In this document: positions 1 through 64,000 of the stretch, one piece after another
Position numbering within the stretch: the stretch's first letter is position 1
Layout: the number at the start of each line of letters is the position of its first letter
Source of the DNA: Penicillus capitatus
Taxonomy: Eukaryota; Plantae; Chlorophyta
Reading direction: 5' to 3'
Assembly: GCA_965649825.1 (NCBI GenBank)
Contig: OZ287694.1
Location: 867,197-931,196 of the forward strand
Length of the DNA: 64,000 nucleotides
Program-made: the position numbers and the translations under genes
Notes under the pieces: model-generated
Database searches by the model: none
Seen by the model: the letters and a program-made list of their open reading frames with translations, nothing else
What the model was told of the DNA's origin: nothing

Positions 1-219
1 CTTTGGCAGGCAGTGGAAGAGTGACCATATGTGGCAGATTCTTGGCAAAGGGGTCTTTCATTGGATTCCATTGGCGATACTGGTCATTGCCGCGAGCCAT
101 CTCCACAGAAGGCGGCACGTATTTCTCACCAGTATCAGACACCAAAGCAGGCGACACGCCAATGGACACCTTCCTCCTCCTTGATCACACAAACGCACCA
201 TAAAGATGTTTGATACGTA

Positions 220-2351
220 TCACGAAGCTTGCCTCTGCTTTTCGGTTATAACATTCCTGTACGATTTTGTCTGCCGATTGCGGCGATGGACTTTCAACGA
301 TTCCACGATCTTGGGCAATCGAAAGAACTTCGCCTCGTCCAACAGCATTCCGAACTCATACTTGTCTTCGGGCAAATTCACATCTCTGCAATGGTGTCTT
401 CATAGAATGACTAAGCATTGCGTACAGACTTACTGCAGATTCGAGTATTTCACGTCTCTCAGGAGATCGAGTATCAAAGCGAAGATATTTGGATCGCGAT
501 TCAATACAAACTCCAAATCTCCCACTTTCCTAAGTTCTTTGCCTGGACCCTGGCCCAGCTTGGTTCGACGCCTTTTCTCTTTGTTTTGCTTCTCTGGATG
601 CAGCATCATGCAGAAATAGGAATCTGGAATGACTTCCAGTGTGCTCTTCGCCGTCACGAATGTCCGTCCGGAGACGTGAATGGTGACAGCGTCTGACGAC
701 AAAACCATCTTGGAAGGCTGAGGTGGCGACAGATCTGCCTCCATCTCATACGCCAGCTCCGGCTCCACAGCATCAAGCCGTGCCAAGAGTGACTCATGAT
801 TGAGTCTCTTTGCCAGCTCTCTTGCAGTCTCCCCCTCACTGTTCTTCAGTTCCGCATCTTGTTTTGCCGTAAGTAGGGCCGACATGGCGCGTTCTTGTGC
901 CCATCGTATGGCGGTGTGCACAGGCGCCTCGCCATCATGATTCAGAATCTTACGATCGGCACCGTACTCTACAAGCTGTCCACATAACTCAGAATGTCCA
1001 CACGATGCACTCCAGTGCAGTGGAGTATTCCCTTGCTAAACACACACATCACCCTTTTCGCAATAGATGTATATTTTTACAAAGTCTTGGAGATTAATGT
1101 CCGCCTCCGTTTCCTTTAAGACGGGCGCCATTTGTCGAGTGTTCCGAAAACTTATATAGTGCCAAGCATTCCAACCATCCTACACGCACTGTCGACCATC
1201 GATCAAAGGCAGAGGGAGATAATGATCCGAGCCTTGTCGCGAACAGTGGCATCTGCTCCGGCATCCAACAGAAGGCTTGCCACTTTGTCATGGCTCCCTG
1301 CCAAGGCCAACAACAAGGCCGTCCGATCCATCTAAAACCAAAAAATGACTCCAAATCTCCCTGGCAATTTTCTCAACAAACAGCTTGGCTTGCTCTCACC
1401 TTGTCTTTGAGATCGAGGTTTGCCTTAGCCGCGATTAAGAGCTGCGTCACCATAAAGTTCCCATTTCGTGCCGCCGTCATCAGAGGACTCGTTTTCTCCT
1501 AGAGAATACGTGTGAGATGTGTGAGACGATGATGTGACGTACGTAGTCAAGGATATCGATCTTTGGATCCTTCATCAAGAAAAGCTTCACCATTGCATGA
1601 CGTCCTCGATCACATGCGTAATGCAATGGCGTCCACAGACTGCTATCAAACTTCGTGCAATCCGCTCCTTCGTCCAGCAAGTCCGCCGCCAAGAAATGAT
1701 TCCCCTCGCGTGCGAAGCGGCACAGCGATTTGACTAACTGATGCATTGCTTTCGGAATCTCTGCCAACAACGCATACACAAAGCCATCATGACGGACTGG
1801 GCACACGCACTGCTTCGAGGTCGAGGTTTTATGGGCGTGTAGATATATTCCTTTTCATCAAAGTACTTCTCATCATCCAGATCTCCGGGATCCATGGTCT
1901 CCCAAAACGGTCGGTGTTTTGTAGCGGGTCGCAGCGCCTCGACACCGTACCGGGAGATGAATTCATCCCTGGTGTCAGAGGACTCACGAAAAGACCGTCC
2001 ATAGTTCTTCTCCGTCCCTCGGCGACGCCAACCTCCCAAGCCGTGTGCCTTGTCTGCGGGATCATCCTCTTCTTTAAGCTTCGGATAGAAACGTCGACGG
2101 TAATAGTCCTCGTCGGGATCCTCATGGAGATACGGATATTTCGGTGGTTGTTTGTCCACCTCTTCGGGTTGACGAAACCGTTTTGCGTCAAAGACCACGC
2201 GTTTCTTTTTCTTCACGACCCCCAGCCCTTTGACCGATTCTTTGCGCTCTTTGGGTTTTGGCTGAGCGTCGGAGGTGGTCGAGAGAAACGAGAGTTGAGG
2301 AAGGACCTCTTGAACATGACGTTTCTGACGGAGGGCAAACCTTCGGAACAT
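220..2351 (-). CDS. Ankyrin-repeat + KCTD-type BTB/POZ (T1) domain protein with long N-terminal extension, multi-exon
   Basis: Exon 1 (2351-1811) splices via a 50-nt GT-AG intron (1810-1761) into the ANK frame. ANK repeats: WTPLHYACDRGRHAMVKLFL, SPLMTAARNGN, GADATVRDKDGWNAWH. BTB core: VTIHVSGRTFVTAKSTL...NRDPNIFALILDLLR...LLDEAKFFRL. Stop TGA at 220-222. Confidence 0.75.
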
Positions 2352-2675
2352 GAGTCACGGCAGCGCGATGTCGACGTTCGCTAGCCGGGAGGGCGACAAA
2401 GCTCCGTCTCGGAGATATTCCCGTACGTTCAGGCGAGGCATGGCGTGAAGGCACCACAGTTTGTGTGTTCGGTCCATTTCATGACGTCACGTGATTCCTC
2501 ACCCCGCGTAAAACGATTGGCTTAATTCTAACTCTTTTTTAAGACCAGCATGGCATCGAGCGGATAAAGGAACCTTCCGCATAGCGACGACACAAAATCC
2601 GTCGCAGCACTTGGCATAGCTATTTATCCTTTCTATCTACTCGTCCATCCACCCACGACTACGGACTGCTTAGGG

Positions 2676-3126
2676 ATGCAACCTCTTCCGCAAGTATGTC
2701 CGCCTTCGTCCTCTCTTCTGGTTCTATAATTTTTTTGTCTAACAGGAACGACATATCGAACTCGCTCCGCGAATTGAAATCGGCCGACCCGCTGTTGTTG
2801 TGACGCGGCCCGTTGGCTTTGTAGAAAACGGCGTTGTTACACCAACACATGTAGTGGTGGTGAAACCTCCTCCGCCTCCACCTCCTCCACAGAGACCGAG
2901 AGCGGCCACCTTTGTTCAGCCTACTGGCTACTCTTCTGGCGATTATTGTAACGTTTACTGGCTGCTGCTTCTGTTTGGTACTTTTGCCTGTCCTCCGCTG
3001 TGGCTCTTTGGCGTCCTTGGTCTGTGCTCGGAGCTGCCGGGAGAGAGATTAGCCGGTTTAGCAAACCTCGCAGCCGTCTTATTATTTTCGCTGTTCGTCT
3101 TCTTTGTCATTCTGTTTGTTGGATAG
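2676..3126 (+). CDS. Small Pro-rich membrane protein with C-terminal Cys/hydrophobic hairpin (paralog of 11741-12100)
   Basis: Model join(2676..2693,2746..3126) with a 52-nt GT-AG intron. Motif CxxYWLLLLFGTFACPPLWLFGVLGLCSELPGERLAGL. TGTAA at 3172-3176. Confidence 0.6.
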
Positions 3127-4073
3127 CGAACCGCACAGTGGTGTATACACGACCGTTTTTGGAAACACTGATGTAAGAATGCGTTGCTTCGTCCGTCACG
3201 GGTGCGCTCGCAAAACACGGGTTTCTTCAGGTCATCGTGGAAATGTGGCCGTGTACAGACGGCGCGGACAGTTTTTGACAAGAGTTGAGCCGTCTGGCCT
3301 CGTTTACCCTCTGTCTATGTCTCTGGAGATATAACATAATTGTTCACAGCTGTCCTCTCGCATCATCCTCCGATGGTACGGCATTGGCCAGTTATCATAA
3401 AATCTCGTTGAAAGGGAAACTGCGGTTTCGTTCGAACGGTGCGCCCTGTGCGATTACGATCGACGAAAACGACGTCGGCGGTGCTCGGTGTTTTTCTTAG
3501 ACGTGTTTCGCCCTGGCAAAGACGCGCTAAGGCGTATCGACTAGGCCCGGCGTAAAAAACAGTCAGGCACTCATATTCACATCGCTTCAGACGACGCAAA
3601 AGGAAAAATCGCTGAAAGTAAGAGAACAACAAATTCGACGCCGCACCGCCGTGGCGTTACAGGGCAAAAGGCCATTTTCGATCCACAATCCCTGTCTCCG
3701 TATGCGTTTCGCTTGTCTGTAAAGAAAGAGGTCGACGAAAAGAACACGCCTCGTCAAACGCGAACGGGCGCCGAAACAACGAGGAGTGTACTCGACGGAG
3801 ACACATCCACAAACGTTGCACCGTGTTGCGCGCGACTATCATGATTACTGAACGGGCTCACTCCATCTGTACGGCTCCTCCTCTTTCAGCCTCTCATTAT
3901 GCAGTCCATAACAATACACGCAATGTACCTCATTGCTCTGCCTGATTTCAGTAGGGAGCTCCTATAGAGAAATAGACCATCGCTCTTAACGCAACGCTTC
4001 GCTCTCGCAATCTCCTTTTAAATGCAAGCACCGTGTCTAAAGGGTTAGTTTTATGACGATGACTGAAGTTCTC

Positions 4074-4078
4074 TTACA
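4074..4078 (-). promoter_or_regulatory. Chlorophyte-type TGTAA polyadenylation signal of HSP90
   Basis: TGTAA on the minus strand ~57 nt after the HSP90 stop. The same signal follows other genes (3172, 11483, 11565, 12619, 50241). Confidence 0.5.
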
Positions 4079-4134
4079 CAAGACAAATGCCTTCAAAGAC
4101 GCTTTCATCATTGGCGGCATCTGTTTGTCTTTCT

Positions 4135-4468
4135 TTAGTCGACCTCTTCCATTCGAGATCCCTCATCTTCGCCTCCCGCTTCTTCCAGCTCTGGCAAGTC
4201 TTCATCCATCAGAGCGTCGTCATCGTCAATCGACAGGCCTAGTTTGATCATTCGATGAATTCGGCTGCCGAAAGTATTGGGCTCTTCCAAACTGAAGCCC
4301 GATGTCAGCAACGACGTTTCGAAGCACAGCAGCACCAAATCCTTCACCGTCTTATCATTCTTATCCGCTTCCGCACGTTTACGTAACTCCACAATGATGG
4401 CATTTTCAGGATTGATCTCCAATGTCTTTTTGGAAGACATATAAGACGACATAGAAGAATCTCGAAGC

Positions 4469-4500
<32 letters not shown>

Positions 4501-6333
4501 CGACCATCCGTATTCGCCCGTGACCAACACACAAGGCGAATCGACAATGCGTTCGGATACCACGACCTTCTCCACCTTGTCTCCCAAGATGTCCTTGATC
4601 ACCGTACAGAGATTCTCAAACTTCGCCTTCAGTTCTTCTTTCTTCTTTTTCTCCTCTTCATCTTCTTCTAACTCCAATCCCTCCTTCGTCACCGACACCA
4701 GTTTCTTCCCATCGTATTCTTTCAGCTGCTGAACGGCGTATTCGTCAATGGGGTCCACCATGAACAATACCTCGAATCCACGCTTGCGCAGCTTCTCGAG
4801 GAAGGGCGAATTCTCGACAGCTTTGCGGCTCTCGCCTGTGATATAGTAGATCGACTGCTGCGATTCCTTCATACGTGTGGTGTAGTCTTTGAGACTTGTC
4901 ATCTCGTCGCCTGACTTTGTCGAGTGATACCTCAGCAGCTCTGCGAGTTTTGCCCGATTCTGCGTGTCTTCGTGGATACCCAGTTTGAGATTCTTGCTGA
5001 ATGCCTCGTAGAATTTTTCGTAGTCCTCTTTGTTCTCGGCAATCTCATTGAACATCTCGATGCATTTCTTCACGATGTTCTTCTTGACGACCTTCAAAAT
5101 CTTGTTCTGCTGCAGATTCTCTCTCGAAATGTTCAGCGGCAGATCTTCCGAATCCACAATGCCTTTCACGAAGCCCAGCCACTCGGGAATGATCTCTTCA
5201 CAGTTGTCCATGATAAACACGCGCCGCACATAGAGCTTGATGTTGTTGAGCTTCTTCCGCGTATCGAACAAATCGAACGGGGCACGACGCGGTGTGAAGA
5301 GCACCGATTTGAATTCTAACTGACCCTCCACCGAAAAATGCTTCACGGCCAAGTGATCTTCCCAATCGTTCGTAATCGACTTGTAGAAAGCGGCGTACTC
5401 CTCTTTCGTGATCTCCTCCGGGGAACGCATCCAAATCGGCTTCTGTTTGTTGATCAAGTTCCATTCGTGATGCACCTCTTTCACCTACAGCCGCCAAAAA
5501 GATCAATCTGAGCGTCTCACACTTTTGGAAGGAGATCTCACTTTTTTCTTTTTCTTCTCTTTTGGCTCGGTCTCTGTCACTTCTTCGATTTTGCCTTCCT
5601 CCTCTTCCTCCTCCTCTTTCTTTTCGACATCCATCTCTTCGGCCTCATCGTCCGAGACCTCCTTCTCCGTTGTCTTTTCAACCCATTGCGAGATCGGATA
5701 AGAGATGAATTCGCTGTGTTTTTTGACAAGGTCCTTAAGGCGTCTCTCTTCGAGGTACTCCAACTGATCCTCTTTCAAATGCAGCACGATTCTGGTCCCA
5801 CGGCCCAGACGTTCCGTTTTCGTGTCATGGCATACGGTGAAGGACCCGCCCGCTTGCGACTCCCAGATATACTGCTCATCATCATTGTGCTTCGTAATGA
5901 CGGTGACCTTCTCTGCCACCAGATAGGCAGAATAGAACCCCACACCAAACTGTCCAATCATCGATACATCGGCACCGGCCGTCAGCGCCTCCATGAAAGC
6001 ACGCGTCCCCGAACGCGCAATGGTTCCCAAGTTGTTAATGAGATCCGCCTTCGTCATGCCGATCCCCGAGTCAATAATCGACAGCGTCGACGTCGCTTTG
6101 TCCGGCACAAGGTGCACGAAAAGCTCCGGCTGCGCATCCAAGACGGTTTTGTCGGTCAACGACTGAAAGCGGATTTTGTCCAGCGCATCCGACGCATTCG
6201 ATATCAACTCGCGCAAGAAAATCTCTTTGTTGTGATAGAAGGTGTTGATAATCAGGGAGAGGAGTTGATTGATTTCGGCCTGAAAGGCAAAGGTCTCCAC
6301 CTCTGCCTCGGAGGAGGAAGCTGCGTCGGCCAT
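4135..6333 (-). CDS. HSP90: Cytosolic heat shock protein 90
   Basis: join(5542..6333, 4135..5484) with a 57-nt GT-AG intron at 5485-5541. Contains [21 protein letters not shown] and [12 protein letters not shown], and ends MEEVD-TAA. Confidence 0.98.
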
Positions 6334-6491
6334 TTTGCAAGGGACAAGGTTCGCTCCCTATACATGCGAACGAACATACATTCAGTATAGTGGATCGAAG
6401 TGGGGAGAGAGACGGACTTGGGAATGGAGGATGAGTCGAGGCGGCTGCTCGAAACGCAAAAGCAAAGACGAAAACTGCAGACCGGTCGGGA

Positions 6492-6535
6492 ATTAATAGA
6501 TGCATCTGGAAGCTTCGCGTTTCCTCGGCGTTTCT
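6492..6535. promoter_or_regulatory. Possible heat-shock element plus TATA-like box in the short divergent HSP90/symporter intergenic region
   Basis: GAAgcTTC inverted nGAAn pair at 6509-6516, extra GAAA units nearby, and TATTAAT on the minus strand at 6492-6498. Only two perfectly spaced units. Confidence 0.3.
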
Positions 6536-6564
6536 GGAGGCATCGATGATGGGACGTGTGTCAG

Positions 6565-8857
6565 ATGACGGGATTGCAGACAGTCGATTGGGTCGTGACG
6601 GCAGCGTCGCTGCTCCTCGTCATTGGCGTGGCTCTCTTCACGAGTCTTCGAAAGCGAGGAGGAAGCGAAGATGCACCGACGATGTTTTTCTTGGCCGGCC
6701 GTCAAATGCCATGGTGGATATCTGCTGCCTCCCTCTTTGCATCCAACCTAGGCCTGTCACATCACCGTCCCTTTGATGCATATCGAATGCGAGGCATACA
6801 GGGACGGAGCATTTTGTGGGTCAGGCGGGTCTGGCGGCAACATCCGGAATGGCTGTGTCCATCTATGGTCCGATCGTTTTGTTTCGAAAGGCATCTGATG
6901 GTGTGGATGGTAGAATGGGGCGCGGCGTATCTGTTGGTGGCATTGGGATGGGTGTTTTCTCCCGTATATCTGAAAATGCGCCTCAAAACGATGCCGGAGT
7001 ATCTCGAGAGGCGATTTGATCACCGATGTCGTGCCTGGTTTGTGATGTTGACGATGGTGACGTACGTTGTGACGAAGATTGGAGCGAGTCTCTTCTCCGG
7101 AGCCGTGATTTTGGACGTCTTGGCAGATCTCAACATCTGGACATCGACGCCACTCATTCTCGTGGCCACCGCCATCTACACGGCCATTGGCGGCTTAACG
7201 GTAAAAGCGTGGATAGATAAAAACAGACAAAACGGGATGCGCTGTGTTAGGCAGTGATGTTCACAGATACATTCCAGACAGTGATTTTTACAGTAGGCGG
7301 TCTCATCGGCGCAGCGTATTCGTTGGATGTGGCGGGTGGCATGTCGGGACTCAAAGAGACCTTACGGGAACGTGATTTGGGTTGGTTCCTGCATACCGTG
7401 CACCCCATCGATGACAAAGACTTCCCGTGGCCGGCAATGTTCGTTGGGTTGACGTTCGGCGCGGCTCTCTTCTATTGGTGTGTCGATCAAGAGATGACAC
7501 AGAGAGTGCTCAGTGCAGCGAGCTTGGAGCATGCGCAGCTGGGATGCGTCATCGCAGGCTTTCTCAAAACGCTTCCCTTCTTAATCACCATTCTGCCTGG
7601 CATGGTTGCCCGTGTGCTGTATGAGAAGTGTCTGGCTTCCCAAGGGACAGAGTTTGCCGTGTGGTGTACCGAGGGAGCAGAAGACATGAGTGATGCCTCC
7701 GATTCGACCAAGGCCTATCCCTTGCTCATTCTTCGAGAGTTTCCTGCGGGGATCAAGGGAGTGATGGTGACATCGTTTCTTGCCGCTATGATGTCATCTC
7801 TCTCCTCTGTCTTCAACTCAGCATCGACCATCTTTACCTATGACGTCTATCTGCGATTCATGCACCCACATGGTTGCATTTCTCTCTTGCGATGAAAGCG
7901 AGAGTGGACGGATCTTAGGTGATGTGACAGCTGGACGGTTAGTCCTCGTCGGAAGGGTGACCACCATGGTACTCACTGTCTTTTCGCTTCTCTGGTTGCC
8001 CATCATCCAGTCTTCCAACGATGGTCACACATTTCTGGCGGATCTGATGTGACAAGCGGGATGGTGCAGGAGTGTACCTTGTGACGCAGACGGCGACCTC
8101 CCATGTCGTCGGACCCATATCTGCCGTTTTTGTTATGGCCTTGTTCTGGCCACGCGCAAACGCAGCAGGAGCCTTTACATCTTTAGTGTTGGGATCCTGC
8201 ATCTCTATCCTCAGGCAAGGCACTAATCGTATAAGCTCCATGAGCCATCCCTCTCTCTGTACAGGTTGATCTTGACGCTTCTGTTAGAAGATTACTGTGA
8301 CGACTTCACAAGAGACGAAGGAGGCAGAAGCATCCTGGTAGGCAATGATGGAAGATATGATTCGGCGTTGCTAATGCAGCTTGTGGTAGCAGAGGACGAC
8401 ATGGCGCAACTGGATATTCTGTATGAATTTCAATCACTTTGCCATACTGTTATTCGCCTTCTGTTGCCTCACCGTCGTGATAGTGAGCCTGATCTACGCT
8501 CCACCAGATCAAGAAGCTATTCAAGGTCTATCCACCATCGACGATGCCCCTTCTCATAGTCCATCTCATGTAGACTGCTTATTTGTGTGGCCTCGGTGGA
8601 TGGGTCACTTCTCCGGACGCCGTTCCGGTGACGAATCGCTAGAGGCAGGGAAGTCTCTAATCGATCCAGAAACGGAAACCAGCCTGGAACCGCACGATAC
8701 GCCGTCAATAACTCTCTCTTTTGCCGTCTTTGATACCAATGTTATGTTTTGCAGTGTGGGAGATACAAGAAGGAGGATTCAACATCCAGTAGTGGTACAT
8801 ATCATGGCCGTGATGCTTGTCATCGGCATAACCATCTTGATCGGTTTTTCAAATTAA
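6565..8857 (+). CDS. Sodium:solute symporter (SSS/SLC5 family), multi-exon
   Basis: FFLAGRQMPWW, SLFASNLGTEHFVGQAG, TMPEYLERRF, YTAIGGLTAVMFTDTFQ, YWCVDQEMTQRVLSA and AAMMSSLSSVFNSASTIFTYDVY are SLC5/SGLT-like motifs. Two inferred introns have GC donors (6752-6801, 8215-8264). Start codon approximate. Confidence 0.9.
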
Positions 8858-9014
8858 ACCCCGTGGAGTTCATGGTCGAAATTCCTTACTCCAATCACGC
8901 TTGAGCATACATCGTCTTGCGCTTGAGCAAACAGTCTCCCCCAGGAAAAAGATCATCTTCATAGAGGTCACTTATACACAGCAAGGCAACAAAAGGATGT
9001 GCATTCCGTGAACG

Positions 9015-10883
9015 TCAGGAAGCACGATCCAGATTCTGTGGGGGGTGATCGAGGTTCGATGAAATGCTTCGGGGTATGGAATAGACGGAATGTGTTCCGT
9101 ACGGAGGAGCGATCTTACGGAAGAAGGGCCGTCCTCTCTGAGCAGCGTTCTCGTTCATTTGCCTGTGAAGCCATTCGATCATGCCTTCGCTCTTCTTCAG
9201 CTGCGCAGCACCTTCTTCAACCCTCTTCATCATCTCCTCTTTCTCACTCTTTAGAGATCCATTCTCACTCTTTAGAGATTCGAGATGCTGCTCGAGAGAC
9301 ATATTCTCGTGCTCAGCTTCCTTGAGCTGTCGACCCTGTCGTGAAACGACATCCTCCTGGCGAGAGAGAATGGCTCGCAGATGACAGTGTTTCTCTTTGG
9401 CCAAATGCAGATCGCGTGCCATTTTCTGGATCACGAACTTAGCTTCTTTCAGTTCTTGCCCCTGAGCCGTTTCAGATTTCTCGTGAGACAAAGAGGTCGA
9501 TTTCAATTCGTCACAGAGCTTCTCTAAATGTTGCTTTGAGGCCTCTAAATCTGCAATTCTCTTCGTCTGCACCTCCACGATGCCTTCCACCGAACACACC
9601 TGTCTCGCAGGCCTCCTCGACGTTTCTCAAAAAGAGTGAGAGGGGAGACTTTTTCGTTGAGCGAACGCGTTTCAGATGCAGAAACATTGAGATCCAATGT
9701 CAGCTGCTGCTTCTCCGATGCAAGCTTCGTGTTTTCTTCTTGAGCTTCTCCGGAGATTTGACGAAGGTGCGAAATCTCTCCCTTCATCGTCGCTATCTGA
9801 TGATGCATTTCGGAGCACTCCACAAAGACGACACAAAAATCAAGACTTCTCACACATGCCTTTCGGTCACACCTTTTTATCGAGGTGGTATTTTTCGTCC
9901 CGGAGCTTCTGGTTTTCGGCATCGAGTTCCTGACAGCGATGCATGATGCGTTCCATCTGCGCTTCGAGCTTGCTCTCGGCTTCTCTCTTTTCTCTAGTTC
10001 CACCAATCGCAGTTTTTATCTCACTCTTATCACTCTTTGGAATCTCACTCGTTCAGTTGCGTCTTGAGAACTTCTCGTGTTTCCGCTATCTTTTCCTCTG
10101 AATCCAGATGCATCTTCTTCCGTTCGGCATTTGCCTCGAGGCGTGCCGTTTCGTACTTCTCTTTCAACTCCGACCACCTCTCCGCTTGTTCCCCCATTTC
10201 CTCCTTCCGTTTCTCACACAGCATCTATGCCAAGAACGCAATTTCATGTCACATCACAAAAAGAGTGAAATGACGTTGGATGCATGAAGCTGGGCTTTAA
10301 GTCCACGTGCCTCATTGGTGACCTCTCCCAATCGAAATGCCAGGAACGATTTAACGGCAGCATCGTTTCCCGGGCGAAACCTCAACGCAACATGCGGAAG
10401 CTTGTTAAAATCGTTTGTCTCAGTGATTTTGAGACATGATTCCTGTCCACTCGACAGCGTCAGCTCTGCCTGGAAGGCATCGTCTGCAGAATCGATGCAT
10501 TTCTCCAACAACATCATCAGCTTCGCCGGAAAGTGTGCAAAATCCACTAGGATCCCTTGTTCCGCTTTCAGGCGCTGAAAATCGTCTTCAGTCACTTCCA
10601 GTGTATGGAGAAAAAGCAAATCCGATTCTGTAGAGATGTGAATCCGCAAGATCTGTATGTGACGTGACAGCACGGCATAAAGAGTGAAAAGAGTGAGACA
10701 TGCCTGTAAATTGTGTTGGCTCTTCGCGACGCCGCGAAGAATTCGGACCGTAAATTGCTCGTGTACATCTTCGCGGTCCGAGGTCTTATAGACAAAGGGA
10801 ACATGTTTCCAGAAGAGAGTGGTGGCTGTCTGAACGTCGAAGCATTCCCACGAAACGAGGTTGGAATCGACGACGATCGACAT
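9015..10883 (-). CDS. SAS6: Centriolar cartwheel protein SAS-6 (Bld12-like)
   Basis: N-domain ILRIHISTESDLLFLHTLEVTEDDFQRLKAEQGILVDFAHFP...ETNDFNKLPHVALRFRPGNDAAVKSFLAFRLGEV closely matches Chlamydomonas Bld12/SAS-6, followed by long coiled-coil exons. 3' end approximate. Confidence 0.92.
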
Positions 10884-11173
10884 TGACGGATTGACGGAAA
10901 GGCGAAAAAGCGATCAATGCTCGGACCGTCTCCCTACCATCTAATGGATCCATCATTGACGGGAGTATTCCCGACTCTCCAATGCCGACACATATTCGAC
11001 GCACAGACGCGAAAGCATACTTCGGTAATTCCTTGTTATGTGTGCTCGGCTGACCCGCGGCGTTGCTCAGCGAACGAACGTACCTACCTTCACTGGCAGC
11101 ACATGTCCATAACGATTGGCAGTATAGCCGCTGCGATTTTGGGTATGTCCACTCGAGAGAGAGGGAGGGAGAA

Positions 11174-11440
11174 ATGCGGTTGGGTGTAGGGATATGGTCT
11201 CAGAATACGAAGAAAGAGGGATTTGTGTTCCATGCCATTCATATCCTGTGTCTGGTGGCATTGGCCATTGCCGTCATTCTCAATTTCTTGACACTGCGCA
11301 ATTTTGTGAAACGCAATCGTGGATTGGATCTCCAACTCGATCACTGCCATGACAGTCGCGCACCTGCCATCTTCGTTGCGTCGACGCTTGTCGTGGTCAT
11401 CGGTGTCATCTTCGTCGCTGCTATCCTTGATTATGAATAA
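11174..11440 (+). CDS. Small hypothetical protein with two hydrophobic segments
   Basis: 88-aa ORF with two TM-like stretches (HILCLVALAIAVILNFL; AIFVASTLVVVIGVIFVAAIL) and TGTAA at 11483-11487. No family recognised. Confidence 0.4.
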   Translation: MRLGVGIWSQNTKKEGFVFHAIHILCLVALAIAVILNFLTLRNFVKRNRGLDLQLDHCHDSRAPAIFVASTLVVVIGVIFVAAILDYE

Positions 11441-11740
11441 CACTGATTAACAGAGCCGCACCGATTCTCACACATTCCTCAATGTAATGCACCCATTCTG
11501 ATATCACTACCTCCCCTACATACTGGAACGACAGCGCAGAGATCGCGTTGCGTGTCATACAGTATTACAGGGGAAGCCCATCGTGTTTCTTTATTGTCCA
11601 TGCTGTCACATATCAGGCAAGTCCTTATGATACGTAAAAAGGCGCATGGTCTTAACAGTGTTGCACATCTTTGCTTAAGAAATCAAGAACGATCAAAAAG
11701 AGACTCTGCTTCAGATCAGGATCCAGTACAATAGTCTGAG

Positions 11741-12100
11741 TCAAGTATGCGTCATATACACGGCTGTCGTCAGTACCGTCAAAATGGTGACGACGATAAG
11801 ACTTGTCAGACCCGCACATCTGCCCTCAGGGCTGCAAGAGCACAGACCGAATACACCCACCAGAAGCAGAGGTGGAAACACGAAGCTGCCGAAGAAAAGG
11901 AATGTCCAACAAGGATGACAGTCATCCACATCCTCCGTCTTTCCCATCGGGGTGGCAGATGATAGACTCCGTCGCGATTCTGACTCCTCGATGGTTGGCA
12001 ACGCGTGCTGCGCGATGGGATATCCGACAGCGATGCCGTCTTCTCTTGGATACGTCACGTACACGAACTCTCCTTGCACGGATGCCGCAACGTCCTGCAT
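11741..12100 (-). CDS. Small membrane protein, paralog of 2676-3126
   Basis: CHPCWTFLFFGSFVFPPLLLVGVFGLCSCSPEGRCAGL aligns with the 2.7-3.1 kb gene. TGTAA (minus strand) at 11565-11569. Confidence 0.65.
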   Translation of the reverse strand: MQDVAASVQGEFVYVTYPREDGIAVGYPIAQHALPTIEESESRRSLSSATPMGKTEDVDDCHPCWTFLFFGSFVFPPLLLVGVFGLCSCSPEGRCAGLTSLIVVTILTVLTTAVYMTHT

Positions 12101-12757
12101 TGTTTTGCCTGAACAGTCACGAGCGTTCTAAAGAGTCCCGAACGAAAGAAAGAGGGACGCACTTTGCGAGGCGTTTGCTGGAGTGACCGCGGTTCGGTGT
12201 CAGACATTGCGTTTTTTATACTGGTCAGTACGGTCGGTGACCTGAAGATGCCAAAGTATGCAACTTCTCTGACACGACGTGAACGGGAGCATTCGGAAAC
12301 GGTCGACCTCACTCCCATCGCTGAGCCTCGGTGTCACACCGTGTTACGTATCTTGGCATCGCGGTAATGAGATACCGGTCGGTCCGCCGACGCACCTCTC
12401 TATCAAGCGACGTCGCGTGACTCGACTTCCGTGACGGTGGAATTCTTGGCCGAATCGGCTCTGGCCGTCACGTCACGTTCTTGTAGGATGACGAAGTGGT
12501 CAAACACTGAACGCGGGACAGCGTGGATGCTGAAGCTGATGGTATGCAGAAGCTTAAAATCGAAAAGTAATTGGTCCAAGGGGAGTTTTAACAATCAAGC
12601 ACATCGTCTGTTATTCCTTTACATCTTCAAAATCCCTGCGCTCCAAGTTTAAGACAAAAATGCGTCTGCACGAGCCTGTGTCGTCCATTTGTTGGCCGGG
12701 CGGATCACCCACGATAGAATAGCGGGAATCCGCAAGGGACCGACCGACCTACCGAGT

Positions 12758-14134
12758 CTAGTTTGTCGGTTCGAGATCGCCAAAGGTCTCTCGGCTCATC
12801 TGTGTCACGTTCAGACTGCGGCGGCCGTGATTGGCCAGTCCTTGTCTTCCGTCCCTTCTCGAATCCATCGTCGATGAGAAGGATGCGGAATAGTGGTAGC
12901 TTGGAGAAGGAGAAGAAGAATACGACTGCGAAACAATTCTGCAGGCACACGTTTACTTAGAGGCCATGCGAGAGATGCGGCGGGGTACGGGTCAATGGAT
13001 AAGGGCTCTGTGCCAAGATCTTTGAGAACGATGCCTTTCGCCTCCACGCGGCTCTCCAGAAGCTGATATCGCTCGACGACGTGATCCAGTTGACGTTGCA
13101 TGCGATTGACGATGTTCTCTTCCTCCATTTCCATGGCACTCTCCAAACTCACTTTCTCACTCTTTAATTGATCCACTGCCTTGCTCAGAGCGTCGACCTA
13201 CATCCACAACACCTGTCACATCAAGTCGCTGTCACACTTTTGTGACATCTCACTTGACGTTGCATATCGATCTTCTCGAGCTGCAGCTTTCTCTTCTCCA
13301 CGTCAAGCTTTTCGGCCTGTGGGAACAGCGTCTTGCGAAAGAGAGATCTCGACGGGCACCGACTTGTTTTTGGAGCTTATTGACGATGTATTCCTGTTCG
13401 GCCTCCAACTGGTTTTCCAAATCCACTTTCTCATGTGTCAATTTTTTCTTTTCATTGTTCAAATGTTCCAACTGAAAAAACAGCAGTTGGGGAACATGTC
13501 ATGAGAGGGACGGGCGTACCTGCTTCTGGAGTTTGTTTACAATGTACTCCTGTTCAGCTTCTAGTTGGTTCTCGAGATCCACTTTCTCTTTGTTCAACTG
13601 CATTAACCGTATCAGCAATGGTCTGCCAGAAATGCGGGACGACCGACCTTTGTCAAACGCTTCTGGAGTGTATTCGTCAAAAACTCCTCCTCCTGCTCAA
13701 CCTATGACCGTCCACTCCATAAACGATGCCTCGTAGACACGGGGGATGGGATACTTCATTGGCTAGCGCTTGTTTTTCATTCTTGAGCTGCTCCAGTCGC
13801 TTGAGGAGCTTGTTGCTGATGTACTCTTCCTCTTGCTCCACTTTGGCTTGCTGGACGCCAATGACGCGTTTGTCAATGATGGACGTAAGTATGTATAGTA
13901 AGATATACCATGGCAAGATTGCGCTCGCGTGCCAAACGGAGCTCCGTTTCGAAAGTATCACCCCGTCGACGCTCTGCTGTTAACTGCCAGCCGCAGAGAA
14001 AACGATAGAGACCGCTATCCGCGGCACGAACGCGAATTTACTTTCTCACTAAGTTGGGCGATTGCCACGAGGAGCTCTTCTTTGCTGCAGTTCTCCCAGT
14101 TGACGGTCTCGGGATTGTCCGTCGGGGAAGCCAT
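12758..14134 (-). CDS. CCDC6: CCDC6/H4-like (DUF2046) coiled-coil protein, multi-exon
   Basis: Repeats VEQEEEYISNKLLKRL, EQEEEFLTNTLQKRL and LENQLEAEQEYIVNKLQKQ match the CCDC6 family. Inferred start MASPTDNPET at 14134 and stop TAG at 12758. Confidence 0.78.
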
Positions 14135-15247
14135 CAAGAAAATCGTAACGAAGTCGGTGGACAAAAAGGTCGATTGGGTGGAGCGGTGAAACCGTTCGAG
14201 GTTTATGCAACAAATGCACGTAGATGAGCTGTCCGATCGTCACAACGAACTCAGTACCTAACGACTCGACGTGGAAGGGACCCGCCCGCAACAGACCGCG
14301 ACGCGGAACGTCCATAACGCAATGCTGTCAGAGGTCATGAGAAACGACGACTGGTAACGCGTTTCGCATCCAGACACGGCAGTTCTTGGATCGGTGCGAG
14401 TTAACGTTGAGAGATAGTAACGTTTGTGTGATGACGTGTCGTCCTCGAGTCAAGCGAACACACAGAGGAATCGCCGGTGTCTAAAAGATTCTCCCTTTGC
14501 TTAACAGCTGTGCCATTTTGCTGTTGTCTTTCGATCTGCCCATGATACAGATCCCCGTCAGCGATATCATCCACAGAAGATGTCTAGCCATCAGCATACC
14601 ATAAGCAGAGGTGTTTACTCGCGATCTGCCGTTGGGAAACACAGTAACAAAGCCAGTCCTTAAAATCTGTTCGAACATACGAGATGAGAAAACACACATA
14701 GTGTTGCAGTCACATAACACCAACCCCTCATCTAGTAATGTACAGGTTCATCGATCTGAAGTTCCTGATGCTGCCAGACAGGCTACCATCAGATATCGAT
14801 AGGCCGTGAAGTATCTCGATCGTCATGTGCGGCGAGATCAATTCAGACGGCATTGTCCCACTCTGTTTTCACGGTATGAGTTATTCGACGTGGTCTTGGA
14901 AATGCGAGGCTTGTCCATCAGTCAGTCTTGCTGAAAATTCCAACCAGAGTCCGCGAGGAGGATGGTCGATAGACCCCCCGCTGATCTCTGTCAATCCATC
15001 GGCCTTCGTTCGTTCATCTAACCGATCACTTTTCTTGCATCCCGGATTTTGTGCTTTTCTATTGAGATTGTTCGCAAAAAAGAGATTCCAAGGTTCCCGA
15101 TCGAATCCCTCGGGCATTGTACGCATCATAGTCGTCGGACTCTACACTCTATGAAACGACAAGTCAACAAAAGATTGAATGCACTTGTCTACAAAAAGAG
15201 TGTATGGTCGAATACGGCAGCCATCTTATTAGATAGCAGGAAGTGGA

Positions 15248-18200
15248 TTAAACATCAGTTGATGCTCTGGAGTGTGATTGTGGATTGGAGACGCCAGTTT
15301 CTTGTCGTTTCTGACACAAAAGACTCAAAGAATCAGTTATGCTTGCTAAGCCATAGGCTGCTAGGACACGACACATTCCCCCTTCTTGTGCTTCCCTTAC
15401 CCCCTCTTCCTTAAGTACTGCTCTCACATAAATCTCCGCCGTCTTAAGGGTCTTGTGTAGAAAAAAGAGAAACAGGCCAGTGATGGCCAAAGACAATGAA
15501 ATAGTGAGCAGCACTTTGGAAGTGTTGGATGTTCGCTCATCGCTGAAAAGAAGACCAGCGGCAAAAGTGAGCTGCGAAACGATCAACGATGCCGTTTCGT
15601 AAGAGTTCAGGGCGTCAAATTCCTTCTTGTATGGCTGACAAGAAAAATGCGCATAGGTGGCACATGTCAGCACGGAGAGAGCGAGAATTCCTTGAATGTT
15701 GGCACCCAGTGGATAACAGAAAACGATAATCGTTGCCAGAACTGCCTTGCGGAACATGATGATGGACTCCCAGAAGACAAAGCGCTCTTTGTAGGCTCGA
15801 TAGAGAAAACTCGTTGCATCGGAGAACCACAGGATCTTGTCAGCTTCCAAAGCACGCTGTTTAATCAGAGCGTAGACCAAAGCAATGGGCAGTCCAGCAG
15901 AGATGATGATAACGACAGGCCAACCGACCGTGGTGGCCAGAACCGCGTGCGAGCCTTCGTAGCATTTGAGAGATGTGTCCACTGCCCAGTAACGGTCTAT
16001 CCTGTCGACGTCGACCTCTACAGAATCGTGGACGTCAATGCAATAGAGGGCATTGACTGCTGTCCGGGTGATGGAGACGTAGGTCAGGTAGGCCACGACC
16101 AGAAAACTCAGCAGTGCTCTCCTGGCAAAGTACCACACATTTTCATCGAGTGTCCACATCAGCGTCAGCCAAAAGGCAATGTAGAACATCAGAACGGCAA
16201 CAGGAACCAGCAGATAGATCACTGTTCGAATGATGGACCGAGCTGGTTCCTGTTCTGCACTGAAGAAACAGTCGATGGAGAGCACGATGCCCTCAGATGC
16301 GGCTCCACTCACAAAATCTGCCAATCGCATACACCGTAGACACCGGATCACGTCATATCACGTCTTACCTGCTGCCGAGAGCAACGAAAGCATCCACGTG
16401 TTCCAGTCTGCATTGATGGTCGCAGCGGATGCCACAATTTGGAGAAAGTTGACCGTGATCTGACAGTCCAAGAGAGCGGTCAACAATGCAAGACAGGGTA
16501 TGCAGAGATGGCGCACTTTGAAGATCTCGACGATGTGGTTCTTGGCCAGTACTGGATCGTCTTTCATTCTCTTTTGGAGAGCGGCGGACATGATCAGGTC
16601 TGGATGGACGATCTCTGGCGGTACGTATCCACTCTGTAGCATTTCCACCATCTGAAAATCGACCGGAACATCCGTCACATGCTGTTCGGCTTGCACAATT
16701 GGAATCCGATTCCTTCGGCTGACTCTCGAAGCCGTGGAGGGTGTCACACGTTTTCTGGGAAGATTGCTTCGAATGGCAAAGCACGAAAGACCGAACAGCA
16801 CAATCAGAGAGAGCACGAAGAGTCCAGCTGCGGCGAAATCGCTGTAACACTTGCCGCAATTGAAGGCAAGTGAGCGTCCATATCCCGATTCACACGATCC
16901 ACAGAGAACACCCGTATATCCCTAGGCCATATCACTCCATCCATAGATATGTGGACGCCAGTCAATAGAGATCACTTTTTTGCACTGTGCTTCGGTGTAT
17001 GCCGTGTCCAGCGTCTCATTGTAATCACAGCTGTCCACATCCTGCGTTGCCGCCACCAGATCCGCCTCACGCTCAGCGAAGCCGCAAGCCTCTTTCGAGA
17101 GACACTGTTGCATGTACTGCGAACACGGGATTCGGTGCCAGTATCCCTTGTCCGGGTGGATGACATTGGTCGTGCAGTTTCCATGTTCCGGACAAGGCAC
17201 GCAGGCAGAGTGATTGGATTTGAAATTGTACTGCGATCCACTGCATTGCACACAGAGCGTGCCGTTCTCCTGGACAAACTCGCCAATCCGACAGCTCCGA
17301 ACTTCGACTTCAATCAGGAGAGCTGGCAGTCCAGGTTCGCTGAAATTGATATGAATCTCGTAGACTCCTGGATGCTGGAGATTTGAAATCGCTGGAAACG
17401 GTTTAGGCTGCTCGTCTAGGGGCACCGTCAGTTCTCCAGAAATGAACCGATCCGGAGACGAGATGGTTGCCAGAATGACTGCATCTTCTCTGCCAAGGGA
17501 CAGGTTCTGGCCAAATCCATCCACAACGTCAACGAAAAGCGGCGGAAGGGGATCTCCACTTCTGTGATTGCGAACAACGACTCGATGATCTTTGAAACGT
17601 ATCTCTTCGTTTGGACTCTCTGGGTTCTCGATGAATGCCCGAGTGGACTGGGCATAGGACGCAAGAATCGGACCGTAGCGATGGGCATCGTTTGATTCCC
17701 AATCGGAACACGCTTCGCGATTTGGATGGAAGGTGTCGAGTTTCTGGAAGGTCTTGTTCGAGTGCAGCTCTGGTGGGACGCTTGTCTTTTTGCTGCCACA
17801 TGAGTAGCGCAAGATATTGGCATCTTGCACAAAGATGCCGCCACCTGCAACGTCGGCGCTGTTTCTCAAGAGACCGCAGCCAGTTACGGCGACGAATGTG
17901 CACGAAGCATTGGTTCGGGAACAGCTTCTCGGTCCGTATCCAGTAGACACATGGACAGCACCTGCAAACGTGGGTATTCAGAATGGATGATCGCAAATGG
18001 TTAAACGCACCTCCTAGATCAGCTCTGTTGTAATTGAATGCACATTCGTTCAGCTGCAGTGCCAGATTCTGCGGCACGTCCGATTCGAAGGCGATGCCGC
18101 CGCCATGTTCTCCAGCGACATTGTCGCTGAACGAAGAGCTGGACGACAGGAATCTCGATGATCTGTCTGCGAAGACGCCGCCGCCTTTAGCTTCAGCGTG

Positions 18201-21200
18201 GCACGCCGAGATCCACAGTTCAGAAGATGTCATACTCGATCCAGAAAGTGTTATTCCGCCTCCCGTCCTCGCCGCACAGCTCTTGACGAACACATCGATC
18301 AAGGCTGCTGAACTGTTCTGCATCAAGGCCATCGACCCTCCAGATTGTGTGGCCTCGTCGTGCAAAAAGCTGGCGTTGTCCACTTGCAGATTTGAATGCG
18401 CGAGCAACAACGAACCACCAATGGATGCTTTGTTTTTCGAGAAGGTGCTCTGACTCACGTTCGCGACTGAATTCTCCGAATGGACTCCACCTCCAGCTAC
18501 AGTCGCCAGATTGTGATGCATTTCGCTGAGACGGATCGTCACACTGCTGTTCACACGGCCAAAGATGCCAGCTCCGTATCTGGATCTACTGCCGTTAATG
18601 ATCGATTCTGCGATTGTCAAGACACTCATCTGGTCTCCAAACAACGCTCCCCCTTGGTCACCCGCGGAGTTATTCTGAAAAGTGACGTCTCTTGCACTGA
18701 ATGTGGAGCCATGACTGTAAATGCCTCCACCGAGGATGCCTGCACGGTTGGATAAAACTGTGGAGTTCTCGAGCACAACGTTTGCTCTTTGGTAGACACT
18801 CAGTCCTGCTCCATTGCTTGCCATGTTCGATTCAATGCTGCAGCGTTGCATGAAAACAGTCGAGTTGTCTATGTGCATCGCGCCGCCAATACGTGCCGTG
18901 TTGTTGCGGAGATCCGAGCGTAAAATATTGCACTCGATCACACCCTGAAGACTAATCCCTCCACCAGATCCGGGTGATTCGCAACGGTTGCCTCGGAGTG
19001 TCAGATTTCGGGCCAGGATCGGACCACAGAGGATGGCATCCATTGCTCCACCAGAGTTGATGGCTGCGTTTGAAATGAAGCGCGAATTGGTGATACTCAT
19101 GTTGCCCTGATGACAGGCAAGACCGCCACCTCGACTCGTGTGGGCGAAGTTCTGTGCGAACGTCACATTTTGTATGACGGTCTCTGAAGTCAAGACATCG
19201 ATGCCGCCGCCACGGTGACCTCGATTCTGTATCACCATACAGTTTCTGAGGCGCATCCGTGCTTTCGAAGAGGCAACCGCGCCACCTACGGTATCTGCAG
19301 AGTTGTCTGAGAAAAGGTCTTCTTCAGAGTCGACCGTTCCGTCCTCGAATGAGAATCCAGCTCCAGAGTTTGCTCGGTTAGATATGTAGAGCGATGCTTG
19401 TGACGTGATGTTTGATGATTCTGAAGAGAATCCACCTCCTTTCCTTTTTGCTGTGTTGTTTGTCCATCTGACCTCTTGGATGACAGCACTTTTCTGTTCA
19501 ATGAATTGTGCGCCGCCGCCGTTTTCTGTGACGGTGTTGTTGTAAAAGACAGATTCTTTGATAACAAGTTCTCCGGATCTGGATGACTGCAAGCATCCAC
19601 CGTTTCCAGACGTGTTGTTGCCACAATCTATGTGGGAAAGACTCGTCCGATCAACTTCCACGAGATATAGTGCCCCTCCAAACGTGGACGCGCTGTTATT
19701 CTCAAGAACAGAGAACCGCATGTTTAGGACATTCTTCTCAATAAAAATGGCTCCTCCGCGATCGCTGGCCACGTTGCTTCGAAATGAGCAGCGGCGGATT
19801 CTCAGGTCGGTATTCGTAGAAGCGACGGCTCCGCCGCTTTCCGCAGCGTTGGACTCGAAGCTGCAGTTAGAGAGAGCGAGCCTCTCAGTGGCATTGGACA
19901 GAATTGCCGCTCCTGACAGGACGGCATCGTTGCGGCGGAAGGCGCTGTCGGCGATGCGGACCCTTGAAGAGCGGTTGAGCACGATCGCCGAAGCTCCTCT
20001 ATTTCCTTCAAACTCGGCCTCCGTGATCTCCATCTCGCCGTTGTCGACTCGAATCGACGAGAGTCCATTCCCCCTCGAGGCGAGACCGGAGACAGAGGAG
20101 TTGGACTCCGGCGGCATCAACATCAACGACTGAGGCGCGTCTCCCGGAGACAGTCGGACGTTTCTCTCCAGCACCACTCGGCGCAGCGTGTTCCTGGAGG
20201 AGAGGCTCCCGAAGCAGCCGTCCCCGCACACGTTGTCCGAGAAGTCAACGTCCACCATCTCGATGGCGGAGCACGCCCTTCGGTCCACCGAGATACCGCG
20301 CGCTCCATCCAGAGAGTTGTTGCGGAAGGTCACATGGTGCAGCCGAACGGTTCCCTCCGTCGCGTCGGGACCGCACCCGCCCACCTGAACAATCGATCTG
20401 TCTTCTCTTTTCAGAGAGCACCTCTGGAAGACGATGTTCGCGATCGTCACGTCCTGCGACCTGCAGACAGATCAGCCTGTCTTCCACGAAAGCCAGTGAG
20501 CGGCAAGGACTCGCCTGATGAAGAAGATGTCCTGCTTCTTCGGACACCTGAATGTCGCCTTGGCTGCCCGTGGGGATACGCCGTCTTCCAGTTCTGTATT
20601 CTCGTCTGAAGACGCAGTCAGTGTCAGGTTCCACGAAATGACGACTGTCGTCGCCGGACGAATCACGTCGTTGCTCCTGATTCGAATGACATCCTTCTCT
20701 TGCGTGCAGTTAACAACGGCACCAAAGTCGATTCTCATGTTCCTCAAGGTCTCGCTGCTCACTGTCCATATCCTCGTGCCGCTGTTCAAAAACTCTGATA
20801 TCTCATTCTCCACGAGCTGACATAATGAATCTACTCAAACAGTGTTGCTCAATCAAGCTTGCTACTCGTTGGTTGTTTATGGTTACCTTGGCTACTTTGA
20901 TTGCTATCTGTCTGCTGTAACACATGGCGAGATCTTCTTTCCGCCTACCAAAAAACGCTCCTTGCTCGTTGTCGAAATTTCACGCAGCGAAAGGATAGTC
21001 TTTACTCACCTTGTCGGGCTTATCGTCGAATTTTCCTCTTCCCCATTCGATAGCCCGCGGCACGGACCAGCTGAGCTCTCCTACACAGCACAAGGTAGTT
21101 CATGCTTTCTTCGCACTCAGGATATCTATCGCGCAGTCGGCATCTTAATGTCGACTGTGAAGACTGTCGCTGAGAGGAAGGACATCAATTGTGACAGTGT

Positions 21201-21378
21201 GCCCTCCAACGAGCGTCGCGACACTTAGAGCTAGCTACACGCGTTTGGCAAACAGGGATGTACCTGACGACGTTTCCGAGTTTGGTCGTCGAGCAACGTC
21301 TTTTTCGTCAAATGCCGTAACGGTCTTTATGGAGACCAACAGCAAGAGTCCCAACAGAATGGGAGCGCTGGCGTGCAT
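15248..21378 (-). CDS. Receptor-like protein copy 1 (head type I): signal peptide, Pmp-like beta-helix, Cys-rich stalk, multipass TM domain
   Basis: Signal peptide MHASAPILLGLLLLVSIKTVTA; many GG(A/G)[ILV]/FxxN repeats in ORF 17529-20450; Cys-rich CRIGEF..CVQCSGSQYNF..CVPCP..GYWH..C and GYTGVLCGSC; about 8-9 hydrophobic segments with FWESIIMFRK and CQPY motifs. Ends STDV-TAA. N-terminal micro-exons not fully resolved. Confidence 0.85.
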
Positions 21379-22978
21379 GGAAGAAATATTTCGCGAATCA
21401 ATTATACAGTTGAGAACGCGATAACAGCTGTTCTTTATATCTCCACAGCGGTTAACGAACTTAACATCTGCAAGGTGTCCCCAACGACGTTCTTCGGAGA
21501 ATACGCCCCGCACCTGCAGCCGCGCTTCCTCGGCAAAACGCCCAAATAGATTCGACTAAAAGCGCTTCGATACGATGCCGCTGCGAGCAGCGATAGAGAG
21601 AACAGAGGAGCTGTGGGTGACGCACGACGTCTTGGCTTGCAACGCAGAAGAACGGCCGACAGGTGGAATTGTTGACGTTTTCGTGCCGTATTGTCTAAGA
21701 TTTCACTTTGCAGGGAGATGCGTTCGTATCGGTGATACGGAGAATTAATGACGAACAGTACTTCCGCCTTCCCTCGAAAGCTGTTCTTTTGTGTGCTCAG
21801 CATCGAGCAAAATGGCCGAGGTCTGTCGACCGGGAGCTCAAGAGCGGGTACCAGATCTACATACATAGATCGCGTGTGTTGTCCTGTCCGCAATCCGCTG
21901 AACCTCCACGTTGAGAGATGACAGACTGCCTGTCGTGAGAGACACCCTCGTTGGGGTTGGTATTACTGAAGACAGAAAGACATCTCGACGCGTTTTCTTA
22001 CGATGTGCGATGGAGACAGCACTAGGACTGCAGTTCTGCTGTGCAGCCAGTTGTTTTGGACATTGTGAAAAGGGAAGTCGCTGTAACTCAGATAGCGACA
22101 AGTTAAACTCCAACAGCATTCATCCCAACTTGTTTGCATTGGGATCGCGCTTCTGGTGGAGAGTTTTCAAAATCCTGAACCAAGAACTGGCATAAATCCA
22201 TTAAGCCACAGTAATCGGCTGAGATGGATGGAATGCAGTAATGAAACCGCGTGGACATTGTCACTCCAAGAACCCGTCCATCCAGAAGAACAGGATAGGA
22301 GCGTATGTCTATTCGCTTGCCACACAGGCAATGTCATCAGACACAGTTTCTGCAAATAATGCTCATCACGACATCCGTATCGTCTGGATAGAGAACGAGA
22401 CACCCCGGGTGCATCGTTCTTGTTCGTCCAGAGTTAACATCTGTCGCGTTTTGGACCATCTGTTTCTGAATCTGTCAGATCAGGCGGTGATGAAAAAGTA
22501 CAAGCCATTTGTGGATCCTTCATTTCCAAATATCGATGGCTCCTCATCCCTTGCCGCTCTTTACGGCAATCATCAGTTCAGATCTCATTCTCCCGAATCA
22601 GGATGCACGAGGGATGATCTGGTTTTGATATTGTCTGCAGAAATGACAGATAAAAGACGTTAGTTACATACACTCTTCTGCTATTTGCAGAAGCGTGCGT
22701 GCTTGTTGGGAGCATTTATTTAATACAAATCCCCGACCGCTTCAACATATCCCATCATATAACGAAGGCAGTCTCATTCAAGGGAAGCGGCGTATTGTGT
22801 GCTTTCCCACCCAATCCACAAAACGAGTAAACGATCGAGATGACATAAACGACCCCAAAGGGCAGTCTATGTCATATGCAAGATTACCAATGGCGTTGGT
22901 GCAGACACAAAGAAAAAAAGTCCGTCGAGAGACAACGTCTCCAATGCGTGGAGTGGCCATTTGGAAGAAATAGCTGCT

Positions 22979-23791
22979 TTAGAGCGATGTTGTTGCGTTT
23001 TCATTGGCAGGCATGGAACCCACTGCATCCGGTTCATTCAGTTCGAATCTCTGAAGCGAAGCACCAGGAGGCAATTGTCCGATGGACACACCGGGTGGTA
23101 TCTCTTCGAAGAAAATACCTTCTGGAGTCACTTCAAACGGAACTCCGGCCTCGATCAAAGCCCGTGCAACGACGAGTGCTTCTGTATCGCCGGTGGTAGA
23201 ACCGACCACCACTCCCTGAGTCGTCGGCAACGTCATGACCGGGCTCGGTGATGCAACCGGACTTGGTGATGCAGCAGCGACCGGGCTCGGTGATGCAACC
23301 GGACTTGGTGATGCAGCAGCGACCGGGCTCGGTGACGCACGCACGGTCGGTGACACAGCATCTGAAGTAGCAGTGGTCAATGCCGACCCTGAGATCGAAG
23401 CTGTGGCTCCGGCGCCATCACTCGAAGCGGTCGATCCGAGAGATAATGCAGGCGAGGATGGCATTTCCACGAAGATGCCTGTGATAAAGAAGCCAAAGTG
23501 GTGATCCAAAAGTCGCCGCTCGGTCATCTGGAAGACCATCGCTCGGCTGGCTTTGGACATCTCTGGCGTGAGGGTTTCCTCGTGCAACACGCGTGAAGCT
23601 GCACAGAAGCTAGCGACCATCGCCGACGAAATCTGCCGAAGACGATGACTTACTCGCAAGAGAGATAAGACTGTGCAGAACGACCTACAAGCACAGCCAG
23701 CCATCAACGAGGTGCGATTTTGCATGCCCTTAGGCATGACGAGAAAACGCACGAGGATGCAGATGCGTTTTCTGTTCGTCCGGCTCGACAT
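22979..23791 (-). CDS. Small secreted preproprotein A (type I) with Ser-Pro repeat linker
   Basis: Model MSSRTNRKRICIL|VVLHSLISLAT|SRVLHEE with 68-nt (phase 0) and 55-nt (phase 1) introns around a 31-nt micro-exon. Contains RRLLDHHFGFF and C-terminal ALIEAGVPFEVTPEGIFFEEIPPGVSIGQLPPG. Confidence 0.8.
   Translation of the reverse strand: MSSRTNRKRICILVRFLVMPKGMQNRTSLMAGCACRSFCTVLSLLRVSHRLRQISSAMVASFCAASRVLHEETLTPEMSKASRAMVFQMTERRLLDHHFGFFITGIFVEMPSSPALSLGSTASSDGAGATASISGSALTTATSDAVSPTVRASPSPVAAASPSPVASPSPVAAASPSPVASPSPVMTLPTTQGVVVGSTTGDTEALVVARALIEAGVPFEVTPEGIFFEEIPPGVSIGQLPPGASLQRFELNEPDAVGSMPANENATTSL
23238..23335. repeat. 42-bp coding tandem repeat (about 2.3 copies) encoding SPSPVA/SPSPVAAA
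   Basis: accgggctcggtgatgcaaccggacttggtgatgcagcagcg occurs exactly at 23238 and 23280, partially at 23322. Confidence 0.9.
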
Positions 23792-24140
23792 CTATCTCCG
23801 TTTGCAGGAAGAAGCTAATGCTCTTTGCCACGAACTCGGAGTTCTATTTCGCTGCGCGGGCGGACTCTCGTCTTTAGATGAAGAGGCCTGATCGATTCTG
23901 AATTTATTTCATCAAAATGACGTCATGGATGATTCCATCCGCTGGACGCAAGACATCCTCCGCGGATTTGGCATCCTCAGCGTAGCTACGCCACCACGTG
24001 TGCCAACGGTAAGAAACGCGGCGTTAATCATAAGCATTAAAATTCGGCTATGGACAAAGCAAAAAGACGTTTGTTGAATTGCCAATGACAATCATCACTT
24101 CATCTCTAGCGTTTCACGCAAAACATCGACACAAGGTGCT

Positions 24141-27100
24141 TCAGATGTCGGTAGATGTGCCCGGCCGTGCTCGAGAACTGGATCGGTCGGTACGGTGTCT
24201 GCGAATAAGGCGATGGTACAGAGAGACGAAATGCATGACGAGAAAGATTCTCAAGACACTGAGCATTCCCCATTCCTGCACATCCTCCATGCCTTCGCTT
24301 TCCAGCACTGCCTTGATGTACATCTCGGAGTATCTGAGGAGCTTGTATACGAAAAAGAAAAAGAGGCCACAGATGGACGTGGACAGTGCAATCGACAGGA
24401 GAATTCGAACGACTTCAGATGTACGATGGTCGTTGAAAAACAGGCCGCAAGCAAAAGTGAGTTGCGAAACAACTAGGGAAGACGTTTCGAGAGCGTTCAG
24501 AAAAGCAAAGTCGTTTTTGAATGGCCGGCAACAGACATGGATGTAGATTGCCAGTGAGAGCAAAGAAATGGCAAGGATGCCCTGGATGTTGACGCCCAGG
24601 GGGTACGAGAAAACAACGATGACAGCAAGGACGGATTTGCGCAGCATGACAATGGACTCCCAGAAGATGAAGCGCTGTTTGTAGGCGCGATAGAGGAATC
24701 CGGTGGCTTCGGCTGTCCACGAAGCTTCGGTTTGTTCTGTGGTGTTCTGTGTGACCAGGAAGCCTGCCAGAATGAGGGGCATGCCAAAGGAGATGAGTAT
24801 GATCACTGGCCATCCAATCGCGCCTGCGAGAACGGCGTGTGAACCTTCATAACATTTGAGGGACGTGTCCACTGCCCAGTAACGAACGGTACGATCCTTT
24901 TCGGTATCGGTCGGATCGGCCACATCGATGCAGTAAAGAGCATTGGCTGCTGTCTTGGTGATCGGAAGGTATGCCAAGTAAACCATAGCCATGCAACTTA
25001 ACAGCGCTCTTTTGGCAAAATACGAAAGGCCCCTGTTCAATCGGATGGCGAGAATGGTCCAGAGAGCGATGTAGAAGACGGTTATCCCCAGAGGCACGGC
25101 AAAGTGGATGACGGATCGCAGGACGGATCTTGGAGGATGATGATCTGTGGCGAAGAGACAGTCGACAGAGAGGACAATGCCATCGGTCGCAGCACCGCCC
25201 AAGAAATCTAGAAAGAGAGAACAGCATCGTCATCCGTGCATCACAGGCAACAGAACGCGCCTGCAGTTAAGAGGAGATTGCGCATCCAGTCCGTCCAGCT
25301 CGTGTTGATGTACACAGCGGCGGCGACAACTTGAAGAAAATTGATTGTAATCTGCAAGGCATGTATAAAGAGACCGTTGAGCTCATGCCAAGATCTCACT
25401 TTGAAGATTTCCACAACGCTTTGTTTTGCCACGACTGGATTTATCTTCGGCTCATTGTCTTCGTGGACAGCAGACGTCAGAAGATCCGGATGGACCATTT
25501 CAGGAGGCACATGTCCGCTGTGCAGCATTTCCACCATCTGGAAGTTGACGGGCACTTCTGTTGGTAGCTTTTTCGCAGATATACGTCGACGAATGCTCTT
25601 CTTGCTGGCTCGAACGACAAAACTGGTATCCATCGTCCGCGTGTGCAGGTTGCTTCTGATAGCAAAGCCAGACAGAAACAAAAGCACGATCAGAGAGAGA
25701 ATAAAGAGAGACAGCGTTCCAGCATTCTGGTAGCATTTGATGCAGTCAAACGAACGCGAACGTCCGTAGCCTCCATCGCACGATCCGCATAAGACCCCAG
25801 CATATCCCTGCATCACACATCTGTCCCATTCATTTCAGTATTGAACAGAGATCACACTTTTTTGCACTGGGCTCGGGCGTAGGCATCGGCCAGTTGCTCA
25901 TCTAGTTCACAGCTTTCCAATGTCTCCGTCGCCGTCGTCAGTTTCTTCTCTCGATCGGCGAAGTCGCATGCCTCTCTTGATATGCATTGTTTAATGTATG
26001 CTGAGCATGGTGATCGATGCCAGTACCCCCGTACGGGTTGGATGGCATTGCCAGCACAGTTTCCGTTATCAGGACAGGCAGAGCATTCCGATGCATTGAG
26101 ATCAAAATTGTATAGAGATCCGCTGCAGGATACGCAAAGCTTCCCGTCTTCCTGAACAACCTCTCCCAGTCTGCACTGTCGAACCTCAATCTCAATAATA
26201 AAGCGCTCGATACCAGGTTCACTAAAGTCGATGTAGATCTCGTAAGGACCTGGACTCTGAAGGCTTGAGATGGGCGGAAACCCCTTTAGCTTCTCATCCA
26301 GTAGCATGTTGATGGAACCAGTGAAGAAGCCGCTGGGCGATTGTATCGTGGCTGTGATGTATTGATCCTGTTGTCCCAAGGGAGGACCTTGTCCGAATCC
26401 ATCCAGTACTTCCATCTGAACAATCGGGAGTGGATCGCCGCTTCTGTGATTCGTGGCGACCAGATGGTTGCCCTTGATGGGTGCACGGTTTCCAGTGGTG
26501 CTGCCTCGTTCGGCGAATTCCAGGACGTTTGTGGCATAGGAAGCCACCGTATGACCATAACGACCGGCACGGTTTCGCGACCAGTTGGGACACACATCGT
26601 GAGCAGATGCCAAGAAGTCTAGATCCCCAATGACGTCAGCTGTGTAGGGTGCTGGCGGAATCTCTGTGCGTCTAGAAGAACAGGCGTAGCGGAGAATGTC
26701 AGGATGCTGTACAAAGATTGCGCCTCCAGCGATCTCTGCTGTGTTCTCTGAGAATGTGCTGCCTGTCACAGCAAAGAGGATACATGATGTTGTCTCCACT
26801 GAGCAGTTATGTGGGGTAAATGCTGTGGCGACATGCACAGCCCCTACAAGCCATTCACAGATGACGATCTCTCACAATATCCTCTAGACATGGTTACCTC
26901 CAAGACTTGCTGCATTACTCTCAAAACTGCCATTGTTGATCTGCAGTGCAAGGGATCGAGATGCCCCTGAGCTAAAAGAGATCGCTCCTCCTCTCACCCC
27001 AGCCACGTTATCATGGAAGACACAGTCTGAACAGAGAACCATTGATGTGCCTTTTGCCAGGATCCCTCCTCCGTCTCCAACTGCACGGCACATCTGAATG

Positions 27101-30100
27101 CGGAGATCATAGGCGGCCAGATCAGAGTCCAGCAGCCAGAGAGCACCAGCTGTGGCGGCAGAACTGTTTAACAAGGATGCATGGACAATCATCACTGAGC
27201 TGTTGGCGTTTGCTGCGATGGATCCACCATCTCTAGATGCTCTGCTGTTTTCGAACGTCACGGAAAACACCTGCACAGTGGAATTCTTCAGAAAGACAGA
27301 TCCACCGATCGACGCCATATTTCCCTCGAAGACCGTCTCGTTCACATTCCCTTCAGAGCTATCCAGAAGCAAACCGCCTCCCTCTTTTGTCGCTGTGTTG
27401 TTACGGATGATGCTATCATAGAGGGCGATTGCTGAGTTTGATTGGGCATGGATCCCTCCACCCTGCTGCGCACGACTGCTAACAATATGTGCATCTGTTA
27501 CCATGAAGACGCTCGATTCTTGGGCATGCACACATCCTCCACTGCCTTGTGCTTCGTTGTCTGAAAACGTCACCGCCTTGATCCGTGTCGTACTACCACC
27601 GAAGCTCGTTATCGCTCCACCGATCGACTGAGCCTTGTTGGAGATGGAAGTCGAGTTCTCGAGGAAGAACCTCGAACCTTTGGTGACAAAAATCCCTCCT
27701 CCATTTGTCGCACGATTCGAATGGATGTCGCAGTCAGTTGCATGGACGGTCGAGTTGAGACAGAAGATAGCACCGCCCTGTGCTGCGGTGTTGTTTTGGA
27801 TCGTGGAGTCGGAGATATTGAGTCCACTCCTTTCAGCGATTCCGATTCCGCCGCCGTCTATTGTACATTGATTATCTCTTATGATGAGCCTCTCTGCTGC
27901 GACAAACATAGTGAAAACAATATGAAACGCGCCGCCACTACTGTGGGCCTTGTTTGCTCGGAATTCTGAATCTGCGATCGACATGTTGCTGTCAAAACAA
28001 GCCAGACCGCCGCCACGGTTGTTGAGGGCGCTGTTCTCAATGAAGGTCGTGTTCTGGATGACGCTGGGAGCCTTGGCGATATTGAGTCCACCGGCGAAGA
28101 CATTGGCAATGTTCTGTGCGATGTGACAGTCTACGATCGTCGCTCTTCCATGCTGGATCGTCATTCCGCCTCCCGACGCCGACGCACGGTTTCCGGTCAA
28201 GGCGACCTGATTCAGATCAACATCTCCAAATTCGGTGCGCACTCCGGATCCTTCTTGAGCTGTGTTGTGGGATACGGTCGAAGACTGCGCCGTGAGATTT
28301 GATTCCTCCACGCCGATTCCGCCGCCTTTACTGGCGGCGCGGTTCATCGTCCAGTTCGATGCTTGTACAAGGACGCTGCTCTGTTCGAAGATCCAAGCTC
28401 CGCCTCCATTGAGCGCAGCCGAATTACCAGAGAAGGTGCATCGATTTACGATGACGTCTCGCGACGATCGGCTGTCGAGGCCGCCGCCCGCTTCGGCAGA
28501 ATTGTTATTCAGAGAGCAATTGCGGATCTCCATTCTGGGAGATGCGACCAACGAGATGCCGCCGCCTTTGCCGAGAGCCACGTTCCTATTCATCACCGAG
28601 TTCGCAATCATGCCGAGAGACATGCGATCACAGCGAATGGCGCCTCCGTTGGTCGCCGTATTGTTTTCGAATGCGGAATTCTCGATGATGAGCTCCCTGG
28701 CGGCCGACGCTGACAGACACCCACCATCCCCAGCCGTGTTGTTGCGACATTGCACTTCGGAGAATGTTGAAGGGCGGCTTTCTCGGAGGAAGACTGCGCC
28801 TCCGTTCCCGGTAGCATTGTTGCTCTCAAAGACGGAGGCGCGCAGTTCCAAACGACCGTTTGACAGATGGAGTGCTCCAGCATCCGTCTTCGCAATGTTG
28901 TGGTGGAAGGAGCAGTTGCCGATCGTCAAATTACCATCGATGGAGGCGATGGCAGCACCGCTCTCTGCGACGTTTCCCTCAAAGATGCAGCGGGAGACAC
29001 TGAGCAGCTCGGTGGCATTTGCGAGAATGGCACCGCCGGAATGGGAGACAGAATTTCTGCGAATGGAGCTGTCGGTGACAACGACGGACACGGCACGATC
29101 GAACACAAAGGGAGGATCTCTGGAACTCTTTTCGATGTCGGCGTCTGCTATGTCGACGTTGCTTTCCACAGCGCGAAGAATCGAGAGTTCATTGGACCTT
29201 GCGACCAGACCGGAGACGGCGGTCGAGGATCCAGACGGCGCCGACATCAACGCGATCGGCGAGTCGCCGTCAGACAGCCGTCTGTTTCTCCGGAGGACCG
29301 TGCCGTTCAGGACATTCTGCACGGCAAGTGCGGCAAAGCACCGATCGCCACAGGCATTGCCCAAGAAGACAACATCGACCATTTCCACAGAGGGGCACGA
29401 TGGCTGGGTGGCCGAGAGACCTTTGGATCCATTCAGCGTGTTGCGTCGGAAGGTCACGTGGTGCAACTTGATCACTCCTTGCCCATCGTCATCCGAAGCG
29501 CATTGACTAGCGATTCTGATGATGGATGCATCTGACGCTTCTAGGTCACACCCTTGGAAGACGAGGTTGGCAAGGACGACACTCGGCGACCTGCAAAAGC
29601 CATCCTTTGTACGACAGACCGAGTCGAGACGTGTGATCACCCGATCTCAAAGGCGCCGGCGTTCGACGGACAACGGATTCGAGTTTTGAAATCGGACCGA
29701 GGGAGAACGCCATCCTCCAGCTGGGCGTTCTCGATGTAGGATGTCAACGTTAGATTCCAGGGAATGAACACACGAGTGGGAAATCGTATGTCCCTTTCGA
29801 CGCGAAGAAGAACGACATCGTCCTTTGCCGTGCAGTTGACGACGGCACTGATGTCATTGGACACTCTTTCCAGCGCAGCATTGTCGATCGTCCACGTTCG
29901 GGTCGCCGCGTCCAACAACTCGGATATCTCTTGTCGCTCGAGTCGACATTCCGGGACCGTAACTGAAATGTACGGGGTCATACAGTTAGGATGGAAAACG
30001 CTGGAGAGCTACTTTGGGTTCGTGAACGTCGGCGCGTTTCTTGCAGAAGACCACGAGTGTCCTCACGCGTCTAGCAATGCATCGCATCTCACACGACAGC

Positions 30101-30460
30101 ACACATGGTGACGAAACGCAGAGTACTTGGGTGTCGTGTTCGAAATGTGCCTCCTTTGCTGACCATGGCGAAACGGGAGATCGAATGGGCCCTAGAAAAT
30201 GCTCTTGTCTTGCATTGCCGCTTGCAAGAATGATGGACGACGAAGGCGAACAAATACGGAAAGGTGTTCGCCGTATACGAAGTATCTATCGTAGGTCGGC
30301 ACACCGTCGAGAGCGGCATACCCGCAGAGCGTTTCGGCATCGATAAAACATCGCTGGTTCCTTCCATGTCCTCCAAGGCGCAATGCGCTTTGAGCAAAAG
30401 AGCGAAGACTGCGAGAATCAGCGCGAAGCGCTTCGACGAACGCCCGGCCAGGCGGTTCAT
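24141..30460 (-). CDS. Receptor-like protein copy 2 (head type II)
   Basis: Signal peptide MNRLAGRSSKRFALILAVFALLLKAHCA; beta-helix exon 26884-29640; stalk 25852-26838; TM exons 24141-25816. Same intron positions as copy 1. Ends STDI-TGA. Confidence 0.85.
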
Positions 30461-31922
30461 GACCGAACGTATTTCTCGGTTAATGCTTAACAGACGAGGC
30501 AACGTAAGTGACTTTCGAACAGAGTCTGCTGTCTTTGAAAGCATATAACGCCTCGTTGTCTCTTCGTTTCAAAACTGCAGTGCCTGCAGTCGGTATAAAT
30601 AATGCGCCGCGTGGCAGACGGCCGCTGATGAGGCATGATGAAGCTGTGATAAGTGGACCAAAGATGCGTTCAGGAGATCAGAAGATAGAAGCTGACAGGC
30701 ACCGACCCTGTACCATTGCTGCTCGAAGAAAGGCCGGAGAAGCGACGATGCATTCTGCGAAGTCGGTCAGAAGCGCGCATCCCCGTCGTCTACGGTGGCG
30801 GTTTGTTTTCACACGGAGTGGATTCGCCGCCGATGCCCAGTACAAAGCCCTCGAAGTGCATCGTCGCGCAACATGGGACGACGACGGAAAACGAGAGCGT
30901 TGAGCAACGGCGCGTTGTTGGATGCATGGTCTCCGAAGCGCCGAATCTTTTATTTCCTGAAGTCGGCTCATCAGTCCGCGTCGATTTTGTTTTGGCAGTT
31001 GCGTTCTTCCACGAATTCTTTGCGTTGAAAATGGTTGCCGGTTCCGTTTTAGGTGTGCATTGTTTTTCATCCCTCATTGCTTTTCTCAGTTGGCCCATGG
31101 GTCACATGCAGCCAGAACAAGAGCCTGACTGGCTACACAATGCAGGTGTCAAACGCATTCGCGATGATTGCTTACTGGGCAGGCTGTTTGGCATGATGCC
31201 CATTGATGTTGTGCGGGGTGGGGACGGCGAGAAGATATCCCATGAGACGGCATTCGGATCAAAGCAGCACTCTCCATTCTGGCCGATTCGGCAGCGAAAG
31301 GCATCAAATCATTCAGTGAGCTTCAAGGCGTTCGCCGAATCATTGTTTAAGATGGAAAGAATTTTGGCTCTTTTCTCTGCCCCGCTGAGGCGGAGGGATT
31401 CAATAGGGTAGCAGTGTAGTTCTATGGCCCAAAAATCGTTCCGGCATTCAGTAAGTTATTCAAGCAACGGTCTGACAAGACTAAGCGATCGAACAGTGCA
31501 TTGAGGTGGCAGTTCTGTGAGCACAGGGTGTTAGCAACGGAGTCAAGAAGCAACAGCCACTCCGTCAACGAGGTAAGCTAAGTTCCTGACCATCTCACGC
31601 CTCTAAAGACTTCACTGCTCAACAGATTAAGCTCATCATCATCATCATCATCAGTCGGCATCCCATGCGCTATTTCGATCGCGCAATCAACAGCTGGCGA
31701 TTTGTGGCAGCTGACAGACAATTTCGCGTACGACGGAAAAGGCGGCTGAATTTCAGAGTTCAGCAGAACGCGGCATGAATCTGCAATGAACAAACGCGAA
31801 GGTCTCTCGACTATTTAGCCGGCCATGCGCATCGACGCCAACGCAAAGTCCTCTTGCGAAAAAAACGAATCGAAACTCCCTGGAAACGAACGAAGGAAAA
31901 AGACCCTATCCGTTCGACTACC

Positions 31923-32702
31923 ATGGCGAGCTCTTCTTCCATTAGACTTCTCTACTGCCTCGTAAGTCTGTCGATGCCAATCGGCGAAGCTGTCTGAACA
32001 CTCTCTGTGGCAGATGGCCGTTCTCTGTTTTGCCTACGGAGCAGGTGCCGTTTCTTAAAGAGATTCCGCCTTGAAGTTTGCTCACTCGCGTGTTCTTTAG
32101 CGACGCGTCCTTTGGCCGACGATGGGGCTGCGAATTTTTCTGCGATGAGAGACGCTGCGACGGCGTTTGGAAAACCGCAAAGACACCTCTTGTTCTGGTA
32201 CTACAAAGTCGCCTGCCCTCCCCCACCCGTTAGCGCCATGCAACTTGCCGTCGCTAAAGTAGTTACTTCTGGGGCAGCATCCGGTTCGGCAACGGCACTG
32301 ACCTCCACCGGCGATGGAGGAACGTTACTGGCGATGGCTGAATGTCTTCCGCAAAAGGATGCGAGTCAAACATGCGAGGCATCGGAAGACGTGCGAAGGG
32401 CCATAAGACGACGATTCTCGTTTTGCGATCAGAAGGATGCCGCTGTCGTCGATGCTCTTCTCAAAGCGAAAGTGCCATTCAAACTCAAACCGAACGCCAT
32501 TTTTTTCGAACAGATTCCAATGGGTGTCACTATCCCTCAGCTTCCGACTGGAGTGTCTCTTGAAGACTACCGAGCAACAGAAGAAGACAAGGCCGAGTTC
32601 CGTGCGCAGAAAAGTATTCAGAAGAAAGACACTGGCGGCAGCATCCAAGTTTCTGCAACGGCATCGGCCAAAGCATCGCCGGACATGCCCCATGGCAGAT
32701 GA
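31923..32702 (+). CDS. Small secreted preproprotein B (type II)
   Basis: MASSSSIRLLYCL|MAVLCFAYGAA|TRPL with phase 0 and phase 1 introns around a 31-nt micro-exon. Contains RHLL, AECLP and C-terminal ALLKAKVPFKLKPNAIFFEQIPMGVTIPQLPTG. Confidence 0.8.
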
Positions 32703-34432
32703 GGAGCAAGCATTTTCCAAGTTCTCGTTTAGTGTCCATGATGACTTCTATTTCGCATTTTGAGTTGTGCGTCTAAAGAATTCGACCCGTTCAGCTCCAG
32801 CAGGAGCTGGTCGAGAATTCTCTCTTTTTTGTATCTCAAGTTGCACCTAATGGCGATTGTATGGATGAACGTCTTGTCATCGAACAATCTAGTAATCACT
32901 TCCGCTATGTTGAAACAATCTCTGGTTCACCAGATGGACGTTTCGCGACGGCGTCGTCCCTATCTCCCAGAACATAGGCCTCCTTCGACCGTATAGTACG
33001 AAATCTCGGTCCAAACGCTGGTATAGAAGCGTATCGGCCAGGGTGACTTTATGAATGTCGACTGAACCATATGTGCTTTAAGCCGTTTCATCTCTGCCGG
33101 TCTACAGATTCAATGGCAGAGAGAGTCACTTGCCGTTCCTCTTTGGCGGCCTTGCTCAGCTGCGATTTTTGAAAAAGGAATAGCAGGAGAGGACAGAGGT
33201 CGTCAAACTGAGGTGACAGCCTGAGTCTGAGACAAAGGAGGCAGGGATGAAGAGGTCGATGTCCGAGAGAAGGACAAGGGAGTAGCGACCGGAGTGGGAA
33301 GAGTTGTCACGGGAGATGACTGAACACGAGAACAGGCTCTTGTCTTTGCAGAAAGCGACGGGGACATCCGATCGAACGACGCAGAAAAGTGTGTGATCGT
33401 AATCACAATCGCAGACGCAGTGGTGATCAAAGAAGCCTTCTAGATCCAGAGGACAATACACGCATCGAGAGTTCCATCACCTGAACCAGAGTTCACTGCT
33501 TTGTGCACCACCTACACTCTTGCGTTGTTCTCCTTGTAGTACGATTCCGACGATAACTCTCGCCGCAACGCTGTCGCTCAACATAATCGCTTAACAAACG
33601 TGCCGAGTTGAAAATCAATTACCAATGATGCGTCTGAACAGCTGTCACTCACATCAAAGACAACAACATGTTTAACACACAAGAGCAACATCTCACATCA
33701 CGCTGTCACAGTCAAGAAACAGGAGAGGGTGTTCTTTGGATCCCCTGTGTCACCCAATTGTCTGAACCTCGATTCGGAAGCAGGAACGAGATACAGAGTA
33801 TGTTGCAATCTTCGAGTTGCACAACGCCAGCGGTTTGATCTCCTCTGAGATCACTCAGCAGTTCGCTAGAGGAGCGATTGGGCGCAGAGGGAGTGATAAG
33901 GAAGAAGTAGTGCTCCGCCTCCTCGATGTCTGGATTTTCGGCCATATGGACACGCATGCCATGGGAACTCTTGATTCGGTCATGAGTCGAGGAGGTGATG
34001 CCACAGGACAATCTGCAGTGGCATCGGCGATTTCGTATTCATCGAGAAAACCCTGTCGGTTCATGCATCGTCTGGGGGTTGCTGAGGGATGCTTGGCGGT
34101 GTCACTCCAACAGGTTTGTCAACCGGCAGCCGATCCTTGAGGCCTCGGGCGCTTCTGTAGCAATCCAGAAGAAGAGATTGCTGTCCAATGAAGCTTCTGG
34201 ATCTGCGTGTCCAGTTTCTTGGAACACGGCGAAGGCAGTGATATTGGATGTAAGATCACTGTCATCGTCTCTGGCCTGTCCAGCTCGAGGGGAGAGGATT
34301 CGTGTTTCCGACGAGCCATTTGGTCCATCGGTGCATTTTCTCTGGAACATGAATGACCCGATAGATTCATGAATGCAATTGCTCCAGGGGCTTGAGACAA
34401 GGAAGGTGAGTCCGATAGGGACGTCATTCTCT

Positions 34433-34754
34433 GGCCTGTTCGGAGCCTCCATGTGCAGGTCTGTGATGATCTGCATCAAACGGCAGACCATCAACAGACT
34501 CATGCACATGGGTAGCTATGGCCTGTTGGATATAGCTACGTGCAGGTCTGTGATGATCTGCATCAAAGGCAGATCATCGACAGACTCATGCACACGGGTG
34601 TAGCTATGTACAAGGTCTGCGATGATCTGCATCGAACGGCAGATCATCGACAGACTCATGTACAGGGATCTAGCCAAGGATGCTCTGATGGTCTTCGTGC
34701 GTCGGAAATGTCTCCTCTTCGACCGGAGATGCAAGCTGGCAGGCAGGTGATCTC
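34433..34754. repeat. Left block of palindromic ~60-70 bp tandem repeat (3 units)
   Basis: Units at ~34450, ~34540 and ~34610, each an imperfect hairpin (gtctgt-gatgatctgc...gcagatcatc-g-acagac). The block is directly repeated at 36092-36417. Confidence 0.9.
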
Positions 34755-36098
34755 CACTTCTGCGACTGCGAACAGCGGCTCGATGATCTTTGAAGCGTGC
34801 CTCTTCGTTTGGATTCTCCGGGTTCTCGATGAATGCCCGAGTGGACTGGCCATAAGACGCAAGAATCGGACCGTAGCGATGGGCATCGTTTGATTCCCAA
34901 TCGGAACACGCTTCGCGATTTGGACGGAAGGTGTCGAGTTTCTGGAGGGTCTTGTTCGAGTGCAGCTCTGGTGGGACGCTTGTCTTCTTGCTGCCACATG
35001 AGTAGCGCAAGATATTGGCATCTTGCACAAAGATGCCGCCACCTGCAACGTCGGCGCTGTTTCTCAAGAGACGGCAGCCATTTCTCAAGAGACGGCAGCC
35101 AGTTACGGCGACGAATGTGCACGAAGCATTGGTTCGGGGACAGCTTCTCGGTCCGCATCGAGTAGAGACATGGACAGCACCTGCACACGTGGGTATTCAG
35201 AATGGATGATCGCAAATGGTTTAACGCACCTCCTAGGTCAGCTCTGTTGTAATTGAATGCACATTCGTTCAGCTGCAGTGCCAGATTCTGCGGCACGTCC
35301 GATTCGAAGGCGATGCCGCCGCCATGTTCTCCAGCGACATTGTCGCTGAAGGAAGAGCTGGATGACAGGAATCTCGATGATCTGTCTGCGAAGACGCCGC
35401 CGCCTTTAACCTCAGCGTGGCAAGCGGAGATCCACAGTTCAGAAGATGTCATACTCGATCCAGAAAGTGTTATTCCGCCTCCCGTCCTCGCCGTACAGTT
35501 CTTGACGAACACATCGATCACCGCTGCTGAACTGTTCTGCGTCAAGGCCATCGACCCTCCAGATTGTGTGGCCTCGTCGTGCAAAAAGCTGGCGCTGTCC
35601 ACTTGCAGATTTGAATGCGCGAGCAACAACGAACCACCAATGGATGCTTCGTTTTTCGAGAAGCTGCTCTGACGCACGTTCACGACTGAATTCTCCGAAT
35701 GGACTCCACCTCCAGCTACAGTCGCCAGATTGTGTTGCATTTCGCTGAGACGGATCGTCACACTGCTGTTCACACGGCCAAAGATGCCAGCTCCGTATCT
35801 GGATCTACTGTTGTTAATGATCGATTCTTCGATTGTCAAGACACTCATCTGGTCTCCAAACAACGCTCCCCCTTGGTCACCCGCGGAGTTATTCTGAAAA
35901 GTGACGTCTCTTGCACTGAATGTGGAGCCATGACTGTAAATGCCTCCACCGAGGTTGCCTGCACGGTTGGATAAGACTGTGGAGTTCTCGAGCACAACGT
36001 TTGCTCTTTGGTAGCCGCTCAGTCCTGCTCCATTGCTCGCCGTGTTCGATTCAATGCTGCATCGATGCATGAGAACAGTCGAGTTGTCTTCATGTGCA
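34749..36098 (-). pseudogene. Internal ~1.35 kb fragment of a copy-1-like receptor gene (end of beta-helix to start of stalk)
   Basis: Co-linear and highly similar to 17551-18877 including the intron. Carries an extra 21-bp tandem duplication (tttctcaagagacggcagcca x2, ~35059-35100). Lacks both gene ends. Confidence 0.92.
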
Positions 36099-36417
36099 GG
36101 ACCTCGTTGCACTGCTTCGACTGGCAGAGCTTCGGAAGACTCATGCACATTGGTGTAGCTATGGCTTGTTCAGAGCCTCCATGTGCAGGTCTGTGATGAT
36201 CTGCATCAAAGGCAGATCATCGACAGACTCATGCACACGGGTGTAGCTATGTACAAGGTCTGCGATGATCTGCATCGAACGGCAGACCATCGACAGACTC
36301 ATGTACAGGCCTCTTGCCAAGGATGCTCTGATGGTCTTCGTGCGTCGTAGGCGTCGGGTCTTCGACAGGAGATGCGAGCTGGCAGGCAGGCAGGCAGGCA
36401 GGCAGGCAGGCGATCTC
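36092..36417. repeat. Right block of the palindromic tandem repeat, ending in an expanded (GGCA)n microsatellite
   Basis: One degenerate plus two clear hairpin units, then the same tail as the left block. About 7 GGCA copies at 36381-36411 versus about 2 in the left block. Confidence 0.9.
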
Positions 36418-37449
36418 TTCACAGATCCATCGATGGGATCTGGCTCGATTCCTTCGTGCACCAGAGGTGATTGGCATCTGCTTCGGTCTGGATGGCTCCG
36501 GACAATTCTGGCGCCAGGAGATCATCGATGGGGCTCGATGGAGCCTTGTGATGCTCTGGAGTGACCACAGTGGCTTCGGCTGGCATGGCTTCGGACGATT
36601 CTGGTGTAGAGTCAGGGCACCTAAAGGTCAGTATATGGCTTCGTCGGTTTTGGGGCATTGGAGTGACAAACCTTCTAAAGGACTCCGGAGCAAAAGGTTG
36701 GGCTTCGGCTGGCGTATCTTCAGACGATTCTGGTGCAGGACCATTGATGGTGCTTAACTGGTGGAGCTGGCGCAGCTGAGGGGCATTTTCAACTTCGGCC
36801 GGAATAGCTTTGAACGACTCAGCTGCAGAGCCAGGGCAGGTAGCATTCCACACTGATCAGCTACCAAGCTGAACGTAGATCCTGACAACATTACCATAAT
36901 CATCCACCATGAGCCATCGTATTCTTACTTCTTTCAAAGTCCGTGTCCAGCACGACTGGAGAACCGTCGAAGGGCGCGGCAGGGATCTGAGGGTGCCTCG
37001 GCCATTCTCCTCGACAGCCGCGCGGCCAAGCGCTTTTTCTGAGTCGTCTTTAACCGCGCGCGTTGTTGCACCATAGGGTGCCACGCTGAACTGTGCGTCA
37101 CGTCTTCGGCTAAGGCCGCCTAGAACAACGTGAGCATCCGACAGAGGCTCAGATGGGATCGCACATGAAGATGTGGCGGCGGCTGCGTCTCGACGGGATT
37201 TCTCAGCGGGAGTTCGCAGTCGCGAGAAAGAAAGAACAAGCGTTCGGAGAAAGTATCGAATGGTTCGAGTTCGCTGTCAAATACCCGGATAGTGAGGTGA
37301 CCCCTGGGCAGGATGAGTCAGCGACGAACGAGGGCCAAGGAAAAGCGCCCTTCGAAATCTCAGAAGGATCTCTGAAAAGACAGCATCTGTTCGGATCGTC
37401 GGCGAAGTGGCTTCGCCCGAAGCTTTTGAACCCGCAGTTAGAGAGAAGA

Positions 37450-38739
37450 ATGCCTCGAGTCGCAGCATTCTTGTCGTCGGAGGAACGGGAACGCATGAGC
37501 GTCGGGTCTCCGCATCTCTCGACCCCACAACACCAAACAGCGTTACTCGATCGTAGGTCGTGCGCAAGCCGTTGGATGGTGGGTACGACGTTCGCTGCAT
37601 CGTCCGAGCGCGGCAGAATCCACCAGACTTCTTGCGGGACTTGGGTGCCACGACGGTTTTGGTGAGTCACTCGTATGGGGAGGCCCTCTCCTGTGCTAGA
37701 TGCAGATCGGTGTTCCTCGCAGGCCGATCTGACGAACCCCGCATCGCTGCCTGCTGCAATTTTCGGAATTCATACCGTCATCGACTGCGCCACGGCACGG
37801 CCAGAAGAATCGGCGCAGAAGCTCGATTGGGAGGGCAAAGTTGCTCTCATTCAATGCGCCCAAGTGTGACCAATGCAGAGGTCACACACCTTTCTTCACA
37901 CACCTCTCCTGACGCAGGCGGTGGGGATTCAGCGATACATCTTCTTCTCCATCTTTAACTGCGACAAGCATCCAGAGGTCCCACTGATGAACATCAAGAC
38001 CTGCACCGAGGAGTTCCTGGCAGAGAGTGGAATAAACTACACCATCTTCCGGTCGTGTGGATTCATGCAGGTTGGCCGGTCGTGTGCACACAAGGCAGCG
38101 ATTGGGTGTTGACTCCGTGCAGGCTATCATCGGAAACTACGCGGCTCCCATTCTGGAAGAGACTCAGGTGTGGAGTACAGACGACGACACGCGCACGTCG
38201 TACCTCGACAGTCAAGACATCGTTCGGATGACGATGGCCGCTCTCTGCAACAGAGAGACATTTGGTAAGGGAAACGGTGCCGGTCGATCCTTCTGATCCG
38301 TCATCGGCTGCTGCTCCAGGCAAGACGTTGACGTTGGCAGGGCCGAAGGTTTACACGACAGACGAGATCATCGAGATGTGCGAGAAGAGAGCGAATGCCA
38401 CAGCGAAGGTCACAAAGGTCGGGTGTCCATCACGGTGAAGACAAGAGACCGTCATGACAGGAGCACTCGTAGGTGCATGTGGGCGTCCCGAAGGCAACAC
38501 GGGCGTTTCTCCGCGGTCTTCAGTGGGCCAAAGACGCTGCCGATCGATTAGCCTTTGCCGAAGTGCTCTCTTCGAACGAAGTCTTCAGCGCTGAGATGGA
38601 AGAGACCATGAAGCTGCCGCGAATCGACCCGGCCTCCTTTACCACGGTTGAATCCTACTTGGACGAGTATTTCAAACGCATCCTATCGAAATCGAAAGAG
38701 GTGGCCGCCACAAGCAAGCAGACGGATTTCTACATATAA
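37450..38739 (+). pseudogene. HCF244: HCF244/Ycf39-like (NmrA-type atypical SDR) gene, probably non-functional duplicate
   Basis: GIHTVIDCATARPEE, DWEGKVALIQCA, NCDKHPEVPLM, DRLAFAEVLSS and QTDFYI-TAA match HCF244, with introns retained. Rossmann GTGTLGR reads GTGTHER; other radical changes (KPLDGGY, RDLG, RSCGF, VPKA, LPRID); degenerate first donor; no clean in-frame start (TGA upstream in frame). Confidence 0.8.
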
Positions 38740-39111
38740 CCCAGACATGTTGAAAAGACCGATTGCTCGTGCATTTTGTGGAAAGGCCTCTCGCTTCAGT
38801 GGGTCCTAGATTTTCGATCTGCCTCAGCTTATTATTGCCTGCAAGACCCATACGGAACTTCATGTTTTGGTAGGACAAGAGCCGAAACCCTGAGGCCGAT
38901 TTCGTACTGCTGGATGCAGTTCGCGTACTGGGGACTTTGCAGGCTGAGTTCCGGCGTCAAGCCCCCGGCAGTGCGTGGACCGACAGCCGGCGTTGCATTC
39001 ACCGTCTCCAATGTCCACGACAATGATGCGACGGACGTCTCCACAATGAGCTCATGTCGTCAGTAACGTCGCCGGTCTCTCTGTCACAGCTTTTGGCGGG
39101 AGTCGTCCGTC

Positions 39112-39887
39112 ATGACGCAGCGAGGTGGTCGCATCCATCTGCTCGAACGGCACAACTTCAAGTCTTACGGTGGCGTCGTGACCATCGGACCCTTCCGCTC
39201 GTTCACTGCGATCGTCGGCCCTAACGGCTCCGGCAAGTCGAATATCATGGACGCCATCAGTTTTGTCCTGGGCGTAAGGACGGAGCATCTTCGAGGACGT
39301 CTCAAAGATCTCCTTTACGAACGAGGCAATGGCCACGCGACGCACGAAGGTGTCAAGCTGGTCTACGAGCAAAGCGACGGCAAGCGCATCGAGTTTCCGC
39401 GCGGGATCGTTCCTTCGAGGCCATCGACGACGTTCACTACACGAGCGAGAATCGCATGGATGACCAGGTTGTGACGGCAGAGGCATATCTTCAAAGATTC
39501 CAGGGATGTGGCATCCTCGTCAAGGCGCGCAATTTTCACGTGTTTCAGGCGAGTCCAAGAGGAGAGCGGGCGAGTGTTGGAATGCGGTGTGCGGACAGAT
39601 AGGGCGATATCGAGTTGCTCGCGGATTCGTCCAATACAGCCGACGAAGATGTTCGAGCATGTTTTCGGATCTTATCGGCTCGCTCAGGAGTACGAGAGAT
39701 TGAAGGCATAGAAGAAAGAGAGAAAGCGTACTGATGCAGCTCTATGGACGCAAGAAAAGTCTCTTGTCTAAGGCACGACAGAAGAAAAGATAGATGGCTG
39801 AAGCCGAGAAGCACCGTAGGGCTGAAGCAGAATTTAGAAACGAACTTCTGGGGATCTCTGCATGGCGAGTTCTACACAATGGAGCAG
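39112..39887 (+). pseudogene. SMC1: 5' fragment of cohesin SMC1 with frameshifts and stops
   Basis: NFKSY, Walker A GPNGSGKSNIMDAISFVLGV, GILVKARNFHVFQ, EYERLK and EAEKH are found in changing frames. In-frame TAG at 39709 and 39791. Only the first ~230 codons of a >1000-aa protein. Confidence 0.9.
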
Positions 39888-40085
39888 GTAACGTGGACGG
39901 GCGCCGTAGAAAACCGCCTCATTTCTGACAATTGACACGAAGGTGGTGCGACGGACCTTCTAACATTTGCCTGGCTGAAAGTATATGTTGGGAATCGAGT
40001 GTAAGAGTGGTTCAGACGATAGTCGAGTCCTTGCGCGTTGAGACGACGGAAACGCAATCAGATTTGAGGCAATACGAATAGGAGT

Positions 40086-40295
40086 TGTTACAAGGTGAAA
40101 TGTCGACCTTATATACCCAGGGTGGTTATGGACTTCCTAACCTTACGTCCTAACAGCTGCGAACTCCTAGTGCATGCAGCATAACCACACCCCTTACGTT
40201 ATGGGGAAGTTAGGTCGAGAGCCGACATCCGTCGCGACCGATGGTCGGCGCGCCTGGATGGTTATGTGACGGCTCCACCGCTTCCGGTGGTTACA
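40086..40295. other. ~210-bp stem-rich element with TGTTAC...GTTACA ends (solo-LTR-like or structured RNA)
   Basis: TG...CA termini with imperfect inverted repeat and several complementary pairs (see findings). No target-site duplication and no second copy in the window. Confidence 0.3.
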
Positions 40296-40313
40296 CAGAT
40301 GACAGTTAGATGT

Positions 40314-41080
40314 TCATTTCCTACAGTATATCAAAACACGACACTTCATCGCAGAAATCCACGAACCGTGTACGCTCCGAAGAAGAGAAGAGCGTTGTTC
40401 TGTGACAAGTGAGAGGCCTGCTGTCTGTCTCTGATTGCTGACCGCAATACTGCCGTCAATTGCTACTGTCTCGCCGAAGATTTGGAGGTTCCGCAATGAT
40501 TGATCGTTAACTTCTCCTGTTCTCACGGAGAGAGAGAGACTCACCTAAAAGACACCATAGAAGATGCATCGTACACTTGTACGATTCGAGAAGGATTGTC
40601 GGCGGCTGTAAGGACCATTTTGATTGAAAGCAACTCTTCGGCCAATAAACATTCTAATAACAGATTCGTTACACGAATCGTTCGACATGAGAAGTCGACG
40701 GACAACACTAGTGGCGGAGGAATCTCCAATCTGTCCATTTCAACACGGACAGGAAAATAACTTGGGTATGCTCTGAGGACATGTGTCAGCTTAGATCTAG
40801 TGTCGACCAGAGTCCCAGACACATCACCAGATCATCTGGTCTTAATTTTACGGAGAACACAGAGAATTCATTTATAGCTGCATGAATCTTTTCGAGTGGA
40901 ATAAAATAACCTCAAGAAGACAGGCAATGTCTTCAGAATGAGGAGGCTTGACGAGTCGATGTCGAACGACATCATACACGTGTAACGTTGAATGTGTACT
41001 GCTGAAGAAAAGAAAGAATACTGCAGTTTAAAACAGTCGTTTTTCAAGTTTGGATATTCAGAGAAATGCAACCGACCCAT
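40314..41080 (-). CDS. Possible uncharacterised or decayed multi-exon gene
   Basis: Three consecutive minus-strand ORFs (40868-41080, 40541-40822, 40314-40544) with a gtgagt donor near 40540. No recognised domain. Confidence 0.25.
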
Positions 41081-41181
41081 AGATGCAGTAGACAGTTTTA
41101 TGTGTCATAGTAAGAAAGTACCACGCAACTTTGCATATCCAGTAGGGATAGTCTAGCGGTCTTGAAAAGGCCGCTTCACAT

Positions 41182-44100
41182 TTAGACAGTCGTACCGTGT
41201 GGCGTTTGAGTATCACTTGTGTCAGATGAGGTTCTAGACAGATAGTGCTGAAAGAAACGAGAAATTCGAGTCAAGATAAAAGCTTGGAGTACACGAATCA
41301 TGCTCCAATCCTGCACACCTTCAATGCCTTCATCTTCCATCACGGCTCGTAGATAGACATCGGCAGATTCGAGGAGCTTATAGAGCAAGAAAAGAAAGAA
41401 ACCACAAATGATGACCGACAGCAACACGGTGAGCAACGCCCTAGAGGTATCCGAAGTCCGATCATCGTTGAAAAACAGACCGGACGCGAAAATAAGTTGT
41501 GTAATGAACAGGGAAGCCGTTTCGTAAGTATTCAGGCGATCAAACCTCTCCTTGAAGGGCTGACAGCAGACGTGTGTGTAGCAGGCCAGCATCAGCATAC
41601 ATACAGCGAGAATTCCTTGAATGTTTGTTCCTAGAGGGTAAGAAAAGACGACAAGGACCGCCAACACTGCTTTTCTCAACATCACGATGGATTCCCAGAA
41701 AACAAAACGATCCTTGTATGCTCGACACAAAAAACCGGTGGCCTCAAAAAGCCAAGAATTCTTTGCGGGATCCATGGAGCGCTGCTTGATGAGTACATAA
41801 GCTAAAATGATGGGCATGCCGAAGGAGACAGCAGCGACGATGGGCCATCCAATGATGGCAGCAAGGATACCGTGCGCACCTTTGTAGCATTCTAGAGAAG
41901 TGTCCAATGCCCAATGGCTTGTCGTGTGATCGAAGTCGGCGATGATAGAATCGTGTACGTCGACACAGTTGAGTATGTTGACGCCTGTCTTGGTAACGGA
42001 GACGTAGGTCATGTATGCCACTGCCAGAAAACTGAGCAATGCTCTCTTGATAAAGTACCATATGTTTTCATTCACCCTGCGCGTCACAAAGATCCAGAGA
42101 GCCATGTAGAAGATCAGAAGTCCAGCAGGTACAGTCAGGTGGATCACGGATCGAATCACAGATCGCGGAGGGTCGTTCTCCGTTCCGAACCAACAGTCAA
42201 CGGCGACCAGGACACTCTCCGTCGTTGCACCACTCAAGATATCTGCCAGTAAAAAGTGATCGAAGTTTAGTAACCTGTGAGTGGTCTTGCCTGCAAAGGA
42301 GAGCAGTGAACGCATCCATCTAGTCCAATTTGCATTAATGATGACCGCCGAAGCAGTTACTTGGAGGAAGTTGACCATAATCTATAGCAGAGGAAAGTCA
42401 AGATGTGGCGAGAAGATTTTGATCGGAGACATACCTTGAAGATCTCGACAGAATATTCTTTTGCCAGGATTGGGTCTTTTTGGTTTGATGGGACATGTGG
42501 ATCTGAAGGGCACGAACTTGTCTCGGCGATTTCGGCACGTGGTTGTTGTTGGTCAGGCAGTGTTTCTGCCAATTGGCCGCTCTCTGCACCATGCATCGTC
42601 CGTTTTGTCGATGATCGAAGATGGACGGTGTTTTTCTTGCTTGTGCCTTGAATAAAACTCTGATGTGGCAACTCTTTGCGAAGATTGCTCCAGATGACGG
42701 AGCCTGAGAGAAAGAGCAGAACTACCACAGAGAGGACGAATAAAAAAGCCGTTTCTAAATCATCTCGACACTCCTGACATTCGTTGTATTGCGTCCTTCC
42801 ATACCCTGAATCGCAGGATCCACAGAGAACATCTTTATATCCCTGATAATAACCTCTTACTCTCTGCAGAATCAAAGTGAAGAGCACACCTTTTTGCACT
42901 GGGCCTGAGAGTACTCTTCATCCGAAGTCTCAGTTAACGCACAGCTGCTCAGGTCTTGCGTTGCTGTACTCATTTTCTCTTCTCTTTCAGCAAAATCACA
43001 GGCCTCTCGTGATACACACTGCTGGACATGTCGAGAACAGGGCGTTCGATGCCAGTAGCCTGCGTTAGGATGGATGACTTCGGTGGTGCAGTTTCCGTTC
43101 TCTGGACAAAGCCGACACGTCGTTGCATCTGGATCGAAGTTGTACTGCGATCCGCTGCAGAGAACACAGAGTGTCCCGTTCTGTTGGGAAAACTCTCCCA
43201 GTTGGCATCCTCTGACTTGGACCTCGAAGATCAGCGATTCCATTCCAGATTCCCCGAAGTCGATTTGGATCTCGTACCGGCCCGGGTGCTGGAATCCTGT
43301 AATGGGTGGAAAGCCTTCCCGTTTCTCTTTCACTTGCATCTTGATCTCTCCAGAGAACAGATCGTCCGAAGAACGCATGGTTGCCTCGACGAATGCGTCG
43401 CCTTCGCCGAGCGCAGGACTTTGTCCATACCCATCCAGGACCTCGACGAGAAGCGTTGGCAGGGAGTCGCCACTTCGGTGATTCTTGGAAACGAGTTCGT
43501 TGTTCTTGACCGGCTTCTCGTTGTTCATTGCATCGCTGTCGACTGTGAATCCCCTGGCGGATCTGGCAAATGAGGCGATGTTTGGGCCGTACAGGTCAGC
43601 CTCGTTTGCAGACCACTCCGGACAGATATCCTTGGCGGATTCCAGTACTTTTAATTCTCTCAAAAAATCTTTCGCATCGATCTCGAGAGGGACTTCTGTG
43701 TCTTTGGGCGAACAAGAGTAACGTAGAACCGTCGGATCCTTCAGAAAAACGGCACCTCCTGATCTCCATGCCTTATTCTTTGAGAAACTGCTTCCTGTTA
43801 CTGCGACGAACGTGCAAGACGCATCCGTTGATGAGCATGTTTCTGGTGGGCGCTTGGTAACAACGTGTAGGCCACCTAAAACAGGACTACTCAGAGCACG
43901 AATTATTGGCGAATAGAACGACCTCCAAGGTCGGCTTTGTTCTTGTCGAAGGCACAATCGTTCAGACGAAGTGCCAGCGATTGGGGTCTGTCAGAGTCAA
44001 AACAGATGGCCCCTCCATGTTCGACAGCCCTGTTCGCACGGAACATGCAATTCGAACAGAACAGCGTCGAGGAGGCATTTGCGAAGATGCCTCCACCATC

Positions 44101-47100
44101 CAGTCTCGCATTACTGTCGCGTATTCGGACACCTGACGCTGTTAGGTTTGACTCCGACAACCAGACAGCACCACCCGTTTCAGCTGAGCAGCTCGAAAAG
44201 GCCGCTCCGTCGATCGTCACCGCACTCTTCGATGTCGCTGCAATGGACCCACCAGACAGGGAGACAACGTCGTTCTCGAACGTGGAAGCAGCGATGTGTA
44301 GACTCGAATCCTTCTCCAAGAAAATGGATCCTCCCATCGGCGCACGGTTCTCTTCGAAATCTGTCCGGCGCACCGTCATGCTCGCTTCCAGTACATATGC
44401 GGCACCTCCACGTTCAGTTGCCGAGTTTTTCTCCAGACGGGTGCGATCAAGCGTGACACTGCTCTGTCCGCGGATCAGGATAGCGCCGCCTCTTCTGGAG
44501 CGACTGTCACGGATGAGGGAATCCGAGATTTCGGACGTGCTGGATCTGCCACCAAAAATGCACCCTCCGTCTTCAACGGCAGAGTTATTGCGAAACGTGA
44601 CGTTTCTGACGACAGTTGTGCCCTCGCTGTGAATGGCGCCTCCGACATTTTGTGCATGATTGGACGATAGTGTCGAGTCTTCGAGAATGATCACTCCCTC
44701 TCTGACGACGCGAATTGCAGCACCATTCCTCGCAGTGCTCGACTCAATGCTGCAGCCGACGATACGGATCATCGCATTCTGATTGTGGACGGCGCCACTG
44801 TCCCCGGCAGAGTTTCCCTGGAGCACGGAGTCGAACAGCGTGAAGTTTGTCTCGTCGACCAGAGCGATTCCGCCGCCAAGCTCGGAGCAACGATTGTCTC
44901 GAAGCGTCAGATTTCTGCCAATGATGACTGGACATAGGGTTGCGTCCAACGCCCCGCCAGAGTTAACGGCTTCGTTTGACAGGAACTGCACGTCTGTGAC
45001 CGTCATGTTACTGTCGTGACAGGTAAGGCCGCCGCCACGACCTTCGTTAGCTCTGTTCTGTGTAAAAGTCGCATTGCGAATGACGATGTTTGCGGACAAG
45101 ACATCCACCCCGGCTCCACGATCACCTGAGTTCTGCATGACGAGAGAGTTCCTGATAGCAATCGACGTTCTCGTAGCAGCGACGCCGCCGCCACCGCCTT
45201 TCGCACGATTTCTCACAAATGTGTCCTCAACGGACTCGCCGCTTCCGAACTCAACGGACAATCCGGCACCCGAGTGTGCTTCGTTAGACGTATATGAAGA
45301 CGCTTGTGAGGTGATGTTTGATCTCTCGGTGGACAATCCACCTCCGTTTCTTCCTGCTCTGTTCATGGTCCAGGTGGCCTGTTGGATAACGGCACTGCGA
45401 CTTTCGAGGATATGTGCACCACCTCCGTGTACTCTGGCCGAGTTGGCATCGAAGGTACAACGCTGAATCGTCACGTCTTGCGCGTCATGGGAATCCAGAC
45501 CACCACCAGTTGTATCTGCTCTGTTGGATGTTACGGTACATTGTATCATCTCCAATCTGGAGACGTGCCTGAGGAGAATACCGCCGCCACGGTCGCGTGC
45601 CTCATTCGCTGTAATTGTTGTGTTGAAGATACGGCTATTGGATATGTCTTCCAAATGAACAGCGCCTCCGTGATTTGCAGCGTTGTCGGAAAGAAGAGAT
45701 TCCTGGATAGTAACATCGCCGAAGGATCTGGATGACTCCAAGCATCCACCCTTTTCAGACGTGTTATTGCGACACTGTATGTCGAACACGCTCGTCTGTG
45801 CAACATCCACGAGACAAACTGCCCCTCCAAACGTGGAAGCGTCGTTATTCTCAAGAATAGAGAACTGTATGTCTAGGGATTCCCTCTCGACGAGAATGGC
45901 TCCTCCTCGATCCCTAGCCAGGTTGCTTCGAAAGGAGCAGTTGCGGATTCTCAGGTCGGTATTTGTGGAAGCGACGGCTCCGCCGCTCTCCGCAGCGTTG
46001 GACTCGAAGCTGCAGTTAGAGAGAGTGAGCTGCTCAGTGACATTGGACAGAATTGCGGCTCCTGACAGGACGGCATCGTTGCGGTGGAAGGCGCTGTCGG
46101 CGATGCGGACCCTTGAAGCGCGGTTGAGCACGATCGCCGAAGCTCCTCTATTTCCTTCAAACTCGGCCTCCGTGATCTCCATCTCGCCGTTGTCGACTCG
46201 AATCGACGAGAGTCCATTCCCCCTCGAGGCGAGACCGGAGACAGAGGAGTTGGACTCCGGCGGCATCAACATCAACGACTGAGGCGCATCTCCCGGAGAC
46301 AGTCGGACGTTTCTCTCCAGCACCACTCGGCGCAGCGTGTTCCTAGAGGAGAGGCTCCCGAAGCAGCCGTCCCCGCACACGTTGTCCGAGAAGGCAACGT
46401 CCACCATCTCGATGGCGGAGCACGCCCTTCGGTCCACCGAGATACCGCGCGCTCCATCCAGAGAGTTGTTGCGGAAGGTCACATGGTGCAGCCGAACGGT
46501 TCCCTCCGTCGCGTTGGGACCGCACCCGCCAACCTGAACAATCGATCTGTCTTCTCTTTTCAGAGAGCATCTCTGGAAGACGATGTTCGCGATCGTCACG
46601 TCCGGCGACCTGCAGCAGACCAGCTTGTATTTCAGGAGAGCGAGTCGGCGGCAAGGACTCGCCTGATGAAGAAGATGCCCTGCTTCTTCGGACACCTGAA
46701 TGTCGCCTTGGCTGCCTGTGGGGATACGCCGTCTTCCAGTTCTGTATTCTCGTCGGAAGACGCAGTCAGTGTCAGGTTCCACGAAATGACGACTGTCGTC
46801 GCCGGACGAATCACGTCGTTGCTCCTGATTCGAATGACATCCTTCTCTTGCGTGCAGTTAACAACGGCACCAAAGTCGATTCTCATATTCCTCAAGGTCT
46901 CGCTGCTCACTGTCCATATCCTCTCGTCCCTGTCAAAGAACCTGGAGATCTCTGCATCTGTGAGCTGGCAATCTGTTCCTGTCCAGAAACATCTGCCTCA
47001 GCAATTGAGAATCTCCATGGTTTGTTTCCTTTACTTTCAGTAGCCGGCTCAGTAGTCGGGTCTCTGTCGATCTGTTGCAATTTACGCCTGATGAAAGTTT

Positions 47101-47577
47101 CATACACCTACAGCAAAAGAATAAGATGGAATAGAAAGTCAAATCTTCATGGACCTGTGAATGCTTTGCAGAGGCATCTCCTATTCCATCAACTGTCGGC
47201 TGAACCACCGAACGAAGCTTTCCTACTCAAAATTCCTCCTCGGTCTTGATCAACTTATAATACATTTAAACGAAAGCTGACATTCAGTCACATCCAAAAA
47301 AAGATCATATGCCTCGTTCCAGCAGAGTCTCGCAAAGCACGGCAAAGCAAAGTCGAAAAAGATGTCTCCCCAGCAAAACTGAAATGGCGACGAAGGTAAG
47401 GTTGACAGTGACTCGTTTACCTGTCTGGCTTTCTGTGTATGTCCGTTCACAACTTCCGCTGTCGTTCTCTGCCTCGACGGTCTTCGTGTAAATCAGCAGC
47501 GAAAGCGCCAAGAAGACCAAGACACGGCATTTCTCCGAGTGGAGCCTTATAAAAGAGTGAAACGCCCTTGCCGCCAT
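41182..47577 (-). CDS. Receptor-like protein copy 4 (head type I, mosaic)
   Basis: Signal peptide MAARAFH...VLVFLALSLLIYTKTVEA; beta-helix exon ~43918-46610; stalk 42872-43860; TM exons 41182-42860. Ends GTTV-TAA. Confidence 0.85.
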
Positions 47578-48647
47578 GGAACACGTTTTCTTCAACGGTT
47601 TAGCAAGCAGACCACGACGTTGGCACGTCGCTTCCATTCTATCCATCACTGCTATACAGATTGCGTGCAAGGTAGGTCCATCTAGACCCTGATGATCTAT
47701 TCACGAGTGGAGGTCTAAGCTCTTCTCTGCCGACTTCCGAATGCGAGTCTGTCGATATCTTGCACCCACTCTATGCTCTACGGAACAGCTGTTGTGCCGG
47801 CTTAGCCCAATCTTTCTTCGACTGCCGCGTTCGTTCAGCCAAAGGACCATCAGAATGTTGCCGAGAAATCATATGTCTCGAAACAATTAGTAATAGCAAG
47901 ATCGGGTCGATACCGCGTCCAATTGCCTCTGTGATGTTCGGCAATTATGAGAACGGGTACGGATTCATGAAGGTGTGATCGGCAAAGCCTCTAAAGCACT
48001 CTTGTCAATGTCTTTCTATTGAGTTCGTTCGGATCTGTGGGTTCTGCTGACGACCCTTCTTCCCTTGTAAGTTGAGAAAACGAGATCCACTGGTTGGACG
48101 TCGATAGAAAAGGTAACGCATCAAGCATAGATTGAAAATTACCCCGTCGCTTACCTCCGGATTGTTGTTCTAGAGTACGACGGTTTGGACGCGAACAAAC
48201 ACAGACTGCTGCTCAATTATTCAGCCCAAGAACGAAGGAGCGTGAACATCCTTCGGAACGCTCCGGGTTGCGCTTTTTAACAGCGCTGCCTCCGAGTCGT
48301 CAGTCTTCAATGCTTTTTAAAGAACTTAGACGTCTCACCGACGATTGCTAAATCCCTGCCACGACCTTTTTCCATAGCTGTTTAGAAACCGCGTTCGAGA
48401 ACGGGTGACTGACTTGCTGTCGTGTGAAACGAGTGCAAACAAGGGGATTAACATCTTCGTCGAGAAATCACATACACGACTGTCATCACTCCCAAAACGA
48501 AAAGACAGACAAGACAACAAAGTAAAGACAGTGACCCCCTCGTTTTCTTGAATACGTGAAGTGAACACGTGGGTATGATCTTGTTACGGACGGCGCTCAA
48601 ATCTGGCGTCCTTCCTTCCCCTTATCCTCGGGGATTATAGAACCTAT

Positions 48648-49259
48648 TCATTCTTCGTATGCAAAATCCTCAAGATCCACTCCAGGTGGCAGCGGTCCCA
48701 CAGGTATCCCGATCGGTACCCGTTTAAATAACACGCCGTCAGGCGTTTGTGAAAAAGGCACTCCTGCCTGAAGTAGAGCCAAAGCGACGAGTTCGGATTC
48801 CTCGTCCTCTGCGTTCACACGAAAGCTGCGTACAGGAACGAAATGCAGAATCTTGCACGTCGGTATGCCAGTAGTATTCGTGCAGCTTTTTTGCACTCGG
48901 GTGTCTGTTTTTCGATCGACGTAGACACCCCCGAGAAAAAACCCCCAATGACGATCCTGTAATCGTGGCACCTCCATTTGATCATCTTGATCGATTTCGA
49001 GCTGTCTCTCCGCCTCGAAGTCTGGGTCTCGCTTTGTAATTTCGACTTGCTCTGTTGCCGAGGCAATCGCCACTGTAAACAACAACCGTTGTCCACCTGG
49101 GCTGGTCATTGTGATCAAATCGCACCTGCATTGCGGAAACAGCAGAAACAGACAGTGGCCTAAAGCACGACGCAGAACACATTGTGAATGTTGCGTTAAC
49201 ATAGCGTGAGCAAAGAAATGCCGCCGTACCAGAAGGAGAAAGTGTGAGAACGCGAACAT
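48648..49259 (-). CDS. Small secreted preproprotein C (type I)
   Basis: MFAFSHFLLL|ATVCFCCFRNAV|AIASATEQ with 70-nt (phase 0) and 53-nt (phase 1) introns around a 34-nt micro-exon. Contains RLQDRHWGFFLGGVYV and C-terminal ALLQAGVPFSQTPDGVLFKRVPIGIPVGPLPPG. Confidence 0.8.
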   Translation of the reverse strand: MFAFSHFLLLVRRHFFAHAMLTQHSQCVLRRALGHCLFLLFPQCRCDLITMTSPGGQRLLFTVAIASATEQVEITKRDPDFEAERQLEIDQDDQMEVPRLQDRHWGFFLGGVYVDRKTDTRVQKSCTNTTGIPTCKILHFVPVRSFRVNAEDEESELVALALLQAGVPFSQTPDGVLFKRVPIGIPVGPLPPGVDLEDFAYEE

Positions 49260-50470
49260 GGTTCGATAGCGTGTCTTCTGACACTTTGCCTTGTTAGTGT
49301 ACAGGCTCTCGCCAATGAAAAGGCAGATGACGCGAAAGTGATCGCGTTCTTGGAGAATATATGGTCCACATCATTACACGGGATACGCGGCAGCAAGAAG
49401 ATAGGGGTGAATGACTGGCTGCAGTGTTCTGCAGTTCCATCAGTCTGTCGCATCGCATCCTTCAGAGCCATCTTGTGCACAGAATAACTACCGTCTTGCT
49501 GCAGAGTGGAGAGCTTCGCCTTTAGTGCACAGTGTGTCGGTATGCACAGTATCTGCCTTTGTTTGAATACAAGTGTTCGGCAGTTGGCGATAGCTTTACC
49601 GCACGGATTTGATGGAAATTTTGTCGCGGCGGAATTGGAGGATTGCATACTCGATATATGAAGACTGCCAGAGTCGAGATGCTAGTAGAGCGAAGAAGGC
49701 AGACGAATCACAATGTCGCTGACGGCTGAGCAGTTGCCATAACCTCGCTTTGTTGTGATAAATTTGGTAAAAGACTTCAGAGGCCAACTGCAATTGTCGA
49801 TCCCGAGATTAGCTCTTGTGCAGTCCAAGTGACCGGAAATATGTTTCTTGATAATTCGACCAAGGACTCGAGGGAATCGCAAGATTCTCCCTTTCCGCTT
49901 TATCTCGGGAATTTTGGAGTGGATTACCTCACTCATGAACCAGCCGCACAATGTAAACATCTACGCATAAGACAGATACACGAATAGCGGATTCATAGTT
50001 TGTTATGGCCAGGTAGTGTCAAGTTGATCGGACGTTCTTCATGAGGCGTTTGGACGATGCTGAAAGCCAACGGTGTATATTGCTGAGTCTCTTGCCTTTT
50101 CTAAGAGATTGTTGTTACGTTGTCCGAATTGAAATCCTGATATTCTTTCTGTTACACGCAGTGCGATACAGCGTCAGACGTACAAAGATGTTTCTTTCCC
50201 TGGAATATTTGTCTTTCTTGGATCTCATTCATATCAAATCTTACAACCAGATTTACGTCAAAAAAACAACAAGTTATCCATTGCGAATCAAATCTACAAA
50301 GAAACGACTGTGCGGTTTGTGTGTATCAGACTTTTGAATCTCATTGCCAAGTCGACAAAACAACAGGCTTGTTGTGTTATCGATTCCACAATCAGCAAAA
50401 AAGAAAAAAATGCACGATGGCGATCTGTGCATGAAGGCCGGTTTGCCTAGGTAAAGAAACAAAGAAAAAT

Positions 50471-53400
50471 TCAGACACCGGATGAGGAGCCCGGATCTGC
50501 ATGCCGAGCTTCATTACTCTGTTCCGGATCTGTAGGCTGAGCTGCATGACTCTGGTTGCGTTTGCCACATAAACGTCCGATCAGGTGACCGATGCAAATG
50601 GAAAAGAAGACTCCCAGAACGCGAAAAACACCCCAGTTATGTGCTTCTTTCATGCCTTGCCCGTCAAGAACGACTTTCAGATACACTACAGCAGATGTGA
50701 CGAAACTGTACATCAATGTAAGGAAGAATCCGCAGACTGATATCGACAATAACGTCGTTACCAATATCCTCACTATGTCAGAAGGGCGGTCGTCATTAAA
50801 GAACAGGCCAGACATAAAAGTGAGTTGCGAGATAACCAAAGAACCTGTTTCCAGAGTGTTCAGAGAATGAAAATCTTCGCTAAAAGGTTGACAAGTGACG
50901 TGAACATAGTTTGCGAATGTGAGAATGCAGACAGCAAAGATCCCCTGGATGTTTGTTCCCAACGGATAGGAGAACGTCACCACAACTGTCAGGACAGCCT
51001 TCCTCAGCATCACGATCGATTCCCAGAAAACAAAACGCTCTTTATAGGCGCGATACAGGAACCCAGTGGCATCTGCCAGCCAAGGATTCTGATCGGGCTC
51101 CTGGGAACGCTGCCGGATCAAGACATAAGCCAAGAGGGCAGGCAGTCCGAAAGAGAAGATGGCGAGGACCGGCCAGCCGGCAGCCGCGGCGAGAACAGCG
51201 TGAGATCCCTCGTAGCACTTCAGGGAGGTGTCCAGCGCCCAGTACTCGTCGGTGTGATCATCGTCGAACCCTGTAGAATCGTGGACCTTGATGCAGTGGA
51301 GCGTGTTGACGGCCGTCTTCGTGATGGAGACGTAGGTTATGAAGGAGACTGCCAAAAAGCTGAGCAGCGCCCTCTTCGCGAAGTACCACGTGTTCTCTTT
51401 GTACTTCCGAGTCATGAGGATCCAGAAGATGAGGTAGAAGATCAGTATGCCTGCAGGAATGAGGAGTTGGACGACCGATCGCAGCACGGATCTGGGAGGA
51501 TCGTTGTGTTGATCGAAGAGGCAGTCGACAGAGAGCGCCACTCCTGCAGTGGCAGCTCCGCTTACGAAGTCTGCAGACACAGCAGCCAGTCAGCAGCCGG
51601 ATCTCGGATTTAAACAGCAAGCATACCTGCCCCGAATAGCAAGGAACGCATCCAAGACGTCCAGTTCACGTTGATGATTGCAGCTGCAGCGATCACTTGG
51701 AGGAAGTTGATGCTGATCTACAACACAGAACAGGTCGAAGGAGGGAAGCCACGAAGGACGTTCGTTCTGCCTTGAAGATCTCGACGACAGTCCGCTTTGC
51801 AATAACTGGGTCTGCTGTCGATTTTGTATCCTTAGATGCAGAGGCAAGCAAATCTGGATGAACCATCTCGGGAGGTACCTCTCCTCTGTACAGCATTTCC
51901 ACCATTTGGAAGTTGACTGGAACGTCGGTCGACGGTCTTTTCTTCGAAGGGACAAGGCGACGATTTCTTCGACTGATTCGATTCGTCGTGGCCTGATATC
52001 CCACCGGCTGAGTGTTCAGGTTACTTCTTATTGCGAAGCTGGAGAGAATGAGCAAAACGAAGAGAGACGCCACAAGAAGCAACACGGTTCCGGAATCGTG
52101 AAGACACATGCCACAATCAAATGACCAAGAACGTCCGTATCCAGCATCACATGAGCCACAGAGGAGCCCTGTGTAACCCTGAGACAGAGAACGCTCAGCA
52201 ATTGGAATATCACTGTCGAAGCTCACTTCTTTGCATTGGGCCTGAGAGTAGTCTCTGTCCAACGACTCGTCCAGTTCGCAGATCTCCATTTCGCTTGTCA
52301 CATCATCCAGATCGTCTTTACGGCCGCTGAAGTCACAAGCCTCTCGTGATACACATTGCTGAACATGTCGAGAACAGGGTGTTCGATGCCAGTAGCCTGC
52401 GTTTGGGTGGATGACTTCGGTGGTGCAGTTCCCATTATCGGGGCATGGTTGACACATTGTTGCATCTGGATCGAAGTTGTACTGCGATCCGCTGCAGAGA
52501 ACACAGAGCGTCCCGTTCTCCTGGGAAAACTCTCCCAGTTGACATCCTCTGACTTGGACCTCGACAGTCAGCGATTCCAGTCCAGACTCGCTGAAGTTTA
52601 TTTGGATCTCAAACCGGCCCGGACGCTGGAATCCTGTGATCGGCGGGAATCCCTTCCGCTTCTCGTTCACTGGCATGTTGATCTCTCCAGAGAACAGATC
52701 ATTCGGAGAACGCATGGTTGCCTCGACGAATGCGTCGCCTTCGCCGAGCGCAGGACTCTGTCCATACCCATCCAGGACCTCGACGAGAAGCGTTGGTAGG
52801 GAATCTCCGCTTCTGTGATTCTTGGAAACGAGTTCGTTGTTCTTTACCGGCTTCTCGGTCTTTGTTGCATCGTTGTTGCGTATGAATCCCCTGGCGGATC
52901 TGGCAGACGAGGCGATGTTTGGGCCGTATAGGCCGGCCTCGTTTGTGGACCACTCCGGACAGATATCCTTGGCCGATTCCAGCGCGTCCAATTCTTTTAA
53001 AACATCTGTCGCATCGATCGCTGGAGGGACTTCTGTGTCTTTGGGAGAGCAAGAGTAACGAAGGACTGTTGGATCTTTCAGGAAGATGGCACCCCCTGAC
53101 GTCTTCGCCTTATTCCTCGAAAACCTGCTGCCTGTTACCGCCACAAAGGCGCAGGGATCCTCTGGATTCGTGCAACTCTGTCTACGACTATGAGTGGCAA
53201 CGTGCACTGCACCTATAACATGATGACTCTCAGGAATTGTTTGCTTCTGAATTATTCCCACACCTCCAATACTGGCATTGTTGTCGTTGAATGTGCAGTT
53301 GTTTAGCTGCAGCGCAGGAGAGCGGGGCTCGGAGGAATCAAAGGCGATTGCTCCTCCATGTTTTTCAGCTTCATTGTCAATGAAAGCACATGTGGAGCAC

Positions 53401-56400
53401 AGAAAGATGGAGGAAAGGTTAGCATGAACACCTCCGCCTGATTCTACTGCCTCACATTCAGTAAACTCGACCCCATAAGCTGTGAGACTTGAGTTGGAGA
53501 GCCAAATGCCTCCCCCACTCTGTGCACTGCTGTTCGAAAACGATGTGTTGACGATGGTCAGCAAGTTCTTCAGATTCGCTGCAATAGATCCACCAGACGA
53601 GATCGCTGTGTGATCTGCAAACACGGAGTTCCTCAACTGCAAACTGGAGTTCCTCATGATTATCGATCCCCCGAGCTGGGCCATGTTTCTCTCAAAGGAA
53701 CTTGCATTTGCAGCCAGTTGGGCATCTTCCAAGAAGACAGCACCACCTTCTCCGACTGCAGTGTTGTCCGTAAGAAGACTGTCTTGAAATGAAGCCGTCG
53801 AAAATCTATCAACATAAAGGCAGCCTCCGAGTACAGAGTTGTTTTCAGTGAAGGAGGAGTTCCTTGCTTTGAAGACACCCGACACAGAACCATTGAGGCA
53901 TCCTCCTCTTACTCCAGCAGAATTGTTCCTGACGGTCGAGTTCACAGCAATCAGTTCCGCATCAACGACGCGGAAAGCACCACCAAATCTTTCAGCTCTG
54001 TTTAAGGATACCGACGAATCTTTAAGGATGAGCACACTTCCGGTGTAGACTCCCAATCCTCCGGCAGCACTGGATGCACTGTTTGTCTCAATCTTGCATC
54101 CAGTCAAATTCGCCATGGTTCCACTTTGAGCTGCAAGTGCTCCGCTGTCTGATGCCGAGTTGACCTGGAAAATAGATGCAAACACTTCGATCATAGACTC
54201 GCCAGAAGCGCTGATTCCTGCGCCAGTTCTGCGGCAAGTGTTTCCATCGATTGTCAGATTTCTGGCAGTGACTGAACAGAGTCCTACGTCCATGGCGCCT
54301 CCAGATCCGTCGGCATAGTTCGACAAGAACTGCGAGTTCACAATCGTGACGTTACTCTGAAAGCAAGCAAAACCGCCACCTCGATCTGGGATAGCTGAAT
54401 TCTCCAGGAAGGTCATGTTGCTCATCGTGGCAACTCCATCGGATACACTCACGCCTCCACCGAAAAACCCAACGTTCTGCGATGCCACACAATCTCTGAA
54501 CTTAATCGTCGAAGCACGTGTCGCTATTCCTCCGCCACCGCTTTGCGCGGAGTTTCTCGAATAGTTGTCGCCTGTCATTGTAGCAGTCCCATTCACAATC
54601 CATAATGCAGCTCCATCGGTCGTCGCTGAATTGTCCATGTAGTGAGATTCGAATGACTCGATGTCTGAATCTTCAACTGACAATCCTCCTCCTTTCAACT
54701 GGGCACTATTAGAAGACCATATGACTTTTTCTATTCGAATGCTGCTCATCTCGTAGATCTCTGCTCCGCCGCCGTTGAGCGAAGCCCGATTGTCTTGAAA
54801 GTGACTTTGCCGGATGATCAGACCTCTTGATGAATGACTGATCAACCCACCGCCTGTCGCAGCAGCATTCTTCTTCAGTGTACAGTTGACCAATGCTGTT
54901 TGTGGTGATGCAATAAGAGAAACGCCTCCACCGCTGTTCCGGGCCACATTCTTTCTTAAGGTTGTGTGCTCCATGTTGCTGTCAGAGATGCTGTCGCAGT
55001 AGAGTGCCCCGCCGTTCTCTGCAGCATTCTTTATCAAGACAGATCTCTGGATGACGAGTTCTTCTGTTAGGAGTGCCGACAGACACCCTCCATTACCAGC
55101 TGTGTTGTTGCTGCATTCTACATTGGATATTCGTGATGCAGTCGTCGCCTCAATAAAGATTGCGCCTCCATTACCAGAAGCAGTGTTGCTCAGAAAGATA
55201 GAGGAGGACAGCTCTAGCATTCCGTCGGAAACAAGGAGTGATCCTGCATCCTTGATGGCCACATTGTTTCGGAAGAAGCAATTGTGGATCGTCAAATTGC
55301 CGTCAAAGGAAGCGACGGCGGCACCGGTTTCTGCAGAGTTAGAAGTAAAATTGCAATTAGACACCGCGATACTGATAGTGGCATTTGAAAAGATCGCAGC
55401 TCCAGATTGCTGGGCGAAGTTCTCATGGAATGCACTGTCTACGACCGTGACAGCTCGGGCTCGGTCCAGCAAGAGAGAGGATTCGCTGGAGGTTTTGATC
55501 TCAGCAGCCCTCAACTCCAGACTGCCTTCGACGATATGGATGACAGACAGTTCGTTTGAACTGGCTCTCAGACGGTTAATCGTCGACGAAGATCCTGACG
55601 AGGACGACATAAGGGTTGACGATAACCTTCCTTCAGAGATGCGTCTGTTCTTCCTCAGAGTCAATCCTCTTAGATCGTTCTCCAGAGAGAGTCTGGCAAA
55701 GCACCGATCACCGCAGGTGTTGTCTGAGAAGGCGACGTCGATCATCTCCAAGGACGAGCAGGACGAACTGGAGAAGGAGAGACCACTGGCTCCGTCGAGC
55801 GAGTTTCGTCTGAACGCCACGTGATGGAGCCTGATCAATCCCGGAGAGCTGTCCGGCAAGCAGTCGCCGACCTCGATGATGGAGGCATCATCTCCGTCCA
55901 ACGAGCAGCCCCGAAAGACGAGATTGGCCAGGAGTACACTTTGAGACCTGCAGAAGACTAACGGTCAGTCACATCGCCAATCACGCATTTGCTTTTACCT
56001 GATGTGAAAGATCCCATCCTTCGGCGGACATCTGAGTCGGACCTTTCTCTCTGCCTCCGGGAATGTACCATCAGCGAGCTTGGTTGATGTGACGTAGGAA
56101 CTCAGAGTGAGATTCCAAGGCACTGTGACTCTGGCAGGCACTCGTATGTCGTCCTCGACGTCCAGAAGAACGACATCGTTCTCTCTTGTGCAGTTGACGA
56201 TGGCACCAAGATCATCGGATACGCCTTCCAGTGCCGCCGAGTCCACCAACCATGTCCTCGTCTCTTCGTCCAACAGCTCTGCTATCTCTTGTCGTGTCAG
56301 CTGGCACGCCACATCTGTCCACGCCAGACACAGTTGGACTATGGTTTCAGAACAGCTTCTCCCTTACCTTCGGTATCAGGGCCGCGGGATCTTCTCTGCG

Positions 56401-56854
56401 CCAAACCACGAGTAGGCGGGCGACCCTTACAACAGTCACGTTCAACACCGCAACCCGAGAGATAGAGAAGGTAACAAGATACCAGAGCTTCTTGAGGGAA
56501 TCCGGCTTTCTGTAGATTCCAATCTGCAGTGTGTCCACTCCTAGTATCTAGCAAGACGACATCATCACTACGTCGTCGTATTGCGAGAAACGCAGACAGG
56601 CGCAGTACGCCGTACGCCGTACGCGAACGCGAGAAGTGAAGTCCACCGCCGTATAAGCAGATTACGGATGCGACGTCTAGAAAACCCGCTTACAAACCTG
56701 GAGAGAATAGTTTTTCGGTGAAATTGACGCGTTTGCTTTCTTTGATCGTTGCGTTGACCCTTGTAAACAACAGAAGCAAGGAGCAGAGGTGAGTCATTTT
56801 GGAGCATTGGCGGAATTTGCGGCGGGAGTATTCTCTCCCTTTCCGCATCTGCAT
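50471..56854 (-). CDS. Receptor-like protein copy 5 (head type II)
   Basis: First exon ...MTHLCSLLLLFTRVNA|TIKESK; ORF 51693-55901 spans beta-helix, stalk and TM1; TM exon 50471-51580. Ends SSGV-TGA. Start codon approximate. Confidence 0.85.
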
Positions 56855-58695
56855 GTGCAGCCTATCGTGTTCGTCCATACTAAGACGCAGACGCCTTTTT
56901 TCGCTGCTACTTCCTGTTGTTTAAACAGAAACCTTAAAGTGTCTGGCTCCTCGAAGCAACCTGCGGGCGCAATGATATAAACTGAGAGTCATTAGCCACG
57001 AACATTTGTTACCGGCGATGACGCTACAGCGAAGGATGCCAAGTGTCCTCCGCTTTTCAACGTGTCGGTCACCTTCTGGTGTGTTCGTTCATTGATAAGT
57101 CGCTCCGTCGGTCGAGTCAAAACGGCAAGGGTTTTTATTGTCTGTCAAAAATACCGTGTGTTCGTCCGTTCTGTAAAGCAGTGTTGAATTGTTTCGCATT
57201 TGCTCGACTATGTGGAAAGATGCACGAATTCGATCGAGCCGCCTTGCTCAATATTTTCCAATCCAGTCGATTTTCGTTGTTTCTCAACTCGCCAGGCGCG
57301 TCTGTCCGGTGCGCTTGGGAATGTTAACCAAGTGCCCAATCTGTTGATAAACAGCCTTGCATCTGGCAGATTCCTCTTTCGGCTGACATAAAAATACTCA
57401 CCGTTTTCCCTCGGTTGTCGTTTGAATGGCCCATAGGCCTTAGGCGGCAAGACGTTAACAAATCTTAGCAGTTGGGTTGCATTGAGATGAATTTTTGACC
57501 TTCGCAAGTTCGTACTCCAAATATAGCGATAGAGAAAGTCGACTGTCGTCTGACTTGATCTTGTGGAAAGCGAATAGAAGAACGAAAGCTGCCTTGACAA
57601 TTGTTCGTTTGTTCGTTTGTTATCTATCCTATTGTATTCATAATGAGATCAAAATCGCACTAGACGTCCCGATTTATTAATTGTGAGGTGTCGACATCTG
57701 CTGATCGAATATTAATTACTATGTATGCACTACTGTGTCTCTCATCGGCATTTCTTTCATTCTGATTGGACAACTCGAGCTTCATCCCGAATTCGCGAAA
57801 GAGTGGGTAGAAAGGTGTTCACCACAGCACGACGTCTAAGTTATCACGGATGCATTGAGAAATGACCATCGGTCATTTCATCTGTCAAGATAGCAAACAC
57901 TTCGAATGGACTGTCTCACTGTCCTATCTCTAACAACATCAGCACATGAGAAGACGGATTACCTACAGTTCTTTTTGCACACGAGAAGATCACACCACAA
58001 ATGTTGTTGTGCGTATCAAACTGAAAGTCATGTCCGTTAGTTCATTTTCTTGCTTTGAGAAACTGACGAAGTCTCTTAGCAGATGGCAGTCGCTTCACAT
58101 AGTAAAGGTTGCTTTTTTAGATTAAGAGCTGAAATCATCCATTCATGCTGCTGTTTCGCAGATGGTATCAAGACAATCACGCAAAGTGGCTTGTCTTTCG
58201 AATCAACGACGCTCTTACCAGTTTTCGTTTCTTACCTTAGATGAACGCCGTAGGTTCTTCGATGGAGATAGAGGAAATACGATCCTTCTAGAATGAGATA
58301 GATAAGAAAGCTGAACAAACAAAAAACCGACCCGTATTGAGTCTGAAAACGGGCGGAGAAGACGTCAGCGGGGGCGAAGAAAAGAAAACGATTCAGCGCC
58401 AGTGGATATTGGTAGACAGACAAGACTTAGACTTCGGGTCAGCGACGTGATGAATAGCCAGCTGTGTACTTGAAAAAGAAAGCGCATTGTTACTTGGTAG
58501 CTTCCCATGCAGCAGGCAAGCACCACCGTATGACTCGCGTTTTCGCATCGGTGATAAGAAGCTGGTGCCAATGCCCCCGCGGCCAAGGGTATTTAAACGG
58601 AGAGCCGACTCTTTCGCAGTATACTTTTTCTGGAGAGTGAAAAGCAAGGTTTACAAAATCGGAAGACCACGAAGAACGTCGTCATACTGAAAACC

Positions 58696-59319
58696 ATGTC
58701 GTCGTTAGCACTCAGGCACTGTTTCTCTTGCTTTGTGAGTCGTCCATCGATATTTAAACGGATCTTTAGCTAACTCAGCGGTTTTTATCTTAAGGCGATA
58801 CTGTGCTGTCTCGCTCTTACTAATGGTAAGTCCCTCGAACAAGAAATCGTGTATAACAGTAGAAGAATAAACTGTTAGCCACAAGAGGTTTCGCAAGGGA
58901 AGCTGCTGCCGACCAAGAACTCCTGGACGATACGATGACGTTGAATGTTGATAAGCAAAGAAGACGATTATTACAGGACGGGAGATATCGCGTCCCTGAC
59001 CCACCAATCGCGGCTGCTGATGTGGCGGGTAGGAGCTTCCTTCCAGTCCGTCTGTGCGAAGGGGTCATTTTTAGAGGAGCTGTCGAGTTGCGATGGCTTT
59101 TTTGCAGTTGTTGAATGCATCCCAGCTAACACAGGACGGGCTCAGCTCAGGGGAATCTTGAGTCGTCTATTCGAACCGAACGACCTTGTTTTGTTCACGT
59201 TTCTCCTTGATCTGGGACTGCCGTTCACTATTCAAACTGATGGCATCTTTTTTGACCTGACAATACCCACGCGCTGCTCAGTTTCAGTGGTGAAAACTCT
59301 TGATATGATCCTAGGATGA
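58696..59319 (+). CDS. Small secreted preproprotein D (type II)
   Basis: MSSLALRHCFSCF|AILCCLALTNA|TRGF with a 31-nt micro-exon; RRRLLQ; third 46-nt intron; VECIP; C-terminal FLLDLGLPFTIQTDGIFF (diverges afterwards). Confidence 0.7.
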
Positions 59320-61035
59320 CTGACATGGAGTCTGCCGTTTAGGGTCCGGGAACTGCTCAACTGATTGTCAATGCGTCTCCAATCTCCAGTGGATAATTTG
59401 CTTGAAACGTGTGGGTCGGCAAGCGAACTTCGCAATGCCATTTTTTCATTGATCACGGTTGCTTGGATTCTCAAGCTTCGTCAGAAGTCTGGAAAGTCAC
59501 GTTTCGAGGAGTTGATGAAAAATCTATTAACCGTCAAATCTTGAAGAGATTTGCCCTTAGTCTTTCTTTTATTGTGGCATCTATGCTTGTGGAAAGCTAA
59601 GAGCTGAGAAACAAGCGCCTGGATGCTCCTGTAAGATTGGCAAGATTTGTTCATATCGCCGTACGAACTGTGACTACATGGCTGACGGATGATTTATTGC
59701 GTCGCTTCCCTACTCTACACCGATACCTAATAGAAAACAAGTTTCAGGCAAAGCGTGCCGACAACTATGCGAGCATCGGACCCGGCCGATAACAACCTTC
59801 ACTTTACCCCTGTACTTGATAGCTGTCATTGGTTAGATTCCCGGAAAAGGAGCAATTCCATTCAGTCGGGCTGCGCAAGGCCGGTGATGTTACACAGATG
59901 AGCTGAATATTTCAACTTAGTACAGATCCTCGACAGTATTTGTTCTGCCGCGCTGCTGCCTTGACGGTAAGATAGAAAAAGAAAGCGGTGGTAGGACGAA
60001 GAAACGGCCGTCGGGCATTTGCTAAACTGCTTACAATGAACGACTTCCCTGGATACTCTTGTAGAGTTTAAATCATAGAACAAACAAACACTGCGGTGTC
60101 AAAATCGCTGTGCCAAGCTGACAAGACCCGAACGATAGGTCCGCGTATTGTACGACATCATCATAGACTGACCATGTCAAGTGCTTTAGGAGATTTCATG
60201 TCATAGTAAACGTCTGATTGTAATCGAATGTCCATAGTGGTGATCTCTTGTTTTTCCTCAATATGACTGGATCGCCGCAACGACAGACAATCGAATGCGC
60301 GCTTTAGTCCTGCATGAAAGCGATTTCGCAACGCAGACGACAGAGCATTCATCACACACAGTACGTCAAATTGAACTTTGGTTACAGGAGTGTGGGGATG
60401 TTCATCATCCACTTGCAGCGACAAATAGAACTTTCATCAACATTGAGCAAAGTGTTTTGTTCATGCAAACTGCCACGAAACTCGTGAGATTTCAGAATCA
60501 TACTTCAGAATGGACAACATGTTAATAGAACGCAGGTTTTCATAGGGATGATGCAGGTTCACAACAGCAGCACATACATCTCTGCAAATAAACGCTCTCT
60601 CGTATTCACTGCTTCGCTGTTATGGCTAAGAGGTTATCTTTCAACAAACTGTTTATTACTTGACGACCAGAACGTGGACAAAAAAGCCCATGAACTGTAA
60701 AGAATATTGTGAGATTCTCTCTCATTTGTAAGATCCATCCAATACGATTTTTCTTAACCATCAACATATCCACCATTTTGTGTGATCATTCCATCTTCTA
60801 GAGGTTCTGGAAAAAAGATCGGCCCCTGTTCGTTAGCCGAAAAAAGACAAAATGAAAACCTCTGCGACGATTGGTTTGCAACATTGGACCCAAACTGATT
60901 TGTGAAATTGATGATGCACTTAAAACATGGGCGCATCCGAGTAGTGTAAAACAAAACAAAAAATACAGACTGAGATTCAGTGGAAAAGGTCCCATAGTTT
61001 GTCCCACCATTGAAGTCGGTGTAGAAGTGGTTCAC

Positions 61036-64000
61036 TCACACATTGGAAGGTGGAGCTGGATTGTTGGGTTTATTCGAAGGTTTGTTTTTGCGGTTGCGAA
61101 ACAAGTGTCCAAAAGATCCTGAGAGGCGCATAGAAACATAAGCCTTCAAAACACGAAGGATACCCCAATCTTGAATATCTGTCATGCCTTGATCTTCGAG
61201 AACAGCTTTCAGATAGATTTTTGCAGATTTGACAAAGGTATAGGACAAAACAAGAAGATACCCACAGATTGCCATGGACAACAAGACTGTAAGAAAGATC
61301 TTGACAACACCAGACGTGCGATCATCATTAAAGAACAAGCCAGAGGCAAAGGTAAGTTGTGAAACAACCAAAGAGGCCGTCTCAAAGGCATTTAGAGAAC
61401 CATAAGGCTCATCAAAGGGCTGACAGGTACCATGGATATAGTTTGCGAATGTGAGAACGCAGACAGCCAGGATCCCTTGAATGTTTGTTCCCAACGGATA
61501 GGAGAACGTCACCACAACTGTCAGGACAGCCTTCCTCAGCATCACGATCGATTCCCAGAAAACAAAACGTTCTTTATAGGCGCGATACAGAAACCCAGTG
61601 GCATCTGCCAGCCAAGGATTCTGACCAGGCTCATGAGAACGCTGCCGGATCAAGACATAAGCCAAGAGGGCAGGAAGTCCGAAAGAGAAAATCGCGAGGA
61701 CCGGCCAGCCGGCAGCCGCGGCGAGAACAGTGTGAGATCCCTCGTAGCACTTCAGGGAGGTGTCAAGCGCCCAGTACTCGGAGGTATGATCATCGTCGAA
61801 CTCTGTAGAATCGTGGACCTTGATGCAGTGGAGCGTGTTGACGGCGGTCTTGGTGATGGAGACGTAGGTTATGAAGGAGACGGCCAGAAAGCTCAGCAGC
61901 GCCCTCTTCGCGAAGTACCACGTGTTCTCTTTGTACTTCCGAGTCATGAGGATCCAGAAGATGAGGTAGAAGATCAGTATGCCTACAGGAATGAGGAGGT
62001 GGATGACCGATCGCAGCACAGATCTGGGAGGATCGGTGTGTTGATCGAAGAGGCAGTCGACAGAGAGCGTCACTCCTGCAGTGGCAGCTCCGCTTACGAA
62101 GTCTGCAGACACAGCAACCAGTCAGCAGCCGGATCTCGGATGTACACAACAAGCATACCTGCCCCGAATAGCAAGGAACGCATCCACGACGTCCAGTTCA
62201 CGTTGATGATTGCAGCTGCAGCGATCACTTGGAGGAAGTTGATGCTGATCTACAACACAGAACAGGTCGAAGAAGAGAAGGCACGAAGGACGTTCATTGT
62301 GCCTTGAAGATCTCGACGACAGTCCGCTTTGCAATAGTAGCTGGTGGGTCTGTCTTTGCAATAGTTGGGTCTGTAGTGGATGCACTCATCGTGGATCCGG
62401 TTGCAAGCGGTTCTGGACGAACATCTTCAGGCTGCACCTCTGTGGTGTTCACCGTCTCCATTATCTCGAAGTTACCTGGAGTGTCAATTGACGGTCTTTT
62501 CTTTGGAGGGACAAGGCGACGATTTCTTCGACTGATTCGAATCCTTGAATTCTGATTTTTCACCGGCTGAGTGTTCAGGTTGCTTCTGATTGCGAAACTG
62601 GAGAGGATCAGCAACACACAAAGAGAGGCCACAAGAAGCAATACGGTTCCAGAATCGTGAAGGCACTTGCCACAATCAAACGACCAAGAACGTCCGTATC
62701 CAGCATCGCATGAGCCACAGAGGAGACCTGTGTAGCCCTGAGGCAGAGAAAGCTCAGCAATTGGAATATCACTGTCGAAGCTCACTTCTTTGCATTGAGC
62801 CTGAGAGTAGTCTCTGTCTAACGACGCGTCCAGTTCGCAGGTCTCCATTTCGCGCGTCGCGTCATCCAAATCCTCTTCACGGCCGCTGAAGTCACATGCC
62901 TCTCGCGATACACATTGCTGAACATGTCGAGAGCAGGGCGTTCGATGCCAGTAGCCTGCATTAGGATGGATGACTTCGGTGGTGCAGTTTGCGTTCTCTG
63001 GACACGGTTGACACGTCGTTGCATCTGGATCGAAGTTGCACTGCGATCCGCTGCAAGGAACACAGAGCGTCCCGTTCTCCTGGGAAAACTCTCCCAGCTT
63101 GCAATCTCGAACTTGGACCTCGACAGTCAGCGATTCCAGTCCAGACTCGCTGAAGTTTATTTGGATCTCGTACCGGCCTGGACGCTGGAATCCTGTGATG
63201 GGCGGGAAGCCCTTCCGCATCTCGTTTACTGGCATGTTGATCTCTCCAGAGAACAAATCGTTCGGAGAATGCATGGTTGCCTGGACGAATGTGTCGCCTT
63301 CGCCGAGCGCAGGACTCTGTCCATACCCATCCAGGACCTCGACGAGAAGCGTTGGTAGGGAATCTCCGCTTCTGTGATTCTTGGAAACGAGTTCGTTGTT
63401 CTTTACCGGCTTCTCGGTCTTTGCTGCATCGTTGTTGCGTATGAATCCCCTGGCGGATCTGGCAGACGAGGCGATGTTTGGGCCGTATAGACCAGCCTCG
63501 TTTGTGGACCACTCCGGACAGATATCCTCGGCCGATTCCAGTGCGTCCAATTCTTTTAAAACATCTGTCGCATCGATCGCTGGAGGGACTTCTGTGTCTT
63601 TGGGAGAGCAAGAGTAACGAAGGACTGTTGGATCTTTCAGGAAAATGGCACCCCCTGACGTCTTTGCCTTATTCTTCGAAAACCTGCTGCCTGTTACCGC
63701 TACAAAGGTGCAGGGATCATGTGAATTCGTGCAACTCTGTCGACGACGATGAGTGGCAATGTGCACTGCACCTATAACATGATGACTCTCAGGAATTGTT
63801 TGCTTCTGAATTATTCTCACACCTCCAATACTGGCATTGTTGTCGTTGAATGTGCAGTTGTTTAGCTGCAGCGCAGGAGAGCGGGGCTCGGAGGAATCAA
63901 AGGCGATTGCTCCCCCCTTTTTTCCAGCCCGGTTTTTGTCGAAGGTGCATTTAGCACATAGTAAAATGGAAGAGACATTTGCAAAAATGGCCCCACCTGC
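61036..64000 (-). CDS. Receptor-like protein copy 6 (5' part outside window)
   Basis: TM exon 61036-62112 and stalk 62294-63820 are near-identical to copy 5. Beta-helix repeats continue to the window edge. Ends PSNV-TGA. Confidence 0.88.

Follow-up and report, generated by a model that had tools for sequence, protein, structure and literature searches.

A tandem array of predicted beta-helix surface receptor genes and interspersed small orphan genes in a green alga

GENE CONTENT OF THE LOCUS

Receptor genes. The window (the whole stretch of DNA analysed, 64,000 nt) carries, on the minus strand from 15.2 to 64 kb, five paralogous giant genes and one fragment, with four small open reading frames interspersed. 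The giant genes, R1, R2, R4, R5 and R6, are strong paralogues (tblastn E = 0). The model of R5 (50474..56797) is the most complete of all copies, with a signal-peptide exon whose ATG lies at 56797 (MTHLCSLLLLFTRVNA), an N exon (55998-56312), a 1402-aa ORF (51693-55901), a mini-exon and a transmembrane (TM) exon (50474-51580). R1 (15239..20822) was found by tblastn with pieces of R5 and matches Chlam_PMP (E 2.8e-12); it comprises an N-domain exon, PMP beta-helix, stalk, Cys-rich region, TM1 with its loop and a TRP/Flc-like TM core, while its first (signal-peptide) exon was not located. Signal-peptide exons were found for R2 (24147..30460; ATG at 30460, MNRLAGRSSKRFALILAVFALLLKAHC; Chlam_PMP E 3.2e-20), which has an orthologue in L005, and for R4 (41278..47577; ATG at 47577, MAARAFHSFIRLHSEKCRVLVFLALSLLIYTKTVEA; Chlam_PMP E 1.3e-16, NosD E 2.8e-11). 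R6 (61057..64000) runs past the window end. The fragment (34732-36076, with a 208-nt local duplicate at 36183-36390) is decayed, consists of the C-terminal part of the helix and the start of the stalk, and is 95-97% identical to R1 at the nucleotide level; the block that holds it is absent in a related species and duplicated at L010.

Small genes. Two small genes on the minus strand, sA (22982..23791; orthologue P0017 in L005) and sC (48651..49259; P0014), lie upstream of, and in tandem with, R1/R4-type receptors. Two on the plus strand, sB (32007..32702; domain HMM E 6.7e-30) and the degenerate sB-type member sD (58945..59319; E 1.2e-3), are transcribed divergently from R2/R5-type receptors. 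The distance to the receptor's signal-peptide ATG is 1.07 kb for sC and R4, 1.55 kb for sB and R2, and 2.15 kb for sD and R5; for sA it is about 2.1 kb to the N exon of R1, whose first exon was not found. This gene order and these strands agree with the original prediction for the locus, as judged by tblastn and by comparison with the related species.

THE SMALL GENE FAMILY

sA, sB and sC are mutual paralogues, with 43-48% identity over a C-terminal domain of ~52 aa (E 1e-9 to 1e-13). Their paralogy had not been remarked in the original prediction. In sA, the conserved domain at the C-terminus is accompanied by the motif 'RLLDHHFGFF' and a linker rich in (SP)n; MAGCACRSFCTVLSLLR, followed by a GTGAGT donor, is a candidate first exon. 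Such (SP)n linkers are typical of green-algal extracellular hydroxyproline-rich glycoproteins (HRGPs). The proteins are acidic and not Cys-rich, and only putatively secreted: in the window copy of sC, MTSPGGQRLLFTVAIASA/TEQ reads plausibly as a signal peptide, but the ATG is missing from its orthologue, and no clear signal peptide was found in sB, for which the conserved ATG is probably at 32145.

The fourth gene, sD, matches only the first half of the shared domain (recognisable part LLDLGLPFTIQTDGIFFD). It looks decayed because it shares 40% amino acid identity with its counterpart in the related species (L003), where real genes share 75-85%, and it is probably a pseudogene. A similar weak sD-like copy occurs beside an R5-type receptor in L007. 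Constraint is strongest in sC (dN/dS 0.12-0.15 against P0015); sA, compared with its L005 orthologue, gives 0.21 in the domain and 0.43 upstream of it, and sB is fast-evolving (0.73-0.85 against its L005 orthologue). Overall, constraint acts on sA and sC and hardly at all on sB, while sD has decayed. In the searches made, the family was found nowhere but adjoining these receptors; it is an orphan family of narrow distribution that has travelled with two subtypes of receptor.

ORIGIN OF THE ARRAY

The array grew by tandem duplication of a ~26-kb unit holding two pairs, R1-sA-R2-sB matching R4-sC-R5-sD at a repeat spacing of 26.1-26.4 kb, and was afterwards reshuffled by gene conversion and segmental duplication. 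R1 and R4 are 85-89% identical in the head and 44-48% beyond it, and R4 and R5 are 77% identical in the stalk and Cys-rich region, so R4 is a mosaic whose head resembles R1 and whose next two parts resemble R5. R5 and R6 share 94% identity over the stalk and 83% over the TM core. A 12.6-kb segmental duplicate 130 kb away on the same contig carries a chimeric truncated receptor, and an SMC fragment is also carried by segmental duplicates. Gene order is kept in the related species (dS about 0.45), and the adjacency of receptor and small gene, as originally described, recurs at two other loci, L001 and L007, with matching subtypes.

Tandem duplication of the two-pair unit fully explains the alternation of receptors and small genes, so the small genes could be functionally unrelated passengers, present by chance in the duplicated unit, with the receptors acting alone. 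Segmental duplicates here copy any content, the SMC fragment for example, most paralogues elsewhere have no small gene, and sB and sD are relaxed or decayed. Against this, sA/sC-type genes stay intact and constrained beside R1/R4-type receptors in three taxa, including at L001 where the other flanking genes differ; the sD-like remnant at the unlinked L007 is again divergent, 1.75 kb from its R5-type receptor; and the family is confined to the neighbourhood of these receptors. On balance we regard a chance association as rather unlikely. Adjacency at three loci, matched in subtype and orientation, hints at a functional tie closer than being carried along.

RECEPTOR ARCHITECTURE AND FAMILY

Each large gene is predicted to encode a giant type-I-like surface protein. 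From N- to C-terminus it would consist of a signal peptide, an N domain of ~100 aa, a right-handed beta-helix of ~900 aa with Chlamydia-PMP-type repeats, a beta-rich stalk of ~215 aa, a Cys-rich module of ~150 aa, one TM helix with a loop of ~100 aa, and a membrane domain of about nine helices that appears to be a divergent member of PF06011 (fungal Flc/Pkd2, 'TRP-like'). The Chlam_PMP repeats are matched at E 1e-6 to 3e-20, along with NosD and Beta_helix, and an AF2 model of the C-terminal 660 aa of R5 has about ten TM helices (pLDDT 70-87). With the signal-peptide exons, these results uphold the multipass beta-helix layout first proposed. The AF2 model gave nothing significant against solved structures, TRP channels included (best E 0.13), nor did a profile search of PDB sequences give a match, and domain searches of the receptors detected no PKD, REJ, GAIN/GPS or PLAT domains.

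Ectodomains are divergent, as had been noted, whereas the Cys positions are common to all five copies, as are two short introns flanking an 'INFLQV' mini-exon. Paralogues show 38-51% identity in the helix (the converted R1/R4 head excepted) and 55-63% in the TM core, against 66-80% and 80-93% for orthologues.

The original prediction also saw a resemblance of the TM pattern to PF06011, and this holds transitively. PF06011 is matched by 21 of 81 receptor-family members (6 of 9 in a smaller set; best E 7e-13), and two Bryopsis proteins exceed the Pfam gathering cut-off of 28.5 bits (P0057, 29.6 bits; P0124, 32.8 bits); the window TM profile retrieves these two at E 7e-72 and 6.5e-54. The TM domains of the window's own copies do not match PF06011 even at E 10. 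Support for a relationship of the receptor TM domain to the fungal Flc/Pkd2 'TRP' family thus comes by way of these other family members.

Among named full-length homologues, the closest all belong to Bryopsidales (Caulerpa, Bryopsis, Ostreobium); the source was checked for 20 of the top full-length matches, and all 20 came from this group. The host is accordingly a green alga, as called from the outset, and the gene family appears from these matches to have been seen so far only in Bryopsidales.

SELECTION AND POLYMORPHISM

Between species the receptors show purifying selection, with dN/dS of 0.33-0.38 in the helix and 0.14-0.28 in the TM core (R1 against its L005 orthologue, 0.11-0.46 depending on domain). 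No positive selection was seen, no 60-codon window of any receptor rising above dN/dS 0.82. Polymorphism is thinly sampled, by two haplotypes of the same species; their proteins differ by 0% in sA, 0.7% (1 aa) in sC, about 2.3% in the R2 helix (pN/pS 0.28) and 4.8% in sB (11/231 aa, a compensated frameshift included). SNP density is highest, at 20-42 per kb, from the R2 head through the intergenic region to sB.

The locus was first read as a recognition system in which each small gene encodes the secreted, cognate ligand of its linked receptor, serving self/non-self, gamete or fusion recognition, or immunity, through a channel-like domain. We now consider this very unlikely. Tight linkage across species and independent loci, with subtypes and orientations matched, speaks for it, as do ectodomains evolving at roughly double the rate of the TM core, the SNP peak, the haplotype differences and high dN/dS of sB, the plausible sC signal peptide and the HRGP-like linker of sA. 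However, the alleles are nearly identical (0-4.8% protein difference), the R2 helix has a low pN/pS, and positive selection is not seen. Cognate pairing fits poorly with R1 and R4, whose heads are nearly alike, yet sA and sC resemble each other only in the shared domain (~48% over 52 aa). Unlinked homologues elsewhere had been named in the original prediction as counting against it, and no small gene was detected beside the R5-type receptors of L008 and L011 or beside at least nine more distant paralogues at other loci, those of Ostreobium among them; R5, too, is intact despite its decayed sD. The small proteins are also not Cys-rich, and their signal peptides are putative.

A PROPOSED CLUSTER OF SURFACE SENSORS

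We lean, by somewhat better than an even chance, towards reading the locus as a tandem cluster, evolving by birth and death, of surface sensors of beta-helix/TRP-like type, together with an orphan gene family duplicated alongside them. The beta-helix head would, as is usual for such helices, bind a partner outside the cell, for which carbohydrate, wall material or a foreign surface is the most plausible candidate, and the bound head might control a Ca2+-permeable or Ca2+-regulating Flc/Pkd2-like membrane domain. The receptor could thus be a surface or wall-integrity sensor, similar in logic to fission-yeast Pkd2 or animal polycystin-1/REJ. Yeast Flc proteins are also described as flavin carriers, which counts against the channel reading. 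Some receptors may have the small proteins as accessory partners outside the cell, but the receptor family as a whole does not depend on them.

Instead of wall or mechanical sensors, the receptors could be a diversifying repertoire against microbes or epiphytes on a giant single cell, akin to innate immunity. The family has many members in Caulerpa, Bryopsis and Ostreobium; the cluster undergoes birth and death with conversion and truncated copies, R5′ being intact in L002 and internally deleted in L003 (two contigs from one sample); the helix is the fastest-evolving domain; and the PMP-type helices of Chlamydia are adhesins (PMC10715098). The positive selection looked for was not detected, though, and orthologues persist one-to-one across species, in contrast to immune clusters with the fastest turnover, leaving this repertoire unlikely in our judgement beside the sensor cluster.

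COMPARISON WITH KNOWN SYSTEMS

Brassica SRK/SCR, Papaver PrpS/PrsS and basidiomycete pheromone/receptor loci share with the array a receptor tightly linked to a small gene and duplicated pairs. In the alga, however, the two haplotypes hold no hyperdivergent alleles, many receptors are unpaired, and the small proteins are acidic, not Cys-rich and only putatively secreted; there is also no relationship in sequence. Tetrahymena MTA/MTB recall the receptors in having a large ectodomain, Cys-rich repeats and several TM helices, with no homology claimed; like the SRK/SCR and PrpS/PrsS comparisons, this is an analogy of layout only. Polycystin-1 and sea-urchin REJ, which acts in gamete recognition, follow a shared logic, in which a TRP-related multipass domain is joined to a huge ectodomain built of modules, but the algal receptors have none of the PKD, REJ, GAIN/GPS or PLAT domains by our searches and their TM domain belongs to a different family.

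With chlamydial Pmp proteins (autotransporter adhesins, PF02415) the receptors share GGA(I/L/V)/FxxN-type repeats (PMC10715098, PMC11166332), a long surface-exposed right-handed beta-helix formed by them (predicted in the alga) and membership of a multigene family. Unlike Pmp genes, the algal genes are eukaryotic, with introns and signal peptides, and the anchor is a eukaryotic multipass alpha-helical domain in place of an autotransporter beta-barrel.

Fungal Flc/Pkd2 proteins (S. cerevisiae Flc1-3, S. pombe Pkd2, C. neoformans Flc1, A. nidulans TrpR) would be homologous in the multipass domain, via PF06011, and likewise begin with a signal peptide and place an extracellular head ahead of the TM domain. 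They act in Ca2+ and turgor/wall-stress signalling (PMC9727806, PMC9600462, PMC8618638): Pkd2 turns Ca2+-permeable on membrane stretch (PMC9727806) and Flc1 works in calcium homeostasis (PMC9600462). Their length is about 700-800 aa and their head is small, of an ML-like, lipid-binding type (PF14558), whereas the algal receptors have a ~1,300-aa head of PMP beta-helix, stalk and Cys-rich module, an extra TM helix and loop before the core, and clustered, multiplied genes.

Closest of all are Bryopsidales proteins, known from database entries; our literature search found no paper describing them. Ostreobium copies, unlike those of the window, have no small neighbour gene that we could find beside them. 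Caulerpa lentillifera g3968.t1 (EukProt EP00210_P004162), Bryopsis sp. KO-2023 GMH37409.1 and GMH41758.1, and Ostreobium quekettii CAD7699384.1 ('Right handed beta helix domain-containing protein') share this architecture in full, at 1.3-3.4 thousand aa with a C-terminal TM domain that the TM profile matches at E 1e-123 to 1e-45.

Array layout

The window is eukaryotic, with a G+C content of about 50%. Its first part (1-11000) holds ordinary nuclear or housekeeping genes as the left neighbours of the receptor array, identified with Pfam: a BTB protein (430-921, minus strand), a cytosolic HSP90 with one short intron (4135-6333, minus), a sodium:solute symporter (6556-7895 and on to about 8857, plus) and centriolar SAS-6 with its coiled-coil tail (9015-10883, minus). 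The presence of a SAS-6 gene indicates that the organism makes centrioles or flagella.

Receptor copies were located between 15.2 kb and the end of the window by tblastn, with pieces of one of them as queries. Five paralogous giant genes and one fragment were found, every one on the minus strand: R1 (15239-20822), R2 (24147-29948), R4 (41278-46970), R5 (50474-56312), R6 (61057 to beyond 64000), and a fragment at 34732-36076 that has 95-97% nucleotide identity to R1. The first exons of R2, R4 and R5, which encode the signal peptide, sit 0.4-0.6 kb further upstream (ATG at 30460, 47577 and 56797, respectively). That of R4 is kept in its orthologue, and none was found for R1 using similarity to the R4 exon. 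Between the receptors lie the small genes sA (22982-23791, minus), sB (32007-32702, plus), sC (48651-49259, minus) and sD (58945-59319, plus), each 1.07-2.15 kb from its receptor; sA and sC are in tandem upstream of R1 and R4, while sB and sD are divergent from R2 and R5. These orders and strands are those of the original prediction. The layout is real and well beyond chance, with the caveats that sD is decayed and that secretion of the small proteins is putative.

The repeat spacings of 26.1-26.4 kb, together with the pattern of identities, make the array a duplicated two-pair unit, in which R1-sA-R2-sB corresponds to R4-sC-R5-sD. Introns in the window, where visible, are very short (about 40-65 nt, seen at 16.3-16.5, 25.2-25.4, 42.2-42.5 and 51.5-51.8 kb), and several are GC-AG, not GT-AG. 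R5 and R6 carry the stretches VSFDSDIPIAERSLSQ and VGIIQKQTIPESHHVIG at positions where other copies have introns; these may be in-frame, stop-free introns.

Receptor architecture and relatives

Pfam detected Chlam_PMP (PF02415) in R1, R2, R4 and R5 at E values from 1.4e-6 to 3.2e-20, with PMP repeats (GGA[ILV], FxxN) of the beta-helix type; the central part of about 900 aa also matches NosD/Beta_helix. After the helix come a beta-rich stalk of about 215 aa, a Cys-rich module with invariant cysteines and one TM helix, followed by a loop of about 100 aa, a mini-exon and a multipass core of about 330 aa. About ten long helices, at pLDDT 70-87, appear in an AF2 model of the C-terminal 660 residues of R5; overall pLDDT is 57, the Cys-rich part and the loop being poorly modelled. 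Taken together, the exons of R2, R4 and R5 and this model give a signal peptide and an extracellular head, then about 9-10 TM helices.

The TM core was made into a profile; among 1.84 billion representative proteins, 6057 match it at E ≤ 1e-3, of which 213 reach E ≤ 1e-30. Proteins of 1.3-3.4 thousand aa that end in the TM domain are frequent among the top matches. All 20 of the 20 full-length matches looked up come from Caulerpa lentillifera, Bryopsis sp. KO-2023 or Ostreobium quekettii, in each of which the family is multicopy, and their Pfam content is that of the window receptors. This places the source of the window among siphonous green algae of Bryopsidales type. A search with a diverse TM profile returned ENA and Logan ORFs only and did not widen the taxonomic range. 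The literature searched held no paper describing this receptor family. One Ostreobium homologue (L006, CAJHUC010001009.1) takes 18 kb to encode 1773 aa and so has long introns, whereas the same architecture fits in about 6.3 kb in the window species; a second family member at that locus is convergent to the first.

Membrane domain

The original prediction likened the TM pattern to PF06011 'TRP', the fungal Flc/Pkd2 family, to our knowledge the only TRP-like domain family known from fungi. The TM domains of the window copies themselves have no Pfam match even at E 10. When diverse family members were scanned, PF06011 was the sole recurrent family, matched by six of nine members (best E 3.4e-9) and by 21 of 81 at E ≤ 0.01 (best 7.3e-13). 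Two Bryopsis homologues, GMH37409.1 (29.6 bits) and GMH41758.1 (32.8 bits), exceed the PF06011 gathering score of 28.5 bits; in both, the match covers profile positions ~230-400, where the FLYRAYK..FWE..RK..PF..N motif behind the original likeness lies. The window's TM profile recovers these two PF06011-passing homologues at E values of 7e-72 and 6.5e-54. The relationship of the window receptors to PF06011 is thus probably right, by transitive homology.

An ML-like N-terminal domain (PF14558 or PF02221) is absent from the head, where Pfam shows Chlam_PMP, NosD and Beta_helix only. Against the PDB, Foldseek placed no TRP channel among the hits for the receptor C-terminal model (best E 0.13, TM-scores around 0.1), and profile searching of PDB sequences yielded nothing. 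This absence of a TRP/PKD2 structural match is weak evidence, the AF2 model being of moderate confidence. In fission yeast, S. pombe Pkd2 is a plasma-membrane protein that is Ca2+-permeable upon membrane stretch (PMC9727806, PMC6727746), and Flc1 homologues, most of them with an ML-like head, govern calcium homeostasis (PMC9600462).

Small genes

The original prediction did not state that the small genes are related to one another; sA, sB and sC proved to be paralogues. They have in common a C-terminal domain of ~52 aa (43-48% identity, E 1e-9 to 1e-13) with the consensus AGVPF..TP.GIFFE.IP.GVSI..LPPGVSLEDF, and upstream of it sA and sC have a further motif in common, 'RLLDHHWGFF'. The domain HMM matches sA, sB and sC at E 1e-27 to 1e-30, and sD at only 1e-3 and over the first half of the domain alone. 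With just 40% identity to its counterpart in the related species, sD is effectively unconstrained.

Pfam gave no match to any of the small proteins at E up to 10. A word-indexed search of 5.8 billion proteins yielded only five matches to the family, all on contigs of the same or a sister taxon, and 452 pattern matches to the domain in JGI metagenome contigs yielded none that was confirmed; in these two collections the family was not found beyond the receptor loci described here. Nor was the domain found fused within roughly 200 fetched receptor-family proteins. The AF2 model of sC (overall pLDDT 61) combines a helix with a long beta-hairpin and short strands, at pLDDT 64-82; Foldseek against the PDB gave no match (best E 0.12).

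That the small ORFs are upstream exons of the receptors was considered and rejected: sA and sC end in stop codons that their orthologues retain, and sB and sD are transcribed from the opposite strand.

The N-termini bear on secretion. The sC ORF of the window contains a hydrophobic stretch, MTSPGGQRLLFTVAIASA/TEQ, which is also present in the orthologue; there, the sequence upstream of it has a stop codon and lacks an ATG. Both species keep a short 'MF..SHFLLL' ORF then GTACG at sC, and 'MAGC.CRSFCTVL.LLR' then GTGAGT at sA. In the sA orthologue the hydrophobic ORF differs in frame from the downstream ORF, and the short ORF with its donor looks as would be expected of a short signal-peptide exon. 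Candidate first exons (ATG, hydrophobic run, GT donor) are conserved for sA and sC, with acceptor and phase not fixed by the interspecies alignment; sB has a conserved Met only, without a hydrophobic run.

The sA linker (window 23300-23420) is Ser-Pro/Ala-rich low-complexity sequence with ASPSPVAAASPSPVASPSPV repeated, and is much shorter in the orthologue P0017. Such (SP)n linkers are typical of the hydroxyproline-rich extracellular glycoproteins of green algae. In sB, a compensated frameshift between haplotypes at 32070-32080 (LEVCSL versus LECRSL) falls in the GTG-started part of the ORF, which points to the conserved Met at about 32145 as the probable start.

Duplication and recombination

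Identities between pairs of receptors change from domain to domain. R1 and R4 are 89% identical in aa over the N exon and 85% over the first 300 helix residues, and 44-48% in the remainder of the helix; R4 and R5 are 77% identical in the stalk and Cys-rich module, and 41-45% in the helix; R5 and R6 are 94% identical in the stalk. This mosaic is the evident trace of gene conversion or exchange between neighbouring receptors.

The region 27281-39893 has a 12.6-kb copy, 92-95% identical and 130 kb off on the same contig of the sister haplotype (L010: ERZ25074695 ctg340529, 1,072,191-1,092,886). The copy holds a truncated chimeric receptor, the sB-like gene P0018 and an intact SMC gene (L010 17541 onward); its receptor joins an R2-like helix to an R5/R6-like stalk, past which nothing is detectable. 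The window itself has just an isolated SMC N-terminal fragment (39112-39474, plus; SMC_N E 4.7e-21, Walker A present), the truncated end of this segmental duplication.

In the related species, two contigs of ERZ26696514, L002 and L003 (149x and 154x coverage), disagree at the R5 orthologue: L002 has it complete, and in L003 it carries an internal deletion. The deleted copy has an N-exon piece fused to TM fragments, with an R6 orthologue and an sD-like ORF to its left; the right halves of the two contigs are nearly identical. Either the haplotypes are structurally polymorphic here, or there is a second, paralogous array.

Selection and haplotypes

Two comparisons were made: with another haplotype or strain of the window species (L004, nucleotide identity 98.7-99.2%), and with a related species (L005 and L002, adjacent pieces of one contig, about 80-83% identical in nucleotides, dS about 0.42-0.47). 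The relatives' sequences are contigs from two ENA metagenome assemblies. The related species keeps the gene order R5'-sC'-R4'-sB'(opposite strand)-R2'-sA'-R1', and only the block of decayed fragment and SMC is absent. Interspecies dN/dS is 0.33-0.38 for the helix, 0.22-0.27 for the stalk and Cys-rich module, 0.14-0.28 for the TM core, 0.12-0.15 for sC, 0.21 for the sA domain and 0.43 upstream of it, and 0.73-0.85 for sB. No 60-codon window of the receptors exceeds 0.82.

Between the two haplotypes, sA has no differences, sC one aa change and sB 11 aa changes in 231, the compensated frameshift among them. The R2 helix (885 codons) has 20 nonsynonymous and 23 synonymous differences (pN/pS 0.28). 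Non-coding DNA has 11 SNPs per kb, and the density rises to peaks of 20-42 per kb over the R2 head and sB. The array genes are real, expressed-looking and under purifying selection, sB and sD excepted. Deep allele classes like those at known recognition loci were not seen in these two haplotypes, a small sample and hence a weak test.

Pairing at other loci

At L001, from a third taxon, the head of an R1/R4-type receptor is 58-67% identical to R1/R4 versus 43-48% to R2/R5, and a tandem sA/sC-type gene lies 1.8 kb upstream; the other neighbours are unrelated. In the TM core, this receptor shares about 79% identity with R4; its small gene shares only about 34% with sC. At L007, an R5-type receptor has a weak sD-like ORF, divergent at 1.75 kb. 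In the window array and at these two loci, receptor subtype, small-gene subtype and orientation thus go together. No small-gene domain was detectable near the R5-type receptors of L008 and L011, the second receptor of L001, or the receptors of L009 (two), L012 (three) and the Ostreobium locus L006 (two). The contigs of ERZ25074695 with the receptor family have coverages of 34-39x (L004, L009, L010, L011) and 344x (L001), so this sample seems to hold two related algae.

Not all homologues were found as linked pairs: linkage is kept in the related species, at L001 and at L007, and the receptors just listed have no detectable partner.

Interpretation

On the best-supported reading, these are surface receptors of a beta-helix/Flc-Pkd2-like kind, forming a tandem family that is clade-specific and recombining; in two subtypes, a small orphan partner gene was duplicated along with the receptor. 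Going by the two domain families, the head would bind wall, glycan or foreign-surface material, and the bound head would control the Ca2+-related TRP-like domain.

The original prediction went further, to linked receptor-ligand pairs for allorecognition. That idea fails the tests run here, as the two haplotypes are alike, dN/dS is low and many receptors are unpaired, and we consider it unlikely. We give equally long odds to a more specific form, in which sA, sC and the L001 small protein are secreted and bind the adjoining beta-helix receptor-channel, the multiplied, recombining pairs being an undescribed recognition system of coenocytic algae. If it were true, the pairs might decide fusion of extruded protoplasm, wound plugs or gametes within or between individuals, and the recognition signal would run through an Flc/Pkd2-type Ca2+ pathway.

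The receptor family joins an adhesin- or carbohydrate-binding-type beta-helix to an Flc/Pkd2-like domain. The metre-scale single cells of Bryopsidales show a striking capacity for wound healing and protoplast regeneration, and we know of no account of how they sense wall, turgor and neighbours. Should the TM domain prove to conduct or control Ca2+, these proteins would be candidate surface receptors for wounding Ca2+ signals in siphonous algae, and would take the Flc/Pkd2 family beyond fungi with a head of a new type. A concrete, testable partner hypothesis comes with the small orphan genes, and RNAi now works in Bryopsis (PMC12961179).

Three known systems invite comparison. Fungal Flc/Pkd2 proteins differ in the ML-like head that most of them carry, which was not found in the window receptors. 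Chlamydial Pmp autotransporters share the PMP repeats of the beta-helix, but Pfam finds no beta-barrel here, and the receptor C-terminus is alpha-helical and multipass. S-locus-type pairs differ in that the window family is not always paired and diverged allele classes are not seen in the two haplotypes; they are alike in the tight linkage of receptor and small gene, kept in the related species, at L001 and at L007.

Follow-up and report, generated by a model that had tools for sequence, protein, structure and literature searches.

The window (the whole 64,000-nucleotide stretch analysed) carries six receptor-like genes or gene parts, R1-R6, all on its minus strand, and exactly four small genes with a common C-terminal domain, A, B, C and D (Table 1). 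Scanning the six frames of the window with a profile turned up no small-gene copy besides these four. Short introns and upstream exons were placed from the reading frames. The putative signal peptides are hydrophobic N-termini in R2, R4, R5 and R6, judged by eye; the signal-peptide exon of R1 was not located. Exact look-up of the window ORFs at 41182-42378 and 62294-63820 gave no record. An HSP90 N-domain, compared as a pointer to the host lineage, came nearest to plant HSP90 structures in the PDB but with hardly any lead over the human one, which makes it uninformative.

Table 1. Receptor genes, small genes and other features of the window
Feature	Position	Strand	Basis or remark
R1 receptor, type I head	15248-~20831	-	ORFs, frames, Pfam
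R1 ex0 (5' exon)	20517-20831	-	
R1 PMP beta-helix ORF	17529-20450	-	
R1 Cys-rich ORF	16922-17950	-	
R1 NFLQ exon	16403-16459	-	
R1 multi-TM tail	15248-16351	-	
A small gene, A/C class	22979-23791	-	profile scan; orthologue P0181 in another species
R2 receptor	24141-~30460	-	ORFs, frames, Pfam
R2 putative signal-peptide exon	30380-30460	-	hydrophobic N-terminus, judged by eye
R2 ex0	29643-29948	-	
R2 PMP ORF	26884-29640	-	
R2 Cys-rich ORF	25852-26838	-	
R2 tail	24141-25202	-	
B small gene	32007-32702	+	profile scan; head-to-head with R2; full C-terminal domain
R3 internal receptor fragment (pseudogene)	34742-36098	-	94% identical to R1 17544-18877
R4 receptor, type I head	41182-~47577	-	ORFs, frames
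R4 putative signal-peptide exon	47470-47577	-	hydrophobic N-terminus, judged by eye
R4 ex0	46665-46970	-	
R4 PMP ORF	43903-46782	-	
R4 Cys-rich ORF, R5/R6-like	42872-43957	-	
R4 tail	41182-42378	-	
C small gene, A/C class	48648-49259	-	profile scan; upstream of R4, co-directional
R5 receptor, type II head	50471-~56797	-	ORFs, frames, Pfam
R5 putative signal-peptide exon	56750-56797	-	hydrophobic N-terminus, judged by eye
R5 ex0	56001-56315	-	
R5 PMP + Cys-rich in single ORF	51693-55901	-	
R5 tail	50471-51580	-	
D small gene	58945-59319	+	profile scan; head-to-head with R5; short domain form FLLDLGLPFTIQTDGIFFDL
R6 receptor, 3' part only in window	61036->64000	-	full ORF = P0066
R6 tail	61036-62112	-	
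R6 NFLQ exon	~62240	-	
R6 Cys-rich part	62294-63820	-	
Gene-conversion tract R1/R4	19536-20804 / 45682-46952	-	92% nt identity
Conversion tract, Cys-rich domain	R4 42993-43816 / R5 52330-53153 / R6 62889-63712	-	86% nt identity
Hyperdivergent haplotype block	49500-60000	.	R5, R5-D intergenic DNA and D; compared with contig ctg340529

The receptors are ~1,900 residues long and comprise a putative signal peptide, an N-terminal head, a right-handed PMP beta-helix of ~900 residues, a Cys-rich stalk and a multi-pass tail. Matches to PF02415 exceeded the gathering threshold of 20.6 bits in R2 (70.5 bits, E = 3e-20), R1 (45.9 bits, E = 3e-12) and R5 (28.4 bits, E = 1e-6). Behind the Cys-rich part the receptors have a single TM segment, the NFLQ helix and then at least six hydrophobic helices, about 8-9 in total; the tail domain, of ~350 residues, is conserved. 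The tail has no Pfam match at E up to 5, and its structure model (mean pLDDT 70, the C-terminus predicted to be all-helical and hydrophobic) has no Foldseek match in the PDB at E <0.8, the GPCR and gustatory-receptor rows being at chance level. The Cys-rich part gave only weak Pfam matches, to Ephrin_rec_like and NCD3G. A receptor in which a PMP beta-helix and Cys-rich stalk lead to a multi-pass tail that matches no family or fold is a new architecture.

Only chlamydial and trichomonad work was found in the literature on PF02415 in eukaryotes. The array receptors resemble chlamydial Pmp proteins in their GGA[ILV]/FxxN repeats, in their long right-handed beta-helix and in forming a multigene surface family. 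Chlamydial Pmps, however, are autotransporters of bacteria whose C-terminus forms a beta-barrel, whereas the array genes are eukaryotic, have introns, continue after the beta-helix into a Cys-rich stalk and then a helical multi-pass tail, and have no autotransporter domain in Pfam searches. The trichomonad Pmp-like proteins share with the array receptors a eukaryotic host, a membrane location and PMP repeats, and belong to expanded families of proposed adhesins (PMC6701047). Those cross the membrane once, close to the C-terminus, and end in a short cytoplasmic tail bearing NPx[YF] (PMC6701047), unlike the ~8-9 hydrophobic helices and conserved ~350-residue tail domain of the array receptors; nor are linked small genes described for them.

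In the small proteins an alpha/beta core, [AG][VL]P[FY]..G[IV]xF, comes after a C-x8-10-C pair. In A, which lies upstream of R1 and co-directional with it, the sequence RLLDHHFGFF... and a Ser/Pro/Ala-rich insert accompany a C-terminal GVPF..GIFF..IPPGV..LPPG domain. N-termini that look by eye like signal peptides occur in at least C (likely start 49109, N-terminus MTSPGGQRLLFTVAIASA) and in s7, a gene beyond the window; the N-termini of A, B and D are ambiguous in this respect. The orthologue of C in species 1 has 86% amino acid identity and a dN/dS of 0.16. The small proteins have no Pfam match at E up to 5, and the AlphaFold model of C (mean pLDDT 63, core 70-83) has no Foldseek match in the PDB at E <1. 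Among 1.84 billion proteins the small family has only eight genuine representatives, and it did not turn up in the absence of the receptor family.

An earlier note had read the locus as a higher-order repeat of ~18 kb, in which a type I receptor with its A/C small gene and a type II receptor with its B/D small gene formed one repeating cassette of two cognate pair classes. The gene order and the head motifs of R1/R4 and R2/R5 were found as quoted, and the order type I receptor, minus-strand small gene, type II receptor, plus-strand small gene does occur twice in the window. This perfect co-variation of head and small gene extends across only four pairs and has a chance probability of 1/6. At the DNA level the ~18 kb repeat is absent: in a self-blastn of the window, similarity between the receptor paralogues was confined to their coding parts (64-68% identity) and four short patches (86-94%), with no match between A and C, between B and D, or in intergenic DNA and spacers. 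The actual spacing is ~26 kb (R1-R4 25.9 kb, R2-R5 26.3 kb), with an unrelated spacer of 8.5 kb; R4 and R6 are 19.9 kb apart. The shared motifs carry less weight than they first appear to. Those of the type I heads all lie inside one 92% identical R1/R4 tract and are therefore not independent characters, a caution that motifs shared by paralogues may stem from a single recent conversion tract. The motif given for A and C as R..L.D.H[FW]GFF..G..V is present in both, one residue off, its true form being RL.D.H[FW]GFF..G..V. EC[LI]P, likewise, is carried by both B and D, but at non-homologous positions: in B it is the first Cys of the C-x8-10-C pair, 43 residues before VPF, and in D the second, 34 residues before LPF. 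Short motifs of this kind may thus mislead.

The trees separate what was duplicated from what was not. R1 and R4 group with an orthologue from a second species at a bootstrap of 100 in ex0, head and PMP, but support falls to 0-3% in the Cys-rich domain and the tail (ex0 values, like those for the small proteins, were computed with capped distances, very divergent pairs being present). The A/C class, which also includes orthologues in two other species, has moderate bootstraps of 44-56%. Both groupings had been expected, along with two that did not appear: support for R2+R5 was 57% in the head and 0-1% in the four remaining domains, the R2 head being weakly and only slightly nearer that of R5 (~50% amino acid identity) than the others (42-47%), and B+D received 0-4%. 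B instead joins the A/C class and the L004 small gene, and D joins s6 and sx, small genes beyond the window. At L007, in the second species, an R4 orthologue has a co-directional A/C-class gene upstream; it was thus one two-gene module, an A/C-class gene with a type I receptor, that was duplicated, rather than a cassette of four. An older clade of R1, R4 and the second-species orthologue, with A/C-class small genes upstream, does exist.

Past position 64000 the arrangement comes from a record other than the window's own, contig ctg340529, whose sequence matches the window at 100% identity over 61-64 kb; it was reached via the homologues P0066, P0060, P0039, P0012 and P0030. R6 had been predicted to have a type I head followed by a minus-strand type I small gene. 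Its full ORF, P0066, has the type II motifs LANLVFRGCSL, RDRCFA, SNELS and NGNLTI, and the next small gene, s6, belongs to a third subtype and runs head-to-head with R6 on the plus strand of the window. Past s6 come an LRR gene, sx and a seventh receptor, R7, with s7 upstream of it. The four-gene cassette is already refuted in its predictive form; the reading of the array as its duplication is mostly wrong, and we regard a ~18 kb repeating unit as very improbable. The impression of such a unit arises from an old duplication of the A/C-class and type I receptor module, giving A-R1 and C-R4; from recent conversion that left the R1 and R4 heads nearly identical; and from the divergent transcription, relative to the receptor, of all small genes other than the A/C class.

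R6 is 90.6% identical to R5 at the nucleotide level in the head and 98% at the amino acid level in ex0. With tails 89% identical at the nucleotide level, and with species 1 lacking R5, R5 was considered as a recent copy of R6. This was rejected: the PMP regions are 48% identical in amino acids with saturated dS, R6 is 72% identical to its species-1 orthologue, and another species has an R5-type gene, P0070.

Such mosaic relationships recur throughout the array. In the 1.27-kb head tract of R1 and R4, dS is 0.03-0.04 over the first ~250 codons and then >1; the type I head identity of the two is a recent gene-conversion tract. R5 and R6 are saturated in the PMP region but have a dS of 0.07-0.4 in the Cys-rich part, and the Cys-rich conversion tract of R4, R5 and R6 crosses the two head types. 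More generally, identities and bootstraps taken domain by domain disagree between receptor domains. Allelic differences point the same way. In R1 17544-18877, all 22 fall at sites that differ between R1 and R3, with one allele having the R3 base, although the paralogues differ at only 6% of sites; in the R1/R4 tract, 26 of 33 fall at paralogue-differing sites. R3, which is flanked by direct repeats of ~300 bp (34447-34747 and 36088-36390), thus exchanges sequence with R1. These sequence patterns show an array that grows by tandem duplication of modules and is continually patched by short conversion tracts between paralogues, the R3 fragment included. There are well-known precedents for tandem families of polymorphic surface proteins shaped by duplication and gene conversion.

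What the array actually repeats is a two-gene unit, a receptor with an orphan small gene upstream of it. R1, R2, R4, R5, R6 and R7 each have such a gene ~1-2.5 kb upstream, and so do the receptors in L001, L004 and L007, an adjacency like that in linked receptor/partner loci; the exception is L010, from a related species, in which no small gene was detected within 10 kb of the receptor. This adjacency might mean only that tandem duplication copies the two genes as one segment, with the small proteins serving a function unrelated to the receptors. Co-duplication alone accounts for the association of type I heads with the A/C class, as the earlier note had itself allowed; besides L010, sx adjoins a cytosolic LRR gene and not a receptor, and nothing in fold or family ties the small proteins to ligands. 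(Pairing of sx with the LRR protein as its 'receptor' was considered and rejected, that protein having no signal peptide or TM segment.) Nor is D always beside R5, the R5 gene body being missing from species 1. We nevertheless consider adjacency without interaction rather improbable: the pairing has been retained across paralogues saturated at synonymous sites and in at least three species, the small family is restricted to holders of the receptor family, and a hyperdivergent block covers exactly D and R5 and ends just outside both genes.

That block emerged from comparison of two haplotypes, the window and ctg340529, which are 100% identical at 2-13 kb and 61-64 kb, 96-99.6% identical over the rest of the array, and 68-92% identical at 49.5-60 kb. 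It is 10.5 kb long and has sharp boundaries with flanks that are 99-100% identical. Both R5 ORFs are intact; the alleles have a dS of 0.23-0.31, compared with 0.45-0.6 between species, and a dN/dS of 0.26-0.31. The D alleles are 47% identical in amino acids, with a dN/dS of 0.78. With dN/dS below 1 throughout, these values give no demonstration of diversifying selection. Intergenic identity within the block is 68-75%, so that divergence there is above that of coding sequence.

The block fits, but does not prove, a putative recognition pair kept polymorphic. It could instead record a one-off replacement, by introgression from a co-occurring sister species or conversion from an unsampled paralogue, or be a chimera of metagenome assembly. 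Several related species were assembled from the same sample (ERZ25074695), conversion is rampant in the array, and the allelic dS is about half that between species. Both versions, however, are collinear and intact between 100% identical flanks, and the window's R5 protein recurs exactly on another contig (P0059, on a contig of 31.9 kb). Neither allele occurs at the other sampled loci, species 1 having no R5 and P0070 of another species being 63% identical, and intergenic divergence exceeds coding divergence, as expected of old orthologous alleles. A single replacement or chimera seems to us a minority possibility, of about the same weight as adjacency without interaction.

The explanation that we think probable is a lineage-specific tandem array of receptor and small-gene modules in a microbial eukaryote, patched by conversion, in which the small protein would be a secreted receptor partner. 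The small protein would act on the ectodomain of the neighbouring receptor, as ligand or co-factor, and the two genes would be co-regulated. D-R5, at least, would persist as alleles of long standing that diverged together, the pattern to be expected of a self/non-self, mating or partner-recognition pair. A bolder extension, which we hold to be unlikely on the sequence evidence, is a new recognition system: giant beta-helix receptors that read the adjacent small secreted proteins, with D-R5 as a balanced polymorphism of the idiomorph kind, serving mating-type, gamete or kin recognition, and new specificities supplied by conversion from paralogues and the pseudogene fragment. The combination of a new receptor architecture, an orphan small family that travels with the receptors, and a sharply bounded two-gene block present as two apparently old, intact alleles in otherwise identical genomes has not been described together before. 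If the recognition pair is real, it would provide a new and experimentally tractable example of receptor and partner from an unsampled eukaryotic lineage.

Two known systems offer parallels. At the Brassicaceae S-locus, the receptor kinase SRK and its small Cys-rich ligand SCR/SP11 are tightly linked, in old diverged haplotypes with intact genes. D-R5 is similar in linking a receptor gene to a small-protein gene in strongly diverged and apparently old haplotypes with intact genes, the two haplotypes compared here differing by 8-32% of nucleotides within sharp boundaries. Unlike the S-locus, the array has no kinase domain, no sequence relation and another organism group as host, and in the array recombination suppression, a wealth of alleles and cognate binding would be putative. 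The Dictyostelium allorecognition pair tgrB1-tgrC1 resembles D-R5 in being adjacent, divergently transcribed and part of a tandem paralogue family, very polymorphic and with new variation made locally (PMC11088635, PMC12745789). Both Tgr proteins are large single-pass Ig-fold proteins, whereas the array pairs a giant beta-helix multi-pass protein with an orphan of ~100-250 residues, has only two haplotypes compared and a putative function.

In overall layout—large ectodomain, Cys-rich stalk and helical membrane domain—the receptors also resemble family C GPCRs, in which a nine-cysteine domain joins the ectodomain to a 7TM part. They differ from these in that the tail is preceded by one more TM segment and by a long loop. 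Searches for family C domains gave 15 bits for NCD3G against a cut-off of 38.9 and no 7tm_3 match, and the best Foldseek E was ~1. A distant EukProt relative, P0080, combines PMP repeats with 7tm_3.

The window DNA is eukaryotic. Its HSP90 is nearest to plant structures, by a margin too small to be informative. Past the housekeeping genes, the minus strand carries a series of very large genes, with short introns breaking up their ORFs. These are the receptor genes R1, R2, R4, R5 and R6, all intact over their readable extent, and the fragment R3. In each receptor, a 5' exon of ~105 aa ("ex0") precedes a head and a beta-helix ~900 aa long, built of PF02415 repeats (E 3e-20 to 1e-6). Then come a Cys-rich part of ~330 aa with weak Pfam matches only (Ephrin_rec_like and NCD3G), a single TM segment and a short NFLQ exon. 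The tail (~350 aa) has at least six hydrophobic helices, and neither a Pfam match nor a PDB fold match was found for it. A putative signal-peptide exon was recognized by eye in R2, R4, R5 and R6; that of R1 was not located.

Exact matching of the HSP90 N-terminal ORF identified a near-identical copy of the region, reversed, on ENA metagenome contig ERZ25074695:ctg340529 (1.84 Mb). Six overlapping loci of this contig were joined without conflict into a 93 kb assembly, which was compared with the window by alignment in bins of 1 kb; identity across the housekeeping flank (430-14000) was 99.4-100%. About 340 bp (39986-40325) is missing from ctg340529 or cannot be aligned to it.

Features of the window and of matching loci (window positions unless another locus is named)
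Feature	Position	Strand	Remark
BTB/ankyrin gene	430-921	-	
HSP90 gene	4135-6333	-	one short intron
SSF transporter	6556-7895	+	intron-split
SAS-6 gene	10254-10883	-	
R3	34742-36098		internal receptor fragment; 94% identity with part of R1
Patch R1/R3	17544-18877 + 34742-36098		94% nt identity (self-blastn)
Patch R1/R4, head + upstream exon	19536-20804 + 45682-46952		92% nt identity (self-blastn)
Patch R4/R5/R6, Cys-rich part	42993-43816, 52330-53153, 62889-63712		86% nt identity (self-blastn)
Patch R5/R6, 3' half	50615-53369 + 61147-63928		89% nt identity (self-blastn)
Window vs ctg340529	2-13 kb		100% nt identity (two 1 kb bins 99.7%)
Window vs ctg340529, D + R5 block	49.5-60 kb		68-92% nt identity
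Window vs ctg340529	61-64 kb		100% nt identity
Window vs ctg340529	rest of array		96-99.6% nt identity
Species-1 locus without R5 body	L001 14263-18062		matches window 59393-56053, then 50163

The motifs and gene order reported in the earlier note are as it described them, but the ~18 kb repeat it proposed is not a DNA repeat. Self-blastn of the window matched only receptor coding parts (64-68%) and four patches (table), with no match between A and C, between B and D or between spacers, and corresponding genes lie ~26 kb apart, not 18 kb. Instead, the array is composed of modules, each a receptor with a small gene. A six-frame profile scan of the window found one small-protein domain in exactly four genes, two on the minus strand (A, C) and two on the plus strand (B, D). 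Its hallmarks are a pair of cysteines (C-x8-10-C) and the core [AG][VL]P[FY]..G[IV]xF; in A, a low-complexity insert replaces the Cys pair. The two conserved parts of A are separated by an ASPSPVA(A) run (23200-23450), and s7, a small gene beyond the window (L003 1665-2200), has a long C-terminal low-complexity Pro/Lys repeat of KPKVVPFQP type. Genuine relatives number eight among 1.84 billion representatives in a whole-library profile search, all from the same metagenome contig group; the small proteins gave no Pfam match and no fold match. A small gene lies upstream of each receptor in this genome. It runs co-directionally with the type I receptors (R1 and R4) and divergently from the remaining five (R2, R5, R6, R7 and the L004 receptor), a pattern accounted for by common descent of one duplicated module.

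Receptor trees were built separately for five domains of each window receptor, together with R5c, R6c, R7c and the unlinked L004 paralogue from ctg340529 and two related species (species 1, L001; species 2, L007). The receptor genes are mosaics. R1 and R4, with the species-2 orthologue, grouped as anticipated in ex0, head and PMP (100% bootstrap) but not in the Cys-rich part or tail (0-3%), and in the Cys-rich part R4 joined the R5/R6 group (100%). R4 is closer to its species-2 orthologue (bootstrap 96-100%) than to R1, and thus the R1/R4 duplication is older than that species split. The proposed R2 + R5 group reached 57% in the head and 0-1% in the other four domains. Among the small proteins, the A/C class reached 44-56% and B + D 0-4%. 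B clusters with the L004 small gene and the A/C class; D clusters with s6 and sx, small genes that lie past the window end between R6 and R7. B shares 23% identity with D, 29-30% with A and C, and 32% with the L004 small protein. EC[LI]P, the motif reported for both B and D, falls at different cysteines, the first of the pair in B and the second of the pair in D, and is therefore no shared derived feature. Most of the four-gene cassette interpretation is refuted, but of its two pair classes one is real.

Paralogues still exchange sequence by conversion. In the head ORF, Nei-Gojobori dS between R1 and R4 is 0.03-0.04 for the first ~250 codons and >1 afterwards; all three type I motifs of the earlier note lie within the R1/R4 tract. 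Between the window and ctg340529, 26 of 33 allelic differences in the R1/R4 tract fall at paralogue-differing sites, one allele having the paralogue's base. In the R1 part of the R1/R3 patch the same holds for 22 of 22, one allele carrying the R3 base, although R1 and R3 differ at only 6% of sites. This coincidence of allelic with paralogue differences indicates continuing conversion in which R3, a pseudogene fragment, participates: R3 has all the R1 allelic variants in the homologous stretch and so behaves as a conversion partner. The R3 fragment (region 34429-36400) is flanked by direct repeats of ~300 bp (34447-34747 and 36088-36390; 86% identical).

Sequence past the window end was read on ctg340529, which matches the window without difference over 61-64 kb (table). 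The final 508 residues of a 1257 aa ORF there (P0066) are the window's R6 ORF. R6 had been predicted to have a type I head and a minus-strand type I small gene, and neither is present. Upstream, past the window end, R6 reads SVLLANLVFRGCSL ... RDRCFA ... SNELS ... NGNLTI, a type II head, and its small gene s6, ~2.5 kb beyond and head-to-head with it on the window plus strand, is of a third subtype (GVPFKIETNGVKF); the I-II alternation therefore ends here. A cytosolic LRR gene, sx, R7 and s7 follow. The LRR gene (L005 2883-4439, +) lacks both a signal peptide and a TM segment, and sx (L005 413-1033, -) lies between it and the R7 3' end with no receptor immediately adjacent.

The single receptor at the species-1 locus is an R6 orthologue (PMP 72%, tail 82%, same upstream s6 gene). 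Between the D region and C, species 1 has no R5 body, only a remnant of the R5 upstream region, so R5 is a presence/absence difference between species. R5 is nevertheless old: its PMP is only 48-49% identical to that of R6, with saturated dS, and another species also has an R5-type gene (P0070). Where R5 and R6 are 89-98% similar, in ex0 (98% aa identity; 90.6% for ex0 + head DNA), Cys-rich part and tail, the likeness is therefore due to conversion. Further alleles or mosaics of the locus are present in public assemblies. P0070 (543 aa; contig of 1,176,683 bp) carries an internal deletion, and P0061 (1421 aa; 30 kb contig) is another ORF of divergent R6-like type whose C-terminus resembles R5.

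One module, D-R5, is present as two old, intact alleles. The divergent block is sharply bounded, running from just 3' of R5 to just past D, and its intergenic DNA has diverged more than its coding DNA. Both R5 alleles are full-length (ORFs of 1402 and 1399 codons), with dS 0.23-0.31 and dN/dS 0.26-0.31, against a between-species dS of 0.45-0.6. The D alleles share 47% protein identity (dN 0.55, dS 0.70), and both retain the cysteine pair as well as the FLLDLG[VL]P[FY]TI..GIFF core. The window R5 protein occurs exactly on a second contig (31.9 kb). The small proteins are putative secreted partners of the adjoining receptors, and the D-R5 block would be kept by selection on recognition. Alternatively, it may have arisen by introgression from co-occurring sister species. 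Against such functions stand the locus L010, an exception to receptor/small-gene pairing, sx with no adjoining receptor, dN/dS <1, and a comparison limited to two haplotypes.

The beta-helix repeats are of the chlamydial Pmp type, but the autotransporter barrel of the Pmps is absent here; only one TM segment is present in the Pmp-like proteins of trichomonads (PMC6701047). Membership of the family C GPCRs fails on NCD3G, 7tm_3 and fold. The nearest analogues in behaviour are linked, polymorphic receptor/partner loci, a likeness that is genetic and not one of sequence. The Brassicaceae S-locus is one such locus. Dictyostelium tgrB1/tgrC1 is another (PMC11088635, PMC12745789).

Long antisense ORFs lie within receptor genes on the plus strand (15647-16339, 28262-29506, 50825-51613 and 61432-62307). 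Some were called as genes by the metagenome gene caller (e.g., a 291 aa ORF at L005 13761-14636), which in places reported the antisense ORF and not the true tail exon. An isolated plus-strand ORF (39112-39474) with SMC_N/AAA-type N-terminal matches lies in the spacer that separates R4 from the R3 fragment.

Follow-up and report, generated by a model that had tools for sequence, protein, structure and literature searches.

What kind of protein is encoded by the four small genes, g1 to g4, that stand beside large receptor-like genes in a stretch of Penicillus capitatus DNA? Ulvophyte and siphonous algae build large bodies from single giant cells, which need to seal their wounds, to fuse protoplasm or reject it, and to recognise gametes, and to our knowledge almost nothing is known about the secreted signalling and recognition proteins of these green algae. 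The window analysed here, the whole stretch of 64,000 nucleotides, had been credited by a first-pass annotation with four genes sharing a micro-exon signal-peptide layout, and this is confirmed by in-frame models and by conservation in three species. The genes lie where that annotation had placed them and splice in frame through GT..AG introns of 52-79 nt, giving products of 140-229 aa:

22979..23791, minus strand: g1, exons 23753-23791 / 23654-23684 / 22979-23598, 229 aa (in-frame splice model)
31923..32702, plus strand: g2, exons 31923-31961 / 32014-32044 / 32101-32702, 223 aa (in-frame splice model)
48648..49259, minus strand: g3, exons 49230-49259 / 49126-49159 / 48648-49072, 162 aa (in-frame splice model)
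58696..59319, plus strand: g4, the divergent member, exons 58696-58734 / 58795-58825 / 58888-59028 / 59108-59319, 140 aa (splice model)

Exon 1 (30-39 nt) ends in phase 0 and the micro-exon (31 or 34 nt) in phase 1, with the signal peptide split across both; g4 has a third intron, hence four exons, and an alternative in-frame acceptor for intron 2 at 58878. Eleven gene models, from three related species, have the three-exon head (exon 1, micro-exon, body); it is kept by the orthologues of a sister species (DNA identity ~78%), and also by distant paralogues located elsewhere (L003, L004, L005 and L008). Sister-species orthologues differ by intron indels of 1, 2 or 4 nt, and indels that are not multiples of three are confined to introns. 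The g2 micro-exon differs from that of its orthologue (34 nt, in a gene that carries RRLL) by exactly 3 nt, in frame, while the sister-species orthologue of g1 (L006) has exons of 39 and 31 nt as in g1 and introns of 69 and 59 nt versus 68 and 55 nt. Between species, dN/dS is 0.14 for g3 (against its orthologue P0002), 0.35 for g1 and 0.69 for g2, reaching 0.88 in the middle part of g2; between alleles, g2 is at 0.31.

Could the four genes nevertheless be artefacts, whether ORFs that are never transcribed, pseudogenes or 5' exons of the PMP genes next to them? The unspliced g1 frame is also open in the window (270 aa), and in the g4 of the sister species the acceptor of intron 3 is lost and the C-terminal domain matches the family profile only weakly (E 0.08). 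Against this, three species keep the start codons, the splice sites, the frame and the stops, synonymous changes outnumber non-synonymous ones, and the g1 orthologue has a stop codon within intron 1. The large neighbours also have N-terminal exons of their own: PMP-B has its own signal-peptide exon, and the N-domain exons of PMP-A, -D and -E lie 1.7-2.2 kb past the stops of the small genes. We consider an artefact very improbable, and the pattern of conservation indicates that g1 to g4 are real protein-coding genes under purifying selection, in a lineage-restricted green-algal family. As had been suspected, the ORF track misses their true structures: the protein databases hold the family only as truncated or intron-reading ORFs (P0001, P0002, P0003, P0124), an example of small secreted proteins going unseen in ORF-based catalogues because of their micro-exon leaders.

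The predicted proteins have the features of secreted ones. By a simple heuristic, 11 of 11 models carry a hydrophobic core within residues 7-21 (best 10-residue window, mean Kyte-Doolittle 2.5-3.3), with small residues at candidate -3/-1 positions behind it. A hydrophobicity scan finds no membrane segment after the leader in the 11 models; their cysteine counts are even (0, 2, 4, 6 or 12), and conserved NxS/T sites and SP-rich modules are present. The leader is followed by a putative pro-region of 25-35 aa, poorly conserved and often acidic (net charge -9 to +2); the acidic pro-segment once ascribed to every member holds for g3, g4 and some relatives and fails for g2, which is neutral. The only element conserved across subfamilies within the N-terminal third is then RxLL, found at residues 49-58 in nine of the 11 models (g1, g2, g4 and six of seven relatives):

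23507..23518, minus strand: RRLL in g1 (aa 51-54), then DHHFGFFITGIFV (alignment, models)
32181-32192, plus strand: RHLL in g2 (models)
48957-48968, minus strand: PRLQ in g3, at the homologous motif position (alignment, models)
58962-58973, plus strand: RRLL in g4 (models)

The motif had been read correctly in g1, g2 and g4, whereas the RQLE formerly assigned to g3 is not homologous. Sites of the forms RHLL and RRLL are classical for S1P, as in ATF6 and in plant PME pro-regions. AlphaFold models g3 with pLDDT below 50 over residues 1-40 and ~80-87 from residue 41 onward, the high values running from the residue after PRLQDR to the C-terminus. The border lies directly after the motif position, which suggests a disordered pro-region and then a folded domain of ~100 aa; only 5-12 sequences went into the AlphaFold models, whose mean pLDDT is 52.6 and 69.9. 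The two alleles of g4 are 73% identical in the pro-region plus RRLL and 42% in the mature C-terminal half. Two observations weigh on the other side. Since g3 and its orthologue have PRLQ, without the P4 arginine, S1P-type cleavage in the RxLL form cannot be universal; and because DHHxGFF after the motif is also conserved in g1, g3 and P0126, the motif could be a structural element instead of a cleavage site. S1P-type subtilases are reported throughout Archaeplastida (PMC6713707). Altogether, the motif and the models make processing at RxLL by an S1P-type subtilase plausible.

A host-targeting motif of the RxLR, PEXEL or TEXEL type, as in oomycetes or apicomplexans, was also considered; this idea was dropped because the HSP90 is nearest to that of Caulerpa lentillifera (90%), with those of other green algae and of plants next (76-86%). 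The HSP90 placement also led us to reject a land plant as the source, as did a SAS-6 centriole gene, which flowering plants are not known to have.

What, then, would the mature part be? Its most constant element is a C-terminal motif of ~45 aa, the profile of which picks out g1 to g4 and nothing else in the window, at E 1e-20 to 1e-28 as against 0.6 for the next-best match. The motif had been attributed in full to each gene, which is right for g1, g2 and g3, while g4 has the first half only:

23045..23182, minus strand: C-terminal domain of g1 (aa 163-208; motif HMM, 93.6 bits)
32436-32570, plus strand: C-terminal domain of g2 (motif HMM)
48663-48797, minus strand: C-terminal domain of g3 (motif HMM)
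59182-59295, plus strand: half-length C-terminal domain of g4 (motif HMM)
23237..23339, minus strand: 42-nt tandem repeat in g1, 2.5 copies, absent from the sister-species orthologue (Tandem Repeats Finder)

The first-pass annotation did not recognise this domain, nor did the searches tie it to any described family. A Pfam search with the four spliced proteins (E up to 10) returned only a chance NLE match (E 0.11), and in particular no RALF domain (PF05498) and no PMEI/PME domain (PF04043); no model contains a YISY motif, and the pro-region is just 25-35 aa long and predicted to be disordered. A word-indexed search of 5.8 billion proteins recovered only two ORFs of the window and one orthologue. 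An exhaustive HMMER profile search of 1.84 billion representatives gave 14 matches, none to a named homologue. Nine of them are family ORFs, two from the window and the others from ENA metagenome assemblies, of which ERZ25074695 and ERZ26696514 were traced, and we treat as motif-level noise three bacterial repeat proteins, aligned solely at the GVPF..TG or PxG part, and one JGI protein built of GVSFEQLPE repeats. Among PDB sequences, the best profile match has E 0.52; Foldseek with the better model gave at best E 0.59 (PDB) and 0.31 (BFVD), with query-normalised TM-scores of at most 0.27. These searches support a genuine and previously undescribed family of small, apparently secreted, pre-pro-like proteins without a named homologue. 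The proposal that they are processed peptide ligands does not survive in the sense of a short hormone: the predicted mature part is a folded domain of 90-190 aa, often disulphide-bearing or Ser/Pro-rich.

This composition brings in another possibility, namely secreted wall glycoproteins with a structural or matrix role (HRGP-like, a globular head with a Ser/Pro linker), having no specific tie to the PMP genes and using RxLL as a structural or sorting element. The g1 repeat does encode an HRGP-like Ser/Pro linker, (SPSPVAAASPSPVA)n, g1 carries (SPSPVA)n repeats, and Ser/Pro-rich stretches recur as PSPPPSP in P0127, CPPPP in g2 and a Ser/Thr/Pro tail in P0129; sequons and cysteine pairs are present, and the residues behind RxLL are conserved in one subfamily. 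However, the Pfam search found no pherophorin, extensin or other wall-protein domain, only g1 has the short (SPSPVA)n repeat, and g3, g4 and P0126 have short Ser/Pro modules or none. A wall function would also leave unexplained two features of the genomic setting described below, PMP adjacency and joint divergence. We regard it as rather unlikely.

The genomic setting goes beyond the first-pass annotation in two respects: the small genes are linked to PMP genes, and one pair, g4/PMP-E, lies in an island of divergence. All members read in context (g1 to g4 and those in L003, L004, L005, L006 and L008) are located 1.5-3 kb from a Chlam_PMP/Beta_helix gene, an adjacency that is constant at no fewer than five separate loci. 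Members resembling g2, g4 and P0129 are head-to-head with the PMP gene, and those resembling g1 and g3 are on the same strand as a PMP gene, just upstream of it. Two of these large genes can be laid out as follows:

24141..30459, minus strand: PMP-B, receptor-like, divergent from g2, with g1 downstream on the same strand; Chlam_PMP E 3e-20 (Pfam)
30323-30460, minus strand: PMP-B signal-peptide exon
29643-29963, minus strand: PMP-B N-domain exon
26884-29640, minus strand: PMP-B beta-helix ORF, followed by further ORFs
24144-25229, minus strand: PMP-B multi-pass membrane exon
50471..56306, minus strand: PMP-E, receptor-like, divergent from g4, with g3 downstream on the same strand; the span leaves out the first (signal-peptide) exon, upstream of 56306
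56001-56306, minus strand: PMP-E N-domain exon
51693-55901, minus strand: PMP-E beta-helix ORF
50471-51580, minus strand: PMP-E membrane exon

The C-terminal part of the PMP proteins is an alpha-helical multi-pass membrane domain without a Pfam match (5-7 hydrophobic helices in the PMP-B translations), and a literature search on eukaryotic Chlam_PMP families yielded nothing useful. A micro-exon leader common to the small genes and their PMP neighbours is ruled out, the PMP-B leader being a single 138-nt exon. As the linkage to receptor-like membrane genes is constant, it lends indirect backing to the idea of ligands or cell-surface proteins. Alternatively, it could reflect co-duplication within tandem arrays and not function; the four pairs of the window reduce to two ancestral arrangements, duplicated together.

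The explanation that we prefer, at a confidence close to but still under even, is the following: the small genes would encode lineage-restricted secreted proteins that are cut at RxLL by an S1P-type protease and whose mature part sits at the cell surface with the product of the adjacent PMP gene. The leader would direct the small protein into the ER, and the 25-35 aa behind it would be removed as a pro-region when an S1P/SKI-1-type subtilase cuts after RxLL in the secretory pathway. The mature domain so freed would begin with either a beta-hairpin closed by a disulphide or a glycosylated linker rich in Ser and Pro, and continue through a helix and a hairpin to two PxGxS[IL]-type loops. At the cell surface, it might act as ligand, co-factor or wall-side partner of the large receptor-like protein, with its Chlam_PMP parallel beta-helix ectodomain and C-terminal multi-pass membrane domain.

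The g4/PMP-E pair adds a further layer when the window is aligned with a second contig of the same species, L009:

51800..60200 (~8 kb), no strand assigned: hyper-divergent haplotype island that takes in PMP-E, g4 and the intergenic region between them (identity versus the same-species contig L009)

Between 56.6 and 59.8 kb the identity is 67-77%, and between 51.8 and 56.6 kb it is 77-95%, beside flanks at 97% (51402-51801) and 100% (60202-64000). Both PMP-E alleles are intact, with 85% protein identity, dS 0.31 and dN/dS 0.25, and allelic divergence peaks jointly in the small gene and the 5' region of the large gene divergent to it. Allelic polymorphism is extreme for g4/PMP-E, mild for g2/PMP-B and absent for g1, as seen in two haplotypes and with paralogue swap as a possible cause. 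In the sister species, two contigs are 78-88% identical and rearranged over the corresponding segment, versus 98% in their flank.

Such a pattern calls to mind a specialised form of the preferred explanation, in which the pairs are polymorphic ligands and receptors for self/non-self or gamete/partner recognition: in this giant-celled alga, the ectodomain of the linked receptor would recognise a hypervariable mature domain, with balancing selection maintaining old alleles. The island itself, the intact PMP-E alleles, the similar segment in the sister species and the contrast within g4 between pro-region and mature half (dN/dS 0.89) all fit. Yet there are just two haplotypes per species, and extreme divergence affects one of four pairs. 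No positive selection is seen between alleles (dN/dS 0.25-0.36 for PMP-B, PMP-E and g2, 0.89 for the mature half of g4, none above 1), and clean trans-species polymorphism is unsupported, as quartet sites (24:14:7) favour grouping by species. Moreover, because the island sits in a tandem array with copy-number change (L002 is without PMP-E) and gene conversion between copies, its "alleles" may be different surviving paralogues. We consider this specialised form improbable. An array with copy-number and structural polymorphism would also suit secreted defence or wound-response proteins, antimicrobial or plug-forming, in a fast-evolving birth-and-death cluster like those of plant resistance genes; so would a small, secreted family that is confined to one lineage and has members, such as g2, that evolve fast. 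But g3 is strongly conserved and no similarity to a known antimicrobial or lectin fold emerged in Pfam, PDB or Foldseek; a defence role likewise seems improbable.

If the preferred explanation is correct, the family would supply the first candidate ligand-receptor pairs for ulvophyte and siphonous green algae, combining a conserved S1P-type motif, a fold unseen elsewhere and an obligatory PMP linkage. S1P-type processing of pro-proteins, known in land plants and animals, would be extended to chlorophytes, and the divergence island would offer a concrete locus at which to ask whether recognition genes in this group are under balancing selection.

How does the family compare with known systems? 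Pherophorins and GP1-type wall HRGPs are likewise secreted, and some members share with them (SP)n or SPPP linkers and a globular end domain; they differ in that the family has no pherophorin domain and that linkers are short or absent in most members. Like chlamydial Pmp proteins (PF02415), the large neighbours form a multigene family with repeated Chlam_PMP motifs predicting a parallel beta-helix, but they are eukaryotic, with introns, a signal peptide and a C-terminal alpha-helical multi-pass domain in place of the autotransporter beta-barrel. The S1P (SBT6.1/SKI-1) substrates, such as the RALF23 propeptide, type-I PME pro-regions (RRLL/RKLL) and ATF6 (RHLL), have in common with the family (i), a leader or luminal exposure; (ii), a non-conserved pro-stretch and (iii), RxLL directly ahead of the functional domain; RRLL in g1 and g4 and RHLL in g2 agree letter for letter with known sites. 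In contrast, g3 has PRLQ, cleavage within the family is a prediction, and the mature part is unlike theirs in sequence and fold, with neither RALF features (YISY, four Cys) nor a PMEI/PME domain. The host is a chlorophyte, and we know of no S1P substrate in chlorophyte algae. Finally, although the family is not homologous to Brassica SCR/SP11-SRK or Dictyostelium tgrB1-tgrC1, and is known here from the genes of two haplotypes with no dN/dS above 1, it shares with these systems a gene for a small secreted protein placed next to a large one for a membrane receptor-like protein, often in divergent orientation, a very deep allelic divergence (in one pair here), and a conserved leader and pro part ahead of a hypervariable mature part.

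The four small secreted-protein genes of the window all splice in frame as the first-pass annotation had modelled them, through GT..AG introns of 52-79 nt:

g1, 22979-23791, minus strand
g2, 31923-32702, plus strand
g3, 48648-49259, minus strand
g4, 58696-59319, plus strand

The fixed leader layout proposed for them is present throughout, with an exon 1 of 30 or 39 nt (phase 0) followed by a micro-exon (phase 1) of 31 nt in g1, g2 and g4 and of 34 nt in g3; g4 has one more intron than the others. Distant paralogues elsewhere have exon 1/micro-exon lengths of 36/34 nt (loci L003 and L008) or 39/31 nt (L004 and L005). Two ENA metagenome assemblies contain related DNA: ERZ25074695, with a 1.84-Mb contig of the window's own species (species A; ctg340529, 34x coverage, 98.7-100% identity to the window except in two islands) and a 6.9-Mb contig of a species C (344x coverage), and ERZ26696514, with two contigs of a syntenic sister species (species B, ~78% DNA identity). 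Comparison with species B served as the test of the splice models in place of RNA data. The start codon of g3 and all four of its splice sites (two donors, two acceptors) are conserved; the introns carry indels (4 and 2 nt in intron 1, 2 nt in intron 2) and the exons align without gaps that break the frame. The g1 introns measure 68/55 nt versus 69/59 nt in species B, where the orthologue has an in-frame stop codon inside intron 1, and the g2 micro-exons differ by exactly 3 nt (31 versus 34 nt). Between-species dN/dS is 0.14 for g3 (dS 0.58), 0.35 for g1 (dS 0.52) and 0.69 for g2 (dS 0.43). In the window haplotype, the g1 introns (123 nt summed) contain no stop codon and the unspliced frame is open (270 aa). 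For intron 2 of g4 (58826-58887) there is a choice of two in-frame acceptors, with ends at 58878 and 58887 and so at a spacing of 9 nt; only the upstream one is usable in the species' other allele, and only the downstream one in the sister species. This second g4 allele, on ctg340529, is intact only given shifted acceptors.

In the whole window, the C-terminal profile matches these four places only. The full motif, with the consensus [ED]xxxV[AV]xxLLxAGVP[FY]xxTxxGIxFxEIPxGVSIxxLPxGVxLxxF, belongs to g1-g3; g4 and its relatives have the first half only. The family is indeed an unrecognised one: a Pfam search gave no match, and the relatives found by exhaustive search are all without name or annotation. 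Searching 1.84 billion representative proteins with the C-terminal profile (HMMER, cut-off E 0.001) returned 14 matches at E < 0.001, among them 9 family ORFs, including 2 from the window itself, and 4 repeat proteins with only a short motif in common; the other 7 family ORFs belong to ENA metagenome assemblies (where traced, the same two), and one more member was located by hand in species C. The ORF track misses the true structure; every database entry is a truncated ORF or an intron read-through, which is why the family has gone unnoticed so far. The motif resembles an internal duplication (IPPGVSIGQ / LPPGASLQR), and a JGI metagenome protein of 109 aa (P0132) is made up of tandem GVSFEQLPE units, similar to its two PxGVSxxxLP loops.

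All full-length models are organised alike. A hydrophobic leader is followed by a stretch of 25-35 residues with little conservation, an RxLL motif at residues 49-58, a variable middle, formed by a Cys-x8-10-Cys loop in some models and a Ser/Pro-rich linker in others (that of g1 is encoded by a 42-nt tandem repeat), and finally the C-terminal motif. The Cys count is even in every model and NxS/T sites recur. The acidic pro-segment, described as general, is found in some members but not all, net charge ranging from -9 to +2. For g3, AlphaFold2 run on a 12-sequence alignment (a model on five sequences was poorer) gives a pLDDT of ~80-87 for all residues C-terminal of PRLQDR and < 50 before that point, with a predicted order of strand, long hairpin, helix and short hairpin. 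The Foldseek search suggested for this domain found no match in PDB or BFVD, and the sequence profile had no match in PDB.

New relative to the first-pass annotation is a conserved pairing of the small genes with receptor-like beta-helix membrane genes, six of which, all on the minus strand, alternate with them in the window:

PMP-A, 15248-20822, minus strand, N-domain exon 20517-20822
PMP-B, 24141-30459, minus strand
PMP-C, 34519-36169, minus strand, partial copy, neither N-domain nor membrane exon found
PMP-D, 41182-46982, minus strand, N-domain exon 46665-46982
PMP-E, 50471-56306, minus strand
PMP-F, 61036-64000, minus strand

Each is built from a signal peptide, an N-domain exon, a long ORF of Chlam_PMP repeats (also matched by NosD/Beta_helix, hence a predicted parallel beta-helix), ORFs without Pfam match and a last exon encoding five to seven hydrophobic helices. 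For the membrane domain encoded there, the three genomes contain dozens of paralogues; it has no Pfam match and no named relative. Every family member with readable context lies 1.5-3 kb from a PMP gene, either head-to-head with it (g2, g4 and the database relatives P0127 and P0129) or just upstream on the same strand (g1, g3, P0126 and the species C member). The gene orders F-g4-E-g3-D and C-g2-B-g1-A, and the resemblances of g1 to g3 and of g2 to g4, show that a single segmental duplication of a larger unit made both arrangements, so that the four linkage cases in the window are not independent; L003/L008, L004 and L005 are independent cases. In PMP-A and PMP-D the second half of the N-domain exon is nearly the same, although the adjoining g1 and g3 are only ~30% identical, which points to recent gene conversion within the array. 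The 7.3 kb at 33012-40326 do not align to the sister-species locus L001, in which a mere ~200 nt separate the matches on either side; PMP-C, within this segment, looks like a recent partial duplication because it is ~95% identical to part of PMP-A (in the other haplotype).

Also new is a pair whose alleles have diverged to an extreme degree, as seen when the window is compared with ctg340529.

Divergence between the window and ctg340529
22.0-40.0 kb and 40.3-43.1 kb, whole stretches: 98.7% and 99.2% identity
g1: zero differences
29.5-33 kb, PMP-B 5' exons, spacer and g2: 2.8-4.4% divergence, versus 0-0.2% further out
51402-51801, left edge of island: 97% identity
51.8-56.6 kb, PMP-E: 77-95% identity
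56.6-59.8 kb, g4 and spacer towards PMP-E: 67-77% identity
60202-64000, right flank: 100% identity

The extreme island (51800-60200) has sharp bounds. Contig and window coordinates agree to a single base, which makes the segments allelic. PMP-E is intact in both alleles (85% protein identity, dS 0.31, dN/dS 0.25). In the g4 region the species A haplotypes stand at 72-73%, the same distance as to either species B haplotype; between the two species B contigs this segment is rearranged and 78-88% identical, its flank 98%. In the milder island (29500-33000) divergence is 4.4% in the PMP-B 5' exons, 3.6% in the spacer and 2.8% in g2 (only 0.18% at 36170-39986), with dN/dS between alleles of 0.31-0.36. 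A sister-species contig (L002, 8531-8932, versus window 50965-56053) lacks most of PMP-E, a receptor-like gene that shows presence/absence polymorphism. No dN/dS > 1 was seen between haplotypes, nor any clean sharing of allele lineages by both species. Alternatively, the island alleles might be paralogues surviving on separate haplotypes, a possible result of gene conversion among array members and of changes in their copy number. In view of the conserved pairing together with the extreme divergence between alleles of one pair, the most attractive hypothesis is that these genes have a ligand-receptor or recognition role.

The window is eukaryotic DNA of 50.7% G+C, and ordinary housekeeping genes flank the array:

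433-1035, minus strand, Ank/BTB protein
4135-6357, minus strand, cytosolic HSP90
6550-7892, plus strand, sodium:solute symporter
10257-10913, minus strand, SAS-6 (N-terminal domain)

The organism is a green alga, since its HSP90 fragment is closest to Caulerpa lentillifera among named relatives (90% amino-acid identity; 76-86% to other named green algae and land plants), and it probably belongs to the ulvophytes, close to the siphonous Bryopsidales. C. lentillifera itself is excluded, its genome having 40% G+C (PMC6476727).

An RxLL-type site (RRLL, RHLL or RQLL) is shared as claimed, except that the RQLE assigned to g3 is a non-homologous site: the aligned position in g3 and its orthologue reads PRLQ, and the P4 arginine is absent from g3. 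The motif is the sole element of the N-terminal third conserved across subfamilies, at constant spacing to the leader, and in the g3 model it marks the predicted border of disordered and folded parts. The motif could also be structural, given the conserved DHHxGFF that follows it in one subfamily. Between g4 alleles, the pro-stretch with RRLL is 73% identical and the mature half 42%. In animal ATF6, the site cleaved by S1P (site-1 protease, SBT6.1/SKI-1) is RHLL. RRLL and RKLL are processing motifs in plant PME pro-regions and the RALF23 propeptide is processed by S1P (bioRxiv 10.1101/2022.07.28.501549); S1P-type subtilases are reported throughout Archaeplastida (PMC6713707). Given these precedents, the conservation of the motif and its place at the border of the fold, cleavage by an S1P-type subtilase is a reasonable inference, plausible but unproven. 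The plant analogy drawn in the first pass has to be recast for a green alga.
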